From a virus, in IMG/VR virus record IMGVR_UViG_3300045988_149624: DNA of 64,000 nt; one strand, given 5' to 3'. The notes below the pieces were generated by a model. The model saw only the letters and a list, made by a program, of their open reading frames with translations. It did not search any database and had not been told where the DNA came from. Shown one piece after another: positions 1 through 64,000 of this stretch; the first letter of the stretch is position 1; each line of letters opens with the position of its first letter. Both the position numbers and the translations under genes were made by a program.

Positions 1-1
1 A

Positions 2-3000
2 TTGTTAACAAATACGGCAGAAGCCTCTTTGCCTAATTATAATGTTACGGTATCTTTTAGAACTCAAGATAATACTCCTATAAAATTTTCACAATCTAAT
101 AATCTTTATATGGTTGGAGACGATTGCCTATTTGGAGCATTAATACCTAGAGTATCAACAGATTATAGGATAGAAATTACTTATGGTGGAACAAGACTAC
201 TAGGGAAAGTTTATGGTGCTAATTATGGATATGTAGCTAATTTATCTAACTTTTCTGGTGGGGCAAATATTTCAGCCGTAGCAAAAACATATTTTGATGC
301 ATCTTCTGATTTTTGTTATGGGTCAACTACAATATTATCTGGTAACGCTACTTCAAAATCAAGCGTAACAGATTCTAGTGGGAAATATTATATTGATTGT
401 TCTACTCTTACTTCACTAGCTTATAGAGGAATAACTTATTCCGATTCAAAATATAGTGATTGGTCAAAAACTAACTCTGCGAGAACATCTAAATACTCTT
501 ACGCTATAGAATTACCTAGAACCTCAGCAGAACAAGCTAGATATTGTATTGAAAAAGGATGGATTTTACCTAAAGAATATTGGGGAGAAAACTTCTCCAA
601 CTTACAAGCAGGAGATTTAATATTCTATTCTGAAAGACCTGTTAGTAAAGCTAGTACATGGGGAACAAGATTTATGAGAGCAGGGCACGTAGCTTTAGTA
701 TCAGGGGTAGAAGGAGGTACTGTTTATGTATATGAATCAACAAGTAGTTCTTCTGTTGACGGACTAAGAAAAATAAACATACTAGATAATACCCCTGAAA
801 AAATAAGTATAATTGCTAGACCGCAGTTAACAGTAGGTTCTTCTGGAGGACAAGACGGTTGGGATATTGAGGATGACCCTTCTGAAAATATGTTAGAAAA
901 TGGTGGGATATCTACTTCTACAGGAAATAATATAGCTTCTTCTATTTATGTTAGAAATAGAGGATATATTAATTTAGGAAATGTAAAAGGTGTAAAGCTA
1001 TCTGTCTCTAATAAAAATATGGTAATAGCTAATGTTTATTATTATAATTCAAACAATAGCTTAGTGTCTTATCAAAATGTGGGTGATACTTCTTATAATG
1101 GAACAGTACCATCAGGTGCTACTAAGATTAGATTTACTTTTAGAAAAACAGATAATAGTACTATAAATTATTATGAGGTAGATTATGATATTACTTATAC
1201 TATGAATGAAAACGTAGATGTTAAACCAACTCCTTCTATTATGGGATTTAGAGATTTTCCAAGAGTAACAGGAAAAATAACTAACCAATATGAACTTGTA
1301 GCAAAATTAAATGAACTAATTGAAGATTACAATACAATGTATGTTTATGGAGCAATAGGACAACATTTAACTGCTTCATTAATTTCTGACAGAGCAAAGG
1401 CTTATCCTAATTTTTATACCTCTTCAAGACTAAGAGTATACGAAAAGGCTATATCAAGCGGAAAATATATTTGGGGATTTGACTGTGTAAACGTTATAAA
1501 ATCTGTCCTTTGGGGTTGGAATGGAGATAAAAGTAAGTCTTATGGTGGAGCGGTTTATGGTAGTAACGGAGTTTCTGATGTAAGTGCAGATGGATGTATT
1601 AAAATTTGTAAAAACGTAAAAAGTTATTATGGCTCAAATGACAATGTAGACCCTTGGGATGATATACAAATAGGAGAAGCAGTTTGGACGAATGGACATA
1701 TAGGAGTCTATGTAGGAGAAGGTTTAGCAATAGAATGTACTCCTAAATGGGATAATAAACTCCAAATAACAGGCATAGGGAATAAACCTTTTAATAAAGC
1801 TTATGATGGCAAAAAAAGAACATGGAAAAAACATGGTAAATTACCTTGGATTACTTATCTTGATAAATGTCCTTGGGGAGAAACATCAGGAGATAATCAG
1901 GTTTCCGAATTTAAAAGTAAAACATATAATGCGAGTATATCTACATATTATCCTACTGCAACTTCAACAGATACAACTTCTAAATCAGGGGCAAAAAAAA
2001 TTCTTACCGATTTAAACATGGGGAAAGGATTAACTTATTCAAATTATAAAAATGCTATAAAATGGCAGTCTTTAGTTGATGAAATTGCTCCTAAATTTGG
2101 AGTAGACCCTGCTGTAGCAATAATGATAATTGCTGCAGAAAGTGGAGGAGACCCTAATCAAAAAACTGGTTCAAATGGTGGTTATGGGTTAATGCAATGT
2201 GAGAGAAGTGTATATATAAAAGGATTTAAAAACCCAAATACAGGTAAAACAAATTCCGGAGTACATACTATAAAATATTTAGATGGAACAACTAAAAGGG
2301 TAACGTTATCTATGACCACAATGGATGGGAACACAGAAAGTGGTAGAAGACTACAGGTAGAATTCGGTTGTCATGAACTTAGAGATAGAGCTAGAAATTA
2401 TTATTGGAATATTATACACTCTTTAGTCGCTTATAATATGGGAGCAGGAGCATTTAATCTTATATGTAGTAAATATATCTGTGAAAAATATGGATACAAA
2501 TTAGTTCGTAGTGGTTCTTTATCTAAACAAAGTTCTCAGGTTCAAAAGAAAGTTAAAGAAATGCTTAAACAAGGAGACTTGGGATATTTAAAATATAGAA
2601 AATGGTATACAACAACAGGACATAATTATCTTAATGCTGGTCCGGGAACTGCTAATAATATAGAACTTTATTTGCAATATTATAAATCAGTTAATGGGCA
2701 ATTACCATATTTCTATGACGATGATAATAAAAAATTAAATTTTGAAGATGTAATATCTGTAACTACAAGTTCAACAACTTCTTCAACTACTACTTTAACC
2801 GATGCTATGGGAAATACTTGTATAGGATATCCTACTGAATTAATTTGTTCTGCTCCTGAAAGTATTCCTTTGGGTAGCAAAGTATTTGTGCAAGGAACAG
2901 GGTCAGATTTAGATGGCAAAATGTTTACTGTAGTAGACAGATGTGACGAATTAAATGATTCGTTAAATATAAAATTATGTATGGAAAACAAAACTATTGC

Positions 3001-3253
3001 AGACACCTATGATGAAATGACAGGAAATGTTCTAGTTGGAGATATTGTAAATGATGGAAAGATAGTAGTTACAACAGCAGGAGTTAATATAAGAACTGGC
3101 ACAAGTAGTTCTTATCAAAAAGTTGGTCATGCAATAAAAGATTGCCACTTTACATGGTTGAAAACATTTAAAAATGGGTGGCATAAAATAGATTTTAAAG
3201 GAAAAGAATGTTATATGTCAGGAATGTATTCAGAAGTTAAGGATGTGAGCTAA
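2..3253 (+). CDS. Tail-associated multidomain peptidoglycan hydrolase (5' partial): two NlpC/P60-like peptidase domains, SLT lytic transglycosylase, 3D/DPBB-like domain, SH3b
   Basis: ORF is open from the window edge. Motifs: GDLIFYS..AGHVALVSG and GFDCVNVIKS..GHIGVYVGEG (Cys/His peptidases); AAESGGDPNQ..GGYGLMQ..AYNMGAG (SLT); IPLGSKVFVQGTG..MFTVVDRCD (3D-like); C-terminal VNIRTGTSSSYQKVG..GWHKI (SH3b-like). Confidence 0.85.
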   Translation: MLTNTAEASLPNYNVTVSFRTQDNTPIKFSQSNNLYMVGDDCLFGALIPRVSTDYRIEITYGGTRLLGKVYGANYGYVANLSNFSGGANISAVAKTYFDASSDFCYGSTTILSGNATSKSSVTDSSGKYYIDCSTLTSLAYRGITYSDSKYSDWSKTNSARTSKYSYAIELPRTSAEQARYCIEKGWILPKEYWGENFSNLQAGDLIFYSERPVSKASTWGTRFMRAGHVALVSGVEGGTVYVYESTSSSSVDGLRKINILDNTPEKISIIARPQLTVGSSGGQDGWDIEDDPSENMLENGGISTSTGNNIASSIYVRNRGYINLGNVKGVKLSVSNKNMVIANVYYYNSNNSLVSYQNVGDTSYNGTVPSGATKIRFTFRKTDNSTINYYEVDYDITYTMNENVDVKPTPSIMGFRDFPRVTGKITNQYELVAKLNELIEDYNTMYVYGAIGQHLTASLISDRAKAYPNFYTSSRLRVYEKAISSGKYIWGFDCVNVIKSVLWGWNGDKSKSYGGAVYGSNGVSDVSADGCIKICKNVKSYYGSNDNVDPWDDIQIGEAVWTNGHIGVYVGEGLAIECTPKWDNKLQITGIGNKPFNKAYDGKKRTWKKHGKLPWITYLDKCPWGETSGDNQVSEFKSKTYNASISTYYPTATSTDTTSKSGAKKILTDLNMGKGLTYSNYKNAIKWQSLVDEIAPKFGVDPAVAIMIIAAESGGDPNQKTGSNGGYGLMQCERSVYIKGFKNPNTGKTNSGVHTIKYLDGTTKRVTLSMTTMDGNTESGRRLQVEFGCHELRDRARNYYWNIIHSLVAYNMGAGAFNLICSKYICEKYGYKLVRSGSLSKQSSQVQKKVKEMLKQGDLGYLKYRKWYTTTGHNYLNAGPGTANNIELYLQYYKSVNGQLPYFYDDDNKKLNFEDVISVTTSSTTSSTTTLTDAMGNTCIGYPTELICSAPESIPLGSKVFVQGTGSDLDGKMFTVVDRCDELNDSLNIKLCMENKTIADTYDEMTGNVLVGDIVNDGKIVVTTAGVNIRTGTSSSYQKVGHAIKDCHFTWLKTFKNGWHKIDFKGKECYMSGMYSEVKDVS

Positions 3254-3637
3254 ATGAAAAAATGGCTTAAAAAAGAATTTTTTATTTTTATAATATTTGG
3301 TATATCTTATTTTACATTAGAAATTCTTTATAGAGGATATTCGCATTGGACTATGATATTTTTAGGTGGAATAGTAAGCGTTCTTATAGGATTAATTAAT
3401 GAAATAACTCCAAATATGAGAATGTGGAAACAAATGCTTTTAGGAACAATACTTATTACTGTTTTTGAATTTATACTTGGATATATTCTGAATATAAAAT
3501 TAGGATTAGGGATATGGGATTATTCTAATATCCCTTTTAACATTATGGGACAAATATGTTTGCCGTTTTCTTTTTTATGGTTTGTATTATCTTATTTTAT
3601 AATTATGTTAGATGATATATTAAAGGAAACATTTTAA
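3254..3637 (+). CDS. Small polytopic membrane protein (resembles the PF06541 'putative ABC-transporter type IV' family)
   Basis: ATG abuts the lysin stop (TAAATG). About four hydrophobic helices. Motif GIWDYSNIPFN..GQICLPFSFLW. Confidence 0.6.
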   Translation: MKKWLKKEFFIFIIFGISYFTLEILYRGYSHWTMIFLGGIVSVLIGLINEITPNMRMWKQMLLGTILITVFEFILGYILNIKLGLGIWDYSNIPFNIMGQICLPFSFLWFVLSYFIIMLDDILKETF

Positions 3638-3694
3638 ACATATCAAATATAATATAAATTAACAAGGTATTTTAAGAAAAAGGAGATGGTCAAG

Positions 3695-4186
3695 ATGGCA
3701 ATATTTGTAGGCGTTGGAAGAACAGATGAGTGTTCTAACAGTAAAAAAGAAGAAAAAGAAAAAAAATGGAAACTTTTATCGGAAATTAAATTAACAGCGA
3801 ATAATCCAAAAATACTTATAAAACAAGATGCAGAAGGAAATGGATTTAGCTGTGAAAGAATAATAATTATTGGTAAAATTGTTTCTAACACAACAAGTAA
3901 ACCTATGTGTAAAATAAATAATACTATGGAATTTTCAGGAGTAAATTCGACTTATGTGAATGGGACTAGATATATTTATGAGACATATGAAGACAAAGGT
4001 TTTTTTATAGAAAGAGACACCAAATATCTTACTCAAGACATACTTGAAAGTTCAGTCTTATTTGATAATGGATTCTTTAGGGTAGTTAAAGGTCAAGCTA
4101 ATGGTATAAAATCTATTGAATTATATGGAGATTCACCTTCTTTTGTATTTAAAGCAGGAACAGAGTTGGAAATTTATGGATTCTAA
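3695..4186 (+). CDS. Hypothetical tail/baseplate-module protein
   Basis: Start moved to the second ATG, which has AAGGAG 9 nt upstream. The N-terminus MAIF matches the next two structural ORFs. Confidence 0.6.
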   Translation: MAIFVGVGRTDECSNSKKEEKEKKWKLLSEIKLTANNPKILIKQDAEGNGFSCERIIIIGKIVSNTTSKPMCKINNTMEFSGVNSTYVNGTRYIYETYEDKGFFIERDTKYLTQDILESSVLFDNGFFRVVKGQANGIKSIELYGDSPSFVFKAGTELEIYGF

Positions 4187-4502
4187 TACATATACAATAT
4201 CTTTGGAATTAGTATTTTCATGTATAGCCATGATAATAGGAGTTGGGTCATTTTTAGCTTCTAGAAGTAAAGAAAGTGACAAAATTGGAAGAGAACGAGC
4301 GACTGTTGAAGTTAAATTAGATTATATAGCCCAATCATTAGATGATTTAAAAGCTCAAATAAATGAATCAAGAGAAGAAGATGAAAGAAATAAAAACAAA
4401 ATATCCGAAATGGAAAAGATAATGCTTAAACATTCAATGAGATTAAATACAATAGAAAATGAATTAAATATTGACTATAAAGAATTTAAAGAAGATGAAT
4501 AA
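4176..4502 (+). CDS. Membrane-anchored coiled-coil protein
   Basis: The in-frame ATG at 4176 overlaps the upstream stop. One N-terminal TM (LELVFSCIAMIIGVGSFLA) is followed by a charged helical region and then a terminator. Confidence 0.5.
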   Translation: MDSNTYTISLELVFSCIAMIIGVGSFLASRSKESDKIGRERATVEVKLDYIAQSLDDLKAQINESREEDERNKNKISEMEKIMLKHSMRLNTIENELNIDYKEFKEDE

Positions 4503-4506
4503 TATG

Positions 4507-4535
4507 ACGAGGGGTTTCCCCTCGTTATTTTTTTT
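4507..4535 (+). terminator. Rho-independent terminator
   Basis: ACGAGGGG-TTT-CCCCTCGT stem followed by a T-run. Confidence 0.8.
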
Positions 4536-4553
4536 ATAAGGAGGTGATTTCGT

Positions 4554-4976
4554 ATGGCAATATTTTATGACTATACGATAACCGTAGATGGAGATAAAGC
4601 TAAATTAGATAAAAATATATATTTATACAAAAATAATAAAAATATAACTTATTATTTTAAGATACAAAATGCTCCCTTTAAATTTATTAATGCAGTAGAT
4701 ATGGTAGAAAGCTTAAATGCTTCTACGGCAGATATAAAAATATTAAAGCCTAACGGAGTAAAGAAAAGAATAAAAAATATTCCTATTGAAAATGGGAAAG
4801 TAAAATTAGAAATAGATGATAGTTTTATGGATGAGATATCTGAAATAGGCAAATATACTTTTCAAATAGATTTATATGATAACGCTACAAATAAAGGTAG
4901 GGTAACAATACCTCCTGTTATAGAACAATTTTGTGTACTTGCACCTATCTTTGAAGATAATGAAGCGACAGAATAG
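4554..4976 (+). CDS. Baseplate/tail-fibre module protein, short paralog of the next gene
   Basis: AAGGAGGTGA RBS. Its ~135 aa align along the N-terminus of ORF 4987 (MAIFYDYTITVDGDKAKLDKNIYLY vs MAIFYNYTITVNGNKASMDKNIYLY; FQIDLYD..ITIPP shared). Confidence 0.75.
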   Translation: MAIFYDYTITVDGDKAKLDKNIYLYKNNKNITYYFKIQNAPFKFINAVDMVESLNASTADIKILKPNGVKKRIKNIPIENGKVKLEIDDSFMDEISEIGKYTFQIDLYDNATNKGRVTIPPVIEQFCVLAPIFEDNEATE

Positions 4977-4986
4977 GTGATATTGT

Positions 4987-6153
4987 ATGGCTATTTTTTA
5001 TAATTATACAATAACAGTTAATGGTAATAAAGCTAGTATGGATAAAAACATTTATTTATACAGAAAAAATAAAAATGTAGATTATTATTTTGAAATTAAA
5101 AATGCTTGTTTTAAATTTGAAGATGAAATCAATTATATAATTAGTTATAACGCTAAATATGCTAGATTCAGAGTTATAAAACCCGATGGAACAAAATTTT
5201 TTACAGAAAAAAGAGAAGTAGAAAACGGATATGCAAAATTTTCTGTCACAGAAGACTTAATAGATGAAAGAGCAGAGGTTGGTACATACGTTTTTCAAAT
5301 AGACTTATATGACGGAAGCAATGGATTTATTACTATACCTCCTATCTATAATCAATTTCATGTTTTAGAACCATTATTTGACGAAGACGAATCAGGAGCA
5401 GGACAAGTAGACATATCTAGCGTAGATGTAGCGTACATAGGAGATACACTAGAGAAGGTTACAATTTTTGATGAAAACGGTGTATATGTTAAAACGTTTT
5501 GGAAACCAAAAGAGATAATTTCGTCTGTAAGAATGAATAAAATAGAAGAAGGAATATATTCTTTAAGTCAAAAAGTCGCAGATTTAACATTCAAACCGAT
5601 ATCTATTACTTCCTTTAAGAGTAATTTATCTAAAACAGTATATGAAAAAAATATAGAAACTATAAATAGTTGCAAGTTTACATGGAGTACAAGTATGATT
5701 CCAAAATCAATTAGTCTAACCGATTGTACTGTTGAGACTAGCGATACAAGTTATACATACAATAAGACAATTTCAGACACAAAGACCTTTACACTATCGG
5801 TGACTGATAGTAAAAATAATGTAAGAAGTTCTAGTATTACTTTTACATTTGTTTATCCTTTTTATTATGGAACATTTACCAACTCACTAACAGAAGCAGA
5901 TATAAAAAATGAAGTTAAATTAGTTGAATTAAAAAACAACAAAACATTAACTTTAACATATAATGACATGAAAGTTTTTTATGCTTATCCCAAGGCTTAT
6001 GGAGAATTAAAAAGTATAAAAGATGGAAATGGGTTTGAATATTTAAACGACTTTAATAAAGAAGAGATGAATATTAATAGTATTCCTTATTATGTTTATA
6101 AAATAAAAAATAAAGCAAGTGTATCTCAAATAAAATATACATTTAGCTTTTAG
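4987..6153 (+). CDS. Baseplate/tail-fibre module protein (long paralog)
   Basis: Good RBS. The N-terminal domain is shared with 4554..4976 and is followed by a unique ~250-aa C-terminal part. Confidence 0.75.
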   Translation: MAIFYNYTITVNGNKASMDKNIYLYRKNKNVDYYFEIKNACFKFEDEINYIISYNAKYARFRVIKPDGTKFFTEKREVENGYAKFSVTEDLIDERAEVGTYVFQIDLYDGSNGFITIPPIYNQFHVLEPLFDEDESGAGQVDISSVDVAYIGDTLEKVTIFDENGVYVKTFWKPKEIISSVRMNKIEEGIYSLSQKVADLTFKPISITSFKSNLSKTVYEKNIETINSCKFTWSTSMIPKSISLTDCTVETSDTSYTYNKTISDTKTFTLSVTDSKNNVRSSSITFTFVYPFYYGTFTNSLTEADIKNEVKLVELKNNKTLTLTYNDMKVFYAYPKAYGELKSIKDGNGFEYLNDFNKEEMNINSIPYYVYKIKNKASVSQIKYTFSF

Positions 6154-6168
6154 AAAGGAGAGATATAA

Positions 6169-6744
6169 ATGATTATTGGTAGCAATTTTGATTTGTCTTC
6201 AAGGTTATATTTAGACTCGAGACAGTTATGTGATAGTTATGCAGACCTTATAGAGAACAAAAATAATATCTTATATCCTCCCGGATTTGAAGTTTATTGT
6301 TTTAAGGAAAAAACAAAGTATTATAATGCTTGTGAAAATATAGAAGATAAACCAGTATGGAAAGAAGCAGCACGAGGTAGTATTGCAGAAGTTTTTATAG
6401 AAAGTGATACTATTCCGGAGAATAAAGACCTTTATTGGATTGATACAGGAACAGTAGATACTTTAGGGAATCAATCTGCTCACGAAGGAATAATTAAAGA
6501 GCTTTTAGAAACAGTTAGAAATCTTCAAAAAAGAATATTAGTTTTAGAAGAGAAAGTTGGCTCAGGAATAATTTCTCCAACAACAGGAGACTATTTACAA
6601 TTAGCAGATGGAACAAATTTACAATTAGCAGACGGAACATTTTTAGAACTATCTTCAGGAGATTCTTCGAGTAAAAAATATTTACAATTAGCAGATGGAA
6701 CATTCTTAGAATTAGCAAATAATACTTTCTTAGAAATAAATTAG
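6169..6744 (+). CDS. Tail-fibre-like protein with C-terminal LQLADGT(F/N)L(E/Q)L repeats
   Basis: AAAGGAGAG RBS. The peptide repeat YLQLADGTNLQLADGTFLEL...YLQLADGTFLELANNTFLEI is encoded by DNA repeats at 6595, 6619 and 6682. Confidence 0.7.
   Translation: MIIGSNFDLSSRLYLDSRQLCDSYADLIENKNNILYPPGFEVYCFKEKTKYYNACENIEDKPVWKEAARGSIAEVFIESDTIPENKDLYWIDTGTVDTLGNQSAHEGIIKELLETVRNLQKRILVLEEKVGSGIISPTTGDYLQLADGTNLQLADGTFLELSSGDSSSKKYLQLADGTFLELANNTFLEIN
6595..6702 (+). repeat. Three copies of TTACAATTAGCAGA(T/C)GGAACA inside the CDS
   Basis: Copies read directly at 6595..6615, 6619..6639 and 6682..6702. Confidence 0.9.
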
Positions 6745-6754
6745 AGGTGATAAG

Positions 6755-8671
6755 ATGACTAAATTTAATGAACTTAATAAAACTATTGTCATTAATGACA
6801 CAGACTATTTATTGTTGGGAACAAATTTAGATAGTGGATTTGAAAATAAAATAGCTAGTATAGAAACTTTAAAAAAAGCATTATTAGGAGATACTTCTAA
6901 TCAATATTTAAACTTATTATCTTCTGACGGGAAGAAAGAATTTAGATTAACATTAGATGGAAATGGTAAAATGCATATTTTTCCTATAGAAGCTTATACT
7001 AGCACTCCTTATACAGAAGGACAGAATTTAGAATCCCCTTTAAAAATAGTTCCAAGTAATAAAATAGATTCGGAAAACAATAGTGGCTTAGTTATTCAAC
7101 AAATATACGGCGGTGGTTCATTAACCACAAAAGAAACAGCAGTAAGTCATAATTTTGTTGAGTTATATAATTGTAATACCGTTGATATAAATTTAAATGG
7201 TTTATATCTTTGGTATAAACCTAATGGTGGAAGTTGGAGTTCTTTAGCTTTAAGAGGAATAGTCCCTGCCGGACATTCTTTTTTAATTAGGGGTAATGCA
7301 CTTTATAATATAAATAGTGATATAGTTAGATGTAAAATAACAGAGTATGACCAAGAATGGAATATATCTTTTTCGGAAAATGGATTCACAATATATTTAT
7401 GTGTAGGAGAAAAAGAACCCGAGGCAACGCCAGTTAAATATATAAAAAATGAATTAGGAGCAATAACATCTACTGACCAAAGATGGGTTGATATGCTTGG
7501 TGGTGGCGGAGCAGAAGATTCTCACACTATCGCAGTATATGAAGGCGGATATTATAATATGGGAATGAGTAGATATTGTTCTTTAAGAAGAATGAATTTT
7601 AATAATGGTAAAAATAATAGAGACGATGCAAGTATTATAGATTATCAAACTTGTGAAGTTGAAAAATTTAGACCAAGAAGTTTAGCAGACGGATATTGGA
7701 ACTCAAGTGCAGAAACAATACAATTTAATAAATATAGTCCTTCAATGGTTAATATGTGTTATGGGGAAAATGGTGATACTTCAAGAACTTTTACTTTTGA
7801 AACTCCAGTAACAGATTATGATGGAATTATTAAATACAGAAAACAAGGAGAAACAAAGTGGATAAAGAAAAAAACAACTAAAGATATTGTAAATCTTTAT
7901 GACCAAGTAGTTAATATTCATAGAGTAATTATACATGATTTAACTTATGGAACTTACGAATATCAACTAGGCGTAGAAGGTATGCTTACAGATATAGAAA
8001 CATTTGAAATAAAACAATATAACCAATCTAATAGCTTAAAGATGCTATGGACTACTGATGAACAGGGATTTACAGAATATGAATACAATGCAGTAAGAAC
8101 AGCCCGTGATGCTATTGAGCATTATGAATATTCAAATAGCACTCCTAATTTTGATTGTCATTTAAACACAGGCGATATTTCACAAAATGCAAACAGACCA
8201 CAGGAATGGCGATACTATTATAAATATCATGAAAATAATCTTAAAACTATGCCACATATACTTAATTGCGGAAATAACGATTTAATAGATAAAAAATTTG
8301 GTACAGCTTTTGAATATTACGGCACTTTTGAAAATCAACCATTACTAAATACCTATGAACCTCATACAGAAGGAGAAAGAGCAGTTCCAATGGTTTCTAG
8401 TTATAGCTTTGATGTTGGTTTTGTACATTTTGTAGTGATTAATTCTAATACAGAATATATGTACCCAGAAGTAAATACAGATGAATTTTTAAGAAAACAA
8501 ATAGAATTCTTAGATGATGATTTAACTAAGGTTGAAGCAAGAGCGACTAAACCTAGATGGGTAGTTGTTACTTGTCATTTAAGTCCTTTTACAATAGTTA
8601 GAACTAAGAGATTACAACAATGGATTCCTTATATAGAAAAACATAAAGTGGATTTTGTATTATGCGGGTAA
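6755..8671 (+). CDS. Tail protein with lamin-tail domain and calcineurin-like metallophosphoesterase domain, exon 1 (the stop codon belongs to the intron)
   Basis: LTD-like SHNFVELYNCNTVDINLNGLYLWY. MPE motifs GDISQNANR, CGNNDL and VVVTCHLSP. The ORF stops right after VDFVLCG, in the middle of the expected GHxH motif. Confidence 0.8.
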   Translation: MTKFNELNKTIVINDTDYLLLGTNLDSGFENKIASIETLKKALLGDTSNQYLNLLSSDGKKEFRLTLDGNGKMHIFPIEAYTSTPYTEGQNLESPLKIVPSNKIDSENNSGLVIQQIYGGGSLTTKETAVSHNFVELYNCNTVDINLNGLYLWYKPNGGSWSSLALRGIVPAGHSFLIRGNALYNINSDIVRCKITEYDQEWNISFSENGFTIYLCVGEKEPEATPVKYIKNELGAITSTDQRWVDMLGGGGAEDSHTIAVYEGGYYNMGMSRYCSLRRMNFNNGKNNRDDASIIDYQTCEVEKFRPRSLADGYWNSSAETIQFNKYSPSMVNMCYGENGDTSRTFTFETPVTDYDGIIKYRKQGETKWIKKKTTKDIVNLYDQVVNIHRVIIHDLTYGTYEYQLGVEGMLTDIETFEIKQYNQSNSLKMLWTTDEQGFTEYEYNAVRTARDAIEHYEYSNSTPNFDCHLNTGDISQNANRPQEWRYYYKYHENNLKTMPHILNCGNNDLIDKKFGTAFEYYGTFENQPLLNTYEPHTEGERAVPMVSSYSFDVGFVHFVVINSNTEYMYPEVNTDEFLRKQIEFLDDDLTKVEARATKPRWVVVTCHLSPFTIVRTKRLQQWIPYIEKHKVDFVLCG

Positions 8672-10173
8672 TGTTGCCCTAGTTATCGAGTAATCGGTTT
8701 CAAAAAATTACAAATTTAATTGCAGGTAATTCCTAAAGCCTTACACCACAATAACCCTGAAAAGAGGTTATGAAGGTACGAAAGTAGAAAAAACGTAAGG
8801 ATAAGTATATGGTTAAACCCTAAGTACTTGGATATAATGATAATAAGTAAGTTATATCAAAATGGATGTTCATGCAGGTAAGATTCTAAATTTATTTATT
8901 TAAGCTCGAATAATTTTACGAGGTGAGTAAAATAGGAAAAAAATTAAATTATAATAACGTAAAAGAATATATAAATTCTCATGGTTATATATTATTAGAT
9001 AATGAATATATCAATATACATAAAAAAATGAAAATCAAATGCCCAGAAGGACATATTTTTGAAATGTCTTTTAATAATTTTAAGAAAGGACAAAGATGTT
9101 CGATTTGTTCCTTAAATAAACAATATAAATATACATATTCTCAAATTAAAAATATTTGTAAAAATAACAACTTGATACTTTTAAATGAAAAGAAAAATTT
9201 AAATATGCGAGATATAATTAAATTTAAAAACGAAAAAGGAAATATCGAACAAGTAACACTATACACTTTTGAAAGAAGATACATCAATACAAATAAATCA
9301 GCATCAAAATCAAAATATTCTAATAAAAAACATTCTCAAGAATATATACAATCTTTGGTAAAAAAAAGAGGGTATAAGTTGTTAGAGCCATATAAAAATA
9401 AAAAAACTAAATTAAAATTGCAATGCCCTAATGGTCACTATCACGAGATTCGTTTAGATAGTTTTATAAAAGGGAGTGGATGCAAACAATGTATGATTGA
9501 GAATATGACTAACGATGTAAAAGATGTGATTACAAATCTTCAAAAAAAAGGATTTCATTTATTATCTAAATATAAAAATAATCAAGAAAAAATTGTTTTA
9601 CAATGTGAAAAAGGACATATATTTAACGCCACCTACGATAATGTAGTTAATAACAATAGTGGATGCCCTGTTTGTAATGAAAGCAAAGGAGAAAAGAATA
9701 TAAGAAAAATATTAAAAAAATATAATATTAAATATATTCCTCAATATAAATTTGATAATTGTAAATTCTATAAATGTTTGCCTTTTGATTTTTATTTGCC
9801 TGATTATAATTGTTGTATTGAATATGACGGAATACAACATTATAAAATAATAAAGCATTTTGGAGGCTATGAAACATTTATAGATAGAAAAATAAGAGAC
9901 ACAGTTAAAACCAAATTCTGTGTAGACAACAATATTAAAATAATAAGAATTTCTTATTTGGAATTTAATGATATTGAAAAAATATTAAAAAATGAGCTTA
10001 AAATAAAAGAATAAGAATAAACTTCAAAGACTATCTCGCAAGAGAGTACGACAAAGTATGTCGGATAAGGTTTGCCCCTATATAGGGTGAAGAAATAGTC
10101 TAATATCCTAATGAAAGTTAGGGCGAGAGAAATTCTCGATTTATGAAGTAACGTTCATAAAAACAATATAATG
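8669..10173 (+). mobile_element. Group I intron (boundaries +/- a few nt) carrying a homing-endonuclease ORF
   Basis: P1-like pairing GGGU(8666-8669)/GCCC(8676-8679) with U.G at the exon end. GNRA-capped hairpins at 8685-8698 (GUAA) and 10034-10045 (GCAA). AGACUAU(10028-10034)/AUAGUCU(10095-10101) pairing and a hairpin at 10124-10138. G10173 lies directly before the exon-2 codons CAC AAC CAT. Confidence 0.7.
8923..10014 (+). CDS. Intron-encoded homing endonuclease candidate: three zinc-ribbon modules plus a C-terminal Vsr/PD-(D/E)XK-like nuclease domain
   Basis: GTG start. Three repeats of GY.LL..Y.N...K...C(P/E).GH....F..G..C..C. C-terminal motif LPFDFYLP..CIEYDGIQH...RD..K. Confidence 0.65.
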   Translation: MSKIGKKLNYNNVKEYINSHGYILLDNEYINIHKKMKIKCPEGHIFEMSFNNFKKGQRCSICSLNKQYKYTYSQIKNICKNNNLILLNEKKNLNMRDIIKFKNEKGNIEQVTLYTFERRYINTNKSASKSKYSNKKHSQEYIQSLVKKRGYKLLEPYKNKKTKLKLQCPNGHYHEIRLDSFIKGSGCKQCMIENMTNDVKDVITNLQKKGFHLLSKYKNNQEKIVLQCEKGHIFNATYDNVVNNNSGCPVCNESKGEKNIRKILKKYNIKYIPQYKFDNCKFYKCLPFDFYLPDYNCCIEYDGIQHYKIIKHFGGYETFIDRKIRDTVKTKFCVDNNIKIIRISYLEFNDIEKILKNELKIKE

Positions 10174-10710
10174 CACAACCATACATACAGTAGAAGTATT
10201 CCACTATACACAGGATATAAAGGAGCGACATATGATTCTTCTACTAGAAAGTTCACACTTGCACCATATAACAATTATGTAGATGTTGTATCTACTGGTT
10301 CTACTCAATTAAAAATAGTAGATGAAAGTATAACAAGAACAGCTAATAAGGCTGATGGAACGTATTATATAATGTGTCAAGCGACAGGCTATAAGCAAAA
10401 GGGTAAGGAAAAAGCTATTAATTTACCTAGTGGACAAAATTTATTAAAAACTGAAAATCCAAGCTCTATACATGACAATGGTAATGGTCAACCTTGGTGG
10501 TATGCTTATACAGGTACTCTGCCAGTACAACCAACATACATTATGGTGGACTTTGGATATGATAAAGTCACATTTAATATGTATTATATTAAAGATGTAC
10601 TTACTAAAGATTTAGAAGAAAAAATTACAGTAAATGATTTTGACCCTACTAAGAATGAAAGAGTTTTATTTGATACACTTACTGTTAATTATTCAGACAG
10701 AAATAAATAA
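10171..10710 (+). CDS. Metallophosphoesterase tail protein, exon 2
   Basis: Begins (M)HNHTYSRS, which completes VDFVLCG|HNH = GHxH. The ATG at 10171 is probably intron sequence rather than a real start. Confidence 0.7.
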   Translation: MHNHTYSRSIPLYTGYKGATYDSSTRKFTLAPYNNYVDVVSTGSTQLKIVDESITRTANKADGTYYIMCQATGYKQKGKEKAINLPSGQNLLKTENPSSIHDNGNGQPWWYAYTGTLPVQPTYIMVDFGYDKVTFNMYYIKDVLTKDLEEKITVNDFDPTKNERVLFDTLTVNYSDRNK

Positions 10711-10721
10711 GAGGTGATTAA

Positions 10722-13700
10722 ATGCCTACAATAAGAAAATATAATAAAGAAACAGAGAAATATAAAAGAATAGCTACCTCCGATGCGTTGGAGGTGGCTA
10801 TTTTAGACGCAGAAGGAAATTTTGAATCTGATAATGTAGAAGGTGCTTTAAGAGAATTAGGAGACGCTAAGGGGCAAATAGAAGTTAATAGAGGCATTAT
10901 AGACGCTGTTAATTCTACTCTTACTGACCATATTAAAAATCACCCAAGTGGTGGGGGTGGCGGAGGCACAATGCCTACTATAAGCACCGACTGGAACGAA
11001 ACTTCTATTGACGGAGATAAAGACTTTACAATTCCTATTTATTTTACATCTCCCAATTTAGGAGAAGGTACTTTATATGTCTTAATTAATAATGTAGAAA
11101 CATCTATACAGACAATTTCTCAAGGTAACAATACTATTAAAATACCTGCTTTAGGGAGTGGTAAAAAAAGACTTTCTATTTATGTAAGAGATAGAGGACA
11201 ACTTATGTCTAATCAATTAACATGGGATATTGTTTGTGGTGGTATCAAACTAACTGTAACGATGAACACAGATATAGATTATACTCTTAAAGATAGAATA
11301 TTATTAACTTACAATATAGACTGTGATTTACAAACTGATATAAATACGATTATTACTATTGACGGAACAGAATATACAGTTAAATCCAATAAAGGGTATA
11401 ACTCTTATGAAATTAAGGGTTTAACAGTAGGGGTTCATAAAGTTGAAATATATGCAACCGCTGATGTTTATTCTACTCCTTCTCAAGTATTTAATGTTAT
11501 AGTTGTTGCTACAGAACAATTGTTTATAACCTCAACATTTGACACAACTAAACAATATGAAAAGGGTCAGCCTATGAATATTAATTACAGAGTCTCTATA
11601 GCAAACACAGATTATTATACTATTAATATGTATGTTGATGATTTTGAAAAACCTATTAAGACATTATCTCAACAACCCGGAAACTACTATTGGACTTTTA
11701 CTCCTGAATTTGAGTTAGGAAAACATACTTTAAGAATAGAAGCTTATAACTCTGATAAGAGTAAAACTGCCACATTAGATTTGCCTTTTGAATTAGTTGC
11801 TTCTAGTTATCAAGCTATGGAATATGTTAGTACAGGTCTAATAGCTTCTTTCAATGCGAAAAATAGAACTAATTCAGATGTTGACAGAGGGTATTGGGTA
11901 GACGATATAAATGGATATATAGGAAGATTGTATAATTCAAATTATGGTACTAACGGTTGGATAGACGGAGAATTAGTATTAAATGGTAACACATATGTAG
12001 AGATTGATATGACTCCTTTTAGTGATAATGTAACTAGAGGATTCACTTTAGACATGGTATTTAGTGTGGAGGATATAGGTAATCCTTTAGCTAGAGTTAT
12101 AGACTGCACAAGTCTTTCTGCTCCTTATCCGGGGCTATATGTTAATCCTTATAAGGCTAATTTGGCTACTGTATCTCATAAGACAGAATTAGATATAGGG
12201 CAAGGAGAAGATATACAGATTACTTTTATGATTGATAGGGTTTCTAAATTTGGTAAGGTATTCATCAACGGAGTATGTTGTGACCCATTCCAATTATCAG
12301 ATTCATCTTCTGGTAGCCAAATAATATATGAGCAAATTAAACACGAAGAAAAAATATATTTAAATAGTGAAAAAGGGACAAGTAATTTTGGCTCTTGCAA
12401 AATAAAAAGAATAATGATGTATGAAAGAGAATTATCAGACGAAGAGGTTCTTCAAAATAGAATAGCAGATATGAAAATAGAAGAGCAAGAAGAAGAATAT
12501 AACAAAAACTATAATGATGCTTATATGCCTTGTATGTACATTTATGGAGATATAAGCAATATGACTTTAACAAATAAAAAAGAAGTTAGAATAAAATATG
12601 TTTCACCTAATGCTGATTTATATGGGTCATCTTTTGAATATCCTAGATGTAAAATGTATTGGCAAGGGACTTCTTCTATTCAATATGCTAATAAGAATTT
12701 TAATATAGAACTAGGAGATAGTGACGGAAATCAAGTATTTTATACTCCTTTTAAGAATGGTATTTTAGAATATTTATTCTGTTTAAAATGTAATCAAATG
12801 GAATCTTCTAATGTTATGAATACAGGGTCTGCTATGTTTGTTAATGACAACTTATATGTAGAAAAGAATCCTGCCCAATTAAAGAATGATAAAGTTAGAC
12901 AGGCTATTGAAGGTTTCCCTATACTTTTATATATAAATGATGAATTTGTCGGACTGTATGATTTCAACTTAGATAGATATAGTTATCGTTCTTATGGATA
13001 TAACTTATTTGATAAGTGTTTAGCTTATGAAGTATCAGCCAACTCTGACACAACAGCAGGTGCTTTTAATTCTTGGACTTCTTCTAGTGGTAAGACAGAA
13101 CAAAATTATTATGCTTCTGATTTTGAATGTTTATATCCTCCAAGTAGACAAAATGGTAATGACAACTTTGCAGAATTAAAAACATTAGTTGATTTCGTAA
13201 GTGGTGCAGATGAAGATTTATTTAAAGAACAGTTTGATACTTATTTTGATAGACAGTCTGTATTTAGATATTATTTATTTGTACAAGTATTTGGGGGAAT
13301 AGATTCTCTGGGAAAAAATATGAAAATAGTTACATTTGATGGTATAAAATGGTATTTGCAAGTATATGACTTAGATAGTTTAATGGGGTTAGACAATACT
13401 GGTGCATTAACGTTTGATGTTGACATAGAAGTTGAAAGTGGAGTATTTAATACATCTAATTCTAAACTATGGAGTAAAATTAGACTTTATTTTGCTAATG
13501 AATTAAAACAAGAATATATTAATATGAGAAATGGTGTATTCACACTTGAAAATATGTATAAATATTTTTACGATAATCAGATGGATAAAATACCTGTAAG
13601 ATACTATAATAAATCTACTGAATATAAATATTTAAGATTTGGTGCAAAATATTTATATGCCTGTCATGGTAATAGATATTTCCAAATAAAAAGATGGTTA

Positions 13701-16700
13701 AAAGAAAGATTGTTATATTGTGATACTTTATTCGGATATGAACCTTCTACTTCTAATTTTGTTACTGTTCGTTGTAATAAACAAGGTAAGGTTTCGATGA
13801 ACATATCGACTTATAGTCCTATGTATTTATCTGTAAAATGGAGAGACGAAGCAGATGGCAGCGGAACACAAACATTAAAAATACCTAGAAATAAATCAGT
13901 TAAATTTAGTTATACGATTCCTACTGCTACAGATCAGGAAGTTATTATATATGGGGCAGAATACATCAAGTCTTTAGGAGATTTAAGTACCTGCAATCCA
14001 ACTCACTTACTTTTATCAAATGCTACGAGAATAAATGAGGTAATATGTAGAAACAGTTCAAAATTAGTAAATGCAGAAATAAATGGTTGCAGCTATTTAC
14101 AAAAAATAGATTTTAACGGCTGTTCTAATTTAGGTAGTTTAACCAGTTATCAGGTTATGGAATTAGCTACCTGTCAAAACTTGAAATATTTAGATATAAG
14201 AGGAACAAAAATGACAGGGGTAAACTTTGATAATAATGGTGGTAACTTAGAGGAAATATATCTTCCTAAAACAATAACATCATTATACTTGAGAAACCAA
14301 TATGCTTTAAAAATTGTAGGTTTGACAAGTGTTAGTTGGTATTCTCCATTTCATACAGAAGCTTTAAGTGGAGCAAGTGATATAACATCATTTACATTAA
14401 TTAATTGTCCTTTAGTAGAAAGACTTACTACCCGTTCAGATATAAGTATGAGTGGATGGAATCAAACATTTTATGATTTTAATGGGAATGCAAGGAATGT
14501 GGATACATTAGGAGATTATGAAGACGCTACTAAGTTTAGAAAGATGGCTCTTTTTGGACTAGGATTATGTAATGCAACTTCTATTCATATAGAAAACAGT
14601 ATGTTATCTACTAGATATATGTCTTTTAGATTTAATTATAGACTAGAAGAATTAACATTAAAATACCTACCTAATCTTCAAGAGTTGACTATTGGAGAAA
14701 CTCAAACAGGACATAGATGGAATGTAACAGATGATATGTGTGGTTCTTTTGATTTTAATAATATTAATATCACAGAATGTCCTAATATAAAAACATTTAG
14801 AATACATCAATATGATGAGAGACAACCTAAATGGTTTAATAGTGGAACTAATGTAATAGATTTAACTAAGTTTGAAAATCTTGAAACATTTACTTGTAAT
14901 ATTACTACTCAAGATTTAAACACGATAATTCTTCCTTCTACATTAAAGATGATATGGATTAAGCCGATGTGTGGATTCTCTAGTACTAATTATCCTAATA
15001 ATTGTTTAAAATCAAAATGCACTCTAAAGAATATATATTTTAAGGAAGACCATCCAAACGGATATGAAGGAATAGACTTTGGAAATAGGGAATTAACAGA
15101 ATTATGTTTATCTGGGGTAATACAGTCAACAGGAACAATAACTGGGGTAAATACTAAAAATACTTATGTTAGTCCTGTATTTAATAATATGAATGAAAAA
15201 GAAAGAGGTTCTGAATCTTATCCTGAAGTAAAAGTCCAAGGGAAAATAGACTTATCTAATTATGATTGGACGGAAGCATACTGGTGGTTCACAAATGTTA
15301 ATTTTACTTCTGATAATTTAGAATTTATTATGCCTAATGACTGGGATTATCTAATAGATACTCGCTTGAAAAGAGTAAGAGGGGTATTCTTTGATTGTAC
15401 AAACCCAAATTTTACTTGGGAATTTGCAGGTAGATTTTTTAAATTATTACAAGACAGAGATGATTTAGGAAAAACATATAAATATGCAACACTTCAAGAA
15501 CAATCTTCTTATGAAGAACAGGCAGTTACAATAGAAAATAATTATGATATAGCAGATTATAACTATGGAGACACACCTTTTGTTGGTTCTAATCTTAAAT
15601 ACATTAGAGAATGTAATTTTAAAGGAAATGCTATAGCATATGGTACTTTCAGAAATTCAAATCTTGTAAAAGTTGGAACAATTACTTGTAGTGGCTCAAA
15701 TGTATGGTGGAGTTCCGAAAGTTTATTCCAAAACAGTAAAAACTTAGAAGAAGTAGAGTGTATCAATATGACTGGAGCTAATAGTACTACAAACTGGTTT
15801 GCTAGTTGTCCTAAATTAAAAAGAGTTGGAACAGTAAATGTAAATGCTAAGAATATAAATCAAATGTATGCTTATTGTCCTCAGCTAACAGAATTAGCAT
15901 TACCTACTTTAACTAATTTAGAGAGAATGAGTGGGTTTGTTAGAGGGTGCACTTCTTTAACTGAATTACATCTTAATGAAATAACAGAAAACACTCCTTT
16001 AGAATATATGGACTGGGCATTTAGAGATTGCCCTAATTTAACTTCTGTAACTATTGGAGGAACTACTCTACCCCCAACATTGGTAACAATGGAGGGAGCG
16101 TATTATGGAGATAAAAAGCTTACAAAAGTAATTCCTTTACCTAATGATTTTAGTAATAAATGTAGTATGCGTTCTTGTTGTTATGGTTGTTCTTCATTAA
16201 CAGATGATAATATATATAAAACTCTTCCATATAATGTAAGTAATATGGATTATATTTATTATGCTTGTCATGGATTGACAAATCCGTCTATAGTAGTCAA
16301 TTCTGACAGAACAAGTTCTCAATCTTGTTTTGAGGGGTGTGCAAACATAAAATCTGTTAGAGCAGAATTTAATGGTACATATTCTTATGGATTTAATAAT
16401 TTCTGTAATAACTGTGGAGAACTCACAGATGCTTATATTAAATTCCCTTATTCTCTATATTTTAATGATGATGCACAGACTTGCTCTGAAAATGGGAATA
16501 TATTTGCTTATTGTAAAAAGCTTATAAACGTAGAGTTGAATATGACTAGATTAGAAAGTAAATCAGATTTTAGAGCAATGTTTAGACAGGATAAATATAT
16601 AGAATCTATAAAAGGATTTGATTTAAGCAATCTTCATAGAGATGATAGAAGACCAAATGATAACGCTTGGTATTTTACTTATGATACATCTTTTGAATTT

Positions 16701-16928
16701 ATGAAGGATTGGGTATTTGCGACAGACGAAAATGGTAATACTAAAAAATTAACAAATTCATATAAGATGTATAATTTAGAATTAACTCCTGCTGCTACTA
16801 TAGAATCTCTTATGAATGGGTTAGGAACAGTACAAGCAGAAACATTAACATTAGGTCAAGCAACCTTAAATAGGCTATCGGAAGAACAAAAAGCTAATGC
16901 AGTAGCAAATGGTTGGACTTTAGCGTAG
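10722..16928 (+). CDS. Giant tail fibre/receptor-binding protein: Gly linker, Ig-like repeats, LamG-like domain, CotH-kinase-like domain, BspA-type leucine-rich repeats
   Basis: AGAGGTGA RBS. LVLNGNTYVEIDM..GKVFINGVC (LamG-like). FRYYLFVQVFGGIDSLGKNMKIVTFDGIKWYLQVYDLDSLMG (CotH-like). Repeated F..C..L..V......(M/F)..C..LT in the C-terminal third. Confidence 0.75.
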   Translation: MPTIRKYNKETEKYKRIATSDALEVAILDAEGNFESDNVEGALRELGDAKGQIEVNRGIIDAVNSTLTDHIKNHPSGGGGGGTMPTISTDWNETSIDGDKDFTIPIYFTSPNLGEGTLYVLINNVETSIQTISQGNNTIKIPALGSGKKRLSIYVRDRGQLMSNQLTWDIVCGGIKLTVTMNTDIDYTLKDRILLTYNIDCDLQTDINTIITIDGTEYTVKSNKGYNSYEIKGLTVGVHKVEIYATADVYSTPSQVFNVIVVATEQLFITSTFDTTKQYEKGQPMNINYRVSIANTDYYTINMYVDDFEKPIKTLSQQPGNYYWTFTPEFELGKHTLRIEAYNSDKSKTATLDLPFELVASSYQAMEYVSTGLIASFNAKNRTNSDVDRGYWVDDINGYIGRLYNSNYGTNGWIDGELVLNGNTYVEIDMTPFSDNVTRGFTLDMVFSVEDIGNPLARVIDCTSLSAPYPGLYVNPYKANLATVSHKTELDIGQGEDIQITFMIDRVSKFGKVFINGVCCDPFQLSDSSSGSQIIYEQIKHEEKIYLNSEKGTSNFGSCKIKRIMMYERELSDEEVLQNRIADMKIEEQEEEYNKNYNDAYMPCMYIYGDISNMTLTNKKEVRIKYVSPNADLYGSSFEYPRCKMYWQGTSSIQYANKNFNIELGDSDGNQVFYTPFKNGILEYLFCLKCNQMESSNVMNTGSAMFVNDNLYVEKNPAQLKNDKVRQAIEGFPILLYINDEFVGLYDFNLDRYSYRSYGYNLFDKCLAYEVSANSDTTAGAFNSWTSSSGKTEQNYYASDFECLYPPSRQNGNDNFAELKTLVDFVSGADEDLFKEQFDTYFDRQSVFRYYLFVQVFGGIDSLGKNMKIVTFDGIKWYLQVYDLDSLMGLDNTGALTFDVDIEVESGVFNTSNSKLWSKIRLYFANELKQEYINMRNGVFTLENMYKYFYDNQMDKIPVRYYNKSTEYKYLRFGAKYLYACHGNRYFQIKRWLKERLLYCDTLFGYEPSTSNFVTVRCNKQGKVSMNISTYSPMYLSVKWRDEADGSGTQTLKIPRNKSVKFSYTIPTATDQEVIIYGAEYIKSLGDLSTCNPTHLLLSNATRINEVICRNSSKLVNAEINGCSYLQKIDFNGCSNLGSLTSYQVMELATCQNLKYLDIRGTKMTGVNFDNNGGNLEEIYLPKTITSLYLRNQYALKIVGLTSVSWYSPFHTEALSGASDITSFTLINCPLVERLTTRSDISMSGWNQTFYDFNGNARNVDTLGDYEDATKFRKMALFGLGLCNATSIHIENSMLSTRYMSFRFNYRLEELTLKYLPNLQELTIGETQTGHRWNVTDDMCGSFDFNNINITECPNIKTFRIHQYDERQPKWFNSGTNVIDLTKFENLETFTCNITTQDLNTIILPSTLKMIWIKPMCGFSSTNYPNNCLKSKCTLKNIYFKEDHPNGYEGIDFGNRELTELCLSGVIQSTGTITGVNTKNTYVSPVFNNMNEKERGSESYPEVKVQGKIDLSNYDWTEAYWWFTNVNFTSDNLEFIMPNDWDYLIDTRLKRVRGVFFDCTNPNFTWEFAGRFFKLLQDRDDLGKTYKYATLQEQSSYEEQAVTIENNYDIADYNYGDTPFVGSNLKYIRECNFKGNAIAYGTFRNSNLVKVGTITCSGSNVWWSSESLFQNSKNLEEVECINMTGANSTTNWFASCPKLKRVGTVNVNAKNINQMYAYCPQLTELALPTLTNLERMSGFVRGCTSLTELHLNEITENTPLEYMDWAFRDCPNLTSVTIGGTTLPPTLVTMEGAYYGDKKLTKVIPLPNDFSNKCSMRSCCYGCSSLTDDNIYKTLPYNVSNMDYIYYACHGLTNPSIVVNSDRTSSQSCFEGCANIKSVRAEFNGTYSYGFNNFCNNCGELTDAYIKFPYSLYFNDDAQTCSENGNIFAYCKKLINVELNMTRLESKSDFRAMFRQDKYIESIKGFDLSNLHRDDRRPNDNAWYFTYDTSFEFMKDWVFATDENGNTKKLTNSYKMYNLELTPAATIESLMNGLGTVQAETLTLGQATLNRLSEEQKANAVANGWTLA

Positions 16929-16936
16929 GTGATTAT

Positions 16937-17518
16937 ATGAATAATATAGAAATAATAGAAAAAAAAGGTTATAGAATATTAAGACCAAAAGAGGGTTATA
17001 TCCTTTATAAAGATGGAGAAATCTTTGAAGGAGATGTGATACTAGGAGTCAATGCGACTCCTAGTGCTTATTCTACTATAGAGGATGTAAATTATAAAGA
17101 AATACAAAAGAAAATTGAAGAATTAGACCCTCTTAAAGAATTAAAAGAACAGAGAATTGAGTTGAGCAAAAATAATTTAGCACAATATCTTAAAGATAAT
17201 CCATTATTTTCTACTGTTAAGTATGAAGAAGGAAGATATTATAATGTGACAATGGAGAAACAACAGTTGTTAACAAGTACTTTGCTTTCATATCAGTTAG
17301 ATAATATCTTTGGAACAGAATCAAACTTGAAATGGAATGACACCAAAAATGTATGCGAACCTTATTCTTTTGAACAGTTAGGGAGATTGTCTAAAGAAAT
17401 AAAATTATATGTTGAGCCATTAGTAGAAAAACAACAACAAATGGAAGTTAATATTAGAAATTGCAAAACAGAAGAAGAAGTGTTTAGTATTAAATTAGAT
17501 TTTGAAGGAGTTGATTAG
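16937..17518 (+). CDS. Hypothetical protein (possible fibre-assembly factor)
   Basis: Start set to the ATG 6 nt after AGGTGA. No recognisable motif. Confidence 0.55.
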   Translation: MNNIEIIEKKGYRILRPKEGYILYKDGEIFEGDVILGVNATPSAYSTIEDVNYKEIQKKIEELDPLKELKEQRIELSKNNLAQYLKDNPLFSTVKYEEGRYYNVTMEKQQLLTSTLLSYQLDNIFGTESNLKWNDTKNVCEPYSFEQLGRLSKEIKLYVEPLVEKQQQMEVNIRNCKTEEEVFSIKLDFEGVD

Positions 17519-18316
17519 ATGAAAGAGTTAATTGATTATTTTAATGAAAAATATACTAAAAAGAAAGAGTATATTTGTAAAGATTTAAACCCTATTAAAT
17601 TATTAAATAGCGATGAATACGATAATTTTAGGGGTGAAGCTGGTTTAATAATCCTACAAAAACTTCAATATTATCCATTATTTAAAGTGCCGAAGATAAA
17701 AAATAATAGACCAGCATCTATTGGTTATATTTTAAAAACGGATAATGAAGAATATAAAGGGAGCATGAAACAAGTTGTAAGAAACGGGCATAAACTAAAT
17801 GCATATAGCAATCCTTATATTAGAATTGCAATAAACGGAGACGAGGTTGCTTTAGATAAAAATAATATATCTATAAACGTAAATAACTGTTCTTTAACAT
17901 TATATATAGATTCTCCTGAGCTACCTAAATTAGAATATCCTAAAAATAAAATGGATATGTATAGAGCGTTAAATTTTATAGAGGCAGTATGCTATTCTAT
18001 TTATGACATTAATTTATTTGGGCTTTTTAATGAGGCAATGAATGATATCTTCTCCCCTAATAATATAGATGAAATTGATTTATTTTTAGAAAATTCTCTA
18101 TTTTGTGTTGGTTTTAACATTAGAAACAATGCTTATTTTGTAAATCCTGATAAAGATAATTACTATACAATATTAGATGCAATCAAAAAAGGAAAAGCAA
18201 TATATAAAGATTTAGAGACACCCCTTGTTAATTGGAAGATAAATAAAGAAGAAAAAGTAATATATTTAGGAGAGCTAATGGCTACCGAAAAAGGTTTAGG
18301 ACTACCACCAAACTAG
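17519..18316 (+). CDS. Member A of the shared N-terminal-module family (divergent)
   Basis: MKELIDYFNEKY at the N-terminus and a later EYPKNKMDMYRALNFIE segment resemble the MN.LIKYFNE.Y..YPRTT.QIYR.YQ.IK module. Confidence 0.6.
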   Translation: MKELIDYFNEKYTKKKEYICKDLNPIKLLNSDEYDNFRGEAGLIILQKLQYYPLFKVPKIKNNRPASIGYILKTDNEEYKGSMKQVVRNGHKLNAYSNPYIRIAINGDEVALDKNNISINVNNCSLTLYIDSPELPKLEYPKNKMDMYRALNFIEAVCYSIYDINLFGLFNEAMNDIFSPNNIDEIDLFLENSLFCVGFNIRNNAYFVNPDKDNYYTILDAIKKGKAIYKDLETPLVNWKINKEEKVIYLGELMATEKGLGLPPN

Positions 18317-18329
18317 AAAGGAGTTTAAA

Positions 18330-18677
18330 ATGAACGAATTAATTAAATTATATAACAATAAATATTCTAAAATAGAATATCCAAAAACTAAATTAGATTT
18401 TTACTATGTTTATTTATTTTTACAAAATAAAATAAATGAATATGATGATGGTGAATTAAGAAAATTATTTGAAAAAATAGAAATTCCAAAACCAACAACT
18501 CTTAAAGAATTGGATATATATAGAGAGTGTGTTGACTTTATTAATGGTATTAGAATTTCTAAAACAGGAAACAAAAGTACTCATTCTCTTAGTGATACTT
18601 CCTATAGATTGGGGTTTCATGAAGTTTATGAAGAAAATGGATATTTATATTATTATCTTGAAGGGGGAATGGAGTAA
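18330..18677 (+). CDS. Member B of the shared N-terminal-module family (short, 115 aa)
   Basis: MNELIKLYNNKYSKIEYPKTKLDFYYVYLFLQ...EKIEIPKPTTLKELDIY. Confidence 0.6.
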   Translation: MNELIKLYNNKYSKIEYPKTKLDFYYVYLFLQNKINEYDDGELRKLFEKIEIPKPTTLKELDIYRECVDFINGIRISKTGNKSTHSLSDTSYRLGFHEVYEENGYLYYYLEGGME

Positions 18678-19093
18678 TGAAAAAAATAATAGATAAATAT
18701 AATGAAAAGAATCTTTTACCATTTCCACTGCCATATCCAAAAACAGATTTACAAATATTAAAAACATATAAATTTTTATCTATGATTCAAGATGATGAAA
18801 TACAAAAAATGTTAAAAGATATTAAATTGCCTAAAATAGATTCTTGGAAAGATTATTTTTCTTTAAATGAAGATGGGAACGAATATTATACTATAAGTGT
18901 GCCAAAAGAAACAAATGAGTGGGAAAATGAAATAGACGAGATAGAAGAAGCTATAAGAAAAGGTAAGATTATTCTAGTAGAAAACGATGAGGGTATAATA
19001 TGTACTGCTGAAAGTGTGGAAATAAAATTGGAGACCAAAAAGATACAGATTACAACTAAAGATTCTGATTATGGGAATATGGGACCCGTATAA
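18677..19093 (+). CDS. Member C of the shared N-terminal-module family (short, 138 aa)
   Basis: MKKIIDKYNEKN..YPKTDLQILKTYKFL...KDIKLPKIDSWKDY. TAATG overlap with the upstream gene. Confidence 0.6.
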   Translation: MKKIIDKYNEKNLLPFPLPYPKTDLQILKTYKFLSMIQDDEIQKMLKDIKLPKIDSWKDYFSLNEDGNEYYTISVPKETNEWENEIDEIEEAIRKGKIILVENDEGIICTAESVEIKLETKKIQITTKDSDYGNMGPV

Positions 19094-19131
19094 AGAACTA
19101 ATTAAATTAATTAAACACTTATAAATAATTT

Positions 19132-19159
19132 AGAGTAGGGGTTGCCCTACTCTTTTTTT
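19132..19159 (+). terminator. Rho-independent terminator (copy 1 of a duplicated terminator/RBS cassette)
   Basis: AGAGTAGGG-GTTG-CCCTACTCT followed by T7. Confidence 0.85.
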
Positions 19160-19179
19160 AATATAAAGGAGATGGTTTT

Positions 19180-19965
19180 ATGGTATCAAAACCAAAAATG
19201 ATAGAAAGTTTTATTACAAAAAATAAATATAGTAGACCCGGAACAAAACGTTCAAGAACTACTAAAATAGCATGGCATTATACTGGTGCGCATGATGTAT
19301 CTGCTAAAGCAACCATGAATTACTTTAAAAACTTAGCAACAACACATACAACTTATGCAAGTTCTCACTTTGTATGTGGACTTGATGGAGAAATATATTA
19401 TATAGTTCCTATGAGTGAAATAGCATATACAACTAACAGTGCAAACTATTATTCTATCGGTATAGAATGTGCAACTACTGGAACTGATGACCATTATTCA
19501 GATAAAGAATACGTGTCTATGGTTAAATTAGGAGCTTGGTTGGCTCAATATTACGGATTAGACCCTAGAAAAGACTTTATAAGACATTATGATGTAACTA
19601 GAAAGGTATGCCCAAGATACTTTGTTAATCATAAAGATAAATGGAATCAGTTTAAATTAGATTGCTATAATCTTAAAGAAGGTAAAATAAAAGTATCTGA
19701 TATTGTGAATTGTACTAATGGAAAAAAACATACTTCTAAAGTCCCTAGCACTACAACTAAAAAACAATATTTAAGAGTGCTTCAAGATGTTAATGTACAT
19801 AGCACTCCTGACTTTAAGTCTAGTTCTGTTTGTGGTAAAGCAGAAAAAGGAGAAGCGCTTACTATTGTTAAAAAGATAGAGAGACCCGGAACAGATATGT
19901 ATTTAGTGAAGGCAGGTTATTATATAACTGCTAGTAGTAAATATGTAGAAGTATTTGAGAGATAG
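19180..19965 (+). CDS. Endolysin: N-acetylmuramoyl-L-alanine amidase (Amidase_2/PGRP type) with C-terminal SH3b-like domain
   Basis: IAWHYTGA..SSHFVCGLDGEIYY..YSIGIECA..RHYDVTRKVCPRYF. C-terminal LRVLQDVNVHSTPDF..GEALTIV. Confidence 0.85.
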   Translation: MVSKPKMIESFITKNKYSRPGTKRSRTTKIAWHYTGAHDVSAKATMNYFKNLATTHTTYASSHFVCGLDGEIYYIVPMSEIAYTTNSANYYSIGIECATTGTDDHYSDKEYVSMVKLGAWLAQYYGLDPRKDFIRHYDVTRKVCPRYFVNHKDKWNQFKLDCYNLKEGKIKVSDIVNCTNGKKHTSKVPSTTTKKQYLRVLQDVNVHSTPDFKSSSVCGKAEKGEALTIVKKIERPGTDMYLVKAGYYITASSKYVEVFER

Positions 19966-19973
19966 GTGATTAA

Positions 19974-21545
19974 ATGAATAAATTAATCAAATATTTTAAT
20001 GAAAATTATGGGAAAGAATATGGAAAAATCTCTTATCCAAGAACAACAATTCAAATATATAGAGCGTATCAAGCCATAAAGAGTTACGGTATAGATGATG
20101 AAAAGTTGATAAGTTTATTACACGACATTAAACTTCCTCAGCCTAAAACAATAGAAGAAAAAGAATTATATGCCGATTGTTTATATGATTTAGATGATAG
20201 CGAATTATTAATGGGAGTCCCTTATACACAAAAGATAAAAATTTTGGAAAATTCAATTCCTGTAGAACAATATAATGGGAATTATGGTTATCGCTCTAAT
20301 ACTTTTGATTATAATATAAAAAATTTAAATATTAAAAATCCATCACATATAGAAATAGATATTTATTATGGGGAAAATTTAAATACAGAAATAGAAGAAA
20401 GCGATTATCATTTCAACGGAGTTTTACTTTTGAAAGAAAGTAACGATAGTACTTATGACTTTTGGTTTCCTGCGTTAGAAATAAAAAATGATGACTATGG
20501 GGATTCTTCAATATATTTAGTATTGTGGATATATAAACATGGAGGGAAAATAGCAGTAAGTCATAGACTTCATGATGATACATATATTTCTATGTTTTTT
20601 ATTAAAAAAATATCTTTAAGTTTTTACGAAAATAAAGGAGGCACAATTCAAGCACCTCAAATTGGAAGCGTAGATGCCAGAGCTTTAATTAACAAAGAAG
20701 ATGGATTGAGTGATTACGCCACATCTTCTAATCCTGTATTTACAGGAAAAGTAGTTCAATATAAGGATAATGCCCAATCTTATGAGGGAGGGAATGGTAG
20801 TGCTAGATTTGGATATAGTAGTTCAGGAGAAAACAGTTTCTCAAGTAACTGGGGTTCTGCATCTGAAAAGTATAGTTTTGCAGCAAATACAGCGTGTGCT
20901 TTTGGAGAAGGTTGCTTTGCTATTGGTAAGGGCACTCATGCTTGGGGAGAGAATCAATTTGTATTTGGTTCTAATAATATATATGATAAAAAAAATAAAT
21001 ATATGTGTATAGCAGGGAATGGAATAGATGCAGATAATACCAGTAATGCTTATACGTTAGACTGGAATGGTAATGCTTGGTATAAAGGTAATATAAGTAT
21101 AGATGGCGCTCCAACTAATGACAAAGATTTAACTACAAAAAAATATGTAGATGATTATTTAAGTCCTTTAGTGAAAAAAGTCGGAGAAGTTACAACTCAA
21201 GTAGCACAAGAACACGTTCCAACTGCAACAACTACATATCTAAATAATATGTTTAATTTAGTTGAAATACCTATAACAAATTCTACTTTAACATTAACTT
21301 CTGCTAGAAATCAAACTCCTACTGGTGGAGTAATGGTTGATGGAACTACTATTGTATTACCTGAAATAGATTATTTTACAGAAATACATTTATTTTTTAA
21401 AGCAGATGCAAATATGAATTTAACATTACCCGATATTAAATATCAAATGACTACGGATATAGTTGGAGGTAAAATATATGAATTTATCTTTACTCATTTG
21501 AATGGATTAAATGAATGGATAGGAGGATATGTAGCTTATGTGTAG
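19974..21545 (+). CDS. Tail fibre, member D of the shared N-terminal-module family
   Basis: Strong N-terminal module. Gly/Ser/Ala-rich head-like repeats (GENSFSSNWGSASEKYSFAAN..GEGCFAIGKGTHAWGENQFVFG). NAYTLDWNGNAWYKGNISIDGAPTNDKDLTTKKY is shared with ORF 27753. Confidence 0.75.
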   Translation: MNKLIKYFNENYGKEYGKISYPRTTIQIYRAYQAIKSYGIDDEKLISLLHDIKLPQPKTIEEKELYADCLYDLDDSELLMGVPYTQKIKILENSIPVEQYNGNYGYRSNTFDYNIKNLNIKNPSHIEIDIYYGENLNTEIEESDYHFNGVLLLKESNDSTYDFWFPALEIKNDDYGDSSIYLVLWIYKHGGKIAVSHRLHDDTYISMFFIKKISLSFYENKGGTIQAPQIGSVDARALINKEDGLSDYATSSNPVFTGKVVQYKDNAQSYEGGNGSARFGYSSSGENSFSSNWGSASEKYSFAANTACAFGEGCFAIGKGTHAWGENQFVFGSNNIYDKKNKYMCIAGNGIDADNTSNAYTLDWNGNAWYKGNISIDGAPTNDKDLTTKKYVDDYLSPLVKKVGEVTTQVAQEHVPTATTTYLNNMFNLVEIPITNSTLTLTSARNQTPTGGVMVDGTTIVLPEIDYFTEIHLFFKADANMNLTLPDIKYQMTTDIVGGKIYEFIFTHLNGLNEWIGGYVAYV

Positions 21546-21954
21546 GCTAAATTTAATGATGTATAACCCTAAAAGAGTTCCTAAAATGAGTGCCAAACTT
21601 GAAGCAGATGGAAATAAAATATATTTCTATGGTATATTTAATGACTTTAAAAATAAAGATAAATATTATTTTAAAGAAGTTAAGCATGGAATAATTTATA
21701 TTAATTCTACAAGAATCACTGATAAAGGAAGCTTAACTGACGAGACTGAAGGTAGGACAAGAGTAAATTTTGGAACATATAAAGAAGATGGAAGTGTTAA
21801 ATATAGTATGAAACCTTATAATAAATCGTTGAATTATTTGGCAGTTGCTTTTTGTTCTTATGTAGATGAAGATGGTAAAACAAAATATGCCTATTCGGAT
21901 GTGGTAGAAGGTAATGCAACAGATGGATTCGTTCAAAGATATCCTCATAAATAA
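21538..21954 (+). CDS. Hypothetical protein
   Basis: The ATG overlaps the upstream stop, with AGGAGGA upstream. No motif recognised. Confidence 0.5.
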   Translation: MCRLNLMMYNPKRVPKMSAKLEADGNKIYFYGIFNDFKNKDKYYFKEVKHGIIYINSTRITDKGSLTDETEGRTRVNFGTYKEDGSVKYSMKPYNKSLNYLAVAFCSYVDEDGKTKYAYSDVVEGNATDGFVQRYPHK

Positions 21955-21977
21955 AATTTTATAAAATATAATAATTT

Positions 21978-22005
21978 AGAGTAGGGACTTCCCTACTCTT
22001 TTTTA
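21978..22005 (+). terminator. Rho-independent terminator (copy 2 of the duplicated cassette)
   Basis: AGAGTAGGG-ACTT-CCCTACTCT followed by T6. The stems are identical to 19132..19153 and only the loop differs. Confidence 0.85.
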
Positions 22006-22028
22006 TTAAATACAAGGAGATGTAAAAT

Positions 22029-22292
22029 ATGGATAACAAAAATAAGGTTAAGAAAAAACGTAGTACTAGAAAGTGGGTAATACCTTTAGTAATCACATCT
22101 ATATTTGCTTTCACAGGTATTGCGATATGGTTACAATATGCTACTAGCACAGAGTTATCTTCAACTTTAATAACTTGTTTCTACGGATTTTGTGGTGGTG
22201 AGCTTTGGCTATTAGCATCTATCACAAAAACAAAAACAAAGAATAATAATAGTGAAAATATAAATACTGATGATTCAGAAGGAGAGGAATAA
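22029..22292 (+). CDS. Holin candidate (two TM helices, charged C-terminus)
   Basis: AAGGAGA RBS. Basic N-terminus, TMs WVIPLVITSIFAFTGIAIWL and LITCFYGFCGGELWLLASI, acidic tail DDSEGEE. Confidence 0.6.
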   Translation: MDNKNKVKKKRSTRKWVIPLVITSIFAFTGIAIWLQYATSTELSSTLITCFYGFCGGELWLLASITKTKTKNNNSENINTDDSEGEE

Positions 22293-22295
22293 AAA

Positions 22296-22631
22296 ATGGA
22301 TGTTCAAACTATTTTAATATCATTTATAATATCTATAGCTGTTATATATACAGTATACAAATTTATTAGTTTAAGTAAAGAAAGACAAGTAGAAAATATC
22401 AAACAATGGCTTATATTTGCCTGTCTTGAAGCTGAAAAAATGTTAGGCAGTAAAACAGGTAAAGTAAAATTAAGATATGTGTATGATTTATTTGTTAGCA
22501 AATATAAATTTATATCTTGTCTTATCCCATTTGATACTTTTAGTAAATGGGTAGATGACTCATTAATAGATATGAGAAATATGATAAACACTAATAAAGC
22601 TATCAAAAAGATAGTAGAGGGAGTTGATTAA
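22296..22631 (+). CDS. Holin candidate, LL-H-family-like (one N-terminal TM)
   Basis: N-terminal TM ILISFIISIAVIYTVYKFI followed by IFACLEAEKMLGSKTGKVKLRYV, which resembles the LL-H holin family. Confidence 0.5.
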   Translation: MDVQTILISFIISIAVIYTVYKFISLSKERQVENIKQWLIFACLEAEKMLGSKTGKVKLRYVYDLFVSKYKFISCLIPFDTFSKWVDDSLIDMRNMINTNKAIKKIVEGVD

Positions 22632-25600
22632 ATGAATGAATTAATAAAATATTTTAATGAAGAATATAGTAAAGAATACGGAAAGGTTTCTTATCCTAGA
22701 ACTACTCTACAAATATATAGAGTATATCAAGCTATAAAATCTTATGGAATAAATGATGATAAATTGGTTGAGTTGCTACATAACGTAAAATTACCTAAAC
22801 CTAAAAATACAGAAGAATGGGAGTTATATGTTTATTGTTTATATAATATGGATGATAGTGAATCAGAAAGAAAGATTAAAGATATTTCGAACAAACTAGA
22901 AATACTTCCTGTAAAAAATACACATCAGGTTATCCGAGATGGAGTACCAGTTTCTCAACAAAATATAACTTTAGATGGAAATAACTATAAAGCATATATA
23001 TTTAATGACGAACAAATAACAATACCAGACAGCTTAGTATTAGAAGATTTTGAAAATAAGTTTTTAGCCATAGCTTCTCACTCTAAAGGAGTGTTAAATG
23101 CCGTCATTTCATATAATGATGGTGTAAATGATATAACAAAAGAAATAGAATTGACACGTGACGAAAATTTTACTTCAAACTATTTTGATTATAGTGACTA
23201 TACTGAATCTAGTATATTGAATATAACATTTGGATTTGACTATGGTATTAACAAATTTTTTATATACGTTTATTATATGAAACAACCTATGAAATCTCCG
23301 ATTTTTTATGAGGTGAAAAAAGTTTCACTTTCATATTCGTATATTACCAACTTACTAGATGACGATTATTTAAAAAGTATTGATTATTCTAAAATTAATA
23401 ATGTCCCTTATAAGTTAACTGCTCTTGTAGAGGGTTCAACAAAAACACTAAAGACTGGGGAATATGCATCTTTATTCGATAATTTATTTATTTGGGATGC
23501 CAATAAAATAAATGAACGATTAGATGATACAAGTGGAGTAAAAAAGAATGAATATTATGAGCATAATATAAAAGTTAAACAAAAAGATAGTGAAGGAATA
23601 GGTTACGGTCAATATATTCCAGCCGAGTCCATGTCTGAATATAAATTATTTATTAAAGCTGGTCCCGATGTTATAGTAAGGGTTTACCAACATAAAACAA
23701 AACAATTATTAAATAAAATAAAAGATTTCCCTCTTGGAGAATACAAAGAAATTATGGTAAGAGACGGCTTAAATAGAAGTGACGGAATATTTATTGCTTT
23801 TACTGTCAAAGATGATGTAACAGATTTTTATGCTAATACTTATGTTAGTGATTTAGTTTTATGTAAATCAGATGGATTTTTAACTAAACAAGAAGTAGAT
23901 AATAAAGTTGATAAAGTAGAAGGCAAAGGATTATCTACAGTAGATTTTACTACTGCTTATGAAACTAAACTTAAAGGATTGTCTAATTATAATGATACAA
24001 TTATTAAAAACGATATACAAACAATTAATACACAATTAGGAGATATTGCGAACACAGGTAAATTGACAGATTTAAATACAACTGAAAAATCTAGCATTGT
24101 CGGTGCAATAAATGAGGTTTTTCAAAATGCCAGTAATGGTAAAACTTTAATTGCTCAAGCTATTACTGGCAAAGGTGTATCAACGAGTAATACAGATACA
24201 TTTCAAACTATGGCAACTAATATAAACAGTATACAGACAGTTTCTGATGCGAGTGGCATTATATTTACTTTAAATAATAAAAAATACAAGCTATCCAAAA
24301 ACGATAAAGGAGAATATATTGCCACTTTATTAGCTTATTCCGTAACAAGTAATTTAACTCACTGCACTTTAGATAATACTAATACTTCTATTGATTATGG
24401 AAATAAATATACTTGTAATATTTCGGTAAACAAAGGTTTTATTATAGATTCTGTCGTTATTACTATGGGTGGAACAGATGTAACCAGTACTGTTTTAAAA
24501 GGTAACATTATTACTATAAATTCTGTTACAGGGGATGTTATTATAACTGTGAATTGTGTTGAAGAACCAGCTAACCCTGTTTATGGAAATATAAAGGCAA
24601 CTCCTAACTATACTTTTAAAATAAATGAAATTAAAGGAAAACTTGACCCCGATTTACAGGTTAGCTTAGCAACAGCTCCTAACTTAAACCAAACAATTAC
24701 TATAACAAATAATACTCCCGAATATATTACAATATCTCCTAACACTCTTACTTTTACTCCCGATAATTATTCAGTACCACAAAAAGTTAGTATTTCACCT
24801 ATAAGAAAAAATAATGATTATTTAGATAGACGTGGTGAATTAGTATTAAGTAGTAAGGGGGTTACTGATTATACAGCTAAATGTACTATAATTAATACAG
24901 ATAATTACATCCATCCCTCAAATTGTACTTTAAGTGATAAAGTACTTGATATACACGCTTATGGATTAAATAGTGTTCCTACAACATTGGAATCAAGTGT
25001 TAATAATATTTCCTGTGCAGTTACACCAATTTCCAATGAAGGTGACGATAATGTTAGTAAAGCTACAGCTAATGGATTACAATATGTAACTATTGATGTT
25101 CCTAGTTTAAAACCATATCTTAATGAGTCTAAAGGCATAACTGCTATTTATGTTAGTATGGGGTATCCTTTTGTAGATAAGAATTTAAACTCTTATCTTA
25201 ATTTGTTAGGTATTAATTCTACTAAAATGAATAATTCATCATATCTATTTGGTTATACAAAAAAACCTTCTACAAAAGGGTATGAAGCTTTAAACTCATA
25301 TTTTTATACTTCATTTAATGAAAAGACTACAAGTGCCGATTTACATTTTAATGTATTTATGTTTAATCCTTCTGATGCACCTGTCGGAATTACTTATATG
25401 ATTGATGATACTAATTATACAAGCATAGGAAGTACTGGTTGGTTTGATTATGGTAAGGATTTAACTAGCAAAATTAGTTCTTATAAAAATGTATCTAAAG
25501 AATCGAACACAACTTTTGTTGCATATCAAGTATATAACGGAATACTTAGTTTAGATGATATAAATACTATTAAAAATGGGATATTGGAAAATTTAGTTCC

Positions 25601-27647
25601 TAGTGAGGTTACAAATACAATAGACAACATGACTGTAAACGTTGGCGATACTATATTATCTACAGCTACTGTTCTTCCTACTGCATTAGAACCGATGTGT
25701 ACTAAATCTATAACATTAAAGGATGATAAACTTATAAAAAATAAAAATGAGGTAATTGCCAAAGCAGAGGGTCAATCTTCTTTTACTACAACTATTTCTA
25801 AACCTCTCGCAGGTGGAAAAACTTATGATTATAATTTTGATACTAATGTAACTATAGCCCCAAGTTATATAAAGGATTTAACTGTTACCAAAGCAGAAGA
25901 AGGTGTAGTTATATCTAATCCTATTAGTGAATTAACTGTAGGGCAAGAATATTTATTGATTGGAACAACACTTCCACCTCGTTTTGATGAAGAAAATATT
26001 GTTTATTATGAATCATCTAATATAGAAGTTGCTAGAGTTAGATATGGGCTTGTAGAGGCGTTAAAGGAAGGTTCTTGCACTATAACTGCTTATAATCATG
26101 ATAAGACATATAGTTACCAAATGCCTCTTACTATAAAACCTAAAAAAGAACGTATTTTTACAAATATAAAAACTATCAATCCTTCTGATTATTCTTTTAG
26201 TGCTACTGATTATGAAGGTAATTATAGATTAATGAAACAAATTATAGAAGAGGATAGTGCTGGTTATGATAAAGTTGTTTTTCCTAAAGGTTCTGTTTTT
26301 AAATTAAAAATGCCTCTAGGTACTACATATAATGAAGATGGTAGTGTTAATAGTTATCAAGCAGAAAGTAGTATAATTCCTAACAGTAATACGGTTTATG
26401 ATTTTAATAATTCTCGTATCGAAATGCAATTCTCTGAATATTTATCATTGGATTCAGTTTATAAAGATGGAATAAAAGTTACGCGTGGATATAATTTGTT
26501 TAATTTTACAACCAAAGATAACCCAGAATCTTCTATTGGACAATATCAAACGGTTCTTGAAGACTCCGAAATACGAAATTTAACTATAGTAGGTGAAAGA
26601 CAATTATTCCCCGAACAATATAATGATAGTGATGGTGGTTGGCAAATACGTTATGTGAATTTTGCTACTTGTAAAAGATGTGGTATAGTTAATTGTGACA
26701 TTGGTTGGTGTACTGGATTTAATATAGGAAGTGTTCATGGGCAACAATCATGGTCACCTATTATACAGGGAAGTCATATTGAATGGGGAGCAATAAATTA
26801 TGAAACTGGTGAAGATGATACTACAACTTATACAGATAGGGTTAGAATTAAAAAGGCTAATATTTGTCAGTTACATAAACGAGTTATAAATAAATATACT
26901 AATGACAATAGTTATTCTGTCGGCATATGGGCTGGATATTTAGGTTATGATTATATGGGAGCTAGATTTTATGATATATTCTTTTATAAACATGATGAGG
27001 CTACTGATACATATGAGTATCTTGGTTGTCATAAATATGAATATTTATATGGTATATATGAATTTCCTAAAGATGCTACTCATTGTAGACTTGTGTTTTA
27101 TCAAAAACGTCTACCCCCTAGTGGTGGATTAAATTATTTAGGTGGTGGAATAATGATGATAACACATCTTCCAACAAGTGTTGATTGTTATATTGAGAAT
27201 TGTTATATACACGATAATTATGCTAGTGGATTTGCTTGTTGTGGTGGACAGAGATTCTTAGTTAAAAATTGTAAATTTGAACGTAATTATGGAAGAGATG
27301 GATTAGGTTGTCATGTAGATTTTGAAGATGGTAGAGAAGGTGCAAACTGTTGTATAGTTAGTAACTGTACTTTTGACGATAACTATTACGGATTTATAAT
27401 GCCTTCGGGATTATACGAAGTATTACATGATAATGAATTTAATGGTTGTGGTGTAAAAACAACAACTGAAAGTATTTTGATGTTTAATAATATTCATAAA
27501 AATACGCATTTTACTAGACAAGAAATAGGCGAGGCTATTGTAGCAAATAGTATTTTTAGTAATGTTACTATGAATGAAGTTGCTAGAAGTGATTGGGAAA
27601 AGGATTATAAGTGGAAAATGCACATGATTAATAATCATATGATATAA
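22632..27647 (+). CDS. Large tail fibre/tailspike, member E of the family: fibre repeats, Big_2-like domains, C-terminal right-handed beta-helix (pectate-lyase-like depolymerase)
   Basis: Strong N-terminal module. DKVEGKGLSTVDFTTAYETKLKGL and TEKSSIVGAINEV fibre motifs. Big_2-like VGQEYLLIGTTLPP..SSNIEVARV..EGSCTITAY. PbH1-like NCYIHDNYASGFACCGG..VKNCKFERNYG..SNCTFDDNYYG. Confidence 0.8.
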   Translation: MNELIKYFNEEYSKEYGKVSYPRTTLQIYRVYQAIKSYGINDDKLVELLHNVKLPKPKNTEEWELYVYCLYNMDDSESERKIKDISNKLEILPVKNTHQVIRDGVPVSQQNITLDGNNYKAYIFNDEQITIPDSLVLEDFENKFLAIASHSKGVLNAVISYNDGVNDITKEIELTRDENFTSNYFDYSDYTESSILNITFGFDYGINKFFIYVYYMKQPMKSPIFYEVKKVSLSYSYITNLLDDDYLKSIDYSKINNVPYKLTALVEGSTKTLKTGEYASLFDNLFIWDANKINERLDDTSGVKKNEYYEHNIKVKQKDSEGIGYGQYIPAESMSEYKLFIKAGPDVIVRVYQHKTKQLLNKIKDFPLGEYKEIMVRDGLNRSDGIFIAFTVKDDVTDFYANTYVSDLVLCKSDGFLTKQEVDNKVDKVEGKGLSTVDFTTAYETKLKGLSNYNDTIIKNDIQTINTQLGDIANTGKLTDLNTTEKSSIVGAINEVFQNASNGKTLIAQAITGKGVSTSNTDTFQTMATNINSIQTVSDASGIIFTLNNKKYKLSKNDKGEYIATLLAYSVTSNLTHCTLDNTNTSIDYGNKYTCNISVNKGFIIDSVVITMGGTDVTSTVLKGNIITINSVTGDVIITVNCVEEPANPVYGNIKATPNYTFKINEIKGKLDPDLQVSLATAPNLNQTITITNNTPEYITISPNTLTFTPDNYSVPQKVSISPIRKNNDYLDRRGELVLSSKGVTDYTAKCTIINTDNYIHPSNCTLSDKVLDIHAYGLNSVPTTLESSVNNISCAVTPISNEGDDNVSKATANGLQYVTIDVPSLKPYLNESKGITAIYVSMGYPFVDKNLNSYLNLLGINSTKMNNSSYLFGYTKKPSTKGYEALNSYFYTSFNEKTTSADLHFNVFMFNPSDAPVGITYMIDDTNYTSIGSTGWFDYGKDLTSKISSYKNVSKESNTTFVAYQVYNGILSLDDINTIKNGILENLVPSEVTNTIDNMTVNVGDTILSTATVLPTALEPMCTKSITLKDDKLIKNKNEVIAKAEGQSSFTTTISKPLAGGKTYDYNFDTNVTIAPSYIKDLTVTKAEEGVVISNPISELTVGQEYLLIGTTLPPRFDEENIVYYESSNIEVARVRYGLVEALKEGSCTITAYNHDKTYSYQMPLTIKPKKERIFTNIKTINPSDYSFSATDYEGNYRLMKQIIEEDSAGYDKVVFPKGSVFKLKMPLGTTYNEDGSVNSYQAESSIIPNSNTVYDFNNSRIEMQFSEYLSLDSVYKDGIKVTRGYNLFNFTTKDNPESSIGQYQTVLEDSEIRNLTIVGERQLFPEQYNDSDGGWQIRYVNFATCKRCGIVNCDIGWCTGFNIGSVHGQQSWSPIIQGSHIEWGAINYETGEDDTTTYTDRVRIKKANICQLHKRVINKYTNDNSYSVGIWAGYLGYDYMGARFYDIFFYKHDEATDTYEYLGCHKYEYLYGIYEFPKDATHCRLVFYQKRLPPSGGLNYLGGGIMMITHLPTSVDCYIENCYIHDNYASGFACCGGQRFLVKNCKFERNYGRDGLGCHVDFEDGREGANCCIVSNCTFDDNYYGFIMPSGLYEVLHDNEFNGCGVKTTTESILMFNNIHKNTHFTRQEIGEAIVANSIFSNVTMNEVARSDWEKDYKWKMHMINNHMI

Positions 27648-27648
27648 A

Positions 27649-27672
27649 TTCGTAATTTAAAAATATTACGAA
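27649..27672 (+). terminator. Hairpin/weak terminator after the tailspike gene
   Basis: TTCGTAAT-8 nt-ATTACGAA followed by ATTATTTA. A second 8-bp hairpin AAGAGTGG/CCACTCTT lies at 27695..27720. Confidence 0.45.
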
Positions 27673-27752
27673 ATTATTTATCAAACTGAAATTCAAGAGT
27701 GGTAACAAACTGCCACTCTTATCATACAAAAATCAATAAAGGAGTTGATTAA

Positions 27753-28682
27753 ATGAATAAACTAATTGAGTTTTTCAATGAAAAATACGGAGACAAATAT
27801 GGGAAGATTCCTTATCCAAGAACAACAATGCAGATATATAGAGTATATCAGTCTATAAAAAGTTATGGGATAAAGGATGAAGAGTTAGTTAAATTGTTAC
27901 ATAATATTAAATTACCTAAACCAAAATCTATAGAAGAAAAAGAGTTATATACAGATTGTTTATACAACAAAGATGATAGTGAGATGGTAATAGATACAAG
28001 TAATTTAATTTCTAAAGAAAACCCTGTATTTACTGGTAGTATGAGTATGAATAGGAAAGAAGGGGCAACTATAGGAGAATATAGCGTTGCTATCGGGAAA
28101 ACTGTTGAAGCGTCAGGAGAATGTTCTTATGCAGAAGGTAAGAATACAACTGCTAGTGGATGGAGTTCTCATGCAGAAGGAGAGGAAACGAAAGCTAAGG
28201 GGCAAACTTCCCACGCAGAAGGAGATAATTCAATCGCTGAAGGCATAAGTTCCCACGCAGAAGGCAGTTATGCAGTTGCCAGTGGAATAACTTCTCATGC
28301 AGAAGGAGAGGGAACAAAAGCTTATGGAAAATCATCTCATGCAGAAGGTAGTTTTACAACTGCCTCTTCAAATTATCAACACGTTCAGGGTAAATATAAT
28401 ATAGAAGATAAAAGTAATAAATATGCCCATATAGTTGGTAATGGTAAAAGTGGTATGGAAAGAAGTAATGCACATACATTAGACTGGGAAGGTAATGGTT
28501 GGTATGCTGGTAAATTATCTCAAGAAGGTACGCCTACCGAAGATAAAGATTTAGTTACTAAAAAATATGCAGATGCTTCTTTAGAAAATAAAGTAGATAA
28601 ATCTCAATTATCATTTAATTCTGACGGAGAACTTGTTGTAACTATAGATGGAATTAGTAAAACATTCGTACCTAAAGCCTAA
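27753..28682 (+). CDS. Tail fibre, member F of the family, with SHAEG head-like repeats
   Basis: Strong N-terminal module. The motif (S/Y)(H/Y)AEG recurs about 7 times at ~14-aa spacing. NAHTLDWEGNGWYAGKLSQEGTPTEDKDLVTKKY is shared with ORF 19974. Confidence 0.8.
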   Translation: MNKLIEFFNEKYGDKYGKIPYPRTTMQIYRVYQSIKSYGIKDEELVKLLHNIKLPKPKSIEEKELYTDCLYNKDDSEMVIDTSNLISKENPVFTGSMSMNRKEGATIGEYSVAIGKTVEASGECSYAEGKNTTASGWSSHAEGEETKAKGQTSHAEGDNSIAEGISSHAEGSYAVASGITSHAEGEGTKAYGKSSHAEGSFTTASSNYQHVQGKYNIEDKSNKYAHIVGNGKSGMERSNAHTLDWEGNGWYAGKLSQEGTPTEDKDLVTKKYADASLENKVDKSQLSFNSDGELVVTIDGISKTFVPKA

Positions 28683-28714
28683 TTTAAATTCACAATTTTA
28701 AAAAAAATAAACAC

Positions 28715-28743
28715 TTGACAACGTTATTACAAAGTAATATAAT
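28715..28743 (+). promoter_or_regulatory. Consensus sigma-A-type promoter
   Basis: TTGACA (28715-28720), 17 nt spacer, TATAAT (28738-28743). The spacer start AACGTTATTA resembles the early-promoter family. Confidence 0.7.
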
Positions 28744-28770
28744 ATTCTTATAAGATTGGAGGATATTAAA

Positions 28771-28824
28771 ATGAATAATAAAAAAATGATAAAAGAAATA
28801 CTAAAGAAAATATTGAAGGCATAA
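28771..28824 (+). CDS. Micro-ORF, 17 aa (MNNKKMIKEILKKILKA), cationic amphipathic peptide
   Basis: GGAGGA sits 6 nt before the ATG, downstream of the consensus promoter and upstream of the terminator at 28905. Confidence 0.4.
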   Translation: MNNKKMIKEILKKILKA

Positions 28825-28904
28825 TTTTTAAATATAATAAATATTTTAATATATAAATGCGAATAATATAGATAAGTTATTCTATTTGTATTATTTATGG
28901 ATTA

Positions 28905-28940
28905 CCCTCTAGTCTTATGGCTAGGGGGTTGTTTTTATTT
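28905..28940 (+). terminator. Rho-independent terminator
   Basis: CCCTCTAG-8 nt-CTAGGGGG (one G.U pair) followed by TTGTTTTTATTT. Confidence 0.7.
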
Positions 28941-28976
28941 ATAGTCCATTTTAAGTGGAAAATTTTTAAAAAGTAG

Positions 28977-29005
28977 TTGTATTTTTGTAATATTTATCAT
29001 ATAAT
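28977..29005 (+). promoter_or_regulatory. Candidate parMR promoter flanked by GTCCA(T/C)TTTAA(G/A)TG boxes
   Basis: TTGTAT, 17 nt spacer, TATAAT. Related 14-mers at 28944..28957 and 29026..29039. Confidence 0.45.
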
Positions 29006-29054
29006 AATATCAGAAAGGGCAAAAAGTCCACTTTAAATGATATGGAGGGTTAAT

Positions 29055-29975
29055 ATGAATAATGTAAGTATATGCAGTGCTGACATAGGCAATATCACAA
29101 GTATCTTCATGGGAGATAAAAGTAGTGACATTTTAATAATTGAAAGTAGAATAGAAAAATATTCTACGATTAAAGAACTTGGAGATAATGAAATATTTGA
29201 AACAGATGAAAAATGGATAGTAAATCAAGGAGAATTTAAAAACGAACATTTAAAATTTAAAAAAGATAACTTCTTTAATTTACTTTATTATGGATTGGCT
29301 AAAGTAAGTAAAAATAATAGAATCAAACTTGTATTAGGAATTCCCGCAGGACAATATAATGAATACAGTCAGGAATTAAAAGCATTAATAAAACAAAATA
29401 ATATGAAAAAGATAACTCTTGGATCAGGTAAAGATAGAGGAACTAGAACAATTTATATTGAAGATGTGATAATTCGTCCTGAAAGCTATGGAATTAAAAA
29501 TTTAAAGTCCGTAAATAAGGCACAAGTAGAAGCAAAAACTCTTATCGTAGATATAGGTGGAGGAACAACAGATATAGCTATATTTAATGAGAAGAATAAA
29601 TTTATAGACGGAGAATCTTTAGACATAGGACTATTAGAGTTATATCATAATGTAAAGAAGTATATCTCTATGAAATATTGTAAGATTAGTCTTGAAGATG
29701 CTAAAAAAGTATTTGACGGAGAAATTAAAATGATTAATATACAAGATTATTCTTTTCTTAAAGAGTTCCAAGATGACTTTATGAATAAATTATTAAATGA
29801 ATTTAAGGGGAGTTTCCCAAGTGCTATTTCATGTAATTTAATTCTTGCAGGGGGTGGGGGAGAAATAGGTATCGACTACTTTAAGGAAGAATATCCTCAA
29901 ACTATTTTAGTAAATGATATTGGAGTAAATGCAAAAGCCTTTCGTTTAATGGGGTTAAAGAAATGGCAAAAATAA
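29055..29975 (+). CDS. Actin-like segregation ATPase (ParM/Alp family)
   Basis: Start at the ATG after GGAGGG. Actin-fold motifs SADIGNITSIF (phosphate 1), LIVDIGGGTTDIAIF (phosphate 2) and LILAGGGGE (adenosine). Confidence 0.75.
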   Translation: MNNVSICSADIGNITSIFMGDKSSDILIIESRIEKYSTIKELGDNEIFETDEKWIVNQGEFKNEHLKFKKDNFFNLLYYGLAKVSKNNRIKLVLGIPAGQYNEYSQELKALIKQNNMKKITLGSGKDRGTRTIYIEDVIIRPESYGIKNLKSVNKAQVEAKTLIVDIGGGTTDIAIFNEKNKFIDGESLDIGLLELYHNVKKYISMKYCKISLEDAKKVFDGEIKMINIQDYSFLKEFQDDFMNKLLNEFKGSFPSAISCNLILAGGGGEIGIDYFKEEYPQTILVNDIGVNAKAFRLMGLKKWQK

Positions 29976-30253
29976 AAGAGATTAGAATTAGATTTTATGA
30001 AAATGAAATAGCACTATATGACTATGTAATCTCTAAAAGAAGTGCATCAGGGTTTCTTAAAGATTTAGCAGAAGTAGAAAGGAAACGTGAACAAAATTAT
30101 GTAAACAACAATATAAATATAGATATGTTATTGGGGAAAATAGCAGGATTAAATACTTCTAATAGTATACAAAAATCTTCTCAAATAGAAAATGAAGTAG
30201 AGAATAATTTAGACGATTTTATAGATAATTTTGATGATGAGTTTGATGATTGA
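29963..30253 (+). CDS. ParR-like adaptor (RHH-like N-terminus, acidic C-terminus)
   Basis: Overlaps the parM-like gene. N-terminal beta-strand plus helices (IRIRFYENEIALYDYV). C-terminal DDFIDNFDDEFDD. Confidence 0.5.
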   Translation: MAKIKEIRIRFYENEIALYDYVISKRSASGFLKDLAEVERKREQNYVNNNINIDMLLGKIAGLNTSNSIQKSSQIENEVENNLDDFIDNFDDEFDD

Positions 30254-30278
30254 CAAACTGTTTACAATATTGTATAAT
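30250..30278 (+). promoter_or_regulatory. Consensus sigma-A-type promoter overlapping the ParR-like stop codon
   Basis: TTGACA (30250-30255), 17 nt spacer, TATAAT (30273-30278). Confidence 0.6.
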
Positions 30279-30309
30279 ATAAATATAGTTCGATATTTTT
30301 ATATATATG

Positions 30310-30367
30310 ACCACCGTAACCCTAATTATAAGCTCAACTTAATAGTCTTATTACGGTGGTTATTTTA
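30310..30367 (+). terminator. Long-loop hairpin plus U-rich tract (parMR terminator and/or leader attenuator)
   Basis: ACCACCGTAA (30310-30319) pairs perfectly with TTACGGTGGT (30351-30360) and is followed by TATTTTATT. Confidence 0.5.
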
Positions 30368-30385
30368 TTAAAGGAGGAAATACAA

Positions 30386-30667
30386 ATGGAGGAAAGAAAT
30401 CCTTATGAACTCCCTATTGTTCCTCGACAACATCAGATTAAAGTAGAGGAAGCTAGAGAATTAAGGCTTATTGATTTATTTATTGATGAAGGGAATCACG
30501 AGAAGCAACTAAGTAGAGCAGACCTTATACTTATTTATTCCCTATATGAAGATGGATTAAAGGAATTTTTAGATGATTATTTGGACTATGTAGAGAGAGA
30601 AGTAGACACAAAGGGATATAAAGTTGTTAATAAACCTCACTTCTATCTCAAATCAACAGTAGGATAA
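30386..30667 (+). CDS. Hypothetical protein
   Basis: AAAGGAGGAAA RBS 6 nt before the ATG. No motif recognised. Confidence 0.6.
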   Translation: MEERNPYELPIVPRQHQIKVEEARELRLIDLFIDEGNHEKQLSRADLILIYSLYEDGLKEFLDDYLDYVEREVDTKGYKVVNKPHFYLKSTVG

Positions 30668-30697
30668 TCACTCTTAGTAGGGTGATTATTTTTTTTT
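30664..30697 (+). terminator. Rho-independent terminator
   Basis: ATAATCAC-10 nt-GTGATTAT followed by T8. Confidence 0.8.
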
Positions 30698-30768
30698 ATA
30701 TATTTTTAATAAAAAGTGTAATATTTTCCATACTTTTTCATATAATGAAGTAAAAGGAGGGAAAAATA

Positions 30769-30948
30769 ATGAAAGGAAATAAAACAGTTATACCTGTAAG
30801 TTTTAAAAATAATATGGAGGATAAATTACTATTCTCTTGGTTAGAAGATAAATTCGAAGAATATGGTAATAAAAGTAATTATATAAAATATATTTTAAGA
30901 AAACAAATGTTATCTGAATCAAATCAATTTACTCAAAAGGTCAAATAA
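30769..30948 (+). CDS. Small ribbon-helix-helix-like protein (59 aa; below the ORF-track length cutoff)
   Basis: AAAGGAGGG RBS. TVIPVSFKNNMEDKLLFSWLEDKFEEYGNKSNYIKYILRKQM fits a beta-alpha-alpha pattern. Confidence 0.55.
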   Translation: MKGNKTVIPVSFKNNMEDKLLFSWLEDKFEEYGNKSNYIKYILRKQMLSESNQFTQKVK

Positions 30949-31046
30949 CATTGCAAGTCCAAACCAAAATAAAGCTTCATTCATTTTTGTCACCTCGGTT
31001 ATTCATAATTATATTATTAGTGTTAACTAAAAGGAGGATATTATAC

Positions 31047-31427
31047 ATGAAATCTTATACTTTCAAGGAATATAGACAAATGACAGAGAATAAATGTACA
31101 GTTGTAGAAAAATGCTTAAATGTTTTAAAGAAAAATAAAAAAGAATATAAAAAGATGGTTATACTAATAGCAATACTAATGCACAAAGGATTATTTTGTT
31201 ATGCAGCTACTACGGAAGCAGAAATATCTAATGTAGCAACACAAATCTTAAACCTGCTAATGATATTTGCACGATATGGATGTATGTGTATGGGCATAAA
31301 AAGTATTATAGAAAATGCATTACAAGGAGCGAACTTCCGTCAAGCTACTAATTCAGGTGTTCAATATTTTTTAATCTATATACTTTTAACATTCTACCCA
31401 AAATTATTCACAATGATTAAATTATAG
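31047..31427 (+). CDS. VirB2/TrbC-pilin-like membrane protein (called from topology)
   Basis: Start at the ATG after AAAGGAGGA. Signal-like TM ending CYAA, then two hydrophobic helices separated by a polar loop (ILNLLMIFARYGCMCMGI...VQYFLIYILLTFY). Confidence 0.45.
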   Translation: MKSYTFKEYRQMTENKCTVVEKCLNVLKKNKKEYKKMVILIAILMHKGLFCYAATTEAEISNVATQILNLLMIFARYGCMCMGIKSIIENALQGANFRQATNSGVQYFLIYILLTFYPKLFTMIKL

Positions 31428-31438
31428 GAGGGTTTATT

Positions 31439-31711
31439 ATGGAAGAGAAAATAGATAAATTAATAGGTGTCATGGATAAACTGACAGATATAGGAGATAA
31501 TCTTTTACATCCGATAGAATTTCTACAAGAAGCTGGTTATAAACTATTAGTAGCCATACAAGATTATTCATTTAATATATGTCTAGTCGCAGGATTTATT
31601 GCTCTTATATTATATGTGTTCGGTTATGACAAAGGAAAACGTTGGGCGTTTGTTATACCTTGCATATATTTAATTTTAAATATTATAGTAGGAGTCCTTA
31701 CAAATGCTTAA
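31439..31711 (+). CDS. Small two-TM membrane protein (VirB3/PrgI-like by position)
   Basis: GGAGGG RBS. Two C-terminal TMs. Overlaps the downstream ATPase gene. Confidence 0.4.
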   Translation: MEEKIDKLIGVMDKLTDIGDNLLHPIEFLQEAGYKLLVAIQDYSFNICLVAGFIALILYVFGYDKGKRWAFVIPCIYLILNIIVGVLTNA

Positions 31712-33956
31712 AAGTATACCTATCTCAAAGTATTTTGAGATTAAAAATCAAGAATATATATATTTAAAATTAATCCCAACAAAATCTATCAGAAATAATC
31801 GAACATTTTCAATTCTATATCTTGTGAATAAGATGTTTGTAAACTTAAATAACCTTATACAAATCGAAAATAAAAAAGTTATTCTAAAAACACAATTCAA
31901 AGCAAGTTATTATATACACATCACAAATGATAAAATTAATTTTTATTTTATCGTACCTAAATTATTCTATTCTAAATTCAAAGTTAAATTCAAAGAAATA
32001 TGGAAGTCTGTAGAGATAAAAGAAGTTGATAATATTCCTTTAATAGAAGGCGGATCTAAATATCAACTTGTCTATAAAAATAGAGACTTTTTATCTAGCG
32101 ATACAGATATGAGAAATAATGATTTATTAAATGCAAATATGAATGTAATTGAATTACTTCAAGATGAAGAAGAGGCAGGGATATTTTATAACTTCATTCC
32201 TGTATCAGAAAAGCAATCAAATTATTTTAGAGCATCTTGTCAAAAGTTTATAAAAGAATACAGAAACACTTCTGTCAAATATACTTCAAATAAAATGATG
32301 AATATTGTTATTAAGATATTAGATTTTACTGTGGATTTTTTTAATTCAACTTTAGACTTAATGTTTGGAGTTAAACAAAATAAATCAGAAAAAGTTGTTA
32401 ATTTTGATTCTTTAAGTAACAATACTTTAAAAAAGGGAATGAGTGATTTATGCAAAACCCAAATCCTAATTTCTACAAAAGGAGAAAATAAGAGAAGAGA
32501 TAAGATTATAGCAGATGCTATTGTTGGTTCTTATGGAGAAATAAAAGATGATAATGAATTTATATGTAGGAGAGTGAAAAAAGAAATGGATATTTTGAAA
32601 CCTGTGTTAAGCAATATTAATCAATTAAATACATCTGTACTTGAATGTAGTAATTTTATTGCACTTCCGGGAGAAGAATTAATTCAACAATTCCCTAATA
32701 TAGAACATAATAGTGTATATAATAAAAAATTCCCTAGATGTTTGGCTAATGGTGATATACTTATAGGAACATCTTTAAAGAATGAACCTATCTATTATTC
32801 TACAGATAAAGAATTAAGCCGTCTAGGAAGGATTCTAATGGGTGGTATGGGTTGTGGTAAAACTTACTACATGACAAACCTTGCTAAATCTATAATAGCT
32901 AAAGGAGATGGATTAGTAGTATTAGATATTATTAGAGATTGTAGTCTGTCAGAAACCATAAAAAGGGTAATTCCTAAAGATAGGCTTATAGAAATTGATT
33001 GCAGTAATTATAATCAACTACAAGGATTCTGTTTTAATGAATTAACTTGTGATGATAGTGAGGATAAATATAAGAAATTAGCTAAATGTATGGAAAAGGC
33101 TACACAATTACACATCTTATTAAACACTATTAATGCAGATACTAAATTAACTCCTAGAATGCTAAGATATTTTTATTCTGCTTGTACGGTAGCCTTTTAT
33201 AAAAATTTTAATGCCAGTTTTAAAGATATAATAGGTATACTTATGTATCCTAATGCAAGAAGAAAAGCCTTAGAATGGCTTACAGAAGGTCAAAAAAAAT
33301 TACTTGAAGATGAAATAAACGATTTAAGTGAGTTAGATAAAGAAAATAAAGATGGGGAAGTGGAAAATTACGATAGCAAGATAGATGGCATAATAGATAG
33401 AGTGAGCTTATTAAAAACTAATTTATATACTAAACTAGCCTTCAATAAGTCAGCAGAAGAGAATATAAATTTTGTGAAAGCATTAGATGAAAATAAAGTT
33501 ATATTAATAAAGGCTAGAGAAGAGGATTTTACTAACAGAAATATAAGAGACTTAATTGCTACATTTTATTTAAGTAAAGTTTGGTTGTCAAAACAAATCA
33601 GTTCAAATACTAGAACAGAAATATTCTTTGATGAAATCAATCTATTTCCAACGGCACAGACAATTCTTCAAGATATATTAACTGAATGTAGAAAGTATTC
33701 TTTTATACCTACGATATCTTTACACTTCTTAAATCAATGTAATAAAAAATGCAAAGACGCAATTTTGAGCAGCGGTTGCAGTTTTATCCTCCTTGCAGGA
33801 GCTGATGTAAAGTGTTTTGAAGAACTAAGGGGATTATTCTATAAAGAAGGGTATACAGAGACGGATATGCTTAATTTGAAGCGATTTCATGCATTGTGTT
33901 TAATCAGAAATGAAGAGAAAGGATATTCGGCATTTATTGTAAAGTTGCCAAAATAA
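31704..33956 (+). CDS. VirB4/VirD4-type (FtsK-HerA superfamily) secretion/DNA-translocation ATPase
   Basis: Walker A MGGMGCGKTYYM. Walker B EIFFDEINLF. CRKYSFIPTISLHFLNQ plus AILSSGCSFILLAG resemble the RK..v..atQs / tkifl motifs of T4SS ATPases. Confidence 0.55.
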   Translation: MLKSIPISKYFEIKNQEYIYLKLIPTKSIRNNRTFSILYLVNKMFVNLNNLIQIENKKVILKTQFKASYYIHITNDKINFYFIVPKLFYSKFKVKFKEIWKSVEIKEVDNIPLIEGGSKYQLVYKNRDFLSSDTDMRNNDLLNANMNVIELLQDEEEAGIFYNFIPVSEKQSNYFRASCQKFIKEYRNTSVKYTSNKMMNIVIKILDFTVDFFNSTLDLMFGVKQNKSEKVVNFDSLSNNTLKKGMSDLCKTQILISTKGENKRRDKIIADAIVGSYGEIKDDNEFICRRVKKEMDILKPVLSNINQLNTSVLECSNFIALPGEELIQQFPNIEHNSVYNKKFPRCLANGDILIGTSLKNEPIYYSTDKELSRLGRILMGGMGCGKTYYMTNLAKSIIAKGDGLVVLDIIRDCSLSETIKRVIPKDRLIEIDCSNYNQLQGFCFNELTCDDSEDKYKKLAKCMEKATQLHILLNTINADTKLTPRMLRYFYSACTVAFYKNFNASFKDIIGILMYPNARRKALEWLTEGQKKLLEDEINDLSELDKENKDGEVENYDSKIDGIIDRVSLLKTNLYTKLAFNKSAEENINFVKALDENKVILIKAREEDFTNRNIRDLIATFYLSKVWLSKQISSNTRTEIFFDEINLFPTAQTILQDILTECRKYSFIPTISLHFLNQCNKKCKDAILSSGCSFILLAGADVKCFEELRGLFYKEGYTETDMLNLKRFHALCLIRNEEKGYSAFIVKLPK

Positions 33957-33959
33957 CTA

Positions 33960-33988
33960 TTGACAAAATATGTAATTTATTATATCAT
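33960..33988 (+). promoter_or_regulatory. Sigma-A-type promoter of an ORF-less unit
   Basis: TTGACA (33960-33965), 17 nt spacer, TATCAT (33983-33988). Confidence 0.55.
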
Positions 33989-33994
33989 ATAATT

Positions 33995-34089
33995 GCAATG
34001 GACATTTATATGTGCCTATATGAATAATTCGTATAGGTTAATTAACCCAAAATAAGAGTTGAAATATCTCCAACTCTTATTTTTTTTTA
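33995..34089 (+). ncRNA. Candidate ~95-nt small RNA
   Basis: Lies between the promoter and a strong terminator. Internal hairpin CCTATAT/GTATAGG (34015-34037). Only a 9-codon ORF, with no RBS. Confidence 0.4.
34048..34089 (+). terminator. Rho-independent terminator
   Basis: AAAATAAGAGTTG-9 nt-CAACTCTTATTTT plus a T-run. Confidence 0.85.
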
Positions 34090-34192
34090 TACATTTTTAT
34101 GTAATTTTATTTATTTTTATATACTTTTAAAAAAGGGGCGTATTTCACCTAAATTGCTATAACCGATATGAACATTCCGCATATATTTCAGT

Positions 34193-34268
34193 TAGCTATT
34201 TTATAGCTATTACATATATGCTACATATATCATAGCATATGCAAATTGGTATTAAAAATATTCCAATT
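34193..34268. repeat. Cluster of three inverted repeats in the AT-rich convergence region
   Basis: TAGCTAT-TTT-ATAGCTA (34193-34209). ATATGCTA-9 nt-TAGCATAT (34216-34240). AATTGG-13 nt-CCAATT (34244-34268). Confidence 0.8.
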
Positions 34269-34299
34269 TAACAAAGTTTTAATAATTTTAATAATGTTG

Positions 34300-34524
34300 T
34301 TAACTGTTTTGCTTTTCATATTCTAGTATTTTATTGAGTATATCTATCTGCATTTCTTGAGAAATATCTAATCTAATTTTTAACTTCTCTATTTCTTTAT
34401 TTAAACATTCTCTTAATTCACTCGATATACTATAACCTAAAAGATTCTCCATAGCCCTTATTTTGTTTTCTATTGGACTGTGTTTCCTCTCAAATAAACT
34501 ACTCATTTCGTTATATAAATTCAT
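34300..34524 (-). CDS. Hypothetical protein
   Basis: ATG after AGGTGA. The track's upstream start is a GTG inside the RBS. Confidence 0.55.
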   Translation of the reverse strand: MNLYNEMSSLFERKHSPIENKIRAMENLLGYSISSELRECLNKEIEKLKIRLDISQEMQIDILNKILEYEKQNS

Positions 34525-34533
34525 ATTATTCAC

Positions 34534-34731
34534 CTATCCATTATACTGTTGTTCCAGTATTTCTTTTATTTTTAATAATTCATTATATAAATCTTGATTT
34601 AATTTCATTCTAAATTCCTCTGCATCAGATACAAGAGAGCCAGTAGAAGTAATCAAATGTTCTTCTGCTTTAATTGAACGTAACTCGCTAACTACTAGCT
34701 CAATCAATATAAGAAGCTGTTCTTTATTCAT
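34534..34731 (-). CDS. Hypothetical protein
   Basis: AGGAGA RBS. Helical and acidic. Confidence 0.55.
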   Translation of the reverse strand: MNKEQLLILIELVVSELRSIKAEEHLITSTGSLVSDAEEFRMKLNQDLYNELLKIKEILEQQYNG

Positions 34732-34740
34732 ATTATTCTC

Positions 34741-35313
34741 CTATCTAGTACCAGTACTACCAAAGCCGCCTCTGTCTTCATTTTCTAAAGAATCTACTTC
34801 TATAAATGTTGGCATTTTCATAGCATCTACAATTTCAAATTGTGCTATTTTATCACCTTTTCTTATCCAAGTGCCAAATACAGTTTCAGAACATAATTCA
34901 TCAACAGGCATTGATTCACTATTTTTAGGGTTAATACATACAAGAGGTGCTAACCATTCATCATTATCTCCACAATATGTATCATCTATAATACCAACGG
35001 AATTAGTTAACATACAACCCCAAGTTTTAAATGTACTACTTCTAGGATATAATTTAGCTATTTTACCTTTGGGTAACTCCATAGCAAATCCTAAATGTAC
35101 TAATCCCATTTCAAATTGAGGTATAAATATATCTTCTCTCGAATAAACATCAATTAAATTTCCTTTTGGGTTTATTTTTAATTTAGTTGCTCCTTCAAAA
35201 TATTTAATCTTTATATCCATACTACCACTCCATTCTATTTTATTCATATATTTTAAAAATTTATTTTTATATTTTGTTATATAATCATAATTTTCAAATT
35301 CAAATTTACTCAT
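34741..35313 (-). CDS. dut: dUTPase (trimeric type) with N-terminal extension
   Basis: C-terminal motif V EDRGGFGSTGTR. GIIDDTYCGDNDEW (motif III-like). GGAGTGA RBS. Confidence 0.8.
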   Translation of the reverse strand: MSKFEFENYDYITKYKNKFLKYMNKIEWSGSMDIKIKYFEGATKLKINPKGNLIDVYSREDIFIPQFEMGLVHLGFAMELPKGKIAKLYPRSSTFKTWGCMLTNSVGIIDDTYCGDNDEWLAPLVCINPKNSESMPVDELCSETVFGTWIRKGDKIAQFEIVDAMKMPTFIEVDSLENEDRGGFGSTGTR

Positions 35314-35533
35314 ATTTATTCACTCCAACTACTGCATCTGCATACCAATAATATCTACCCATATCTAAATCTATTTTAAACTTTACTATAGGATTAGAAC
35401 TACACATTTTTGTTATAGTAGCAGTTTTACCTGCATACTGAAACATACCTTCTGTTAAATCAGTATATCTACCATAATCTAAATTACAGGCTATTCTAAT
35501 CTTGTCTCCTACTTTAAGTCTTCTTATTTTCAT
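35306..35533 (-). CDS. Hypothetical protein
   Basis: ATG 5 nt after AAGGGTGA. Confidence 0.55.
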   Translation of the reverse strand: MKIRRLKVGDKIRIACNLDYGRYTDLTEGMFQYAGKTATITKMCSSNPIVKFKIDLDMGRYYWYADAVVGVNKYE

Positions 35534-35538
35534 ATTTA

Positions 35539-35962
35539 TCACCCTTTCCTTTCAATATTATCAAACCCTTCAATTATACAAGGTGGTTCAATATTTTCAG
35601 ATTCATTTAGTAACCAATGTGAAGATACAAATTTCTTCTTAAAATAAACACAATCAATTTCTACATCTTTTACATCTTCCTTAACATAAGAAATTATATT
35701 TTTCCTTCCTTCTCTAGTAAGATTACGCCCATCATATATAACAGAGCAACCTTTCTTTAAGTTATCAACTATTTCTTGTTTTGCTTTATCTATTATAACA
35801 CTAGATTTGCCATCAGTAAGTCTTTTTAAATAACCAAATTCTTTTACTTCTAAAACATCATAAGAAACAATTACCGTATCTTTATTTCCAAATACATATT
35901 GTTTAGCATAAGTAGTTTTACCAGTGTTCGGTAATCCTACTAACATTATAAATTTATTCAAA
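35539..35962 (-). CDS. P-loop kinase (polynucleotide/nucleotide kinase-like, AAA_33-type)
   Basis: TTG start 5 nt after GGAGGGG. Walker A LVGLPNTGKTTYA. The track's upstream extension overlaps the preceding ORF. Confidence 0.6.
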
Positions 35963-36202
35963 TTATCCCCTCCTATAGAAATTGCAAGAGACTGAATGAA
36001 AACTTCTATTTTTACCTTTAGTGCATATCTGCCCTGAAGGCTTAGAGAAATCATAATATTCACAAAATCCACAACATTTAGTATTTATATTCCATTCTTT
36101 AGCCTTCAAGCAGATACCTAAAGCATCTATTATTTCGCAATCATTACACTTTCTTCTCTCACAATATTCTTTAATTTCTGAAAGTGATTGATAAATGCTC
36201 AT
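35963..36202 (-). CDS. Cys-rich small protein
   Basis: 9 Cys in 79 aa (EYCERRKCNDCE..CCGFCEYYD). Confidence 0.55.
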   Translation of the reverse strand: MSIYQSLSEIKEYCERRKCNDCEIIDALGICLKAKEWNINTKCCGFCEYYDFSKPSGQICTKGKNRSFHSVSCNFYRRG

Positions 36203-36205
36203 ATT

Positions 36206-36370
36206 TTAATCCATATCCTCACAATGTTCACAATCATTACAGTTTAAATATCTCCCATGAGTATCAACAAATATATTTTCGTCACATTTATGGAATATGG
36301 TTTCTTCATCGTAAATATCAAATAGGTCGTCAATCCAACAGTCAAAGTAGTTACACCATTTCATATTCAT
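36206..36370 (-). CDS. Cys-rich small protein, 54 aa (not in the ORF track)
   Basis: AAGGGTGA RBS directly downstream of promoter P1. MNMKWCNYFDCW...LNCNDCEHCEDMD. Confidence 0.55.
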   Translation of the reverse strand: MNMKWCNYFDCWIDDLFDIYDEETIFHKCDENIFVDTHGRYLNCNDCEHCEDMD

Positions 36371-36393
36371 CACCCTTTCCTTATTATATTTAT

Positions 36394-36422
36394 ATTATAT
36401 CATATTTTAATATTGTTGTCAA
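36394..36422 (-). promoter_or_regulatory. Conserved early promoter P1
   Basis: Minus-strand TTGACA, 17 nt spacer, TATAAT. Spacer ACAATATTAAAATATGA. Confidence 0.75.
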
Positions 36423-36439
36423 GTAATTTTATAAACTTT

Positions 36440-36712
36440 TTATCTCCTTCTTTCATACTTACGCTGAACATTAACTCCATCTATGAGTGCCCATTGATAT
36501 ATTCTTGCTAAATATATTTCTTTATATTCATTTAGGTCAATATTATTTTTTTCTATATATTTATCTATTACTTCTTTTTGCTCTGAAATTTTCTTTTCAT
36601 TTTCTTTCATCTTTTTCTTCCTGCCTTGAATACAAAACATCAAACCGTCAGATAATAATTGACATAAATCATCAAGCATAGATGTTATTTCTCCGTAATG
36701 TTCCGTTTTCAT
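36440..36712 (-). CDS. Hypothetical protein
   Basis: AAGGAG RBS after promoter P2. Confidence 0.6.
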   Translation of the reverse strand: MKTEHYGEITSMLDDLCQLLSDGLMFCIQGRKKKMKENEKKISEQKEVIDKYIEKNNIDLNEYKEIYLARIYQWALIDGVNVQRKYERRR

Positions 36713-36736
36713 ATTATTACTCCTTTCTATATTTAT

Positions 36737-36765
36737 ATTATATCATATTTTATTAATGTTGTCAA
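36737..36765 (-). promoter_or_regulatory. Conserved early promoter P2
   Basis: TTGACA, 17 nt spacer, TATAAT on the minus strand. Confidence 0.75.
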
Positions 36766-36770
36766 CCTTA

Positions 36771-36875
36771 CTACTTAAAAATTTTAAGTAGGCTTATTAA
36801 AAGTTTTAAGTAACTCACTTAATTTTTTTAAAACTATAAATACTTATATAAATACTTATATATAAATACTTATAT
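36771..36875. repeat. Palindromes plus three tandem AAATACTTATAT units (iteron/operator candidates)
   Basis: 21-bp perfect palindrome CTACTTAAAAATTTTAAGTAG (36771-36791). TTAAGT-5 nt-ACTTAA (36806-36822). Tandem units at 36838, 36850 and 36864. Confidence 0.85.
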
Positions 36876-36913
36876 ACTCACACAAGAAAACTTGTATGAA
36901 ACTAAATTTCATT

Positions 36914-37354
36914 TTATTCTTCTTTATTAAAAGTAAACGTATAAATTTTCCCTTCTGTTTCTTTAACTATAGAATCCAAAACTTCTCTTATTTCTTTTTC
37001 TTCTTGGTCTTCCATTTCATCTTGAACTATTATAGGAATAAAAATTTTATAAATATTATTTGTATATTTACTAAGTTTACATTCAAATTTGCTTATTTTT
37101 ATTAATCCCAATTCTTCTAAATTTTTAATACATTTTGTAACTGTAGGGATGCTCATATTAATATTTTTAGAAATAGTATTAAGACTAGGAAAGGCATATC
37201 CCAGTTCTCTGTTGTAATTACTACATAGATAACAGTAAACCTTAAATTCGTTTCCGTTGGTTAATTTAAAAATATCATTACTTATTTGTGTAAAATTTCC
37301 ATCTAACCTATCGTACCTTCTTAAAGAATATTTAATGCAACCTGCCCTTTTCAT
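36914..37354 (-). CDS. Winged-helix/HTH DNA-binding protein (replication-initiator- or regulator-like)
   Basis: ATG after AAGGAG. FPSLNTISKNINMSIPTVTKCIKNLEELGLIKI is a typical HTH segment. Confidence 0.6.
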   Translation of the reverse strand: MKRAGCIKYSLRRYDRLDGNFTQISNDIFKLTNGNEFKVYCYLCSNYNRELGYAFPSLNTISKNINMSIPTVTKCIKNLEELGLIKISKFECKLSKYTNNIYKIFIPIIVQDEMEDQEEKEIREVLDSIVKETEGKIYTFTFNKEE

Positions 37355-37379
37355 ATCTATCACTCCTTTCTATACACTT

Positions 37380-37408
37380 ATTATATCATATTTTACTAAT
37401 GTTGTCAA
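37380..37408 (-). promoter_or_regulatory. Conserved early promoter P3
   Basis: TTGACA, 17 nt spacer, TATAAT on the minus strand. Confidence 0.75.
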
Positions 37409-37414
37409 GTATTT

Positions 37415-37651
37415 TTATAAAATTTCTTCAAATTCAAATTTATTAAGTGTATTGCTTATAACAGTAAAATATTTATAATCTTCTTCTCCAGTAGCAAGAT
37501 TTTTTACCTTTAGCATCTTTTGATAACCTGCATAGTTATCAAGGGTAGAAGATAAAAGAATTTCATCTCCTACTTTTAAGTCTTTAAAAACTTTTGCTTG
37601 TGTTCTTTTCTTAATTTTTGTAACTCTTAATTTTAATTTTAATTCAAGCAT
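37415..37651 (-). CDS. Hypothetical protein
   Basis: AAAGGAG RBS. Confidence 0.55.
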   Translation of the reverse strand: MLELKLKLRVTKIKKRTQAKVFKDLKVGDEILLSSTLDNYAGYQKMLKVKNLATGEEDYKYFTVISNTLNKFEFEEIL

Positions 37652-37654
37652 ACC

Positions 37655-38146
37655 TTACTCCTTTATATATTTTAAAATATCCAAGTCATTAACCTTAATA
37701 CAGTTATCTTGTAACCATTTTAAAGGAATACTCTTTCTGTTATAGACTTCTTCAAAATTTAAAAGCAATTTAGCATTAAATAAAAAGATTTCGTTCGTTT
37801 GTCTCATTTCTACAATCATATAAACTCTATCTGTATAGTTTAGATATTCCTCTATTAATTCAAATTGATAAGGTTTTATATTGGATAGAGGGAAAGAGGT
37901 GCTATTATTACAACTTTTAGCTTCAATAAATACTACTTCTCCATTCTTTAAGCAACCACAATAATCAAGGAAATGAGACTTATCCTTAGGATAAGCCGTA
38001 ACTATTTTTCCTTTTGCCCCTCTAATAACTACCCAATCAGTAGGTACTTTAGATATAAAAGCTAATTTATTTTTTCTATATTCATTAAATTTATCTGATA
38101 ATCTTATTTCAAAATTTTTACCTATTTTATTACTATTTTTTGCCAT
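37655..38146 (-). CDS. recU: RecU-like Holliday-junction resolvase
   Basis: GKNFE..YRKNKLAFISKVPT...LDYCGCL..GEVVFIEAKSC..FPLSNIKPYQ matches the RecU pattern. Confidence 0.65.
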   Translation of the reverse strand: MAKNSNKIGKNFEIRLSDKFNEYRKNKLAFISKVPTDWVVIRGAKGKIVTAYPKDKSHFLDYCGCLKNGEVVFIEAKSCNNSTSFPLSNIKPYQFELIEEYLNYTDRVYMIVEMRQTNEIFLFNAKLLLNFEEVYNRKSIPLKWLQDNCIKVNDLDILKYIKE

Positions 38147-38459
38147 TAAAATTCTCCGTTTCTTTTAATTCTTTTGATATTTCTTTTATCACTTCAGGGT
38201 TTTTCTTTTCATATATAATACAAAGAATCATCATTACTGCTAAATAACAATGATATATAGGTATAAAGCATTTTAGAATTTCTTTTAAACATGGATTTGC
38301 CATCTCTTTTACGGCTTCCTTTGCTAATTCTTCTGTCATATAAAGTGAAAAAATATCTTTAGAATAAATATTTTTAGATAACTTTACAGTGAATATTTTC
38401 AACAAAACTAAAGCTATTAACGATACTAAAAGATAAATTAAAAATATTGTTCTTATCAT
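38133..38459 (-). CDS. Membrane protein
   Basis: ATG after AAGGAGAG. Hydrophobic helices at the N-terminus and mid-protein. Confidence 0.5.
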   Translation of the reverse strand: MIRTIFLIYLLVSLIALVLLKIFTVKLSKNIYSKDIFSLYMTEELAKEAVKEMANPCLKEILKCFIPIYHCYLAVMMILCIIYEKKNPEVIKEISKELKETENFNGKK

Positions 38460-38460
38460 A

Positions 38461-38763
38461 TTACTCTCCTTTCGCAGCACTTAAAATACAAGTTTTATAA
38501 TAACCATAATCCTTTTTCATCATTATGAACCCCCATGTAAAACCAACTAAGGGAACAAAATGAACAAGAGGTATCATACAAGTAAGGGCTATACTAAAAG
38601 TATTCCCAAAAGATAAGATTAAATCTTTACCTCTTTCTGTTTTTATTAATTCCTCTATAAAGTCTCTATCACTGGCAGTTTTTCTTATAACATATTCTCC
38701 TATAAAGAAACTAACAATACTTATTATTATCCATACAGCTACAAGTACTTTAATTATCACCAT
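38461..38763 (-). CDS. Membrane protein
   Basis: Second ATG, 9 nt after AAGGAGA. About three hydrophobic helices. Confidence 0.5.
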   Translation of the reverse strand: MVIIKVLVAVWIIISIVSFFIGEYVIRKTASDRDFIEELIKTERGKDLILSFGNTFSIALTCMIPLVHFVPLVGFTWGFIMMKKDYGYYKTCILSAAKGE

Positions 38764-38768
38764 TTTTA

Positions 38769-39344
38769 TCATTCTCCTTTTAAAATATTTTCTATTACTT
38801 TATCTATATTATTAAAAACCTCTTCTAAAGGTTTATTAGTATCTATTTCATAATCTGTTTTAGGTCTTCTTTCTATAAAATCGAGTTCATCTCTAATTTC
38901 TCTATCCAAAACCTCTTTTACATTGACATTTTCGTCCCTATTTAAGCTTCTAATTAATCTAACTCTAGCATCGCAATTAAGCATAATTGATACTAAATTA
39001 TCTTTATATTGAGATTTATTAAATTGATATAACCCATGAGGATTTAATATTGTCAGTATATAGTCGCCTTTTTCAAACTCTCCTACAACATTTGCATATG
39101 TATAAGATACATCTTCTGATTGAATATAATAAGAAGTATATTCAATAACTTCTCCGTTTTTAAATTTTTCGTGCATTTCATCATCAGATATAAAAAAATA
39201 CTCTACCCCTTGGGTTTCGTTTGACCTCATAGGTCTTGTAGTATAAGATATTGCTATTGGTATATTATATTTTTCAGATATGTGTTTGGCTACTGTATCT
39301 TTTCCAGTAGCAGATGCTCCTAATAAAACTATTATTTTTTTCAT
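38769..39344 (-). CDS. Guanylate-kinase-like nucleoside monophosphate kinase
   Basis: P-loop LLGASATGKDT. SYTTRPMRSNETQGVEYFF matches the Gmk family. Confidence 0.7.
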   Translation of the reverse strand: MKKIIVLLGASATGKDTVAKHISEKYNIPIAISYTTRPMRSNETQGVEYFFISDDEMHEKFKNGEVIEYTSYYIQSEDVSYTYANVVGEFEKGDYILTILNPHGLYQFNKSQYKDNLVSIMLNCDARVRLIRSLNRDENVNVKEVLDREIRDELDFIERRPKTDYEIDTNKPLEEVFNNIDKVIENILKGE

Positions 39345-39358
39345 ATCATCACCCTTTC

Positions 39359-39535
39359 TTAATCATCAACGGTTAATGTATATAATATAAAAGCCAACAT
39401 TGTGCAAGTTATTGAAATTATTAGTATATTATCGGAATAAGGAAGTATAGTTGGGAAAAAGATTAATCCCAACGTATAGATTCCTAATAAAATTGCAATT
39501 ATTAAATATATACTTGATAATTTTATTTTCTTCAT
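39359..39535 (-). CDS. Small membrane protein
   Basis: Internal ATG after AAAGGA. Two hydrophobic helices. Confidence 0.45.
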   Translation of the reverse strand: MKKIKLSSIYLIIAILLGIYTLGLIFFPTILPYSDNILIISITCTMLAFILYTLTVDD

Positions 39536-39539
39536 ATCT

Positions 39540-39878
39540 TTATCCTTTCTTAACAAATTCATACAACATACATATTAATTCTTCTCCAAGTTCCCAAGAA
39601 ACATTTATTGCAATATAATTTTCTACCTCTTTATTGATTCTACAATTTATACCATCATTTGCTAATAATCTTCTTGCGACTCTACCTAACTCGCCACATA
39701 TTGCAGTTTTACTCTCTGTTGCAAAAGGGTGTGACCATAAGCTCATTTCTGTTATAGAAAGAGGCAAAGAGGTATGAGTACTTTTAACTTTTCTAACTTC
39801 AATTTTTGTGACTAAAGTCCACTCGTTTAAATCTATTCCTACGGCTTCGTTAAATACATTTCTTATGCCATAAAACAT
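39540..39878 (-). CDS. Hypothetical protein
   Basis: GGAGAG RBS. Confidence 0.55.
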   Translation of the reverse strand: MFYGIRNVFNEAVGIDLNEWTLVTKIEVRKVKSTHTSLPLSITEMSLWSHPFATESKTAICGELGRVARRLLANDGINCRINKEVENYIAINVSWELGEELICMLYEFVKKG

Positions 39879-39880
39879 AT

Positions 39881-40120
39881 TTACTCTCCTTTTAAATTAT
39901 TGTTATTCATATCTTTAAGAATAAATATACTATCTTCGTCTCTTAAAACCGCATATTCTCCTGTATACACTAAGTCTCCACTCTTTTTTAATTTGATATA
40001 TTTTTCACTTCTAAAGAAATGTAGCAATATTCTCCCGTCTTTATCAAAATTAAAGAAACAGCGTTCTCCTATCAATTCTTTAAAGTATTCATGTTTGCTA
40101 TCTACAAATAATAAAACCAT
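39881..40120 (-). CDS. Hypothetical protein
   Basis: AAAGGAGTGA RBS. Confidence 0.55.
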   Translation of the reverse strand: MVLLFVDSKHEYFKELIGERCFFNFDKDGRILLHFFRSEKYIKLKKSGDLVYTGEYAVLRDEDSIFILKDMNNNNLKGE

Positions 40121-40132
40121 AAAATCACTCCT

Positions 40133-40636
40133 TTATATATCTAATAAAACAACCTTATGTTCTTTTAAGGTTTTTGGTACATCTATAATTCTTTGATTAG
40201 ACGACCCTCTTAATTTTAAGGTTACATCTTTCTCTTTCATTTCAAATCTTCCATCTATTAATACATCTATATTCTTAAATATTTTTTCTCCATATTTTTT
40301 TAATAAGTCTTCATATAAATATCCAGTCCATACATATATCTTTATAGAATTGTCAAATGTTTTAATCTCATTTATTATAGTTGTTACTTCTTTTATATTA
40401 TTAGAATGTAACGGCTCTCCACCTAAAATACTGAAATTTCTTTTTATTCCATTAGCAGTTAATGAACGTTTAATATATTGTAATTCTCTACCACCAAAAG
40501 GCTTTCCACCATTAAAATTCCAAGCTTCTTTATTAAAGCAATCTGGACATTTCCCCTCACATCCTTGAACAAATAATGAAACACAAACTCCTTCTCCATT
40601 TATTGAGTCATTAGGTTTAATACTTGAATATCTCAT
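40133..40636 (-). CDS. nrdG: Anaerobic ribonucleotide reductase activating protein (radical SAM)
   Basis: CVSLFVQGCEGKCPDCFN cluster motif. Lies directly downstream of nrdD. Confidence 0.8.
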   Translation of the reverse strand: MRYSSIKPNDSINGEGVCVSLFVQGCEGKCPDCFNKEAWNFNGGKPFGGRELQYIKRSLTANGIKRNFSILGGEPLHSNNIKEVTTIINEIKTFDNSIKIYVWTGYLYEDLLKKYGEKIFKNIDVLIDGRFEMKEKDVTLKLRGSSNQRIIDVPKTLKEHKVVLLDI

Positions 40637-40673
40637 TTTATCACCTCCTTAGAAGGGACGAATCCCTTCTAAT

Positions 40674-42824
40674 TTATAAATGTTTAACTCTATTTAATAT
40701 ATCCAATACTCTTCCCTTAGTCCATTGATTTTCTCCAAGATAGCCACAAGTTCTTCTTACAACAGAAAGTTTATTTTGATTGCTATTATGACATTGAGGA
40801 CACACCCATATATCGTTATCTAAATCATACTCCATAACTCCCCTATAATGGCACTCTCCACAAACATCAGATTCAAAATTTACTTCTGCATATATATTAT
40901 GAAGATACATAAAATCAACTAATTGCTCTAATGCTTTTGGATTTTTGCTCATATTATAAGTTTCTACATATGACACAACTCCACCTAATGAATGGTCTTG
41001 TAGAGTTCCTTCTAATTCTAGTTTGCTAAAGGCATCAATTTCTTCCCTAACATCTACATGATAAGAATTTGTAATAAAACCTTTATCTGTTATATCTTTT
41101 ATTTCTCCGAACTGTTGTTTAATTTTATTAGCGAATAATCCACCTGTTGATTCTTGAGGACTTCCATATAAAGCAAATAATAAGCCTGTTTCCTCTTTCC
41201 ATTCTTTTACTTTGTTTTCTAAATGTTTCATTATTTCTAATGCTAATACATATCCTTTATATGTTGTATGTGATTCCCCTGTAAGATATTTAACTGTTTC
41301 ATATATTCCACTATATCCTAAAGATACTGTAAAATTTTTCTTTATAGTTGGAAGAACTTCATCTTCAGGATTTAATCTTGCAAATACTCCATGTTGCCAC
41401 AAGATAGGAGCGACACTTGCTTTAACCCCTTTAAACTTATCATATCTTAATATACCCATTCTTTTACATAAGTCTAATTTTTCATCTAATATTTTCCAAA
41501 ATTCATCTATATCTCCATTGGAAAGTATAGCTATATAAGGTAAATTTATTGTTTGGACTCCAACATTACCTCTACCATAAAAGAAAGGTTTTCCTTTTTC
41601 ATCAAATATAGGAGATAAGAAGGAGCGACATCCCATGCATGGAAAGGCATATCCGTATTTTTCTTTCATTTTTTTTACAGAAATATAATCCGGAGCCATT
41701 CTTAAAGATGTAGATTTAATTGCTAATTGTTTTAAATAATAATATTCAGAAGTAGGGTACATATTATCTTCATCTAAAAAGAATAATAATTTAGGGAAAG
41801 TGGGTGTGCTTTTAACCCCAAATTCATTTTCCATTCCTTCTATTCTTTGATTTAAAAATTCTTCAATTAACATAGCAGTTTCTTTTTTATATTCAGGGTT
41901 TTCATCTAAATACATACAAAGAGATATAAATGGAGACTGTCCATTAGTGGAATTCATTGTAGATATTTGATAATTAAATGTCTGTACGCTATCTTTGATT
42001 TCTTTTTTTAATCTTTTTTCTACTATTTTATTAATTTCATCATCAGATAAAACTTTATGTATTAAATTCATTTCTTCTAAAAGTTCTTCTTTTATTTTTT
42101 TTTCACTTACTCTAACATAAGGTGCTAAATGGGATAAACTCATTGTTTGCCCTCCATAAGTGAAAGAACTTATCTGTGTAGCTATTTGTGTTGCTAACGT
42201 ACTAGCAGTTCTTAGAGATTTCGGAGTTCTTATTAGCTTTTTATTTATTACTGTTCCTTCTTCAAACATCTTATCTAATGGTACAAGTTCGCAATTTGAG
42301 ATATTTTGTACATAATAATCCAAATCATGTATATGAATGACACCTTCATCATGTGCCTTTACTATATCTTGAGGTATCATTTGTGTTTTTGCTATATACT
42401 TACTTATTTCACCTGCAATTAAATCTCTTTGAGTACTAACTATTTGCCCTTGTTTATTAGAGTTTTCTGTTAAAACCTCTTTATTAGAATAATCTATTAA
42501 ACCTAAAACACTTTTATCTAATGGATGTTGATTTCTAATTCTGTTTCTCTCTGCTCTGTAAAGTATATAGGCTTTTGCAGTATTCTTTAATCCTCTTTCC
42601 ATAAGTTTAAATTCAACTAAATCCTGTATATCTTCTATTCCTATATATTCATCATCAATTTCTTCACAAACATCATCTGCTACCAATTTTGATAAAGCCA
42701 CTATTTGTGAGTTTTTACATTCCTTTGTCTCAACTAATGCTTTTCTTATAGCTACCTCAATTTTTTCTTTATCAAATTCTTCAATAGAACCATTTCTTTT
42801 AATCACAAACATTGATAATTTCAT
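40674..42824 (-). CDS. nrdD: Anaerobic (class III) ribonucleoside-triphosphate reductase
   Basis: ATP-cone VIKRNGSIEEFDKEKI. C-terminal CGEC..CPQC zinc ribbon. Glycyl-radical motif RRTCGYLG. The start is uncertain (42824 or 42812). Confidence 0.85.
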   Translation of the reverse strand: MKLSMFVIKRNGSIEEFDKEKIEVAIRKALVETKECKNSQIVALSKLVADDVCEEIDDEYIGIEDIQDLVEFKLMERGLKNTAKAYILYRAERNRIRNQHPLDKSVLGLIDYSNKEVLTENSNKQGQIVSTQRDLIAGEISKYIAKTQMIPQDIVKAHDEGVIHIHDLDYYVQNISNCELVPLDKMFEEGTVINKKLIRTPKSLRTASTLATQIATQISSFTYGGQTMSLSHLAPYVRVSEKKIKEELLEEMNLIHKVLSDDEINKIVEKRLKKEIKDSVQTFNYQISTMNSTNGQSPFISLCMYLDENPEYKKETAMLIEEFLNQRIEGMENEFGVKSTPTFPKLLFFLDEDNMYPTSEYYYLKQLAIKSTSLRMAPDYISVKKMKEKYGYAFPCMGCRSFLSPIFDEKGKPFFYGRGNVGVQTINLPYIAILSNGDIDEFWKILDEKLDLCKRMGILRYDKFKGVKASVAPILWQHGVFARLNPEDEVLPTIKKNFTVSLGYSGIYETVKYLTGESHTTYKGYVLALEIMKHLENKVKEWKEETGLLFALYGSPQESTGGLFANKIKQQFGEIKDITDKGFITNSYHVDVREEIDAFSKLELEGTLQDHSLGGVVSYVETYNMSKNPKALEQLVDFMYLHNIYAEVNFESDVCGECHYRGVMEYDLDNDIWVCPQCHNSNQNKLSVVRRTCGYLGENQWTKGRVLDILNRVKHL

Positions 42825-42849
42825 TTCCTTTCTACTTATTTTATTTATT

Positions 42850-43116
42850 TTAGCCTTCATATTTCTCCACCAATTCATCGAAGTCCCTCTCTAAAATGTC
42901 ATAATTTCCTTTTAACTCGTCATAATCTTCTTTCAGTCTATCATAATTCCATTTTAAGTCATCATACCTTTCCTCCAATTCACCATGTACTTCTTCTAAA
43001 GATTGCATTTCATAACTTAAATCTATATAGTCTTTCTCCATCTCTTTGTATTCGTCTAATTCAATATATAGCTCATTAAGTTTTTCTAATAGCTGCTCTC
43101 TTGATAATCCGTTCAT
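42850..43116 (-). CDS. Highly acidic coiled-coil protein (88 aa)
   Basis: First gene after promoter P4. Repeats of the YD(D/E)LK type. Roughly a third of residues are D/E. Confidence 0.6.
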   Translation of the reverse strand: MNGLSREQLLEKLNELYIELDEYKEMEKDYIDLSYEMQSLEEVHGELEERYDDLKWNYDRLKEDYDELKGNYDILERDFDELVEKYEG

Positions 43117-43139
43117 ATCATCACCCTTTCTATATTTAT

Positions 43140-43168
43140 ATTATACCATATTTTAATAATGTTGTCAA
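43140..43168 (-). promoter_or_regulatory. Conserved early promoter P4
   Basis: TTGACA, 17 nt spacer, TATAAT. The -35 box contains the dam stop codon. Confidence 0.75.
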
Positions 43169-44028
43169 CTATTTTTTATATTTGTTATTAATACTTCTTT
43201 GATACTTTTAACGCCTTTTCTATTTTGACCTGTCCCTGTTGTGTTAGATAATTCTATTACTTGATAATCATTCTTATTGATTATATCATTTAGCTCTTTA
43301 TACATAACACCATCTCTTTCAAGATAATTAAAATATATAAAATCACATTTATTTTCATCTAATAGAGTTAGTAAATAATCATTATGTTTTTTGCTAAAGT
43401 CCATATTATACATTTCATCCATTAAAATATATGGCGGATCTAATATAAATAAATCTTTCTCATTAGGAGAAATATTTAATATGTCTTCTGTAAAAAATTC
43501 ATAATTATTTTTATTTAATTCTATATTCAAATCATTTAATCCATTTACTATTATTTTCTTCATAGTATCTGTAAAAAATTCAGTCTTTTTACCCAATCCT
43601 CTAAATCCTTGGTTAAATTCTCCTTTAGAATTAAATCTAACCATAGAATTACTACACATTTTTAATAATAAGGCTGTTTCATATATAAAAGCATCATCAA
43701 ACCTGTTATTTTTATATTTTTTATTCCAGTATTCTCTAAAGTTATAATAATCCTCTTTGCTACTAAATCTATTCCATTGATTCAATGTAATTTCAATTTG
43801 ATGTATATTAAAATTATCTATAACTCTAATACGTTCATATATATATGGTAATAACCTATTTTTATCATTTCCAATAAATCTATTAGCAGTACATTCTAAA
43901 TTTAAAAGTATATTCCCTGACCCCATAAAACAATCTACAACATCATTATACTTTTTATCTCTTACTAAATCATTTATTGTCCCTATATATTTATATTTAT
44001 TCCCTACCCAATTAAACGGTGATTTCAT
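43165..44028 (-). CDS. dam: DNA N6-adenine methyltransferase (Dam/D12 class)
   Basis: Start at the ATG after AGGAGGA. SPFNWVGNKYKY, FMGSGN (FxGxG) and ILDPPY (DPPY). Confidence 0.8.
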   Translation of the reverse strand: MKSPFNWVGNKYKYIGTINDLVRDKKYNDVVDCFMGSGNILLNLECTANRFIGNDKNRLLPYIYERIRVIDNFNIHQIEITLNQWNRFSSKEDYYNFREYWNKKYKNNRFDDAFIYETALLLKMCSNSMVRFNSKGEFNQGFRGLGKKTEFFTDTMKKIIVNGLNDLNIELNKNNYEFFTEDILNISPNEKDLFILDPPYILMDEMYNMDFSKKHNDYLLTLLDENKCDFIYFNYLERDGVMYKELNDIINKNDYQVIELSNTTGTGQNRKGVKSIKEVLITNIKNS

Positions 44029-44095
44029 AGTAAGTCCTCCTATTAACATTATATTTATTTTTATAATATAATTTATCACCTCCTTTCTTATTTAT

Positions 44096-44124
44096 ATTAT
44101 ATCATAAATTAATACTATTGTCAA
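44096..44124 (-). promoter_or_regulatory. Conserved early promoter P5
   Basis: TTGACA, 17 nt spacer, TATAAT on the minus strand. Confidence 0.7.
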
Positions 44125-44126
44125 CC

Positions 44127-46007
44127 CTAAATAACAAAACAATTATTTTTCTTATTTATGATTCCTATTTTTTTACTTATCCCACTAAATAAGAAATCCT
44201 CTTCTGCCGTAAATTTTAGTTGAGCCTTTGCATCCTCTGAGCCGTGATGAACGAATATTCTACTACAATTCATACCTTTCATATAAGAAATTAATTCTTT
44301 TCTTTGTATATGTCCCGTAAAGCTATTATATACATTAACTTCACATCTTATAGGAACGCTCTTATTCTCTATTGTTACAGATTTAGCACCTCTTTGAATT
44401 TTGCCACCTAGAGTCCTGTCAGAACAATATCCTATAAAACATATGCAATCTTGTTTTCTAGGAAGAATATGTTTAGCATATGCAACAGAATGCCCACCTG
44501 CCAACATACCTGAAGAAGATATTATAACACAAGGATTCTTCGTTTGTCTTGCCATCAATTCTGTTTTCTTATATTCATCAATAAATATGAAATTATCCCA
44601 AGACACTACTTCTTTCCAACGGTTTAATAATTCTCCTTGTAGCGTCTTTTCGTATACTTTATTAATCTCATTTGTTAACCTTGAATCTACTATAACTTTA
44701 ATATTTTTAAATTCTTCTTCATCTTTAAAAGTATGATACAATAAATCCATTATAGACTGACTTCTGTCAAAGCTAAAACAAGGTATAAGTATTCTATTTC
44801 CTTTATAAGTAACTTCTCTAATCTTATTAAGCAACCCTTCTACATCTTTTTCTACATCCTTTTTTGAAAACCCTCTATCTCCATAAGTACTTTCAAAGAT
44901 TGCGATATTTGCCTTAGAAACATTTCTTCTTTCATCACAATAAGGTTTATACTGTTGATTATAGCTAGAACCTAAATCAGATGAATAAAATATTTTTACT
45001 ATTCGACCACTTGGCTTTTTAATAAATATCTCTAAGGAAGTGCTACCAAAACAATGGTTATTAGAAACAAACCTAAAAGATAAATTAGAATTAATTTTAT
45101 GCATTACTTCCTTATCATATATTTTAATTTTATCTAAAATTCTAAATACATCAGATTCGTCATATAACATTTCGTATTTTTTACCTTTGTTATTCATACT
45201 TATTATGTTTCTTTTTTGTATAAAAGCCGAGTCAAGCAACATAGGACTTAATAGTTGAGCAGTTTCATAAGTAGTAACAACATTTCCGTCAAACCCTCTT
45301 GTAATCCCACTAGGTATATTGGCAACATGATCAGCATGACAATGACATACAAATATATTACTTGCTAGATTAAAAGGTATGTTATCTACCATTTTTTTAT
45401 TGGCATTAAAATCTTCTACCATTCTATTTGTTTGTATACTTCCACACTCTAACAGAATTAGGTCTCTTCCTCCGTTATCTAATGGATATTCTATGGCAAA
45501 ACATGAACCTGTAACATCTTCTGTTGAGCCACCTAAAGAAGTAATAATTATTTTATTTTTATATTTTTTGTTATTAGCAAAATGATGCTTGAATTTTTTC
45601 TTTTCAACTATCATTAAATTTTCTTTTCTATTGTCCAATATATTTCCGTTTACATATTCAATTTTATTATCTGTATCCATTAAAAGGCTAGGCAAATCAA
45701 ATGTATATCTATCTGTAGAACCAACTATATGTTTGCCTACCTTTTTCCAAACCACATTCTTTACTATATCTATATCTTCAATATCTATTAAGATTTTTTC
45801 TTCTATCTCTTCTTGATAAATATCGTATAGAACAATTTCTGCATAATCATTGTGGATTCTAATTTCATTAGGTTCATTTTCTGTTCTATCACTTGTTGTT
45901 ATACAGAACCCAAATTCATTATATTCATTTAAATGTTTGGCGCATAACATCTTTTTATTTTTATGTTTTAACTCTCTTCCACAAACTTTACATACTAATT
46001 TGTTCAT
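44127..46007 (-). CDS. Metallo-beta-lactamase/beta-CASP-type nuclease fused to an N-terminal Zn-ribbon and a degenerate HNH_3-like domain
   Basis: CKVCG..CAKH. IEYVNGNILDNRKENL (HNH_3 pattern with Tyr in place of the first His). MBL motif HCHADH. Confidence 0.65.
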   Translation of the reverse strand: MNKLVCKVCGRELKHKNKKMLCAKHLNEYNEFGFCITTSDRTENEPNEIRIHNDYAEIVLYDIYQEEIEEKILIDIEDIDIVKNVVWKKVGKHIVGSTDRYTFDLPSLLMDTDNKIEYVNGNILDNRKENLMIVEKKKFKHHFANNKKYKNKIIITSLGGSTEDVTGSCFAIEYPLDNGGRDLILLECGSIQTNRMVEDFNANKKMVDNIPFNLASNIFVCHCHADHVANIPSGITRGFDGNVVTTYETAQLLSPMLLDSAFIQKRNIISMNNKGKKYEMLYDESDVFRILDKIKIYDKEVMHKINSNLSFRFVSNNHCFGSTSLEIFIKKPSGRIVKIFYSSDLGSSYNQQYKPYCDERRNVSKANIAIFESTYGDRGFSKKDVEKDVEGLLNKIREVTYKGNRILIPCFSFDRSQSIMDLLYHTFKDEEEFKNIKVIVDSRLTNEINKVYEKTLQGELLNRWKEVVSWDNFIFIDEYKKTELMARQTKNPCVIISSSGMLAGGHSVAYAKHILPRKQDCICFIGYCSDRTLGGKIQRGAKSVTIENKSVPIRCEVNVYNSFTGHIQRKELISYMKGMNCSRIFVHHGSEDAKAQLKFTAEEDFLFSGISKKIGIINKKNNCFVI

Positions 46008-46035
46008 ATAATTATCAACTCTTTCTTATTTATAT

Positions 46036-49000
46036 TTATGCTACTTCAAAATCTGTAATATAATAATCAACAATATTGTTTTTCTTTCTTTTCTTAGGGA
46101 TAAACCCATATAAATATAACACCTCTCCCATTACAAATGGGCATTGGTTATATAATTGCTTATCCATTTTAAATATTTTTGCATTTCCACTATAGAAACA
46201 AAACAATTCAACTTCAATATTATATTTAAAGATTTTTAAATCAGATATAAAACAAGCATTTTTATCCATTTGTTTATAAGCTACTTTGTTAAATCCACCT
46301 GTATATTCTATTTCGTTTTTTATTAATTCTATAACATCATCTTCTACATCTTCTAAAGATAATTCTACATCTCTTATGAATGAATGATAGTCCATATTTA
46401 AGACTTTGGCAGTCTCTTTAGTTGCATTTCTTTCTGCTAATTCCTTATAAGTCATATATAATTCAATATCTTTAGTTTTAGACATTGTTTTTTTATTACC
46501 TTTATCTTTATATAATTCAAATACTTTAAGAAGTTTGCTTATACAACCAAATTCAGAAAAATATCCTAATTTAATTAAAATTTCAAGACATCTATTACCT
46601 ATTTCTTTAGTATCAAATAATACATCTGTAAAGGTTTCGTATTTTTTACTTTGACTTAATTCATATAATATATTAGCTTTTTGTCCATTTAGATATTTAA
46701 TAGAGCCGACACCTTTATATATTGTATTAGTTTCTTTATTGAAGAAATATTCTGCTTTAGAATACCCAAATTTAGGAGATTGTAATTTAATACCAAGTAA
46801 CTTTGCTAATTTTTCTCCATTAACAAAGTCTTCATTATTGGCTGCATTATTTAAGTAGGCACAAGTAAACTCTAGTGGATAATAATATCTTAAATAAGCA
46901 CAGTAATATCCTATCATAGAATACCCTGTAGCATGATTTTTACCAAATTGATAGTTGGCTGAATCTTCTATTATTTGTAAAAATTCTTGTGCTTCTTTTT
47001 CAGCTACATCTCTTGGTTTATTTGATTTAGAACAATATCCTTCTAATATTTGTGGCATAGCTTTTTCTAGTCTATCTCTTTGTTTTCTTCCTATCGCCCT
47101 TCTTATATTATCTGCATCTGACCCACTTAAACCACATATATCTTGAAGAAACGCTATGGTGTCTTCTTGAAAAACAAGATATCCATTATTTTGTTTTAAT
47201 AAATTATCTATGATTTCAGATGGGTTTTTGTTAGGAATTCCTGCAATTAAATTATCTCTATAACTTTCACCACTAGGACGAAGACTTGCATTAACTAGAT
47301 TCATGTCATTTATTCTATGAGGATTAAATTGTCTTAATAATTTATTAGCATAATCACTTTCAAATTGAAATATACCATAGGGATATTTAACCATGTCTTC
47401 CCATACATTATCATCATTAAAATCTATATTATATGACTTAGGATATGGAATATTTGCATATTCACAGCAATCTTTTATTATTCCAATATTTTTTAATCCT
47501 AAAATATCATATTTTACTAAAGATACTTCATGAACTTCTTCCATGTCAATTTGTAATATCTTCATTCCGTCCTTCCAAAACGTACCATAATTATCTGTCA
47601 AGGTTACTGGACTTGCTACAATACCCGCAGGATGAACTGATTGAGATACAACTGAATTTAAAATTCCATCAAAGTAATAAAATAACTCACTATATTTCAA
47701 CCTTGTTTCTTCGGGATTTTCTTCATATTCTTCTTTTATTATCTTTACTTGGTCTAAAGAATATGGAGATTCTAAACCCTTGTCTTTATATTTTTTATCT
47801 AAGGCTCTGCCTATATCATCTATTGTCCCTTTATCTGATACAGTTCCTATAGATAATATATATGCCGTTTTCTCTTGTCCAAATCTGTTAATTATATAAT
47901 TATAAACAAGCTCCCTTTGATCAGGTGAGAAATCTACATCTATATCCCCAATTTCTAACCTATCTTCATTTGCAAATCTTGAGAATATAGTTCCCCATCT
48001 AATTGGGTCAACATCTGTAATACCTATTATATAAGCTAATGTACTTCCTCCGACCGACCCTCTGCAAGGGCAAGTCGGGATATTATTTTTTTCACACCAC
48101 TCCATCATTTCGCTCATAAACAACATAAATGATATCATATTAAGTTTTTTAAATACTCTTAATTCTTCTTTTAAATTTTCCTTATACTTTTCATTGTTTC
48201 CATCAATTATTCCTCTATCTACTTTATCTTTATACATTTTTTCAATTCTATCTATCAAAGTTTTTTCATCATCTTTACTAAGTATAGGATATTTAAAAGA
48301 TGTATCTAGCTTAATTTCTTCACACATATCTGCTATTTTATTAGTATTTTCTATCGCTTCTAATACTACATCCATAGGTAAACAATTTTGTTCTTTAAAC
48401 ATTTTTACTAATTCTTCATAGCTTTTAAATGTTAAATCAAAAGTGTCTTCATTAGAAAATGTTATATTTTTAGATAATTGTCTAATATATCTGCATTCAG
48501 CTTTATATTCATTTATACTATGTGTATCTGTTCCTACTATAAGAGGCTTGTTGTATTTTTTTGATAATTTATATAGTTTTCTATTAAATTCTTTTTGTTC
48601 TTCACAATTATGATATTGTATTTCAAAAAAGTCATAATGTTTTGCTAACTTATCATAATATGGGTTACCTTCGTCAAGTTTCTGTAAAGGACTCGCCAAA
48701 CAGGCTGATGTTTTTATTATATTATCAGATATATTTAAAAATTCATCAAATGAGATTCTATTTTTATAATATACATGAGAAGGATGAGTTGATAAGTCTA
48801 ATAAAGTATGCAATTCTTTTAATCCTTCTTGATTTTTTGCTAATAATACAGTGTGGTAATTATCTCTTATTTTTTCATCTAGCGTTTCAGTTAAATATAC
48901 TTCGCACCCATGAATATATTTAATTCCTTTTTCTTTACAATATAAAAACCTTTCTATCCATTTATAAACATTTCCGTGATTAGTACAAGCAATAGCCTTC

Positions 49001-49101
49001 ATATTATATTCAACTGCCTTATCAACATATTCTTTAAAGTCTGTTACGCTATCTAATAAAGATAATTGGTCGTGTATATGATATGGAACATAATTATTCA
49101 T
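46036..49101 (-). CDS. dnaE: DNA polymerase III alpha-type replicative polymerase (PHP plus Pol IIIA core)
   Basis: YVPYHIHDQLSLLDS (PHP). RGSVGGSTLAYIIGITDVDP. IGDIDVDF. GIFQFES. Confidence 0.85.
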   Translation of the reverse strand: MNNYVPYHIHDQLSLLDSVTDFKEYVDKAVEYNMKAIACTNHGNVYKWIERFLYCKEKGIKYIHGCEVYLTETLDEKIRDNYHTVLLAKNQEGLKELHTLLDLSTHPSHVYYKNRISFDEFLNISDNIIKTSACLASPLQKLDEGNPYYDKLAKHYDFFEIQYHNCEEQKEFNRKLYKLSKKYNKPLIVGTDTHSINEYKAECRYIRQLSKNITFSNEDTFDLTFKSYEELVKMFKEQNCLPMDVVLEAIENTNKIADMCEEIKLDTSFKYPILSKDDEKTLIDRIEKMYKDKVDRGIIDGNNEKYKENLKEELRVFKKLNMISFMLFMSEMMEWCEKNNIPTCPCRGSVGGSTLAYIIGITDVDPIRWGTIFSRFANEDRLEIGDIDVDFSPDQRELVYNYIINRFGQEKTAYILSIGTVSDKGTIDDIGRALDKKYKDKGLESPYSLDQVKIIKEEYEENPEETRLKYSELFYYFDGILNSVVSQSVHPAGIVASPVTLTDNYGTFWKDGMKILQIDMEEVHEVSLVKYDILGLKNIGIIKDCCEYANIPYPKSYNIDFNDDNVWEDMVKYPYGIFQFESDYANKLLRQFNPHRINDMNLVNASLRPSGESYRDNLIAGIPNKNPSEIIDNLLKQNNGYLVFQEDTIAFLQDICGLSGSDADNIRRAIGRKQRDRLEKAMPQILEGYCSKSNKPRDVAEKEAQEFLQIIEDSANYQFGKNHATGYSMIGYYCAYLRYYYPLEFTCAYLNNAANNEDFVNGEKLAKLLGIKLQSPKFGYSKAEYFFNKETNTIYKGVGSIKYLNGQKANILYELSQSKKYETFTDVLFDTKEIGNRCLEILIKLGYFSEFGCISKLLKVFELYKDKGNKKTMSKTKDIELYMTYKELAERNATKETAKVLNMDYHSFIRDVELSLEDVEDDVIELIKNEIEYTGGFNKVAYKQMDKNACFISDLKIFKYNIEVELFCFYSGNAKIFKMDKQLYNQCPFVMGEVLYLYGFIPKKRKKNNIVDYYITDFEVA

Positions 49102-49116
49102 GTAACCACTCCTATC

Positions 49117-49710
49117 TTATTTCTCTAATGCTTTTATCTCTGTTCCTAAAGACATTAAAAGTTGCATTGTTTTTATTAAATCATCTGCTTCTTCAAAACT
49201 ATAAATTCTTCTTTCATCTTGAATCCCTTTATTATGTTGTGCCGTCATTAATAAATCCATTCCATATGGGTTATGTAAACTCCATTTTTCGAGATTGTCT
49301 AAATTATCATCAATTAAAACATCTCCACTTATAACATATTTTTCTTTGCAAGGTATAAAATGAGATAAATCAAATTTTGGAATATAAGTTTTTAACCATT
49401 TAAGCTTATCTCTGTAGGACTGATAACGATTACAACAATCTGATACTATAAATACATCATATCCCTCATCAATCCATTTATTTATATACTCTATACTATC
49501 TAACTTGGGGGTAATCATAGTTAAAATATTTGTTAATTCAAGTACTGAAAATAATCCATATTCAAAACTACTAGGTATAACCCATTCAGTAACTTCATCT
49601 ATTGAATGACTTGTTCCGTATGTTTTATTATATTCATTAATGACTTCTTCTAAGAAATTAGTTATTGTATCATCCATATCAATTAAAATTCTAAATTTTT
49701 TATTTTCCAT
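49117..49710 (-). CDS. 5'(3')-deoxyribonucleotidase (HAD/NT5C family)
   Basis: RILIDMDDTITNF (DxDxT), and VSDC / IDDN further downstream. Confidence 0.65.
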   Translation of the reverse strand: MENKKFRILIDMDDTITNFLEEVINEYNKTYGTSHSIDEVTEWVIPSSFEYGLFSVLELTNILTMITPKLDSIEYINKWIDEGYDVFIVSDCCNRYQSYRDKLKWLKTYIPKFDLSHFIPCKEKYVISGDVLIDDNLDNLEKWSLHNPYGMDLLMTAQHNKGIQDERRIYSFEEADDLIKTMQLLMSLGTEIKALEK

Positions 49711-49741
49711 ATTTTTTCTCCTCTCCTGTTTCTATATTTAT

Positions 49742-49770
49742 ATTATACCATATTATAACAATGTTGTCAA
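49742..49770 (-). promoter_or_regulatory. Conserved early promoter P6
   Basis: TTGACA, 17 nt spacer, TATAAT on the minus strand. Confidence 0.75.
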
Positions 49771-49775
49771 GTACT

Positions 49776-51470
49776 TTATTTAATTTTTTCCCAATCTTTA
49801 ATAATAATTTTTCTTCCAAATTTATATCTAAATTCTACTAAAGCATCTAAAGTAACATAATCATTATCTTGTTTTTCTTCTACTAATTCCTCAAATGCTT
49901 TTTTGCTACAGAAATATTTAGTTATTTTTATATCTTTATTTTCAAACTCATAAGTACTATTACCTATCTTTTTAATATCTCCTACTTTAAACATAGCATT
50001 TTTAATTAGGTATAGAGGTGGCTTAATATCATGACTCCATAAGTTTTCATAACTAACTATCTTTTTAACATCATCTTTAGGAACAAATTCATCATAAATT
50101 TTTTCCACATTGATACTTTTTTCTTTTATGGTAATATTGTCATTAACATATTTTAAAAATTCTTCTACTTTTCCTTCCTCAATACTAAAACCAAAACTAT
50201 TATCATGACCTTTTGTATATTCAAATAATCCTGTTCTTTCACATATATCCTTGAAATCCATTTCTCCATATCCTCTAGCACTACCACTTATAAATCCATT
50301 CTTATCAATACTTCCAAGCAATATAGGTCTTTCATAATAATCTAATAATTGATTACAGGTTAATCCTCTTAAAGATTTATCTATCTTTTTCTCTCTGTCT
50401 ATATATATGATAACAGTGTTATTTTGAGAACCTTCTTCCTCAATTTCTTTTTTAATCATTTCTGCTATTTTAACTTTTCCTTCTTTTTGTTTCTTTTGAA
50501 GGTTAGCACCAATTAATCTAGCTTTAGAGGGATAAGATATTGCCTTCCCTCTATGTGCTATTAAATCATTAACACCTATTAAGGCGTTAAACAGATTTTC
50601 TTTATCTTCTTTTTTTCCTATTCTAATAGTAGCATTTATAATGGGAGCTATAGAAAACCCAAAATCTTCAATAGAAAACCTATCTTTTTTACTTTTCTTC
50701 ATGCTTCTAGCCATTTCTGTTAAAAAAGGATTGGTTATATTATCTATTTTAGAACCAATATTTAAATAATATCTATTCTCATAAGAATATTTCATATCGC
50801 ACATATCAGATATTAATGAAGCCGCTACCAAATCTAAATATTTATTTCCTATTGCCCCTTCACAACATTCTACGAGTTCCTTGCAGAATTTATAACTAAC
50901 TCCACAACCACTTAAATAAATATTTTCAACACTTCCATCTTGATTGTTAATAAGTGCTACGTTTTCTTCTATCTCTTTTAGCTCTTCCCCTATTTCTATA
51001 ATATGGTGGTCTAAGATTAATACTTTGATACCTTTATCCGTAACCTGTTTTAAAGGTTCAAACTCAACACTTCCGCCATCAGGAATTATTAACAATTTAA
51101 TATCATTTTCAATTAAAGTATCTAAATTTTTAAGTTGAAAGCCATGCTCTCTTCCTTCGTTTAAAATAAATGTTACGTTTTCATATTCAAAGTCATCATA
51201 TATAACCTGATATACTAATGAACCCGAGAAATAACCGTCAGCATCCGAATCTACTTGTATTGATATATTTTCATCATTAGCCATAGCATTTAATAAGAAG
51301 TCAATACCTTTGTTTAAATTCTTATAATGCTCTACACTCTCTTCAAATTCTCCACTCGCTAAAAGTAAACTAAGGGCTTCTTTTTTAGTTAAATCTCTTA
51401 TTTCTAACATATTCTTTTCTACATCTTCTGAAAAACTGTTTAAAAATACCTTATTTCTTATATTTTTCAT
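49776..51470 (-). CDS. RecJ-like DHH-family ssDNA exonuclease
   Basis: DSDADGYFSG, IIPDGGS and VLILDHH motifs. Confidence 0.7.
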   Translation of the reverse strand: MKNIRNKVFLNSFSEDVEKNMLEIRDLTKKEALSLLLASGEFEESVEHYKNLNKGIDFLLNAMANDENISIQVDSDADGYFSGSLVYQVIYDDFEYENVTFILNEGREHGFQLKNLDTLIENDIKLLIIPDGGSVEFEPLKQVTDKGIKVLILDHHIIEIGEELKEIEENVALINNQDGSVENIYLSGCGVSYKFCKELVECCEGAIGNKYLDLVAASLISDMCDMKYSYENRYYLNIGSKIDNITNPFLTEMARSMKKSKKDRFSIEDFGFSIAPIINATIRIGKKEDKENLFNALIGVNDLIAHRGKAISYPSKARLIGANLQKKQKEGKVKIAEMIKKEIEEEGSQNNTVIIYIDREKKIDKSLRGLTCNQLLDYYERPILLGSIDKNGFISGSARGYGEMDFKDICERTGLFEYTKGHDNSFGFSIEEGKVEEFLKYVNDNITIKEKSINVEKIYDEFVPKDDVKKIVSYENLWSHDIKPPLYLIKNAMFKVGDIKKIGNSTYEFENKDIKITKYFCSKKAFEELVEEKQDNDYVTLDALVEFRYKFGRKIIIKDWEKIK

Positions 51471-51474
51471 TTAA

Positions 51475-51750
51475 TCACTCTCCATAATTTATCCCACGAT
51501 GTTTTTTTCTTAAATGATTTGCCCAACAAACATAACAAGATGCAACTTCTTCTTCATTTATTTCACACTCACATTCGGGGTTTTCTCCATTAAATTTATA
51601 TGCAGATATACAATAGCAACTATCTGCTATTAGTAAATATAATAAATCATCTAATTCATAAATTTTATGTTTATAATGACTAATTATTACCTTAAAGTAT
51701 TCATTTTCTTCCATTAATTGTCTGACATTTTTATCAATTATATTTTTCAT
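51475..51750 (-). CDS. Cys-rich small protein
   Basis: CYCISAYKFNGENPECECE..ASCYVCW. Confidence 0.55.
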   Translation of the reverse strand: MKNIIDKNVRQLMEENEYFKVIISHYKHKIYELDDLLYLLIADSCYCISAYKFNGENPECECEINEEEVASCYVCWANHLRKKHRGINYGE

Positions 51751-51773
51751 TTAATCACTCCTAAAATAGTTTT

Positions 51774-52013
51774 TTATTTCTTCTTTAAACTTATTTCTAA
51801 ATCTCTATTTTTATAATGGTTTAAAATATTTCTCTTTTCTAACAACTCTTCTATAGAACTATAATAAGATGTTGTAGTCTGACCTTCCATATTTATTAAA
51901 TAATAGTGATTATTACTATTATTTTTTATTATCATTCTAAATCCAAATCCACTAATTTCTAATAAATCTCCAACCTCATAAGGTTCTCTTTTACTATTTA
52001 TATTAACTTCCAT
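51774..52013 (-). CDS. Hypothetical protein
   Basis: GGAGG RBS. Confidence 0.55.
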   Translation of the reverse strand: MEVNINSKREPYEVGDLLEISGFGFRMIIKNNSNNHYYLINMEGQTTTSYYSSIEELLEKRNILNHYKNRDLEISLKKK

Positions 52014-52015
52014 AT

Positions 52016-52612
52016 TTATACCTCCTGTTTAGGCGAAACATTATAATTATCTAATACCCACGCCAATATACAAGATAAACTTCCATAGTAACCACATTCA
52101 GTCGCACATCTTTTACCCTTACAGTATTCTGCAAATTGGTTCTCTATATCTTCTATGTTTTCGTTTTTTACTTTTTTATTTTCTACTAATTTAGCATATT
52201 TCCAAGAGACTAAAATAGGATTATTTGAACGAGAAGTACTCCAAGAAGTCATTCCATTTGAAAAGGTTGTAACTTCTCCATTTATGAATCCAGCAAAGTA
52301 TCTTCTATTCCATTCTCCATTTTCGCCATTCTTTACTAAAACTTTTGTATCGACTGGTATTTTACTCCAATCTATTTCTTCTCTTTTCCATATTAATTTA
52401 TTATCACAATCATATATCTCCATAATATCCCATTTTTTATTGCTACTCCATTTAAAATCTTCATCATAATATTCTAACTCTTGATATAATTCTCTATGGT
52501 AACGTAATGTAATTATATCTGCTTTAACAAATACTTTATCATTTATTATATAAAATATTTCATCATCCCTGTTTTTATAACTCATACCATTTTTTAAATC
52601 TTCAAGTCTCAT
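52016..52612 (-). CDS. Hypothetical protein, paralog of 63375..63932
   Basis: DIMEIYDCDNKLIWKREEIDWSKIPVDTKVLV aligns with DIMKVFNEVGKLVWDREKE..TDWSKVELGTDVEF. Cys-rich C-terminus. Confidence 0.6.
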   Translation of the reverse strand: MRLEDLKNGMSYKNRDDEIFYIINDKVFVKADIITLRYHRELYQELEYYDEDFKWSSNKKWDIMEIYDCDNKLIWKREEIDWSKIPVDTKVLVKNGENGEWNRRYFAGFINGEVTTFSNGMTSWSTSRSNNPILVSWKYAKLVENKKVKNENIEDIENQFAEYCKGKRCATECGYYGSLSCILAWVLDNYNVSPKQEV

Positions 52613-52669
52613 ATTTATACCTCCATTCCATTCTTATTTATATGATTTAATTTATTTTTATTCATATTA

Positions 52670-53125
52670 TCATTCTCCTTTTATATCATCTATATGGATT
52701 ATGTGTATATTTGTGGGATTTTCTATACTTATATATCTAGCGTAACCATAATACCATTCTGTATCAAAATCATATAATTCTATATTTTCTCCATCTTTAA
52801 AATCCAATATAGTATAAATTCTATTTTCATTTCTTTTATATTTTCCGATAACAGGAAATTCATCTTTAATATACATTTTTCTCTCTTTAGGCTTGTACTC
52901 TAAAGCCTTTTCCCAACATTTTTTACAATCTGAATCACAATAATCATCTTTACTTATAATAGGACAATTATTCCCTACATTCTCTATAAGTTTTTTAAAA
53001 GATATTTTACCTTCAAAATAAAGTTTTAAATTTATATATTGATTAATTACATCAGATATATATTCTAAATCATCTTTAACCGTAAAAACTATGTTTTCAT
53101 ATTCCTCTAATAAAATTTTATTCAT
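52670..53125 (-). CDS. Hypothetical protein with DYCDSDCKKCW motif
   Basis: RBS GAGGTAG. Overlaps the primase stop. Confidence 0.55.
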   Translation of the reverse strand: MNKILLEEYENIVFTVKDDLEYISDVINQYINLKLYFEGKISFKKLIENVGNNCPIISKDDYCDSDCKKCWEKALEYKPKERKMYIKDEFPVIGKYKRNENRIYTILDFKDGENIELYDFDTEWYYGYARYISIENPTNIHIIHIDDIKGE

Positions 53126-54195
53126 ATTACTACCTCAAAGTCCTTAAAATCTATTCTATCATTAAACAATTCTAAATATATTTCTTTACCTTTATCGGTA
53201 GGAGAATCTTTATAGTCTAATAATCCATTCTCTAAAGAATCCCATATAACCGATACTTTTACACTAGGGGGAATTCTATAAGCTAATTTCATTATTTTAG
53301 CTCTCCACTGCAACTCTTCTTGTTTATTCTCATATTGCTTATCGAATGCAAATACTATTTCTTCAACTCCTAAAGATATAAGCATTTTAATTTGTTCATA
53401 ACTTAAATTAGAACCACATACTGCAACAGAATTATTATCTTTAAGATAACTATTAAGTTGCATAGTCCCCTTTTCTCCTTCGAAAAGTACTGCCACTTTC
53501 ATTTTTTTTATTGATTCTTTATTCTGCCAATAACCATACAAATTATACTTCAAGCTATGAGAATACATTTGTCCTTTAAAATAAAATGGAACGTATTTAC
53601 CAAATTTTTCTGCAACTTCTTTATCTAAATTCCTAACTCTTACCCCTACAATTTCTCCTGTGTCCCAAGCAAAATGAGGAATAATAATTTTTTCTCCTAT
53701 TTCGTCATACCTTATATCATATTTTTTTAATGTTCTGAAAGTTATTCCTTCATCCTCCCACATAGGCAATCTTTTAATAGGAAATCTTCTATAAGCAAAC
53801 GGCTTCTTTTGTTTAGGTAAGGACGGAACTTCAAGTTTATCTATATCTATTTCTCTTCTTTGTGGTCGATTTCTTGATTTTCTACCAACTCCATGTCTGT
53901 GATACTTACCATTAACACCAAAGTAAGAATTTATTATATTCATAGCCTCTTTAAAGTCGCATTCTTTAATTTTCATAGTTAAATCAGCTAAACTATTAAT
54001 TGCACCACAGTGAGAGAAGCAATAAAAATTATGAGTATCTTCGTTATAATATAATTTAGGGGAAGTGCTACCATGACAAAATGATTCAAATATAGCGTTA
54101 TTATTATAACCTTCACGAGTTACACATTTACCTTGAAGAATTTCCTCCACAAAATTTATTACTTGGTCTTTATTTAAATCTTGTAAGATACTCAT
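53122..54195 (-). CDS. dnaG: DNA primase (CHC2 zinc finger plus Toprim)
   Basis: FCHGSTSPKLYYNEDTHNFYCFSHCGA. VLFEGEKG (Toprim E). Confidence 0.75.
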   Translation of the reverse strand: MSILQDLNKDQVINFVEEILQGKCVTREGYNNNAIFESFCHGSTSPKLYYNEDTHNFYCFSHCGAINSLADLTMKIKECDFKEAMNIINSYFGVNGKYHRHGVGRKSRNRPQRREIDIDKLEVPSLPKQKKPFAYRRFPIKRLPMWEDEGITFRTLKKYDIRYDEIGEKIIIPHFAWDTGEIVGVRVRNLDKEVAEKFGKYVPFYFKGQMYSHSLKYNLYGYWQNKESIKKMKVAVLFEGEKGTMQLNSYLKDNNSVAVCGSNLSYEQIKMLISLGVEEIVFAFDKQYENKQEELQWRAKIMKLAYRIPPSVKVSVIWDSLENGLLDYKDSPTDKGKEIYLELFNDRIDFKDFEVVI

Positions 54196-54209
54196 AACTT
54201 TCTCCTTTC

Positions 54210-54419
54210 TTATACTATTTCTTCAACCAATCTTTTGAGTTCATTAAAATTTTTTTCTATACAGTCTATATCCATTTGTATAATACATTCTTCATTTATC
54301 TCGTTTAAGCAATAATCACAAGAGTAGAATACTCTCATATAACAATTTTCAATGTCTACAAGTTTAATAGTTTCTTTTTTTAACTTCTCAAGATTGTCTA
54401 ATATTTCATTTTTATTCAT
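54210..54419 (-). CDS. Cys-rich small protein
   Basis: GGAGGG RBS. CYMRVFYSCDYC...EEC..DIDC. Confidence 0.55.
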   Translation of the reverse strand: MNKNEILDNLEKLKKETIKLVDIENCYMRVFYSCDYCLNEINEECIIQMDIDCIEKNFNELKRLVEEIV

Positions 54420-54433
54420 ATTATCCCTCCATT

Positions 54434-54517
54434 TTAAGAATCACCTTTAAAAATGATTTTCTCAATTATAAATAATATTAAATAGACCACTAATAAAATG
54501 CATATTAAACCTATCAC
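54434..54517 (-). CDS. Hydrophobic micro-protein, 27 aa (not in the ORF track)
   Basis: GTG start at the same spacing from GGTGATGAT as the ATG starts in other promoter cassettes. (M)IGLICILLVVYLILFIIEKIIFKGDS. Confidence 0.35.
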   Translation of the reverse strand: MIGLICILLVVYLILFIIEKIIFKGDS

Positions 54518-54545
54518 ATCATCACCTTTTCTTTATTATACTTAT

Positions 54546-54574
54546 ATTATATCACACTTTAATAATGTTGTCAA
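54546..54574 (-). promoter_or_regulatory. Conserved early promoter P7
   Basis: TTGACA, 17 nt spacer, TATAAT on the minus strand. Confidence 0.75.
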
Positions 54575-54580
54575 GTACTT

Positions 54581-56200
54581 TTAGTAAAATAATCCTGTAT
54601 AAACGTTATCTACATATGCAACATCTTTAATTCTACCATAGTCTCCGTTGAATTCTTGCAAAATAATTATATTTGAATCACTGGCTTCCCTACACTTATC
54701 TAAGAAAGCCAATATATAATGTTTATTTTTATCTAGTGTAAGTTCATCATCAAAATCTCCTTCTAATCTTCTTCTAGTAGGAGCAGTTTTATCTACTATC
54801 TTAAAATATTTTTTCTTAAAGTTGCCATTCCTATCTTTTCTCCAAACATACGGCTTTAAAAACATTCTATCATCTTCTTCGTCTAATTCTTTTGGATTTA
54901 CTTTCCTAGTTAATAAAAGAAGTCCTGCAACATCTTTAACGTGTTTTGACCCTGCTAGTAAACTAGATGTTAAGAAACTTGCTTTGCCAGTCATAGAACC
55001 CATAAGTTGCATAGGTAATAATATTTTACAATTCATTTCTTTTCCAAATTTATCTAAGGCAACTGAATTAGCCATTAATTCTTTAACACTATCCTCTTGT
55101 GATTCGGCTTTAAACGTTTCTACAATTAATGTTGAGAAACCTTCTGCTAGAATTAACTTCTTAGCCTCTCTCATTATTTTATCAACAGAAAACTCACTAA
55201 CACTATAAAATGCAATAGTATCTTTATATCTTTCTTTAATAAATTTATTGGCTTTTAAAAAAACTTTCTTTTCTTCATCGTTAAAATTAAAATGTTTAAT
55301 CTTTGTTCTATTTAATGTGAAACAACCAAATACATATGCAGAAATATAAGATAATAACATTGTTCTAAAATATTTAATCTGTTGTTCATTACTTACTAGA
55401 ATTACTTTTTCTCCATTCTCTACAAGGGACATAGCGATATTTGTTATAAGCGTAGTTTTTCCGACTCCACTAAAAGCTCCAAATATAGCTACACCATTTC
55501 CGCTACTTAATCCATCAGTACTTTTACTAAGAAGTGGAAAATTCTTATGATATTTAAACTCTCCATTTTCTGTCTCCCAAGTTAAAGTAGTATCATAATA
55601 AGTTGTGTCATCATCTACTTCTCCTTCTTCAATTTGCTCAAGTTCTTCATCAGAATAAAATAAATATTCTCTTATCATATCTGTTGCAACACTTCTTACA
55701 TTTACACTTGATAACTGCATATCAAAGAAATCTAAAACTTGTTGACTGCTCATAGAAGTAAATTTATCGGCAGGTACAATTTTCTTATCTCCTACCAATA
55801 TCTCCTTATTTATATCAATAGCTAACTTCTCTGAAACTTCTTCTATTAGATTATATTTGATTACTTCATCCAAATGTGAATAGAAATTTTCTACATTGGC
55901 TAACTCCTTAATCTTTTTAAACTCTTTTGCTCCTCCATAGTCCTCAAAATCTTGAGTTAATGCTTCTGAAAGTTTAAGGAAATTAATAACAGTAAATTCA
56001 TTAACTTCCCTATATCTTGTAGATAATTCAGAAACTAATTTAAAATAAAATTTATTCTTAGGAGTAGAAAAATCATCTTCTATTAAGGGTGTTTCACTTA
56101 TTAAACTTAAATCTTGAAGAAGGCATGATATTAACATTTTTTCAGCAATCTCTTTTTGTTCATTCATTACTTCACATTCTACATCTAATGTTCTCGCCAT
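54581..56200 (-). CDS. dnaB: Replicative DNA helicase (DnaB-like)
   Basis: Walker A GAFSGVGKTTL. RecA-like core (ILVSNEQ, LIVETFK). Adjacent to primase. Confidence 0.75.
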   Translation of the reverse strand: MARTLDVECEVMNEQKEIAEKMLISCLLQDLSLISETPLIEDDFSTPKNKFYFKLVSELSTRYREVNEFTVINFLKLSEALTQDFEDYGGAKEFKKIKELANVENFYSHLDEVIKYNLIEEVSEKLAIDINKEILVGDKKIVPADKFTSMSSQQVLDFFDMQLSSVNVRSVATDMIREYLFYSDEELEQIEEGEVDDDTTYYDTTLTWETENGEFKYHKNFPLLSKSTDGLSSGNGVAIFGAFSGVGKTTLITNIAMSLVENGEKVILVSNEQQIKYFRTMLLSYISAYVFGCFTLNRTKIKHFNFNDEEKKVFLKANKFIKERYKDTIAFYSVSEFSVDKIMREAKKLILAEGFSTLIVETFKAESQEDSVKELMANSVALDKFGKEMNCKILLPMQLMGSMTGKASFLTSSLLAGSKHVKDVAGLLLLTRKVNPKELDEEDDRMFLKPYVWRKDRNGNFKKKYFKIVDKTAPTRRRLEGDFDDELTLDKNKHYILAFLDKCREASDSNIIILQEFNGDYGRIKDVAYVDNVYTGLFY

Positions 56201-56212
56201 TTAATCACCACC

Positions 56213-56755
56213 TTATAGAATATCCATTAAACCTCTTTTTACTTTCTTTCTTTTAACAATAGGTTTTTTAACTTCTGTGTCTACTTCTATATTAGCACCG
56301 ATATCTTCATACTCTGTTGTATCTTTAGTTGGTTTACCTGATCTACTAAAATAATCTTTTATCTCTGAACGTATAATTGCAAATATATATAAAATCTTTT
56401 GATACTCATTCATATCTCCGTTGACCAATTTCTTGTCTAAAGACTCTTTTATATATTCTCCTTTATCTAAAAGAAATTTATTTACCTGTCTCCTAGAATA
56501 TCCTACATCGTATATTTTTGCAAATTCTTTATTTTTTGTATTATTAATACAGGTATATCCTATAATCTTGTCAAAAAGAATTTGATTTTCTCTAAGCAAC
56601 TCTGTATTCTTTTCATGTTCTCTATATTCTTCTTCTGAACAATAATATTGATTTTTCTTTTTACCATTTTTATCTATCTTAGGGAAATTAAACGCTACAT
56701 CTGTTGTTAAAGGTTTCCCACATAATTTACATTTACATTTATAAACTCGAGCCAT
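56213..56755 (-). CDS. Hypothetical protein with N-terminal Zn-ribbon (possible helicase loader, by position only)
   Basis: CKCKLCGK...YYCSEEEY. Immediately upstream of the helicase gene. Confidence 0.5.
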   Translation of the reverse strand: MARVYKCKCKLCGKPLTTDVAFNFPKIDKNGKKKNQYYCSEEEYREHEKNTELLRENQILFDKIIGYTCINNTKNKEFAKIYDVGYSRRQVNKFLLDKGEYIKESLDKKLVNGDMNEYQKILYIFAIIRSEIKDYFSRSGKPTKDTTEYEDIGANIEVDTEVKKPIVKRKKVKRGLMDIL

Positions 56756-56765
56756 ATAACCCCTC

Positions 56766-57149
56766 CTACTCCATTTCTCTATATTTTAGCTCATCTAAAG
56801 TGTGTATCTTTCCGTTATTAAATCTACATACAGAACATCCCATTTCATCAGCAGCATTATAACATTGAACGTCCCAACATCGGATTCCATGTTTCTTTAT
56901 TTCGCTTAAAGGTAATTCTGATGCACCCCAATAATTCCCCCATAAATTTACTTCTATTAATCTCTGATTACATTCTATAATATCTAATTTTTCTTCTTTT
57001 ACTTTATGAAAAATAACGGGGCAAATATGACAATCTATATCATATGTGGAACATAAAATATCATCACAATTTACATAATTTTCTTGTTGTCTATATTTTT
57101 TAGGTAATATTGGAATGAACATTTCACCTATTCTAACTTTCTCACTCAC
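56766..57149 (-). CDS. Cys-rich protein, tandem paralog 1
   Basis: GTG start 6 nt after AAGGAGAG. Aligns with 57253..57633 (IPI(L/V)PKKY, DILC, IDC..CP, EMxC..C(R/K)FN). Confidence 0.6.
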   Translation of the reverse strand: MSEKVRIGEMFIPILPKKYRQQENYVNCDDILCSTYDIDCHICPVIFHKVKEEKLDIIECNQRLIEVNLWGNYWGASELPLSEIKKHGIRCWDVQCYNAADEMGCSVCRFNNGKIHTLDELKYREME

Positions 57150-57174
57150 ATTAATCTCTCCTTTCTATATATTA

Positions 57175-57203
57175 ATTATATCATATTTTAACAATGTTGT
57201 CAA
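57175..57203 (-). promoter_or_regulatory. Conserved early promoter P8
   Basis: TTGACA, 17 nt spacer, TATAAT on the minus strand. Confidence 0.75.
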
Positions 57204-57252
57204 GTATTTTTTTAATTTTTATTATTTCCATTTTCTAGGCATTTTAATCTCG

Positions 57253-57633
57253 TTAATCTATTTCTCTCCAAATTATTTTTTCTAAAAAATAAGTTCTATC
57301 ATCATTAAATTTACAACGTTCACAATCCATTTCTTTTTTCATGGAGCAACATTGTATATCACAACAATTTATTCCATTTTCTACTATATCTTTTAAAGTT
57401 TTATTTGTCATGCTCCAAAATCCCTCACACAATCTTATTTCTACCAATTTTCCATTAGTCTCAATAATACTCATATCGTCATCATGGATTTCCCCAAAAT
57501 CCATAGGACAGTCTCCACAATCTATGTGAAAACCTTCGCATAAAATATCCTCGCAGCATATAAATCCTTTTTTAAATTGATATTTCTTCGGTACTATAGG
57601 TATTAATTTTCCATTTATTTCAATCTTTCTCAT
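57253..57633 (-). CDS. Cys-rich protein, tandem paralog 2
   Basis: AAGGAGA RBS. 12 Cys in 126 aa. Confidence 0.6.
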   Translation of the reverse strand: MRKIEINGKLIPIVPKKYQFKKGFICCEDILCEGFHIDCGDCPMDFGEIHDDDMSIIETNGKLVEIRLCEGFWSMTNKTLKDIVENGINCCDIQCCSMKKEMDCERCKFNDDRTYFLEKIIWREID

Positions 57634-57659
57634 ATTATTTTCTCCTTTCTTATGTGTTA

Positions 57660-57688
57660 ATTATATCATATTTTAACATTATTGTCAA
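57660..57688 (-). promoter_or_regulatory. Conserved early promoter P9
   Basis: TTGACA, 17 nt spacer, TATAAT on the minus strand. Confidence 0.75.
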
Positions 57689-57828
57689 CTATTATTTAAA
57701 AATATTGTATCAATTATATCAATAAGCGATATAATCATTAATGTTGTAGCAATATCAATATAGTTCCATTTTATATATAGAATAGCTATAATCATTAATA
57801 TTAAATCTTTCCTAATTTCTTTAAACAT
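57685..57828 (-). CDS. Small hydrophobic protein, 47 aa (not in the ORF track)
   Basis: AAGGAGA sits 5 nt before the ATG. MFKEIRKDLILMIIAILYIKWNYIDIATTLMIISLIDIIDTIFLNNS. The stop TGA lies inside the -35 box of P9. Confidence 0.45.
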   Translation of the reverse strand: MFKEIRKDLILMIIAILYIKWNYIDIATTLMIISLIDIIDTIFLNNS

Positions 57829-57842
57829 ATTTTCTCCTTATT

Positions 57843-57869
57843 AAAAAGGGTAGATATTTCTACCTACCC
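57843..57869 (-). terminator. Rho-independent terminator after erf
   Basis: Minus-strand GGGTAG-10 nt-CTACCC followed by TTTTT. Confidence 0.6.
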
Positions 57870-57877
57870 AATTTATA

Positions 57878-58462
57878 TTATAAACTTCTTCTTGATGATT
57901 TTGGTTTAGTAACAGGTTTTGTTTCCTCTTCCTCTATTATTAAATCACTCGCATCGGTATCATCTTCTGAGAAACTTAATCCTAATAATGAAGTTATTTG
58001 ATATCTTTTTAAATATGTCATTAGAGAACCATAACCCTGTGCTTCTAATTTAGGGGGTATTAAAGATATTGAATTACTCTCTATAAATTGCCCTGTTTCA
58101 ACATGAATTAATCTAGTTTTAATACATATAGAGTTTTCTTTTGTTCCACTTATAGGAAGTTGTATTAAAATTAATCCTTGGTCATTTAAAATAGGTCTAG
58201 TTACATTTAATATTTGAGATAAACTAGCGTAACTAGATTCGTGAAATGGATTCTCTGCATCCTTTTCTACTGTTGTAAAATGCTTATGAAATCCTGCCAA
58301 AGCCTTGTATAGCTCTGTAGTATTATCGCTAGAATAAAACTGAACATCTGAATTACCTATTTGTTTATTAACATTAAATTTACATTTACACTCCATATTT
58401 GCCTCCTTTAAAGAGTGAGGAATTTCCTCACCTAATATTTTTTCATTAATTACATTTTCCAT
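57878..58462 (-). CDS. erf: ERF-family single-strand annealing protein
   Basis: NPFHESSYASLSQILNVTRPILNDQGL..IQLP...GSLMTYLKRYQITSLLGL matches the ERF pattern. Confidence 0.7.
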   Translation of the reverse strand: MENVINEKILGEEIPHSLKEANMECKCKFNVNKQIGNSDVQFYSSDNTTELYKALAGFHKHFTTVEKDAENPFHESSYASLSQILNVTRPILNDQGLILIQLPISGTKENSICIKTRLIHVETGQFIESNSISLIPPKLEAQGYGSLMTYLKRYQITSLLGLSFSEDDTDASDLIIEEEETKPVTKPKSSRRSL

Positions 58463-58483
58463 AATTATCTAACTCCCTTCAAA

Positions 58484-59488
58484 TTAAAATGGCACTTCGT
58501 CTTCGGCTACTTCTACTTCTTCACCTTCTACTTCTTCACCTTTTTCTTTTTTAATATCATCTACTTTTTCTTGAAGTCTTTCAATTCTTTCGTCTATTGC
58601 TTGATGCATTAATTCTATATAATGAGAAGTGAATGGGAAGTCCTCTTGACTAGGAACAGTATAGCAAAATTCTTCTTCTTCTCCTTCTTCAAGGTCGTCA
58701 TATACTGGTTTTATATATTCATCATTGTCGTCTAAAGTCATAATTGGAGCAGAACAATTAGTTAATTCAAAATAAGTTTCAATCTGAACCCTATTTTTAA
58801 CAGATTTACCTATACCTCTGCTTTTCTTAGCTTTAGCTACAGATTTAATAAAATCAAATTCTATATAAAGTATGTCTCCTACTTTAAGTTCTTCTTTAAT
58901 ATATTCGGCATATTCTTCATTATGAGTTCTTATTTTCATTATAAATCCATTTACTTTATCCTCTTTTTCTTCCTCGTTATAATAAGCATAATTATTAACT
59001 AATACACTTAGTTCTAAAGCATTACCATCAATATCAGTCACATCTTCATAACCTTCAAGCATACAATAAATCATACCTTTAGAACCTTTAGTAATAGGGA
59101 ATTTGCTATCTTCTTGAGTGGTACAGAATACTCCTCCTACTCTAGTTCCTCTGTCAACAAACTCTCCTTCTTTGGTAACATATTTATTTTCGTCAAATCT
59201 TACTAAACAGTTAACTATTTCGCCTTCTCCGTCATCTTCAACTGTCCTACACTCTGAATAGAGTTTTTTCATTTTAGCATATGTTTTATTTGTATTTCCA
59301 TTACCAGAGTATTTTCTAATAAAGAAATCAACATCAGTTGACTTTCCTTCTTCTGTTTCAACCTCCATAACAAATCTAATAGCTTCATCTTTTTTACCTT
59401 TATTAGTTATTGCTCCGTTTTTAATTGCTAAAACTTCACCATTTACATATCCTTCGGAATATCTCACTCTTTTCTCTTTATCTGCCAT
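58484..59488 (-). CDS. Atypical SSB-like protein (acidic C-terminal tail ending EDEVPF)
   Basis: C-terminal ...EEVEVAEDEVPF resembles the SSB D-D-D-I-P-F tip. Operon partner of Erf. Confidence 0.5.
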   Translation of the reverse strand: MADKEKRVRYSEGYVNGEVLAIKNGAITNKGKKDEAIRFVMEVETEEGKSTDVDFFIRKYSGNGNTNKTYAKMKKLYSECRTVEDDGEGEIVNCLVRFDENKYVTKEGEFVDRGTRVGGVFCTTQEDSKFPITKGSKGMIYCMLEGYEDVTDIDGNALELSVLVNNYAYYNEEEKEDKVNGFIMKIRTHNEEYAEYIKEELKVGDILYIEFDFIKSVAKAKKSRGIGKSVKNRVQIETYFELTNCSAPIMTLDDNDEYIKPVYDDLEEGEEEEFCYTVPSQEDFPFTSHYIELMHQAIDERIERLQEKVDDIKKEKGEEVEGEEVEVAEDEVPF

Positions 59489-59519
59489 ATTATCATTCTC
59501 CTTTCATATTTACATCTTA

Positions 59520-59548
59520 ATTATATCATATTTTAATAATGTTGTCAA
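59520..59548 (-). promoter_or_regulatory. Conserved early promoter P10
   Basis: TTGACA, 17 nt spacer, TATAAT on the minus strand. Confidence 0.75.
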
Positions 59549-59551
59549 GTA

Positions 59552-59962
59552 CTATTCACAAGATTTTTCAATTTCTTTTTCTATTATCTTTTTAGCCATT
59601 CTTAATTTACAAAGTCTATACCCTTTATTAACATCAAAAGTGTCACTAGGGTGGACTTTTGAGGACACCTTACCATAAGTAGGAGACTCCATCACCACCA
59701 TTTCTCTGTTATATCTCCACTTAACAGGGACTTTTTTATTAGCTATATTAATTACGTCTGTTTTCCAATCTGTCCAAGCTATCTTAAACAGTTTATCTAC
59801 CATATCTCTATCTACCAACATAAGTTCTACAGAATTCTCTTTTTTTAAAGTTAATTCATACCCACAACAATGATTAAACGTTTCTACCATTTTGAAATCA
59901 TGTAATACATATGTTTCTTTAGTAATAACATTCACTAATTTGTCTCCACACTTAAATTTCAT
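59552..59962 (-). CDS. Hypothetical protein
   Basis: AAGGAGA RBS. Confidence 0.55.
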   Translation of the reverse strand: MKFKCGDKLVNVITKETYVLHDFKMVETFNHCCGYELTLKKENSVELMLVDRDMVDKLFKIAWTDWKTDVINIANKKVPVKWRYNREMVVMESPTYGKVSSKVHPSDTFDVNKGYRLCKLRMAKKIIEKEIEKSCE

Positions 59963-60002
59963 ATTAATTCTCCTTATCTTTTATTTTTTTTATATACAAA
60001 TA

Positions 60003-60134
60003 TTATTCTTCATAAGAAAATTCCCAACATATATCAAAAAAATCTGTTTCTTCATTCCATTTTAAACAATAATATTCATATCCTTTATAATTTCTTCTAC
60101 AATAATCACAATTTGCACAATAGTGTTCTCTCAT
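60003..60134 (-). CDS. Cys-rich micro-protein, 43 aa (not in the ORF track)
   Basis: MREHYCANCDYCRRNYKGYEYYCLKWNEE.. First ORF after promoter P11. Weak RBS. Confidence 0.4.
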   Translation of the reverse strand: MREHYCANCDYCRRNYKGYEYYCLKWNEETDFFDICWEFSYEE

Positions 60135-60167
60135 TTTATCAGCTCTCTTCTCGTTTTCTATACTTAT

Positions 60168-60196
60168 ATTATACCGTATTTTAATAATGTTGTCAA
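60168..60196 (-). promoter_or_regulatory. Conserved early promoter P11
   Basis: TTGACA, 17 nt spacer, TATAAT on the minus strand. Confidence 0.75.
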
Positions 60197-60198
60197 CC

Positions 60199-61347
60199 CT
60201 ATTTAAATAAGTTTTTAAAAATATTTTCTAACACTGGAACGGCAATACTATTACCTATTTGTTTATATAATTGAGTATCAGAAGTTGGTACATTTTTAGC
60301 TTTATAAAAATCATCATCACTAAATCCCATCAATCTCCAACATTCAAGTGGAGTTAATCTCCTAATTTTAAAGTTAGTAACAACTTCCCCATCTATTACT
60401 AACGGTTGTCTCCAACCTCCTTGCATAGTGTCTAAAGTAGGAGATATAAATTCTTTATCATAAATGCTTCCTGCTTGATGTCTTCTGCCTTCTTCATCAA
60501 ATACTCCACCTAATCTAACTGGAAGAACTTCTATAATCTGTTTAGGTTGCTTATAGTCTCTCGCAGAAAGAGTTGAGATACATTTATTGGGATTATATAC
60601 CCAAGCAGAGGTACAATTACGATATTTAACATTACCATTTTCATCACATGGATGTGGAGCAGTTGTCCCTAAAACCTCTAAACATTCATTATTTAATCTA
60701 TCTTGAGGGAATTTAAAAAATCTGTCTTGCATTTCTTGAGATAAATAATATTTGTCTTCAACTGAATCTTCTAATATATCTTTAAGTTTTAATTTTAACG
60801 GAAATCCTTGAGGAAATTCAAAGGTATGCTTATCATCTAATATGCTAATAACATAAATACGTTCTCTGTTTTGAGGCAAACCAAAATCTTTCGCATTTAA
60901 TATTTTATAATAAGAAATATATCCAACTTCTTTTAAATCTTCTATATACTGATTAAAATTATGTATATGTTTTTTACTCATTACGTTTTTAACATTTTCC
61001 CAAATAACATATTTGGGCTTAACTTTTTTAATTATATCTACACTGTACCACATAAGACTACTTCTAGTGCCACTTCCTTTATCTCCACCTTTGCCCTTCC
61101 CCGAAACAGAGTAGTCCTGACATGGGCTTCCTGATACGATAATATCAATATTTTTAGGTAATAACTTTACATCTATTGAACTTACATCGCCCAAATTTAA
61201 ACTTTCATCTACTCCATGTATCGCACAGTAACTTTTAATCGCAAATTTATCTATCTCACTAAATCCAACTAAATCATAATCCACATTAGCATTTTTAAGT
61301 GCTTTTTCAAATGCACCTATACCACTAAAAAGACTAAGTAATTTCAT
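60199..61347 (-). CDS. dcm: DNA cytosine-5 methyltransferase
   Basis: Start at the ATG after AAGGAG. LFSGIGAFE (motif I), GSPCQDYS (IV), WENV (VI), QIGNSIAVPV (X). Confidence 0.85.
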   Translation of the reverse strand: MKLLSLFSGIGAFEKALKNANVDYDLVGFSEIDKFAIKSYCAIHGVDESLNLGDVSSIDVKLLPKNIDIIVSGSPCQDYSVSGKGKGGDKGSGTRSSLMWYSVDIIKKVKPKYVIWENVKNVMSKKHIHNFNQYIEDLKEVGYISYYKILNAKDFGLPQNRERIYVISILDDKHTFEFPQGFPLKLKLKDILEDSVEDKYYLSQEMQDRFFKFPQDRLNNECLEVLGTTAPHPCDENGNVKYRNCTSAWVYNPNKCISTLSARDYKQPKQIIEVLPVRLGGVFDEEGRRHQAGSIYDKEFISPTLDTMQGGWRQPLVIDGEVVTNFKIRRLTPLECWRLMGFSDDDFYKAKNVPTSDTQLYKQIGNSIAVPVLENIFKNLFK

Positions 61348-61348
61348 A

Positions 61349-61377
61349 GCATCACTCCTTTTTAATAATGTTGTCAA
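61349..61377 (-). promoter_or_regulatory. Truncated copy of the early promoter (-35 box and half the spacer only)
   Basis: TTGACAACATTATTAAAAA is followed directly by GGAGTGATGCTATG (the dcm RBS and start). No -10 box. Confidence 0.4.
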
Positions 61378-61407
61378 GGGGAGTTATCCCCTCAACAAAA
61401 CCTATCC

Positions 61408-61560
61408 TTAATATAATTCTAACCTTGTAATATTCATGATATTTTCACTACTCTGATACAAGTTAGTGTTAAATATTATATCATCTACGGAATAAGCAAC
61501 AACTATTTGTGTTGAATAATCACTATAAACTATCAACCATTTAAATCTACTAGAACTCAT
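61408..61560 (-). CDS. Possible small ORF, 50 aa (not in the ORF track)
   Basis: GGAAGGAAGG upstream of the ATG. Coding status uncertain. Confidence 0.3.
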   Translation of the reverse strand: MSSSRFKWLIVYSDYSTQIVVAYSVDDIIFNTNLYQSSENIMNITRLELY

Positions 61561-61579
61561 ATTTTATACCTTCCTTCCT

Positions 61580-62089
61580 TTATCTTTTATAATAAATTAC
61601 ATAGCAAGTTCTTTTCTTCACACCCATTCGGTTAACTCTTTTCTTATATTGTCTACTAGACTCACCTTTAATTCTAGGAACATATACATCTAATTTATAA
61701 GGAGTGTTTAATCCTCGTCCTCCCCTGTCAGCCACTTTTTTCATACCGTAACCTTCGATATATATGTTTCTTCCTAACGCCCAATAATTATTTGCTATTG
61801 TCTTACTATTTAGTTTCCCTAAAGAGCCATAACCTGCATAACCACCATTTTCACTAGCTAAAGAAGTATAGTGGTATATTTTGCAAGTTATCTTTTTAAC
61901 TTTTCTAACTTTTCTTCCTGTTTTTTTAGTCCAATATCGTGTGCTTGTTTTTGAATAAGCATCTACATAACTACTGTCCGTGGGGCAATAAAAAGTACTT
62001 CCAAGCACTACTCCTACTGCTAATCCTACTGCTAATATTTTCTTTTTAATTCTTCTCATTCTATCACCTCTATTTAAAATTCTTCTCAT
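61580..62089 (-). CDS. Secreted 3D-domain (MltA/RlpA-like) protein
   Basis: Signal-like KKKILAVGLAVGVVLGS. ASENGGYAGYG..IANNYWALGRNIYIEGYGMKKVADRGG..LDVYV. Two equivalent starts (62089 and 62059) arise from a 30-bp duplication. Confidence 0.65.
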   Translation of the reverse strand: MRRILNRGDRMRRIKKKILAVGLAVGVVLGSTFYCPTDSSYVDAYSKTSTRYWTKKTGRKVRKVKKITCKIYHYTSLASENGGYAGYGSLGKLNSKTIANNYWALGRNIYIEGYGMKKVADRGGRGLNTPYKLDVYVPRIKGESSRQYKKRVNRMGVKKRTCYVIYYKR

Positions 62090-62101
62090 CTAATCACCTC
62101 T
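62048..62101 (-). repeat. 30-bp tandem duplication of the RBS and first codons, abutting the TnpB element end
   Basis: + strand AATTCTTCTCATTCTATCACCTCT (62048-62071) and AATTCTTCTCATCTAATCACCTCT (62078-62101). Confidence 0.85.
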
Positions 62102-62280
62102 TTGAACCTCTCACAGCTTTAGCCATGAGATTCTTGGGAATTCCTTTCTACTGAAAAGATATTTACCAAGCTATCCCGATAATTCCTACCGTTCTTTTTT
62201 TATATTCGTTATTCGTCTATTCTATTTCTAATATTCTTAATCCTTCTTTTAATATATTCTTACTTGCATTTATATCTCTA
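62101..62280 (-). ncRNA. Candidate TnpB omega (right-end) RNA scaffold; extent approximate
   Basis: Structured non-coding tail after the tnpB stop: CUUGG...CCAAG pairing, GGAAUUCC, hairpin CUCAUGGCU-AA-AGCUGUGAG. It ends ...GGTTCAA just before the duplicated flank. Confidence 0.4.
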
Positions 62281-63320
62281 TCGTGATGAGCGTGACAACA
62301 AGGACAGTCCCATTCTCTTACTGAAAGATTTTTCGTGTCCTTATTCACATAACCACACACATTACAAGTTTGAGAACTTGCATAGAATTTATCTACTTTA
62401 ATAACTTGTCTACCATACCAATTTGCTTTATACTCAAGTTGTCTTACAAATTCTGACCATGATACATCTGTGATAGACTGTGCAAGTTTATGATTCTTAA
62501 TCATGTTCTTTACTTGTAAATCCTCTAAGCAGACAACATCATTGTTTCTAATTATTTCAGTAGATAATTTCTGTAAAAAGTCTTTTCTCTGATTTGCAAT
62601 ATGTTCATGAAGTCTTGCGGCCTTTATTCTTGTTTTATTACGATTTGAACTACCTTTTGATTTTCGAGATAATTCTCTTTGTAATTTTACAAGTTTATCC
62701 AATGACTTCTTTAAGTATTTTGGATTTTGAATTATTTCGCCATCAGATGTAATACAAAATTCTTTAATTCCTAAGTCAATTCCAACTGTATTATTAGTCT
62801 TTTCAAATGGTTCAATATCCACCTCAGTACAGCAAAGCGACACAAAATATTTTCCACTTGGTTCTTGTGATACTGTTGCATTAAGAATCCTACCTTGTGG
62901 TATTAACTTGTTTTTTGTCTTTACCATTCCAAGTTTAGGCAACTTGATGTATTTATCACAATATTGGATGTTTCCATTCACACATTTTGACTTGTAAGAA
63001 AATTTATATGTTTTCTTTGACTTAAATTTAGGATAACCAGAATGTTCTTTGAAGAATTTCTGATAAGCCATATCTAAATCTCTAAGCGAAGATTGAAGAG
63101 CAGTAGAATCGACTTCTTTTAACCATTCCAGTTCTGATTTTAATTTTTTCATATCGTTTGCACATTGAACATATGAAAATGTTTCTTTATTTTGTTCATA
63201 CATTTTAATTCGCTTTGCAAGATATTTATTATACACAAATCGGCAACACCCAAAAGTCTTAGAAATTATTTCTTGTTGTTTTTTATTTGGATAAATGCGA
63301 TATTTATAAGCCTTTTCCAC
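62217..63320 (-). CDS. tnpB: IS200/IS605-family TnpB (OrfB) RNA-guided nuclease
   Basis: GTG start after [19 protein letters not shown]-terminus. RuvC residues in [18 protein letters not shown] and HDRDINAS. Zn finger CNVCG...CPCC. Confidence 0.85.
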
Positions 63321-63374
63321 TACTTGTCACCTCTATAAAAATATTTTCCCACCCACCAATCCCATAAATCTTAT

Positions 63375-63932
63375 CTATCTTTTTACATTTCTTAGCTCAT
63401 TAATTATATCATCAAAGAAATCATCTATTCCTGTTTCTGAGACTCTAATTACACCAAAAGGAGTTACAAAACGTTGCATATCTTTTTTATTAGATTTTTT
63501 AGATTTACCAACGAGTCTAACACTATTTTCTGTATGATTACAAATCAATTCTTTCCCATCAGTCATTAATATAACTCCACTTTTAGGTTCGAATAATACA
63601 AATTTTGCCTTTTTCCATGTATCATTGCCTACAGAAAATTCAACATCTGTTCCTAATTCTACTTTACTCCAGTCGGTCTTGCTTTCTTCTTTTTCTCTGT
63701 CCCATACTAATTTCCCAACTTCGTTAAATACTTTCATTATATCTTTTTTGTTATCAAGTTTATGATTCATCTTTTTATCATATTCATTTTTAAAGGCTTT
63801 AAAGTATATATCTTTACCTTCTTTTAAAGGCTCTCTTATTGCCATTATATCTCCATTAAATATAAAGCATTTTTCATTTGCCTCTTCTTCTCTTAATACC
63901 ACTCTAAAATTTCTTCCATAAGTTTCTATCAT
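63375..63932 (-). CDS. Hypothetical protein, paralog of 52016..52612
   Basis: AGGTGA RBS after promoter P12. Shared KL(I/V)W.RE...DWSK(I/V) segment. Confidence 0.6.
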   Translation of the reverse strand: MIETYGRNFRVVLREEEANEKCFIFNGDIMAIREPLKEGKDIYFKAFKNEYDKKMNHKLDNKKDIMKVFNEVGKLVWDREKEESKTDWSKVELGTDVEFSVGNDTWKKAKFVLFEPKSGVILMTDGKELICNHTENSVRLVGKSKKSNKKDMQRFVTPFGVIRVSETGIDDFFDDIINELRNVKR

Positions 63933-63965
63933 ACTATCACCTATCCCTTTCTTTATTATACTTAT

Positions 63966-63994
63966 ATTATATCATAAACTCATATTGTTGTCAA
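63966..63994 (-). promoter_or_regulatory. Conserved early promoter P12
   Basis: TTGACA, 17 nt spacer, TATAAT on the minus strand. Downstream leader CTTTATTATACTTATATTATATCA is identical to that of P7. Confidence 0.75.
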
Positions 63995-64000
63995 GTGTTT

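Follow-up and report, generated by a model that had tools for sequence, protein, structure and literature searches.

Why does one phage genome carry a dozen near-identical copies of a promoter, leader and ribosome-binding site along one arm, and what keeps the copies alike? We addressed this question in a stretch of 64,000 nucleotides (the window), which covers part of the genome (~130–145 kb, 28% GC) of an uncultured human-gut phage. A sequence-only reading of the window had suggested either a dedicated regulator that binds across the spacer or spread of the cassette by recombination. Relatives of the phage are big plasmid-like Clostridioides difficile siphophages, which are distant (DnaE is 45% identical) and include the plasmid-like phages phiCD5763 and LIBA6276 (PMC5786514). 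A ParM/Alp-like partition gene is present in the window, and sister genomes encode a tyrosine recombinase, ANT/Rha antirepressors and a PriCT-wHTH Rep. Judged from its sequence, the genome looks temperate and plasmid-borne, and the phage is probably a phage-plasmid; this raises the question of how at least 30 consensus promoters become silenced.

Twelve cassettes and the units behind them

All twelve minus-strand cassettes were found where the sequence-only reading had placed them, each reading TTGACA-17 nt-TATAAT, for which the chance expectation is 0. A 29-mer search allowing up to 3 mismatches recovered 10 copies versus 0 in 100 shuffles, and a hexamer-only pattern search added two copies (44124 and 63994). 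A weight matrix, which the same reading had called for, was built from the 12 copies and scanned over the window; the copies scored 43–65 bits and the next site scored 12 bits (28715, plus strand), and the set is thus sharply bounded. Every one of the 12 copies combines a perfect TTGACA with a perfect TATAAT at exact 17-nt spacing, and no other 12/12 promoter occurs on the minus strand; TG precedes the –10 in 11 of the copies. Perfect hexamer pairs in the window numbered 14 versus 0.28 expected in shuffles, and none was found within the structural module (1–28714).

The cassettes, all on the minus strand, precede genes for ERF, DnaB, primase, RecJ, DnaE, NrdDG, Gmk, RecU and two methyltransferases. 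Cassette 1 (36372..36430) has its –35 at 36422–36417, its –10 at 36399–36394 and a predicted start at ~36387, followed by an SD and a small ORF (36206..36373). Cassette 2 (36715..36773, –35 at 36765), with a hairpin immediately upstream, would drive ORF 36440..36712, and cassette 3 (37358..37416, –35 at 37408) would drive the DnaD-like ORF 36914..37363. The –35 of cassette 4 (43118..43176, –35 at 43168) overlaps the methyltransferase TGA, and the genes predicted to follow from it are 42850..43116, NrdD/NrdG, Gmk and RecU. The SD of cassette 5 (44074..44132, –35 at 44124), which has the spacer subtype ATAGTATTAATTTATGA, is orphaned; the methyltransferase starts at 44028, preceded by a second SD. 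Cassette 6 (49720..49778, –35 at 49770) probably serves 49117..49710, DnaE (46036..49101) and the beta-CASP nuclease, and cassette 7 (54524..54582, –35 at 54574) small ORFs, a primase-like gene and a RecJ-like gene. A Cys-rich ORF (56766..57149) and the DnaB-like helicase lie behind cassette 8 (57153..57211, –35 at 57203), and the paralogous Cys-rich ORF 57253..57633 lies behind cassette 9 (57638..57696, –35 at 57688), whose –35 overlaps the TGA of ORF 57685..57828. Cassette 10 (59498..59556, –35 at 59548) would drive 58484..59488 and the ERF recombinase (57878..58462). Cassette 11 (60146..60204, –35 at 60196) is the sole copy without TG before the –10, and its first ORF (60003..60134) is swapped for another in four sister genomes. 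Cassette 12 (63944..64000, –35 at 63994) has the spacer subtype ACAATATGAGTTTATGA, precedes 63375..63932 as its putative target and has its upstream flank cut by the window end. TGA stops had been described within TTGACA, and these are borne out by the ends of ORFs 43165..44079, 57685..57828 and 29963..30253.

Three plus-strand promoters had been reported as related copies facing the other way. They are real, with 12/12 matches at 28715 and 30250 and 11/12 at 33960, but their resemblance to the cassettes is loose. The first (28715..28743) is a perfect sigma-A promoter without TRTG before the actin-like ParM/Alp partition operon (29037..30253); the second (30250..30278), also perfect, has the downstream ATAAATATAG in common, followed by a leader hairpin; and the third (33960..33988) lies before a short non-coding stretch ending in a terminator.

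We infer promoter activity, start sites and read-through from sequence. The twelve copies would divide the leftward arm, with its replication, nucleotide-metabolism and accessory genes, into a nested set of transcription units, for which we propose an early/middle expression class. Terminators are almost missing around the cassettes, the only one nearby being a terminator-like hairpin (57848..57869, minus strand) after the ERF gene and upstream of cassette 9; this near-absence suggests that host polymerase can enter at each copy without a phage factor.

Promoter elements within the cassette

Numbered from the first T of the –35, the stretch conserved among the 12 copies spans roughly –8 to +45. 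Upstream of the –35 there is an A-rich tract whose last base is C; the TTGACA hexamer comes next, then an AT-rich spacer of 17 nt that closes with TRTG, and then TATAAT. After the –10 come a discriminator of 5 nt (ATAAR), the start triplet TAT and a leader that is AG-rich and contains GGAG; the start codon lies 52–62 nt from the –35. The TAT triplet predicts that transcription begins at its A, 35 nt downstream of the T that opens the –35. Mean pairwise identity was 96% over the –35 plus 3 nt, 78% in the mid-spacer, 93% over TRTGnTATAAT and 66% in the 10 nt after the –10, compared with 34–43% in the flanks. Conservation had been claimed to run well beyond what sigma-A needs; it does reach the spacer and leader, but nearly every conserved position matches a described promoter element. 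Likewise, the palindrome noted at the –10 is correct as a string but is expected from alternating A/T. Folding of 11 cassettes gave z-scores near 0 for 9.

In Firmicutes, TRTG is the –16 consensus (PMC6570832, citing Voskuil and Chambliss; PMC12641261), and promoters are described as having an UP region with a 3'-terminal C, a spacer made of four parts and an AT/AG-rich discriminator of 5 bp, with a YRY start triplet lying 7 bp beyond the –10 and an initial transcript that is AG-rich (PMC12641261). All named elements of such full-architecture sigma-A/sigma-70 promoters are present here in consensus sequence at the expected positions (PMC12641261, PMC6570832). Furthermore, across 47 non-orthologous sites of the phage family, C–1 was found in 35, T18, T20 and G21 in 43–45, and T34, A35 and T36 in 41–45. 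On this basis, we consider it fairly probable that each cassette is a complete, near-optimal housekeeping sigma-A promoter with a short leader carrying a strong ribosome-binding site. Unlike these cassettes, ordinary promoters within a single genome do not have a common spacer, and no described promoter element contains the ACAnTnTKA block found after the cassette –35.

Cassettes as recombination junctions

The suggestion that the cassette was spread by recombination was upheld in sister genomes by hybrid cassettes, in which the crossover lies within the cassette and exactly the intervening gene is gone, and by alternative downstream genes at 11 of 42 cassette sites. Base-by-base hybrid cassettes were found for three gene modules (minus strand), with each state present in 2–8 assemblies. 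The N6-adenine methyltransferase module (43169..44124) is absent in contigs 138989 and 118408, the DnaD/replication-initiator-like 'HTH' module (36766..37345) in 8 sister assemblies, and the module of the Cys-rich paralogue 57253..57633 (57216..57660) in contigs 128445 and 3300039366_000094, and all of these carry a hybrid cassette. One further indel used 16 bp of common SD sequence. In addition, 130 cassette instances fell into 42 upstream and 44 downstream flank clusters with 55 junction combinations, and 11 upstream flanks were joined to more than one downstream gene. Within the window alone, by our own count, homology breakpoints coincided with 8 of 12 cassette junctions versus ~12 of 33 other gene junctions, an excess of ~1.8-fold that is not significant on its own. 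Taken together, these comparisons show the cassette copies to be points where genes get excised, inserted or swapped.

The copies have ~55–60 bp in common, so the cassettes may serve as portable homology. Recombination between copies would delete, insert or swap the flanked genes, and each gene so delivered would bring its own promoter and ribosome-binding site. The phage ERF-family single-strand annealing protein (57878..58462, minus strand; Pfam ERF 6e-25), the RecU-type Holliday junction resolvase (37655..38146, minus strand; Pfam RecU 3e-25) and the RecJ-like nuclease are probably the catalysts, and we infer the recombination roles of ERF and RecU.

This arrangement is already known in kind; the phage group is new for it. 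The closest analogues are the PeSLs (promoter-early stem-loops), 'mobile regulatory cassettes' of the T4-like phages phi1/RB49, PST and nt-1 (Arbiol 2010, PMC2839356; Comeau 2014, PMC4122927). As with these cassettes, PeSLs provide many consensus housekeeping-sigma promoters per genome, with an AT-rich upstream part and a 3' Shine-Dalgarno and start codon, and the stop codon of the upstream gene lies within or beside the motif. In both, the motif bounds indels or replacements between close relatives, an ORF flanked in one phage corresponds to a single chimeric motif in the other, and plastic loci of the methyltransferase, nrd and polymerase type are associated. However, PeSLs have a stem-loop/terminator component that the cassettes lack, and by description their spacers are far less alike. 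Unlike the T4-like PeSL phages, the phage studied here has a presumably Gram-positive low-GC host and a siphophage-like, probably plasmid-borne genome, and its cassettes occupy the core replication arm besides accessory-gene neighbourhoods. The early promoter sets of virulent phages such as T5 and SPO1 show homology outside the hexamers. They resemble the cassettes in that they too consist of multiple very strong promoters for the host polymerase and have further blocks of conservation upstream, within the spacer and beyond the start, but the phage here is probably temperate or plasmid-borne and its copies are demonstrably recombination junctions. The C. difficile siphophages phiCD5763 and LIBA6276 (PMC5786514) have the same gene order, ERF-helicase-primase-RecJ-DnaE-Nrd-Gmk; in the 50-kb stretch of LIBA6276 with the homologous replication arm (55000–104999), a repeated consensus promoter cassette was not found.

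Constraint on the spacer and the regulator question

Polymorphism among sister-genome orthologues was scored in 67 groups comprising 214 sequences. The hexamers were essentially invariant (0.2% of positions polymorphic in the –35, 1.2% in the –10), followed by the start region (4.7%), positions 6–8 (5%), the moderately constrained mid-spacer (7.5%), the TRTG region (13%) and the flanks (24%); the mid-spacer is thus ~3 times less polymorphic than the flanks and also less than the TRTG region. A block beside the –35 (A6 C7 A8. T10. T12 K13 A14) is near-invariant over the 47 sites (A6 47, C7 38 with T in the others, A8 44, T10 45, T12 43, A14 47). Its positions were also the least polymorphic of the spacer among orthologues, with 29 events versus 60 at variable positions, and 6 versus 21 in a smaller orthologue set. 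The block is without a firm RNA polymerase explanation, and polymerase preference may not explain it because in E. coli, with consensus hexamers and a 17-bp spacer, spacer sequence has little influence (PMC12641261). Furthermore, dense arrays of perfect TTGACAA-17-TRTGnTATAAT promoters with variable spacers occur in other large phage contigs of the same collection, which have no detectable protein similarity to this phage family over the compared stretches, so the polymerase does not need this particular spacer.

These findings bear on whether the cassettes double as operators for a single master regulator encoded by the phage, which we regard as possible but rather unlikely. A plasmid-prophage repressor or early shut-off factor would bind the –35-adjacent block and spacer (TTGACA-ACAnTnTKA...) and switch at least 30 promoters per genome together. 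The block, not clearly accounted for by the polymerase, least polymorphic within the spacer and absent in the other large phages of the collection, is consistent with this, and the lifestyle evidence (the ParM/Alp-like gene; recombinase, antirepressors and Rep in sister genomes; plasmid-like relatives) calls for global silencing. P1 C1, which controls many scattered asymmetric operators, and the stoperators of cluster A mycobacteriophages are systems in which one master repressor has scattered operators. They share with the cassettes a short conserved motif at tens of genomic sites overlapping promoters, and P1 is a plasmid prophage, as is probable for this phage. However, unlike in these systems, the conserved sequence is a complete promoter, operator-only sites were not found (stand-alone spacer motifs numbered 4 versus 1.8 expected, no excess), and a scan of 40 window ORFs against Pfam or PHROGs yielded no candidate repressor. 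The HTH protein previously put forward (36914..37354) is a poor candidate, since it is encoded by a DnaD/replication-initiator-like accessory gene that most of the sister genomes lack, and 8 sister assemblies without it retain the cassettes. In addition, inspection of the 47 sites found no dyad symmetry or consistent covariation in the spacer, which occurs in several stable subtypes, and the same block is present at the partition promoter and at a Rep-like gene, both of which would be expected to stay active in a plasmid prophage.

Conservation after the –10 could instead reflect a second –10-like hexamer (TATAAT/TATAGA, 11 bp after the first), acting either in a tandem promoter with a –35-like TTGATA/TTAAAA within the spacer or as a promoter-proximal sigma-dependent pause; we find this reading as a whole improbable. 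Lambdoid late promoters are an established case of sigma-dependent pausing at –10-like elements near +1; positions 34–39 read TATAAT over the 47 sites (T43 A45 T41 A41 A35 T26) with little polymorphism (4.7%), and, where the spacer is of the subtype CTTTGATAA, a generic scan detected TTGATAATGTGATATAATATAAGTATAAT as a shifted promoter. However, by our own reading the second –35 matches just 3–4 of 6 positions in the window's main spacer type, the hexamer is not TATAAT in 9 of 12 window copies (TATAGA in seven, ATAAGA and GTAAAT in one each), and it is simpler to read a YRY start triplet there, at the expected distance of 7 bp (PMC12641261). We consider it very improbable that a phage factor, either a translational repressor or an endoribonuclease comparable to T4 RegA/RegB, targets the common short 5' leader (AUAGAAAGGAG...) and thereby silences all early messages at once. 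A leader of ~10–25 nt with GGAG is common to all units and a beta-CASP/RMMBL nuclease is encoded in the same cassette-bearing arm, but polymorphism of the leader from +40 onward equals that of the flanks (24%), both the sequence and the spacing of the SD region vary, and conservation peaks upstream of the predicted start, in a part that is thus not in the RNA.

A dedicated regulator is not needed for explaining the conservation. Strong selection on polymerase-contact elements, common descent and homogenisation, taken jointly, may keep the copies alike. No effect of genomic distance on cassette similarity was seen, and although the two neighbouring Cys-rich paralogues have only 36% protein identity, 2 of the 17 spacer positions differ between their cassettes.

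Cassette set and promoter anatomy

The window was scanned with the 29-mer TTGACAACATTATTAAAATATGATATAAT, allowing up to 3 mismatches, and 10 matches were found, all on the minus strand, compared to none in 100 shuffles. Two additional cassettes (44124 and 63994; each of these repeated promoter, leader and Shine-Dalgarno (SD) units is named by its -35 end) were recovered with a pattern in which the hexamers and the bases just past the -10, but no others, were fixed. The sequence-only reading had counted 12 minus-strand cassettes, and this number was borne out: all 12 copies carry perfect TTGACA/TATAAT hexamers with an exact 17-nt spacer, and they are the sole 12/12 promoters on the minus strand of the window. 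The weight-matrix check that it had proposed, run here on the window, gave 43-65 bits for the 12 copies and 12 bits for the next best site; given this gap in 64 kb, there are no intermediate sites. Perfect hexamer pairs occur 14 times in the window compared to 0.28 expected, and none of them lies in the structural module (1-28714). In addition, the three TGA stops reported within TTGACA agree with ORF ends. A cassette-like string (TTCAGAACATTAAAAAAATATGATATAAGG), conserved across sister genomes (related metagenome contigs), was also observed within the coding sequence of a primase-like gene (53706-53734, minus strand), where it may be a decayed cassette or a chance match.

A consensus was built from 47 non-orthologous sites in the pan-genome of the phage family, with position 0 as the first T of the -35. 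An A-rich tract (-8 to -2) is followed by C at -1 (35/47), TTGACA, A6 (47/47), C7 (38/47; T in the remainder) and A8 (44/47). Within the spacer, T10, T12, K13 and A14 are almost fixed and positions 9, 11, 15-17, 19 and 22 are variable. A TRTG element (T18-R-T20-G21) precedes TATAAT, with T18, T20 and G21 present in 43-45 of the 47 family sites and TG before the -10 in 11 of the 12 window copies. Downstream lie ATAAR, T34 A35 T36 A37 and an AG-rich leader containing GGAG, and the start codon is 52-62 nt from the -35.

In Firmicutes, the -16 consensus is TRTG (PMC6570832, PMC12641261). Firmicute promoters are also described as ending their UP region in a C and as combining a four-part spacer with a 5-bp AT/AG-rich discriminator, an AG-rich initial transcript and a YRY 'start' triplet whose centre lies 7 bp past the -10 (PMC12641261). 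The cassette has such a triplet, TAT, at the expected start position, and the predicted transcription start is therefore A35. Judged by its elements, the cassette would be a full-strength sigma-A promoter. The claim that its conservation exceeds the needs of sigma-A was largely not upheld, since most of the conserved non-hexamer positions match described sigma-A elements. The palindrome described at the -10 proved to be a result of alternating A/T, and no stem-loop was found within or overlapping the cassette in 9 of the 11 cassettes folded (z-scores near 0). One terminator-like hairpin was found in 30 kb, and neither an Rfam nor a tRNA scan gave a match in the window.

Genome context and distribution of the cassettes

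The window has a GC content of 26-32%. The plus strand carries the structural genes, which extend to ~28 kb. The genes of a leftward arm, running from 64 kb to 34 kb, specify ERF, a DnaB-like helicase, primase, a RecJ-like nuclease, DnaE, a beta-CASP nuclease, NrdD/NrdG, guanylate kinase, RecU, dUTPase and two DNA methyltransferases. The DnaE protein shares 45% identity with its counterpart in the C. difficile phage LIBA6276, in which the genes follow the same order and whose group is described as big plasmid-like siphophages (PMC5786514). Near relatives (84-99% nucleotide identity) are metagenome contigs only, of 73-146 kb and several of them marked human gut; megablast of 54000-60500 against GenBank phages gave no near match. 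Downstream of a perfect sigma-A promoter lie an actin-like gene of the ParM/Alp7A type (29037..29975, plus strand; ALP_N 6e-10) and then a 96-aa ORF, and this operon (28715-30253, plus strand) is likely a plasmid-partition operon, pointing to a phage-plasmid lifestyle. Sister genomes furthermore encode a Xer-like tyrosine recombinase, ANT/Rha antirepressors and a PriCT-wHTH Rep, which together with the ParM/Alp gene suggest that a temperate phage-plasmid lifestyle is likely.

In the parts of the sister genomes that were fetched, each genome contains at least 15-32 distinct perfect copies, and the family pan-genome has at least 47 cassette sites with several spacer subtypes (e.g. CTTTGATAATGTGA and AATATGAGTTTATGA). 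No cassette array was found in the 50-kb stretch of LIBA6276 with the homologous arm (55000-104999); an array ancestral to the wider phage group was rejected for LIBA6276 on this ground. A host promoter or reference prophage as the source was also rejected, as the 29-mer gave just 2 single matches in 185,579 species genomes. Further large phage contigs from this collection, namely L186 (IMGVR_UViG_3300045988_166770), L169 and L140/L144/L172, bear perfect TTGACAA-17-TRTGnTATAAT promoters in dense arrays (e.g. 8 promoters in 12.5 kb), with variable spacers. Some of these share a downstream ATAAGTACA-TAA motif, and no protein similarity to the cassette family was found in the stretches compared. 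Since spacers vary in the arrays of these other phages, the polymerase does not appear to need this particular spacer; its uniformity is, on this comparison, a lineage-specific trait. A control scan of viral sequences with an 18-nt spacer gave singletons only, and the generic 17-nt-spacer pattern was too unspecific, with unrelated singletons among the matches listed. Three small viral contigs (L019, L035 and L036) match the cassette promoter at 27 of 29 positions (TTGACAACATTACTAAAATATGGTATAAT), probably by chance. A host RNA-gene promoter was discarded for these matches, with no Rfam or tRNA match and no RNA gene downstream, and L019 is a tailed-phage fragment rather than a microvirus because it encodes a terminase and a portal protein.

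Recombination and constraint at the cassettes

Aligning the window with sister contigs revealed many homology breaks inside cassettes or within 15 nt of them. Three two-cassette modules of the window, carrying an N6-adenine methyltransferase gene (43169-44124), a DnaD-like ORF (36766-37345) and a Cys-rich paralogue (57216-57660), are each replaced in sister contigs by a single hybrid cassette in which the crossover is visible. Each module state was found in 2-8 assemblies; assembly collapse is an unlikely source of the hybrids, because the exact shared runs of the flanking cassettes are < 25 nt and the states recur across assemblies. Family-wide, 130 cassette instances comprise 42 upstream and 44 downstream flank clusters in 55 combinations, with 11 of the 42 upstream flanks joined to two or more downstream genes, and nine of the downstream genes to two or more upstream flanks. 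Depending on the genome, 36422-37408 holds 0, 1, 2 or alternative modules. Within the window itself the excess of breakpoints is modest (8 of 12 cassette junctions compared to ~12 of 33 other gene junctions, by our own count). The spread of the cassette by recombination, which had been offered as one of two explanations, is thus supported by the hybrid cassettes at three modules and by the 11 of 42 sites with alternative downstream genes, and the events may be insertions or deletions, in either direction.

A 47-aa ORF (57685..57828, minus strand) and the promoter part of cassette 57688 are missing in contigs 127706, 118408 and 138989. The junction of this indel (compare 5700-5880 of viral contig L002) falls within 16 bp of shared SD sequence, suggesting that the ribosome-binding part alone can also be used as an exchange point. 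At cassette 44124, an orphan SD is retained and the gene behind it has an SD of its own, which fits movement of the cassette as a unit. Three enzymes encoded by the phage, ERF, RecU and a RecJ-like nuclease, may catalyse the exchanges.

To quantify constraint, we determined the percentage of polymorphic positions among orthologous cassettes (67 groups, 214 distinct sequences). The values were 24% in both flanks, 11% at -8 to -1, 0.2% in the -35 hexamer, 5% at positions 6-8, 7.5% in the mid-spacer (9-17), 13% at 18-22, 1.2% in the -10 hexamer, 15% at 29-33 and 4.7% at 34-39; codon third positions gave 6.7%. Judged from these values, the hexamers are under very strong selection, and the spacer is subject to either moderate constraint or homogenisation. 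A neutral spacer, considered when the window was compared with 38 orthologues, was dropped after codon-position rates and larger sets showed moderate constraint. Changes among orthologues fell at paralogue-variable positions in 60 events compared to 29 at other positions (21 and 6 in a smaller set). Among paralogous copies in the window, the mid-spacer is 78% identical compared to 34-43% in the flanks, and two adjacent Cys-rich paralogues with proteins 36% identical have spacers differing at 2 of 17 positions. The copies do not become less similar over genomic distance (r = -0.07), and local tandem duplication was therefore rejected as the only source of their similarity. The Cys-rich paralogues (56766..57149 and 57253..57633, minus strand; 126-127 aa) have one cassette each, and no protein family was found for them. 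Sister genomes likewise contain repeated small paralogues (a KKDKRI motif family in contig L018) and two amidoligase-like paralogues, each preceded by a cassette.

Among described systems, the closest is the promoter-early stem-loop (PeSL), a mobile regulatory cassette of T4-like phages (PMC2839356, PMC4122927). Both have a consensus promoter in repeated copies, AT-rich in its upstream part and ending 3' in an SD and start codon, with stop codons adjoining. In both, the motif also forms the boundary of indels or replacements that distinguish close relatives, one chimeric motif being left in the sister phage. However, the defining stem-loop is absent from the gut-phage cassettes, and they are therefore not filed as PeSLs; by analogy, they would be a stem-loop-less variant of the PeSL principle in another phage lineage and host phylum. 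The cassette finding is real, well explained and unsurprising to a phage specialist. It suggests that promoter-cassette gene shuffling, known in T4-like phages of Gram-negative hosts, also takes place in large gut phages, here in an uncultured family with low-GC hosts and without the stem-loop part. Furthermore, the cassette provides an annotation handle for transcription units, accessory modules (e.g. methyltransferases) and likely exchange points, and a ready unit of predicted strong promoter and ribosome-binding site for clostridial-type hosts.

Several other loci of the arm were noted. A TnpB/IS605-OrfB-type gene (62217..63320, minus strand; Pfam OrfB_IS605, Cas12f1-like TNB and HTH_OrfB_IS605) lies in a segment (62074-63326) absent from all sister contigs covering the site, and the segment therefore resembles a recent insertion unique to this genome. 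With five sister contigs, both flanks of 40135-42525 (minus strand) align, but the NrdG gene and most of the NrdD gene in between gave no nucleotide alignment; this looks like an allele replacement whose boundaries are not cassettes. A 626-aa beta-CASP/RMMBL metallo-nuclease (44127..46007, minus strand) matches the anti-Pycsar Apyc1 family weakly and below threshold (19 bits, cut-off 50).

A possible regulator and other regulatory elements

The sequence-only reading had alternatively proposed a dedicated regulator binding across the spacer. One phage regulator acting on the cassettes is compatible with their being sigma-A promoter units exchanged by recombination, and we regard it as unlikely. 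The block A6 C7 A8. T10. T12 K13 A14 is conserved, little polymorphic and not firmly explained by described elements, and the likely plasmid-prophage lifestyle implies at least 30 consensus promoters that need silencing. However, homogenisation or an effect of the '-22 region', which is reported to influence promoter strength (PMC6570832), could also account for the conservation of A6-A14. Dyad symmetry is absent from the cassette, and the same block is borne by the partition promoter and a Rep-like gene. Operator-only sites are not in excess (4 stand-alone matches compared to 1.8 expected); unlike in a P1 C1/stoperator-type regulon, there are no motif copies away from promoters beyond chance. 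No HTH repressor was found among 40 ORFs, many without a family, scanned in the 64-kb window of a ~130-145 kb genome. The gene named as the regulator candidate (36914..37354) turned out to be a replication-initiator-type accessory gene that is missing in most sister genomes.

A specific form of this idea, which we likewise regard as unlikely, is that TTGACA-ACAnTnTKA serves as an asymmetric operator in a phage-plasmid of gut Firmicutes, and that one master repressor acting there silences at least 30 consensus sigma-A promoters together in the plasmid-prophage state. If so, one cassette would combine promoter, operator, ribosome-binding site and recombination site, and a P1-C1-like regulon would be joined with PeSL-like gene shuffling. 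The analysis as a whole makes concrete and testable the question of how a probably temperate, plasmid-borne phage silences at least 30 consensus promoters.

Three plus-strand promoters had been described as related to the cassettes; they are present, but their relation to the cassette is loose only. At 33960-34090, ~95 ORF-free nt lie behind an 11/12 promoter and end in a strong hairpin with a T-run (AAGAGTTGAAATATCTCCAACTCTTATTTTTTTTT) where the two gene arms converge; this locus, which gave no Rfam match, is a candidate small RNA and bidirectional terminator. At 30250-30390, a leader hairpin (ACCACCGTAA...TTACGGTGGT) with a T-rich tail lies between the promoter and an ORF from ~30387, and it is possibly an attenuator.
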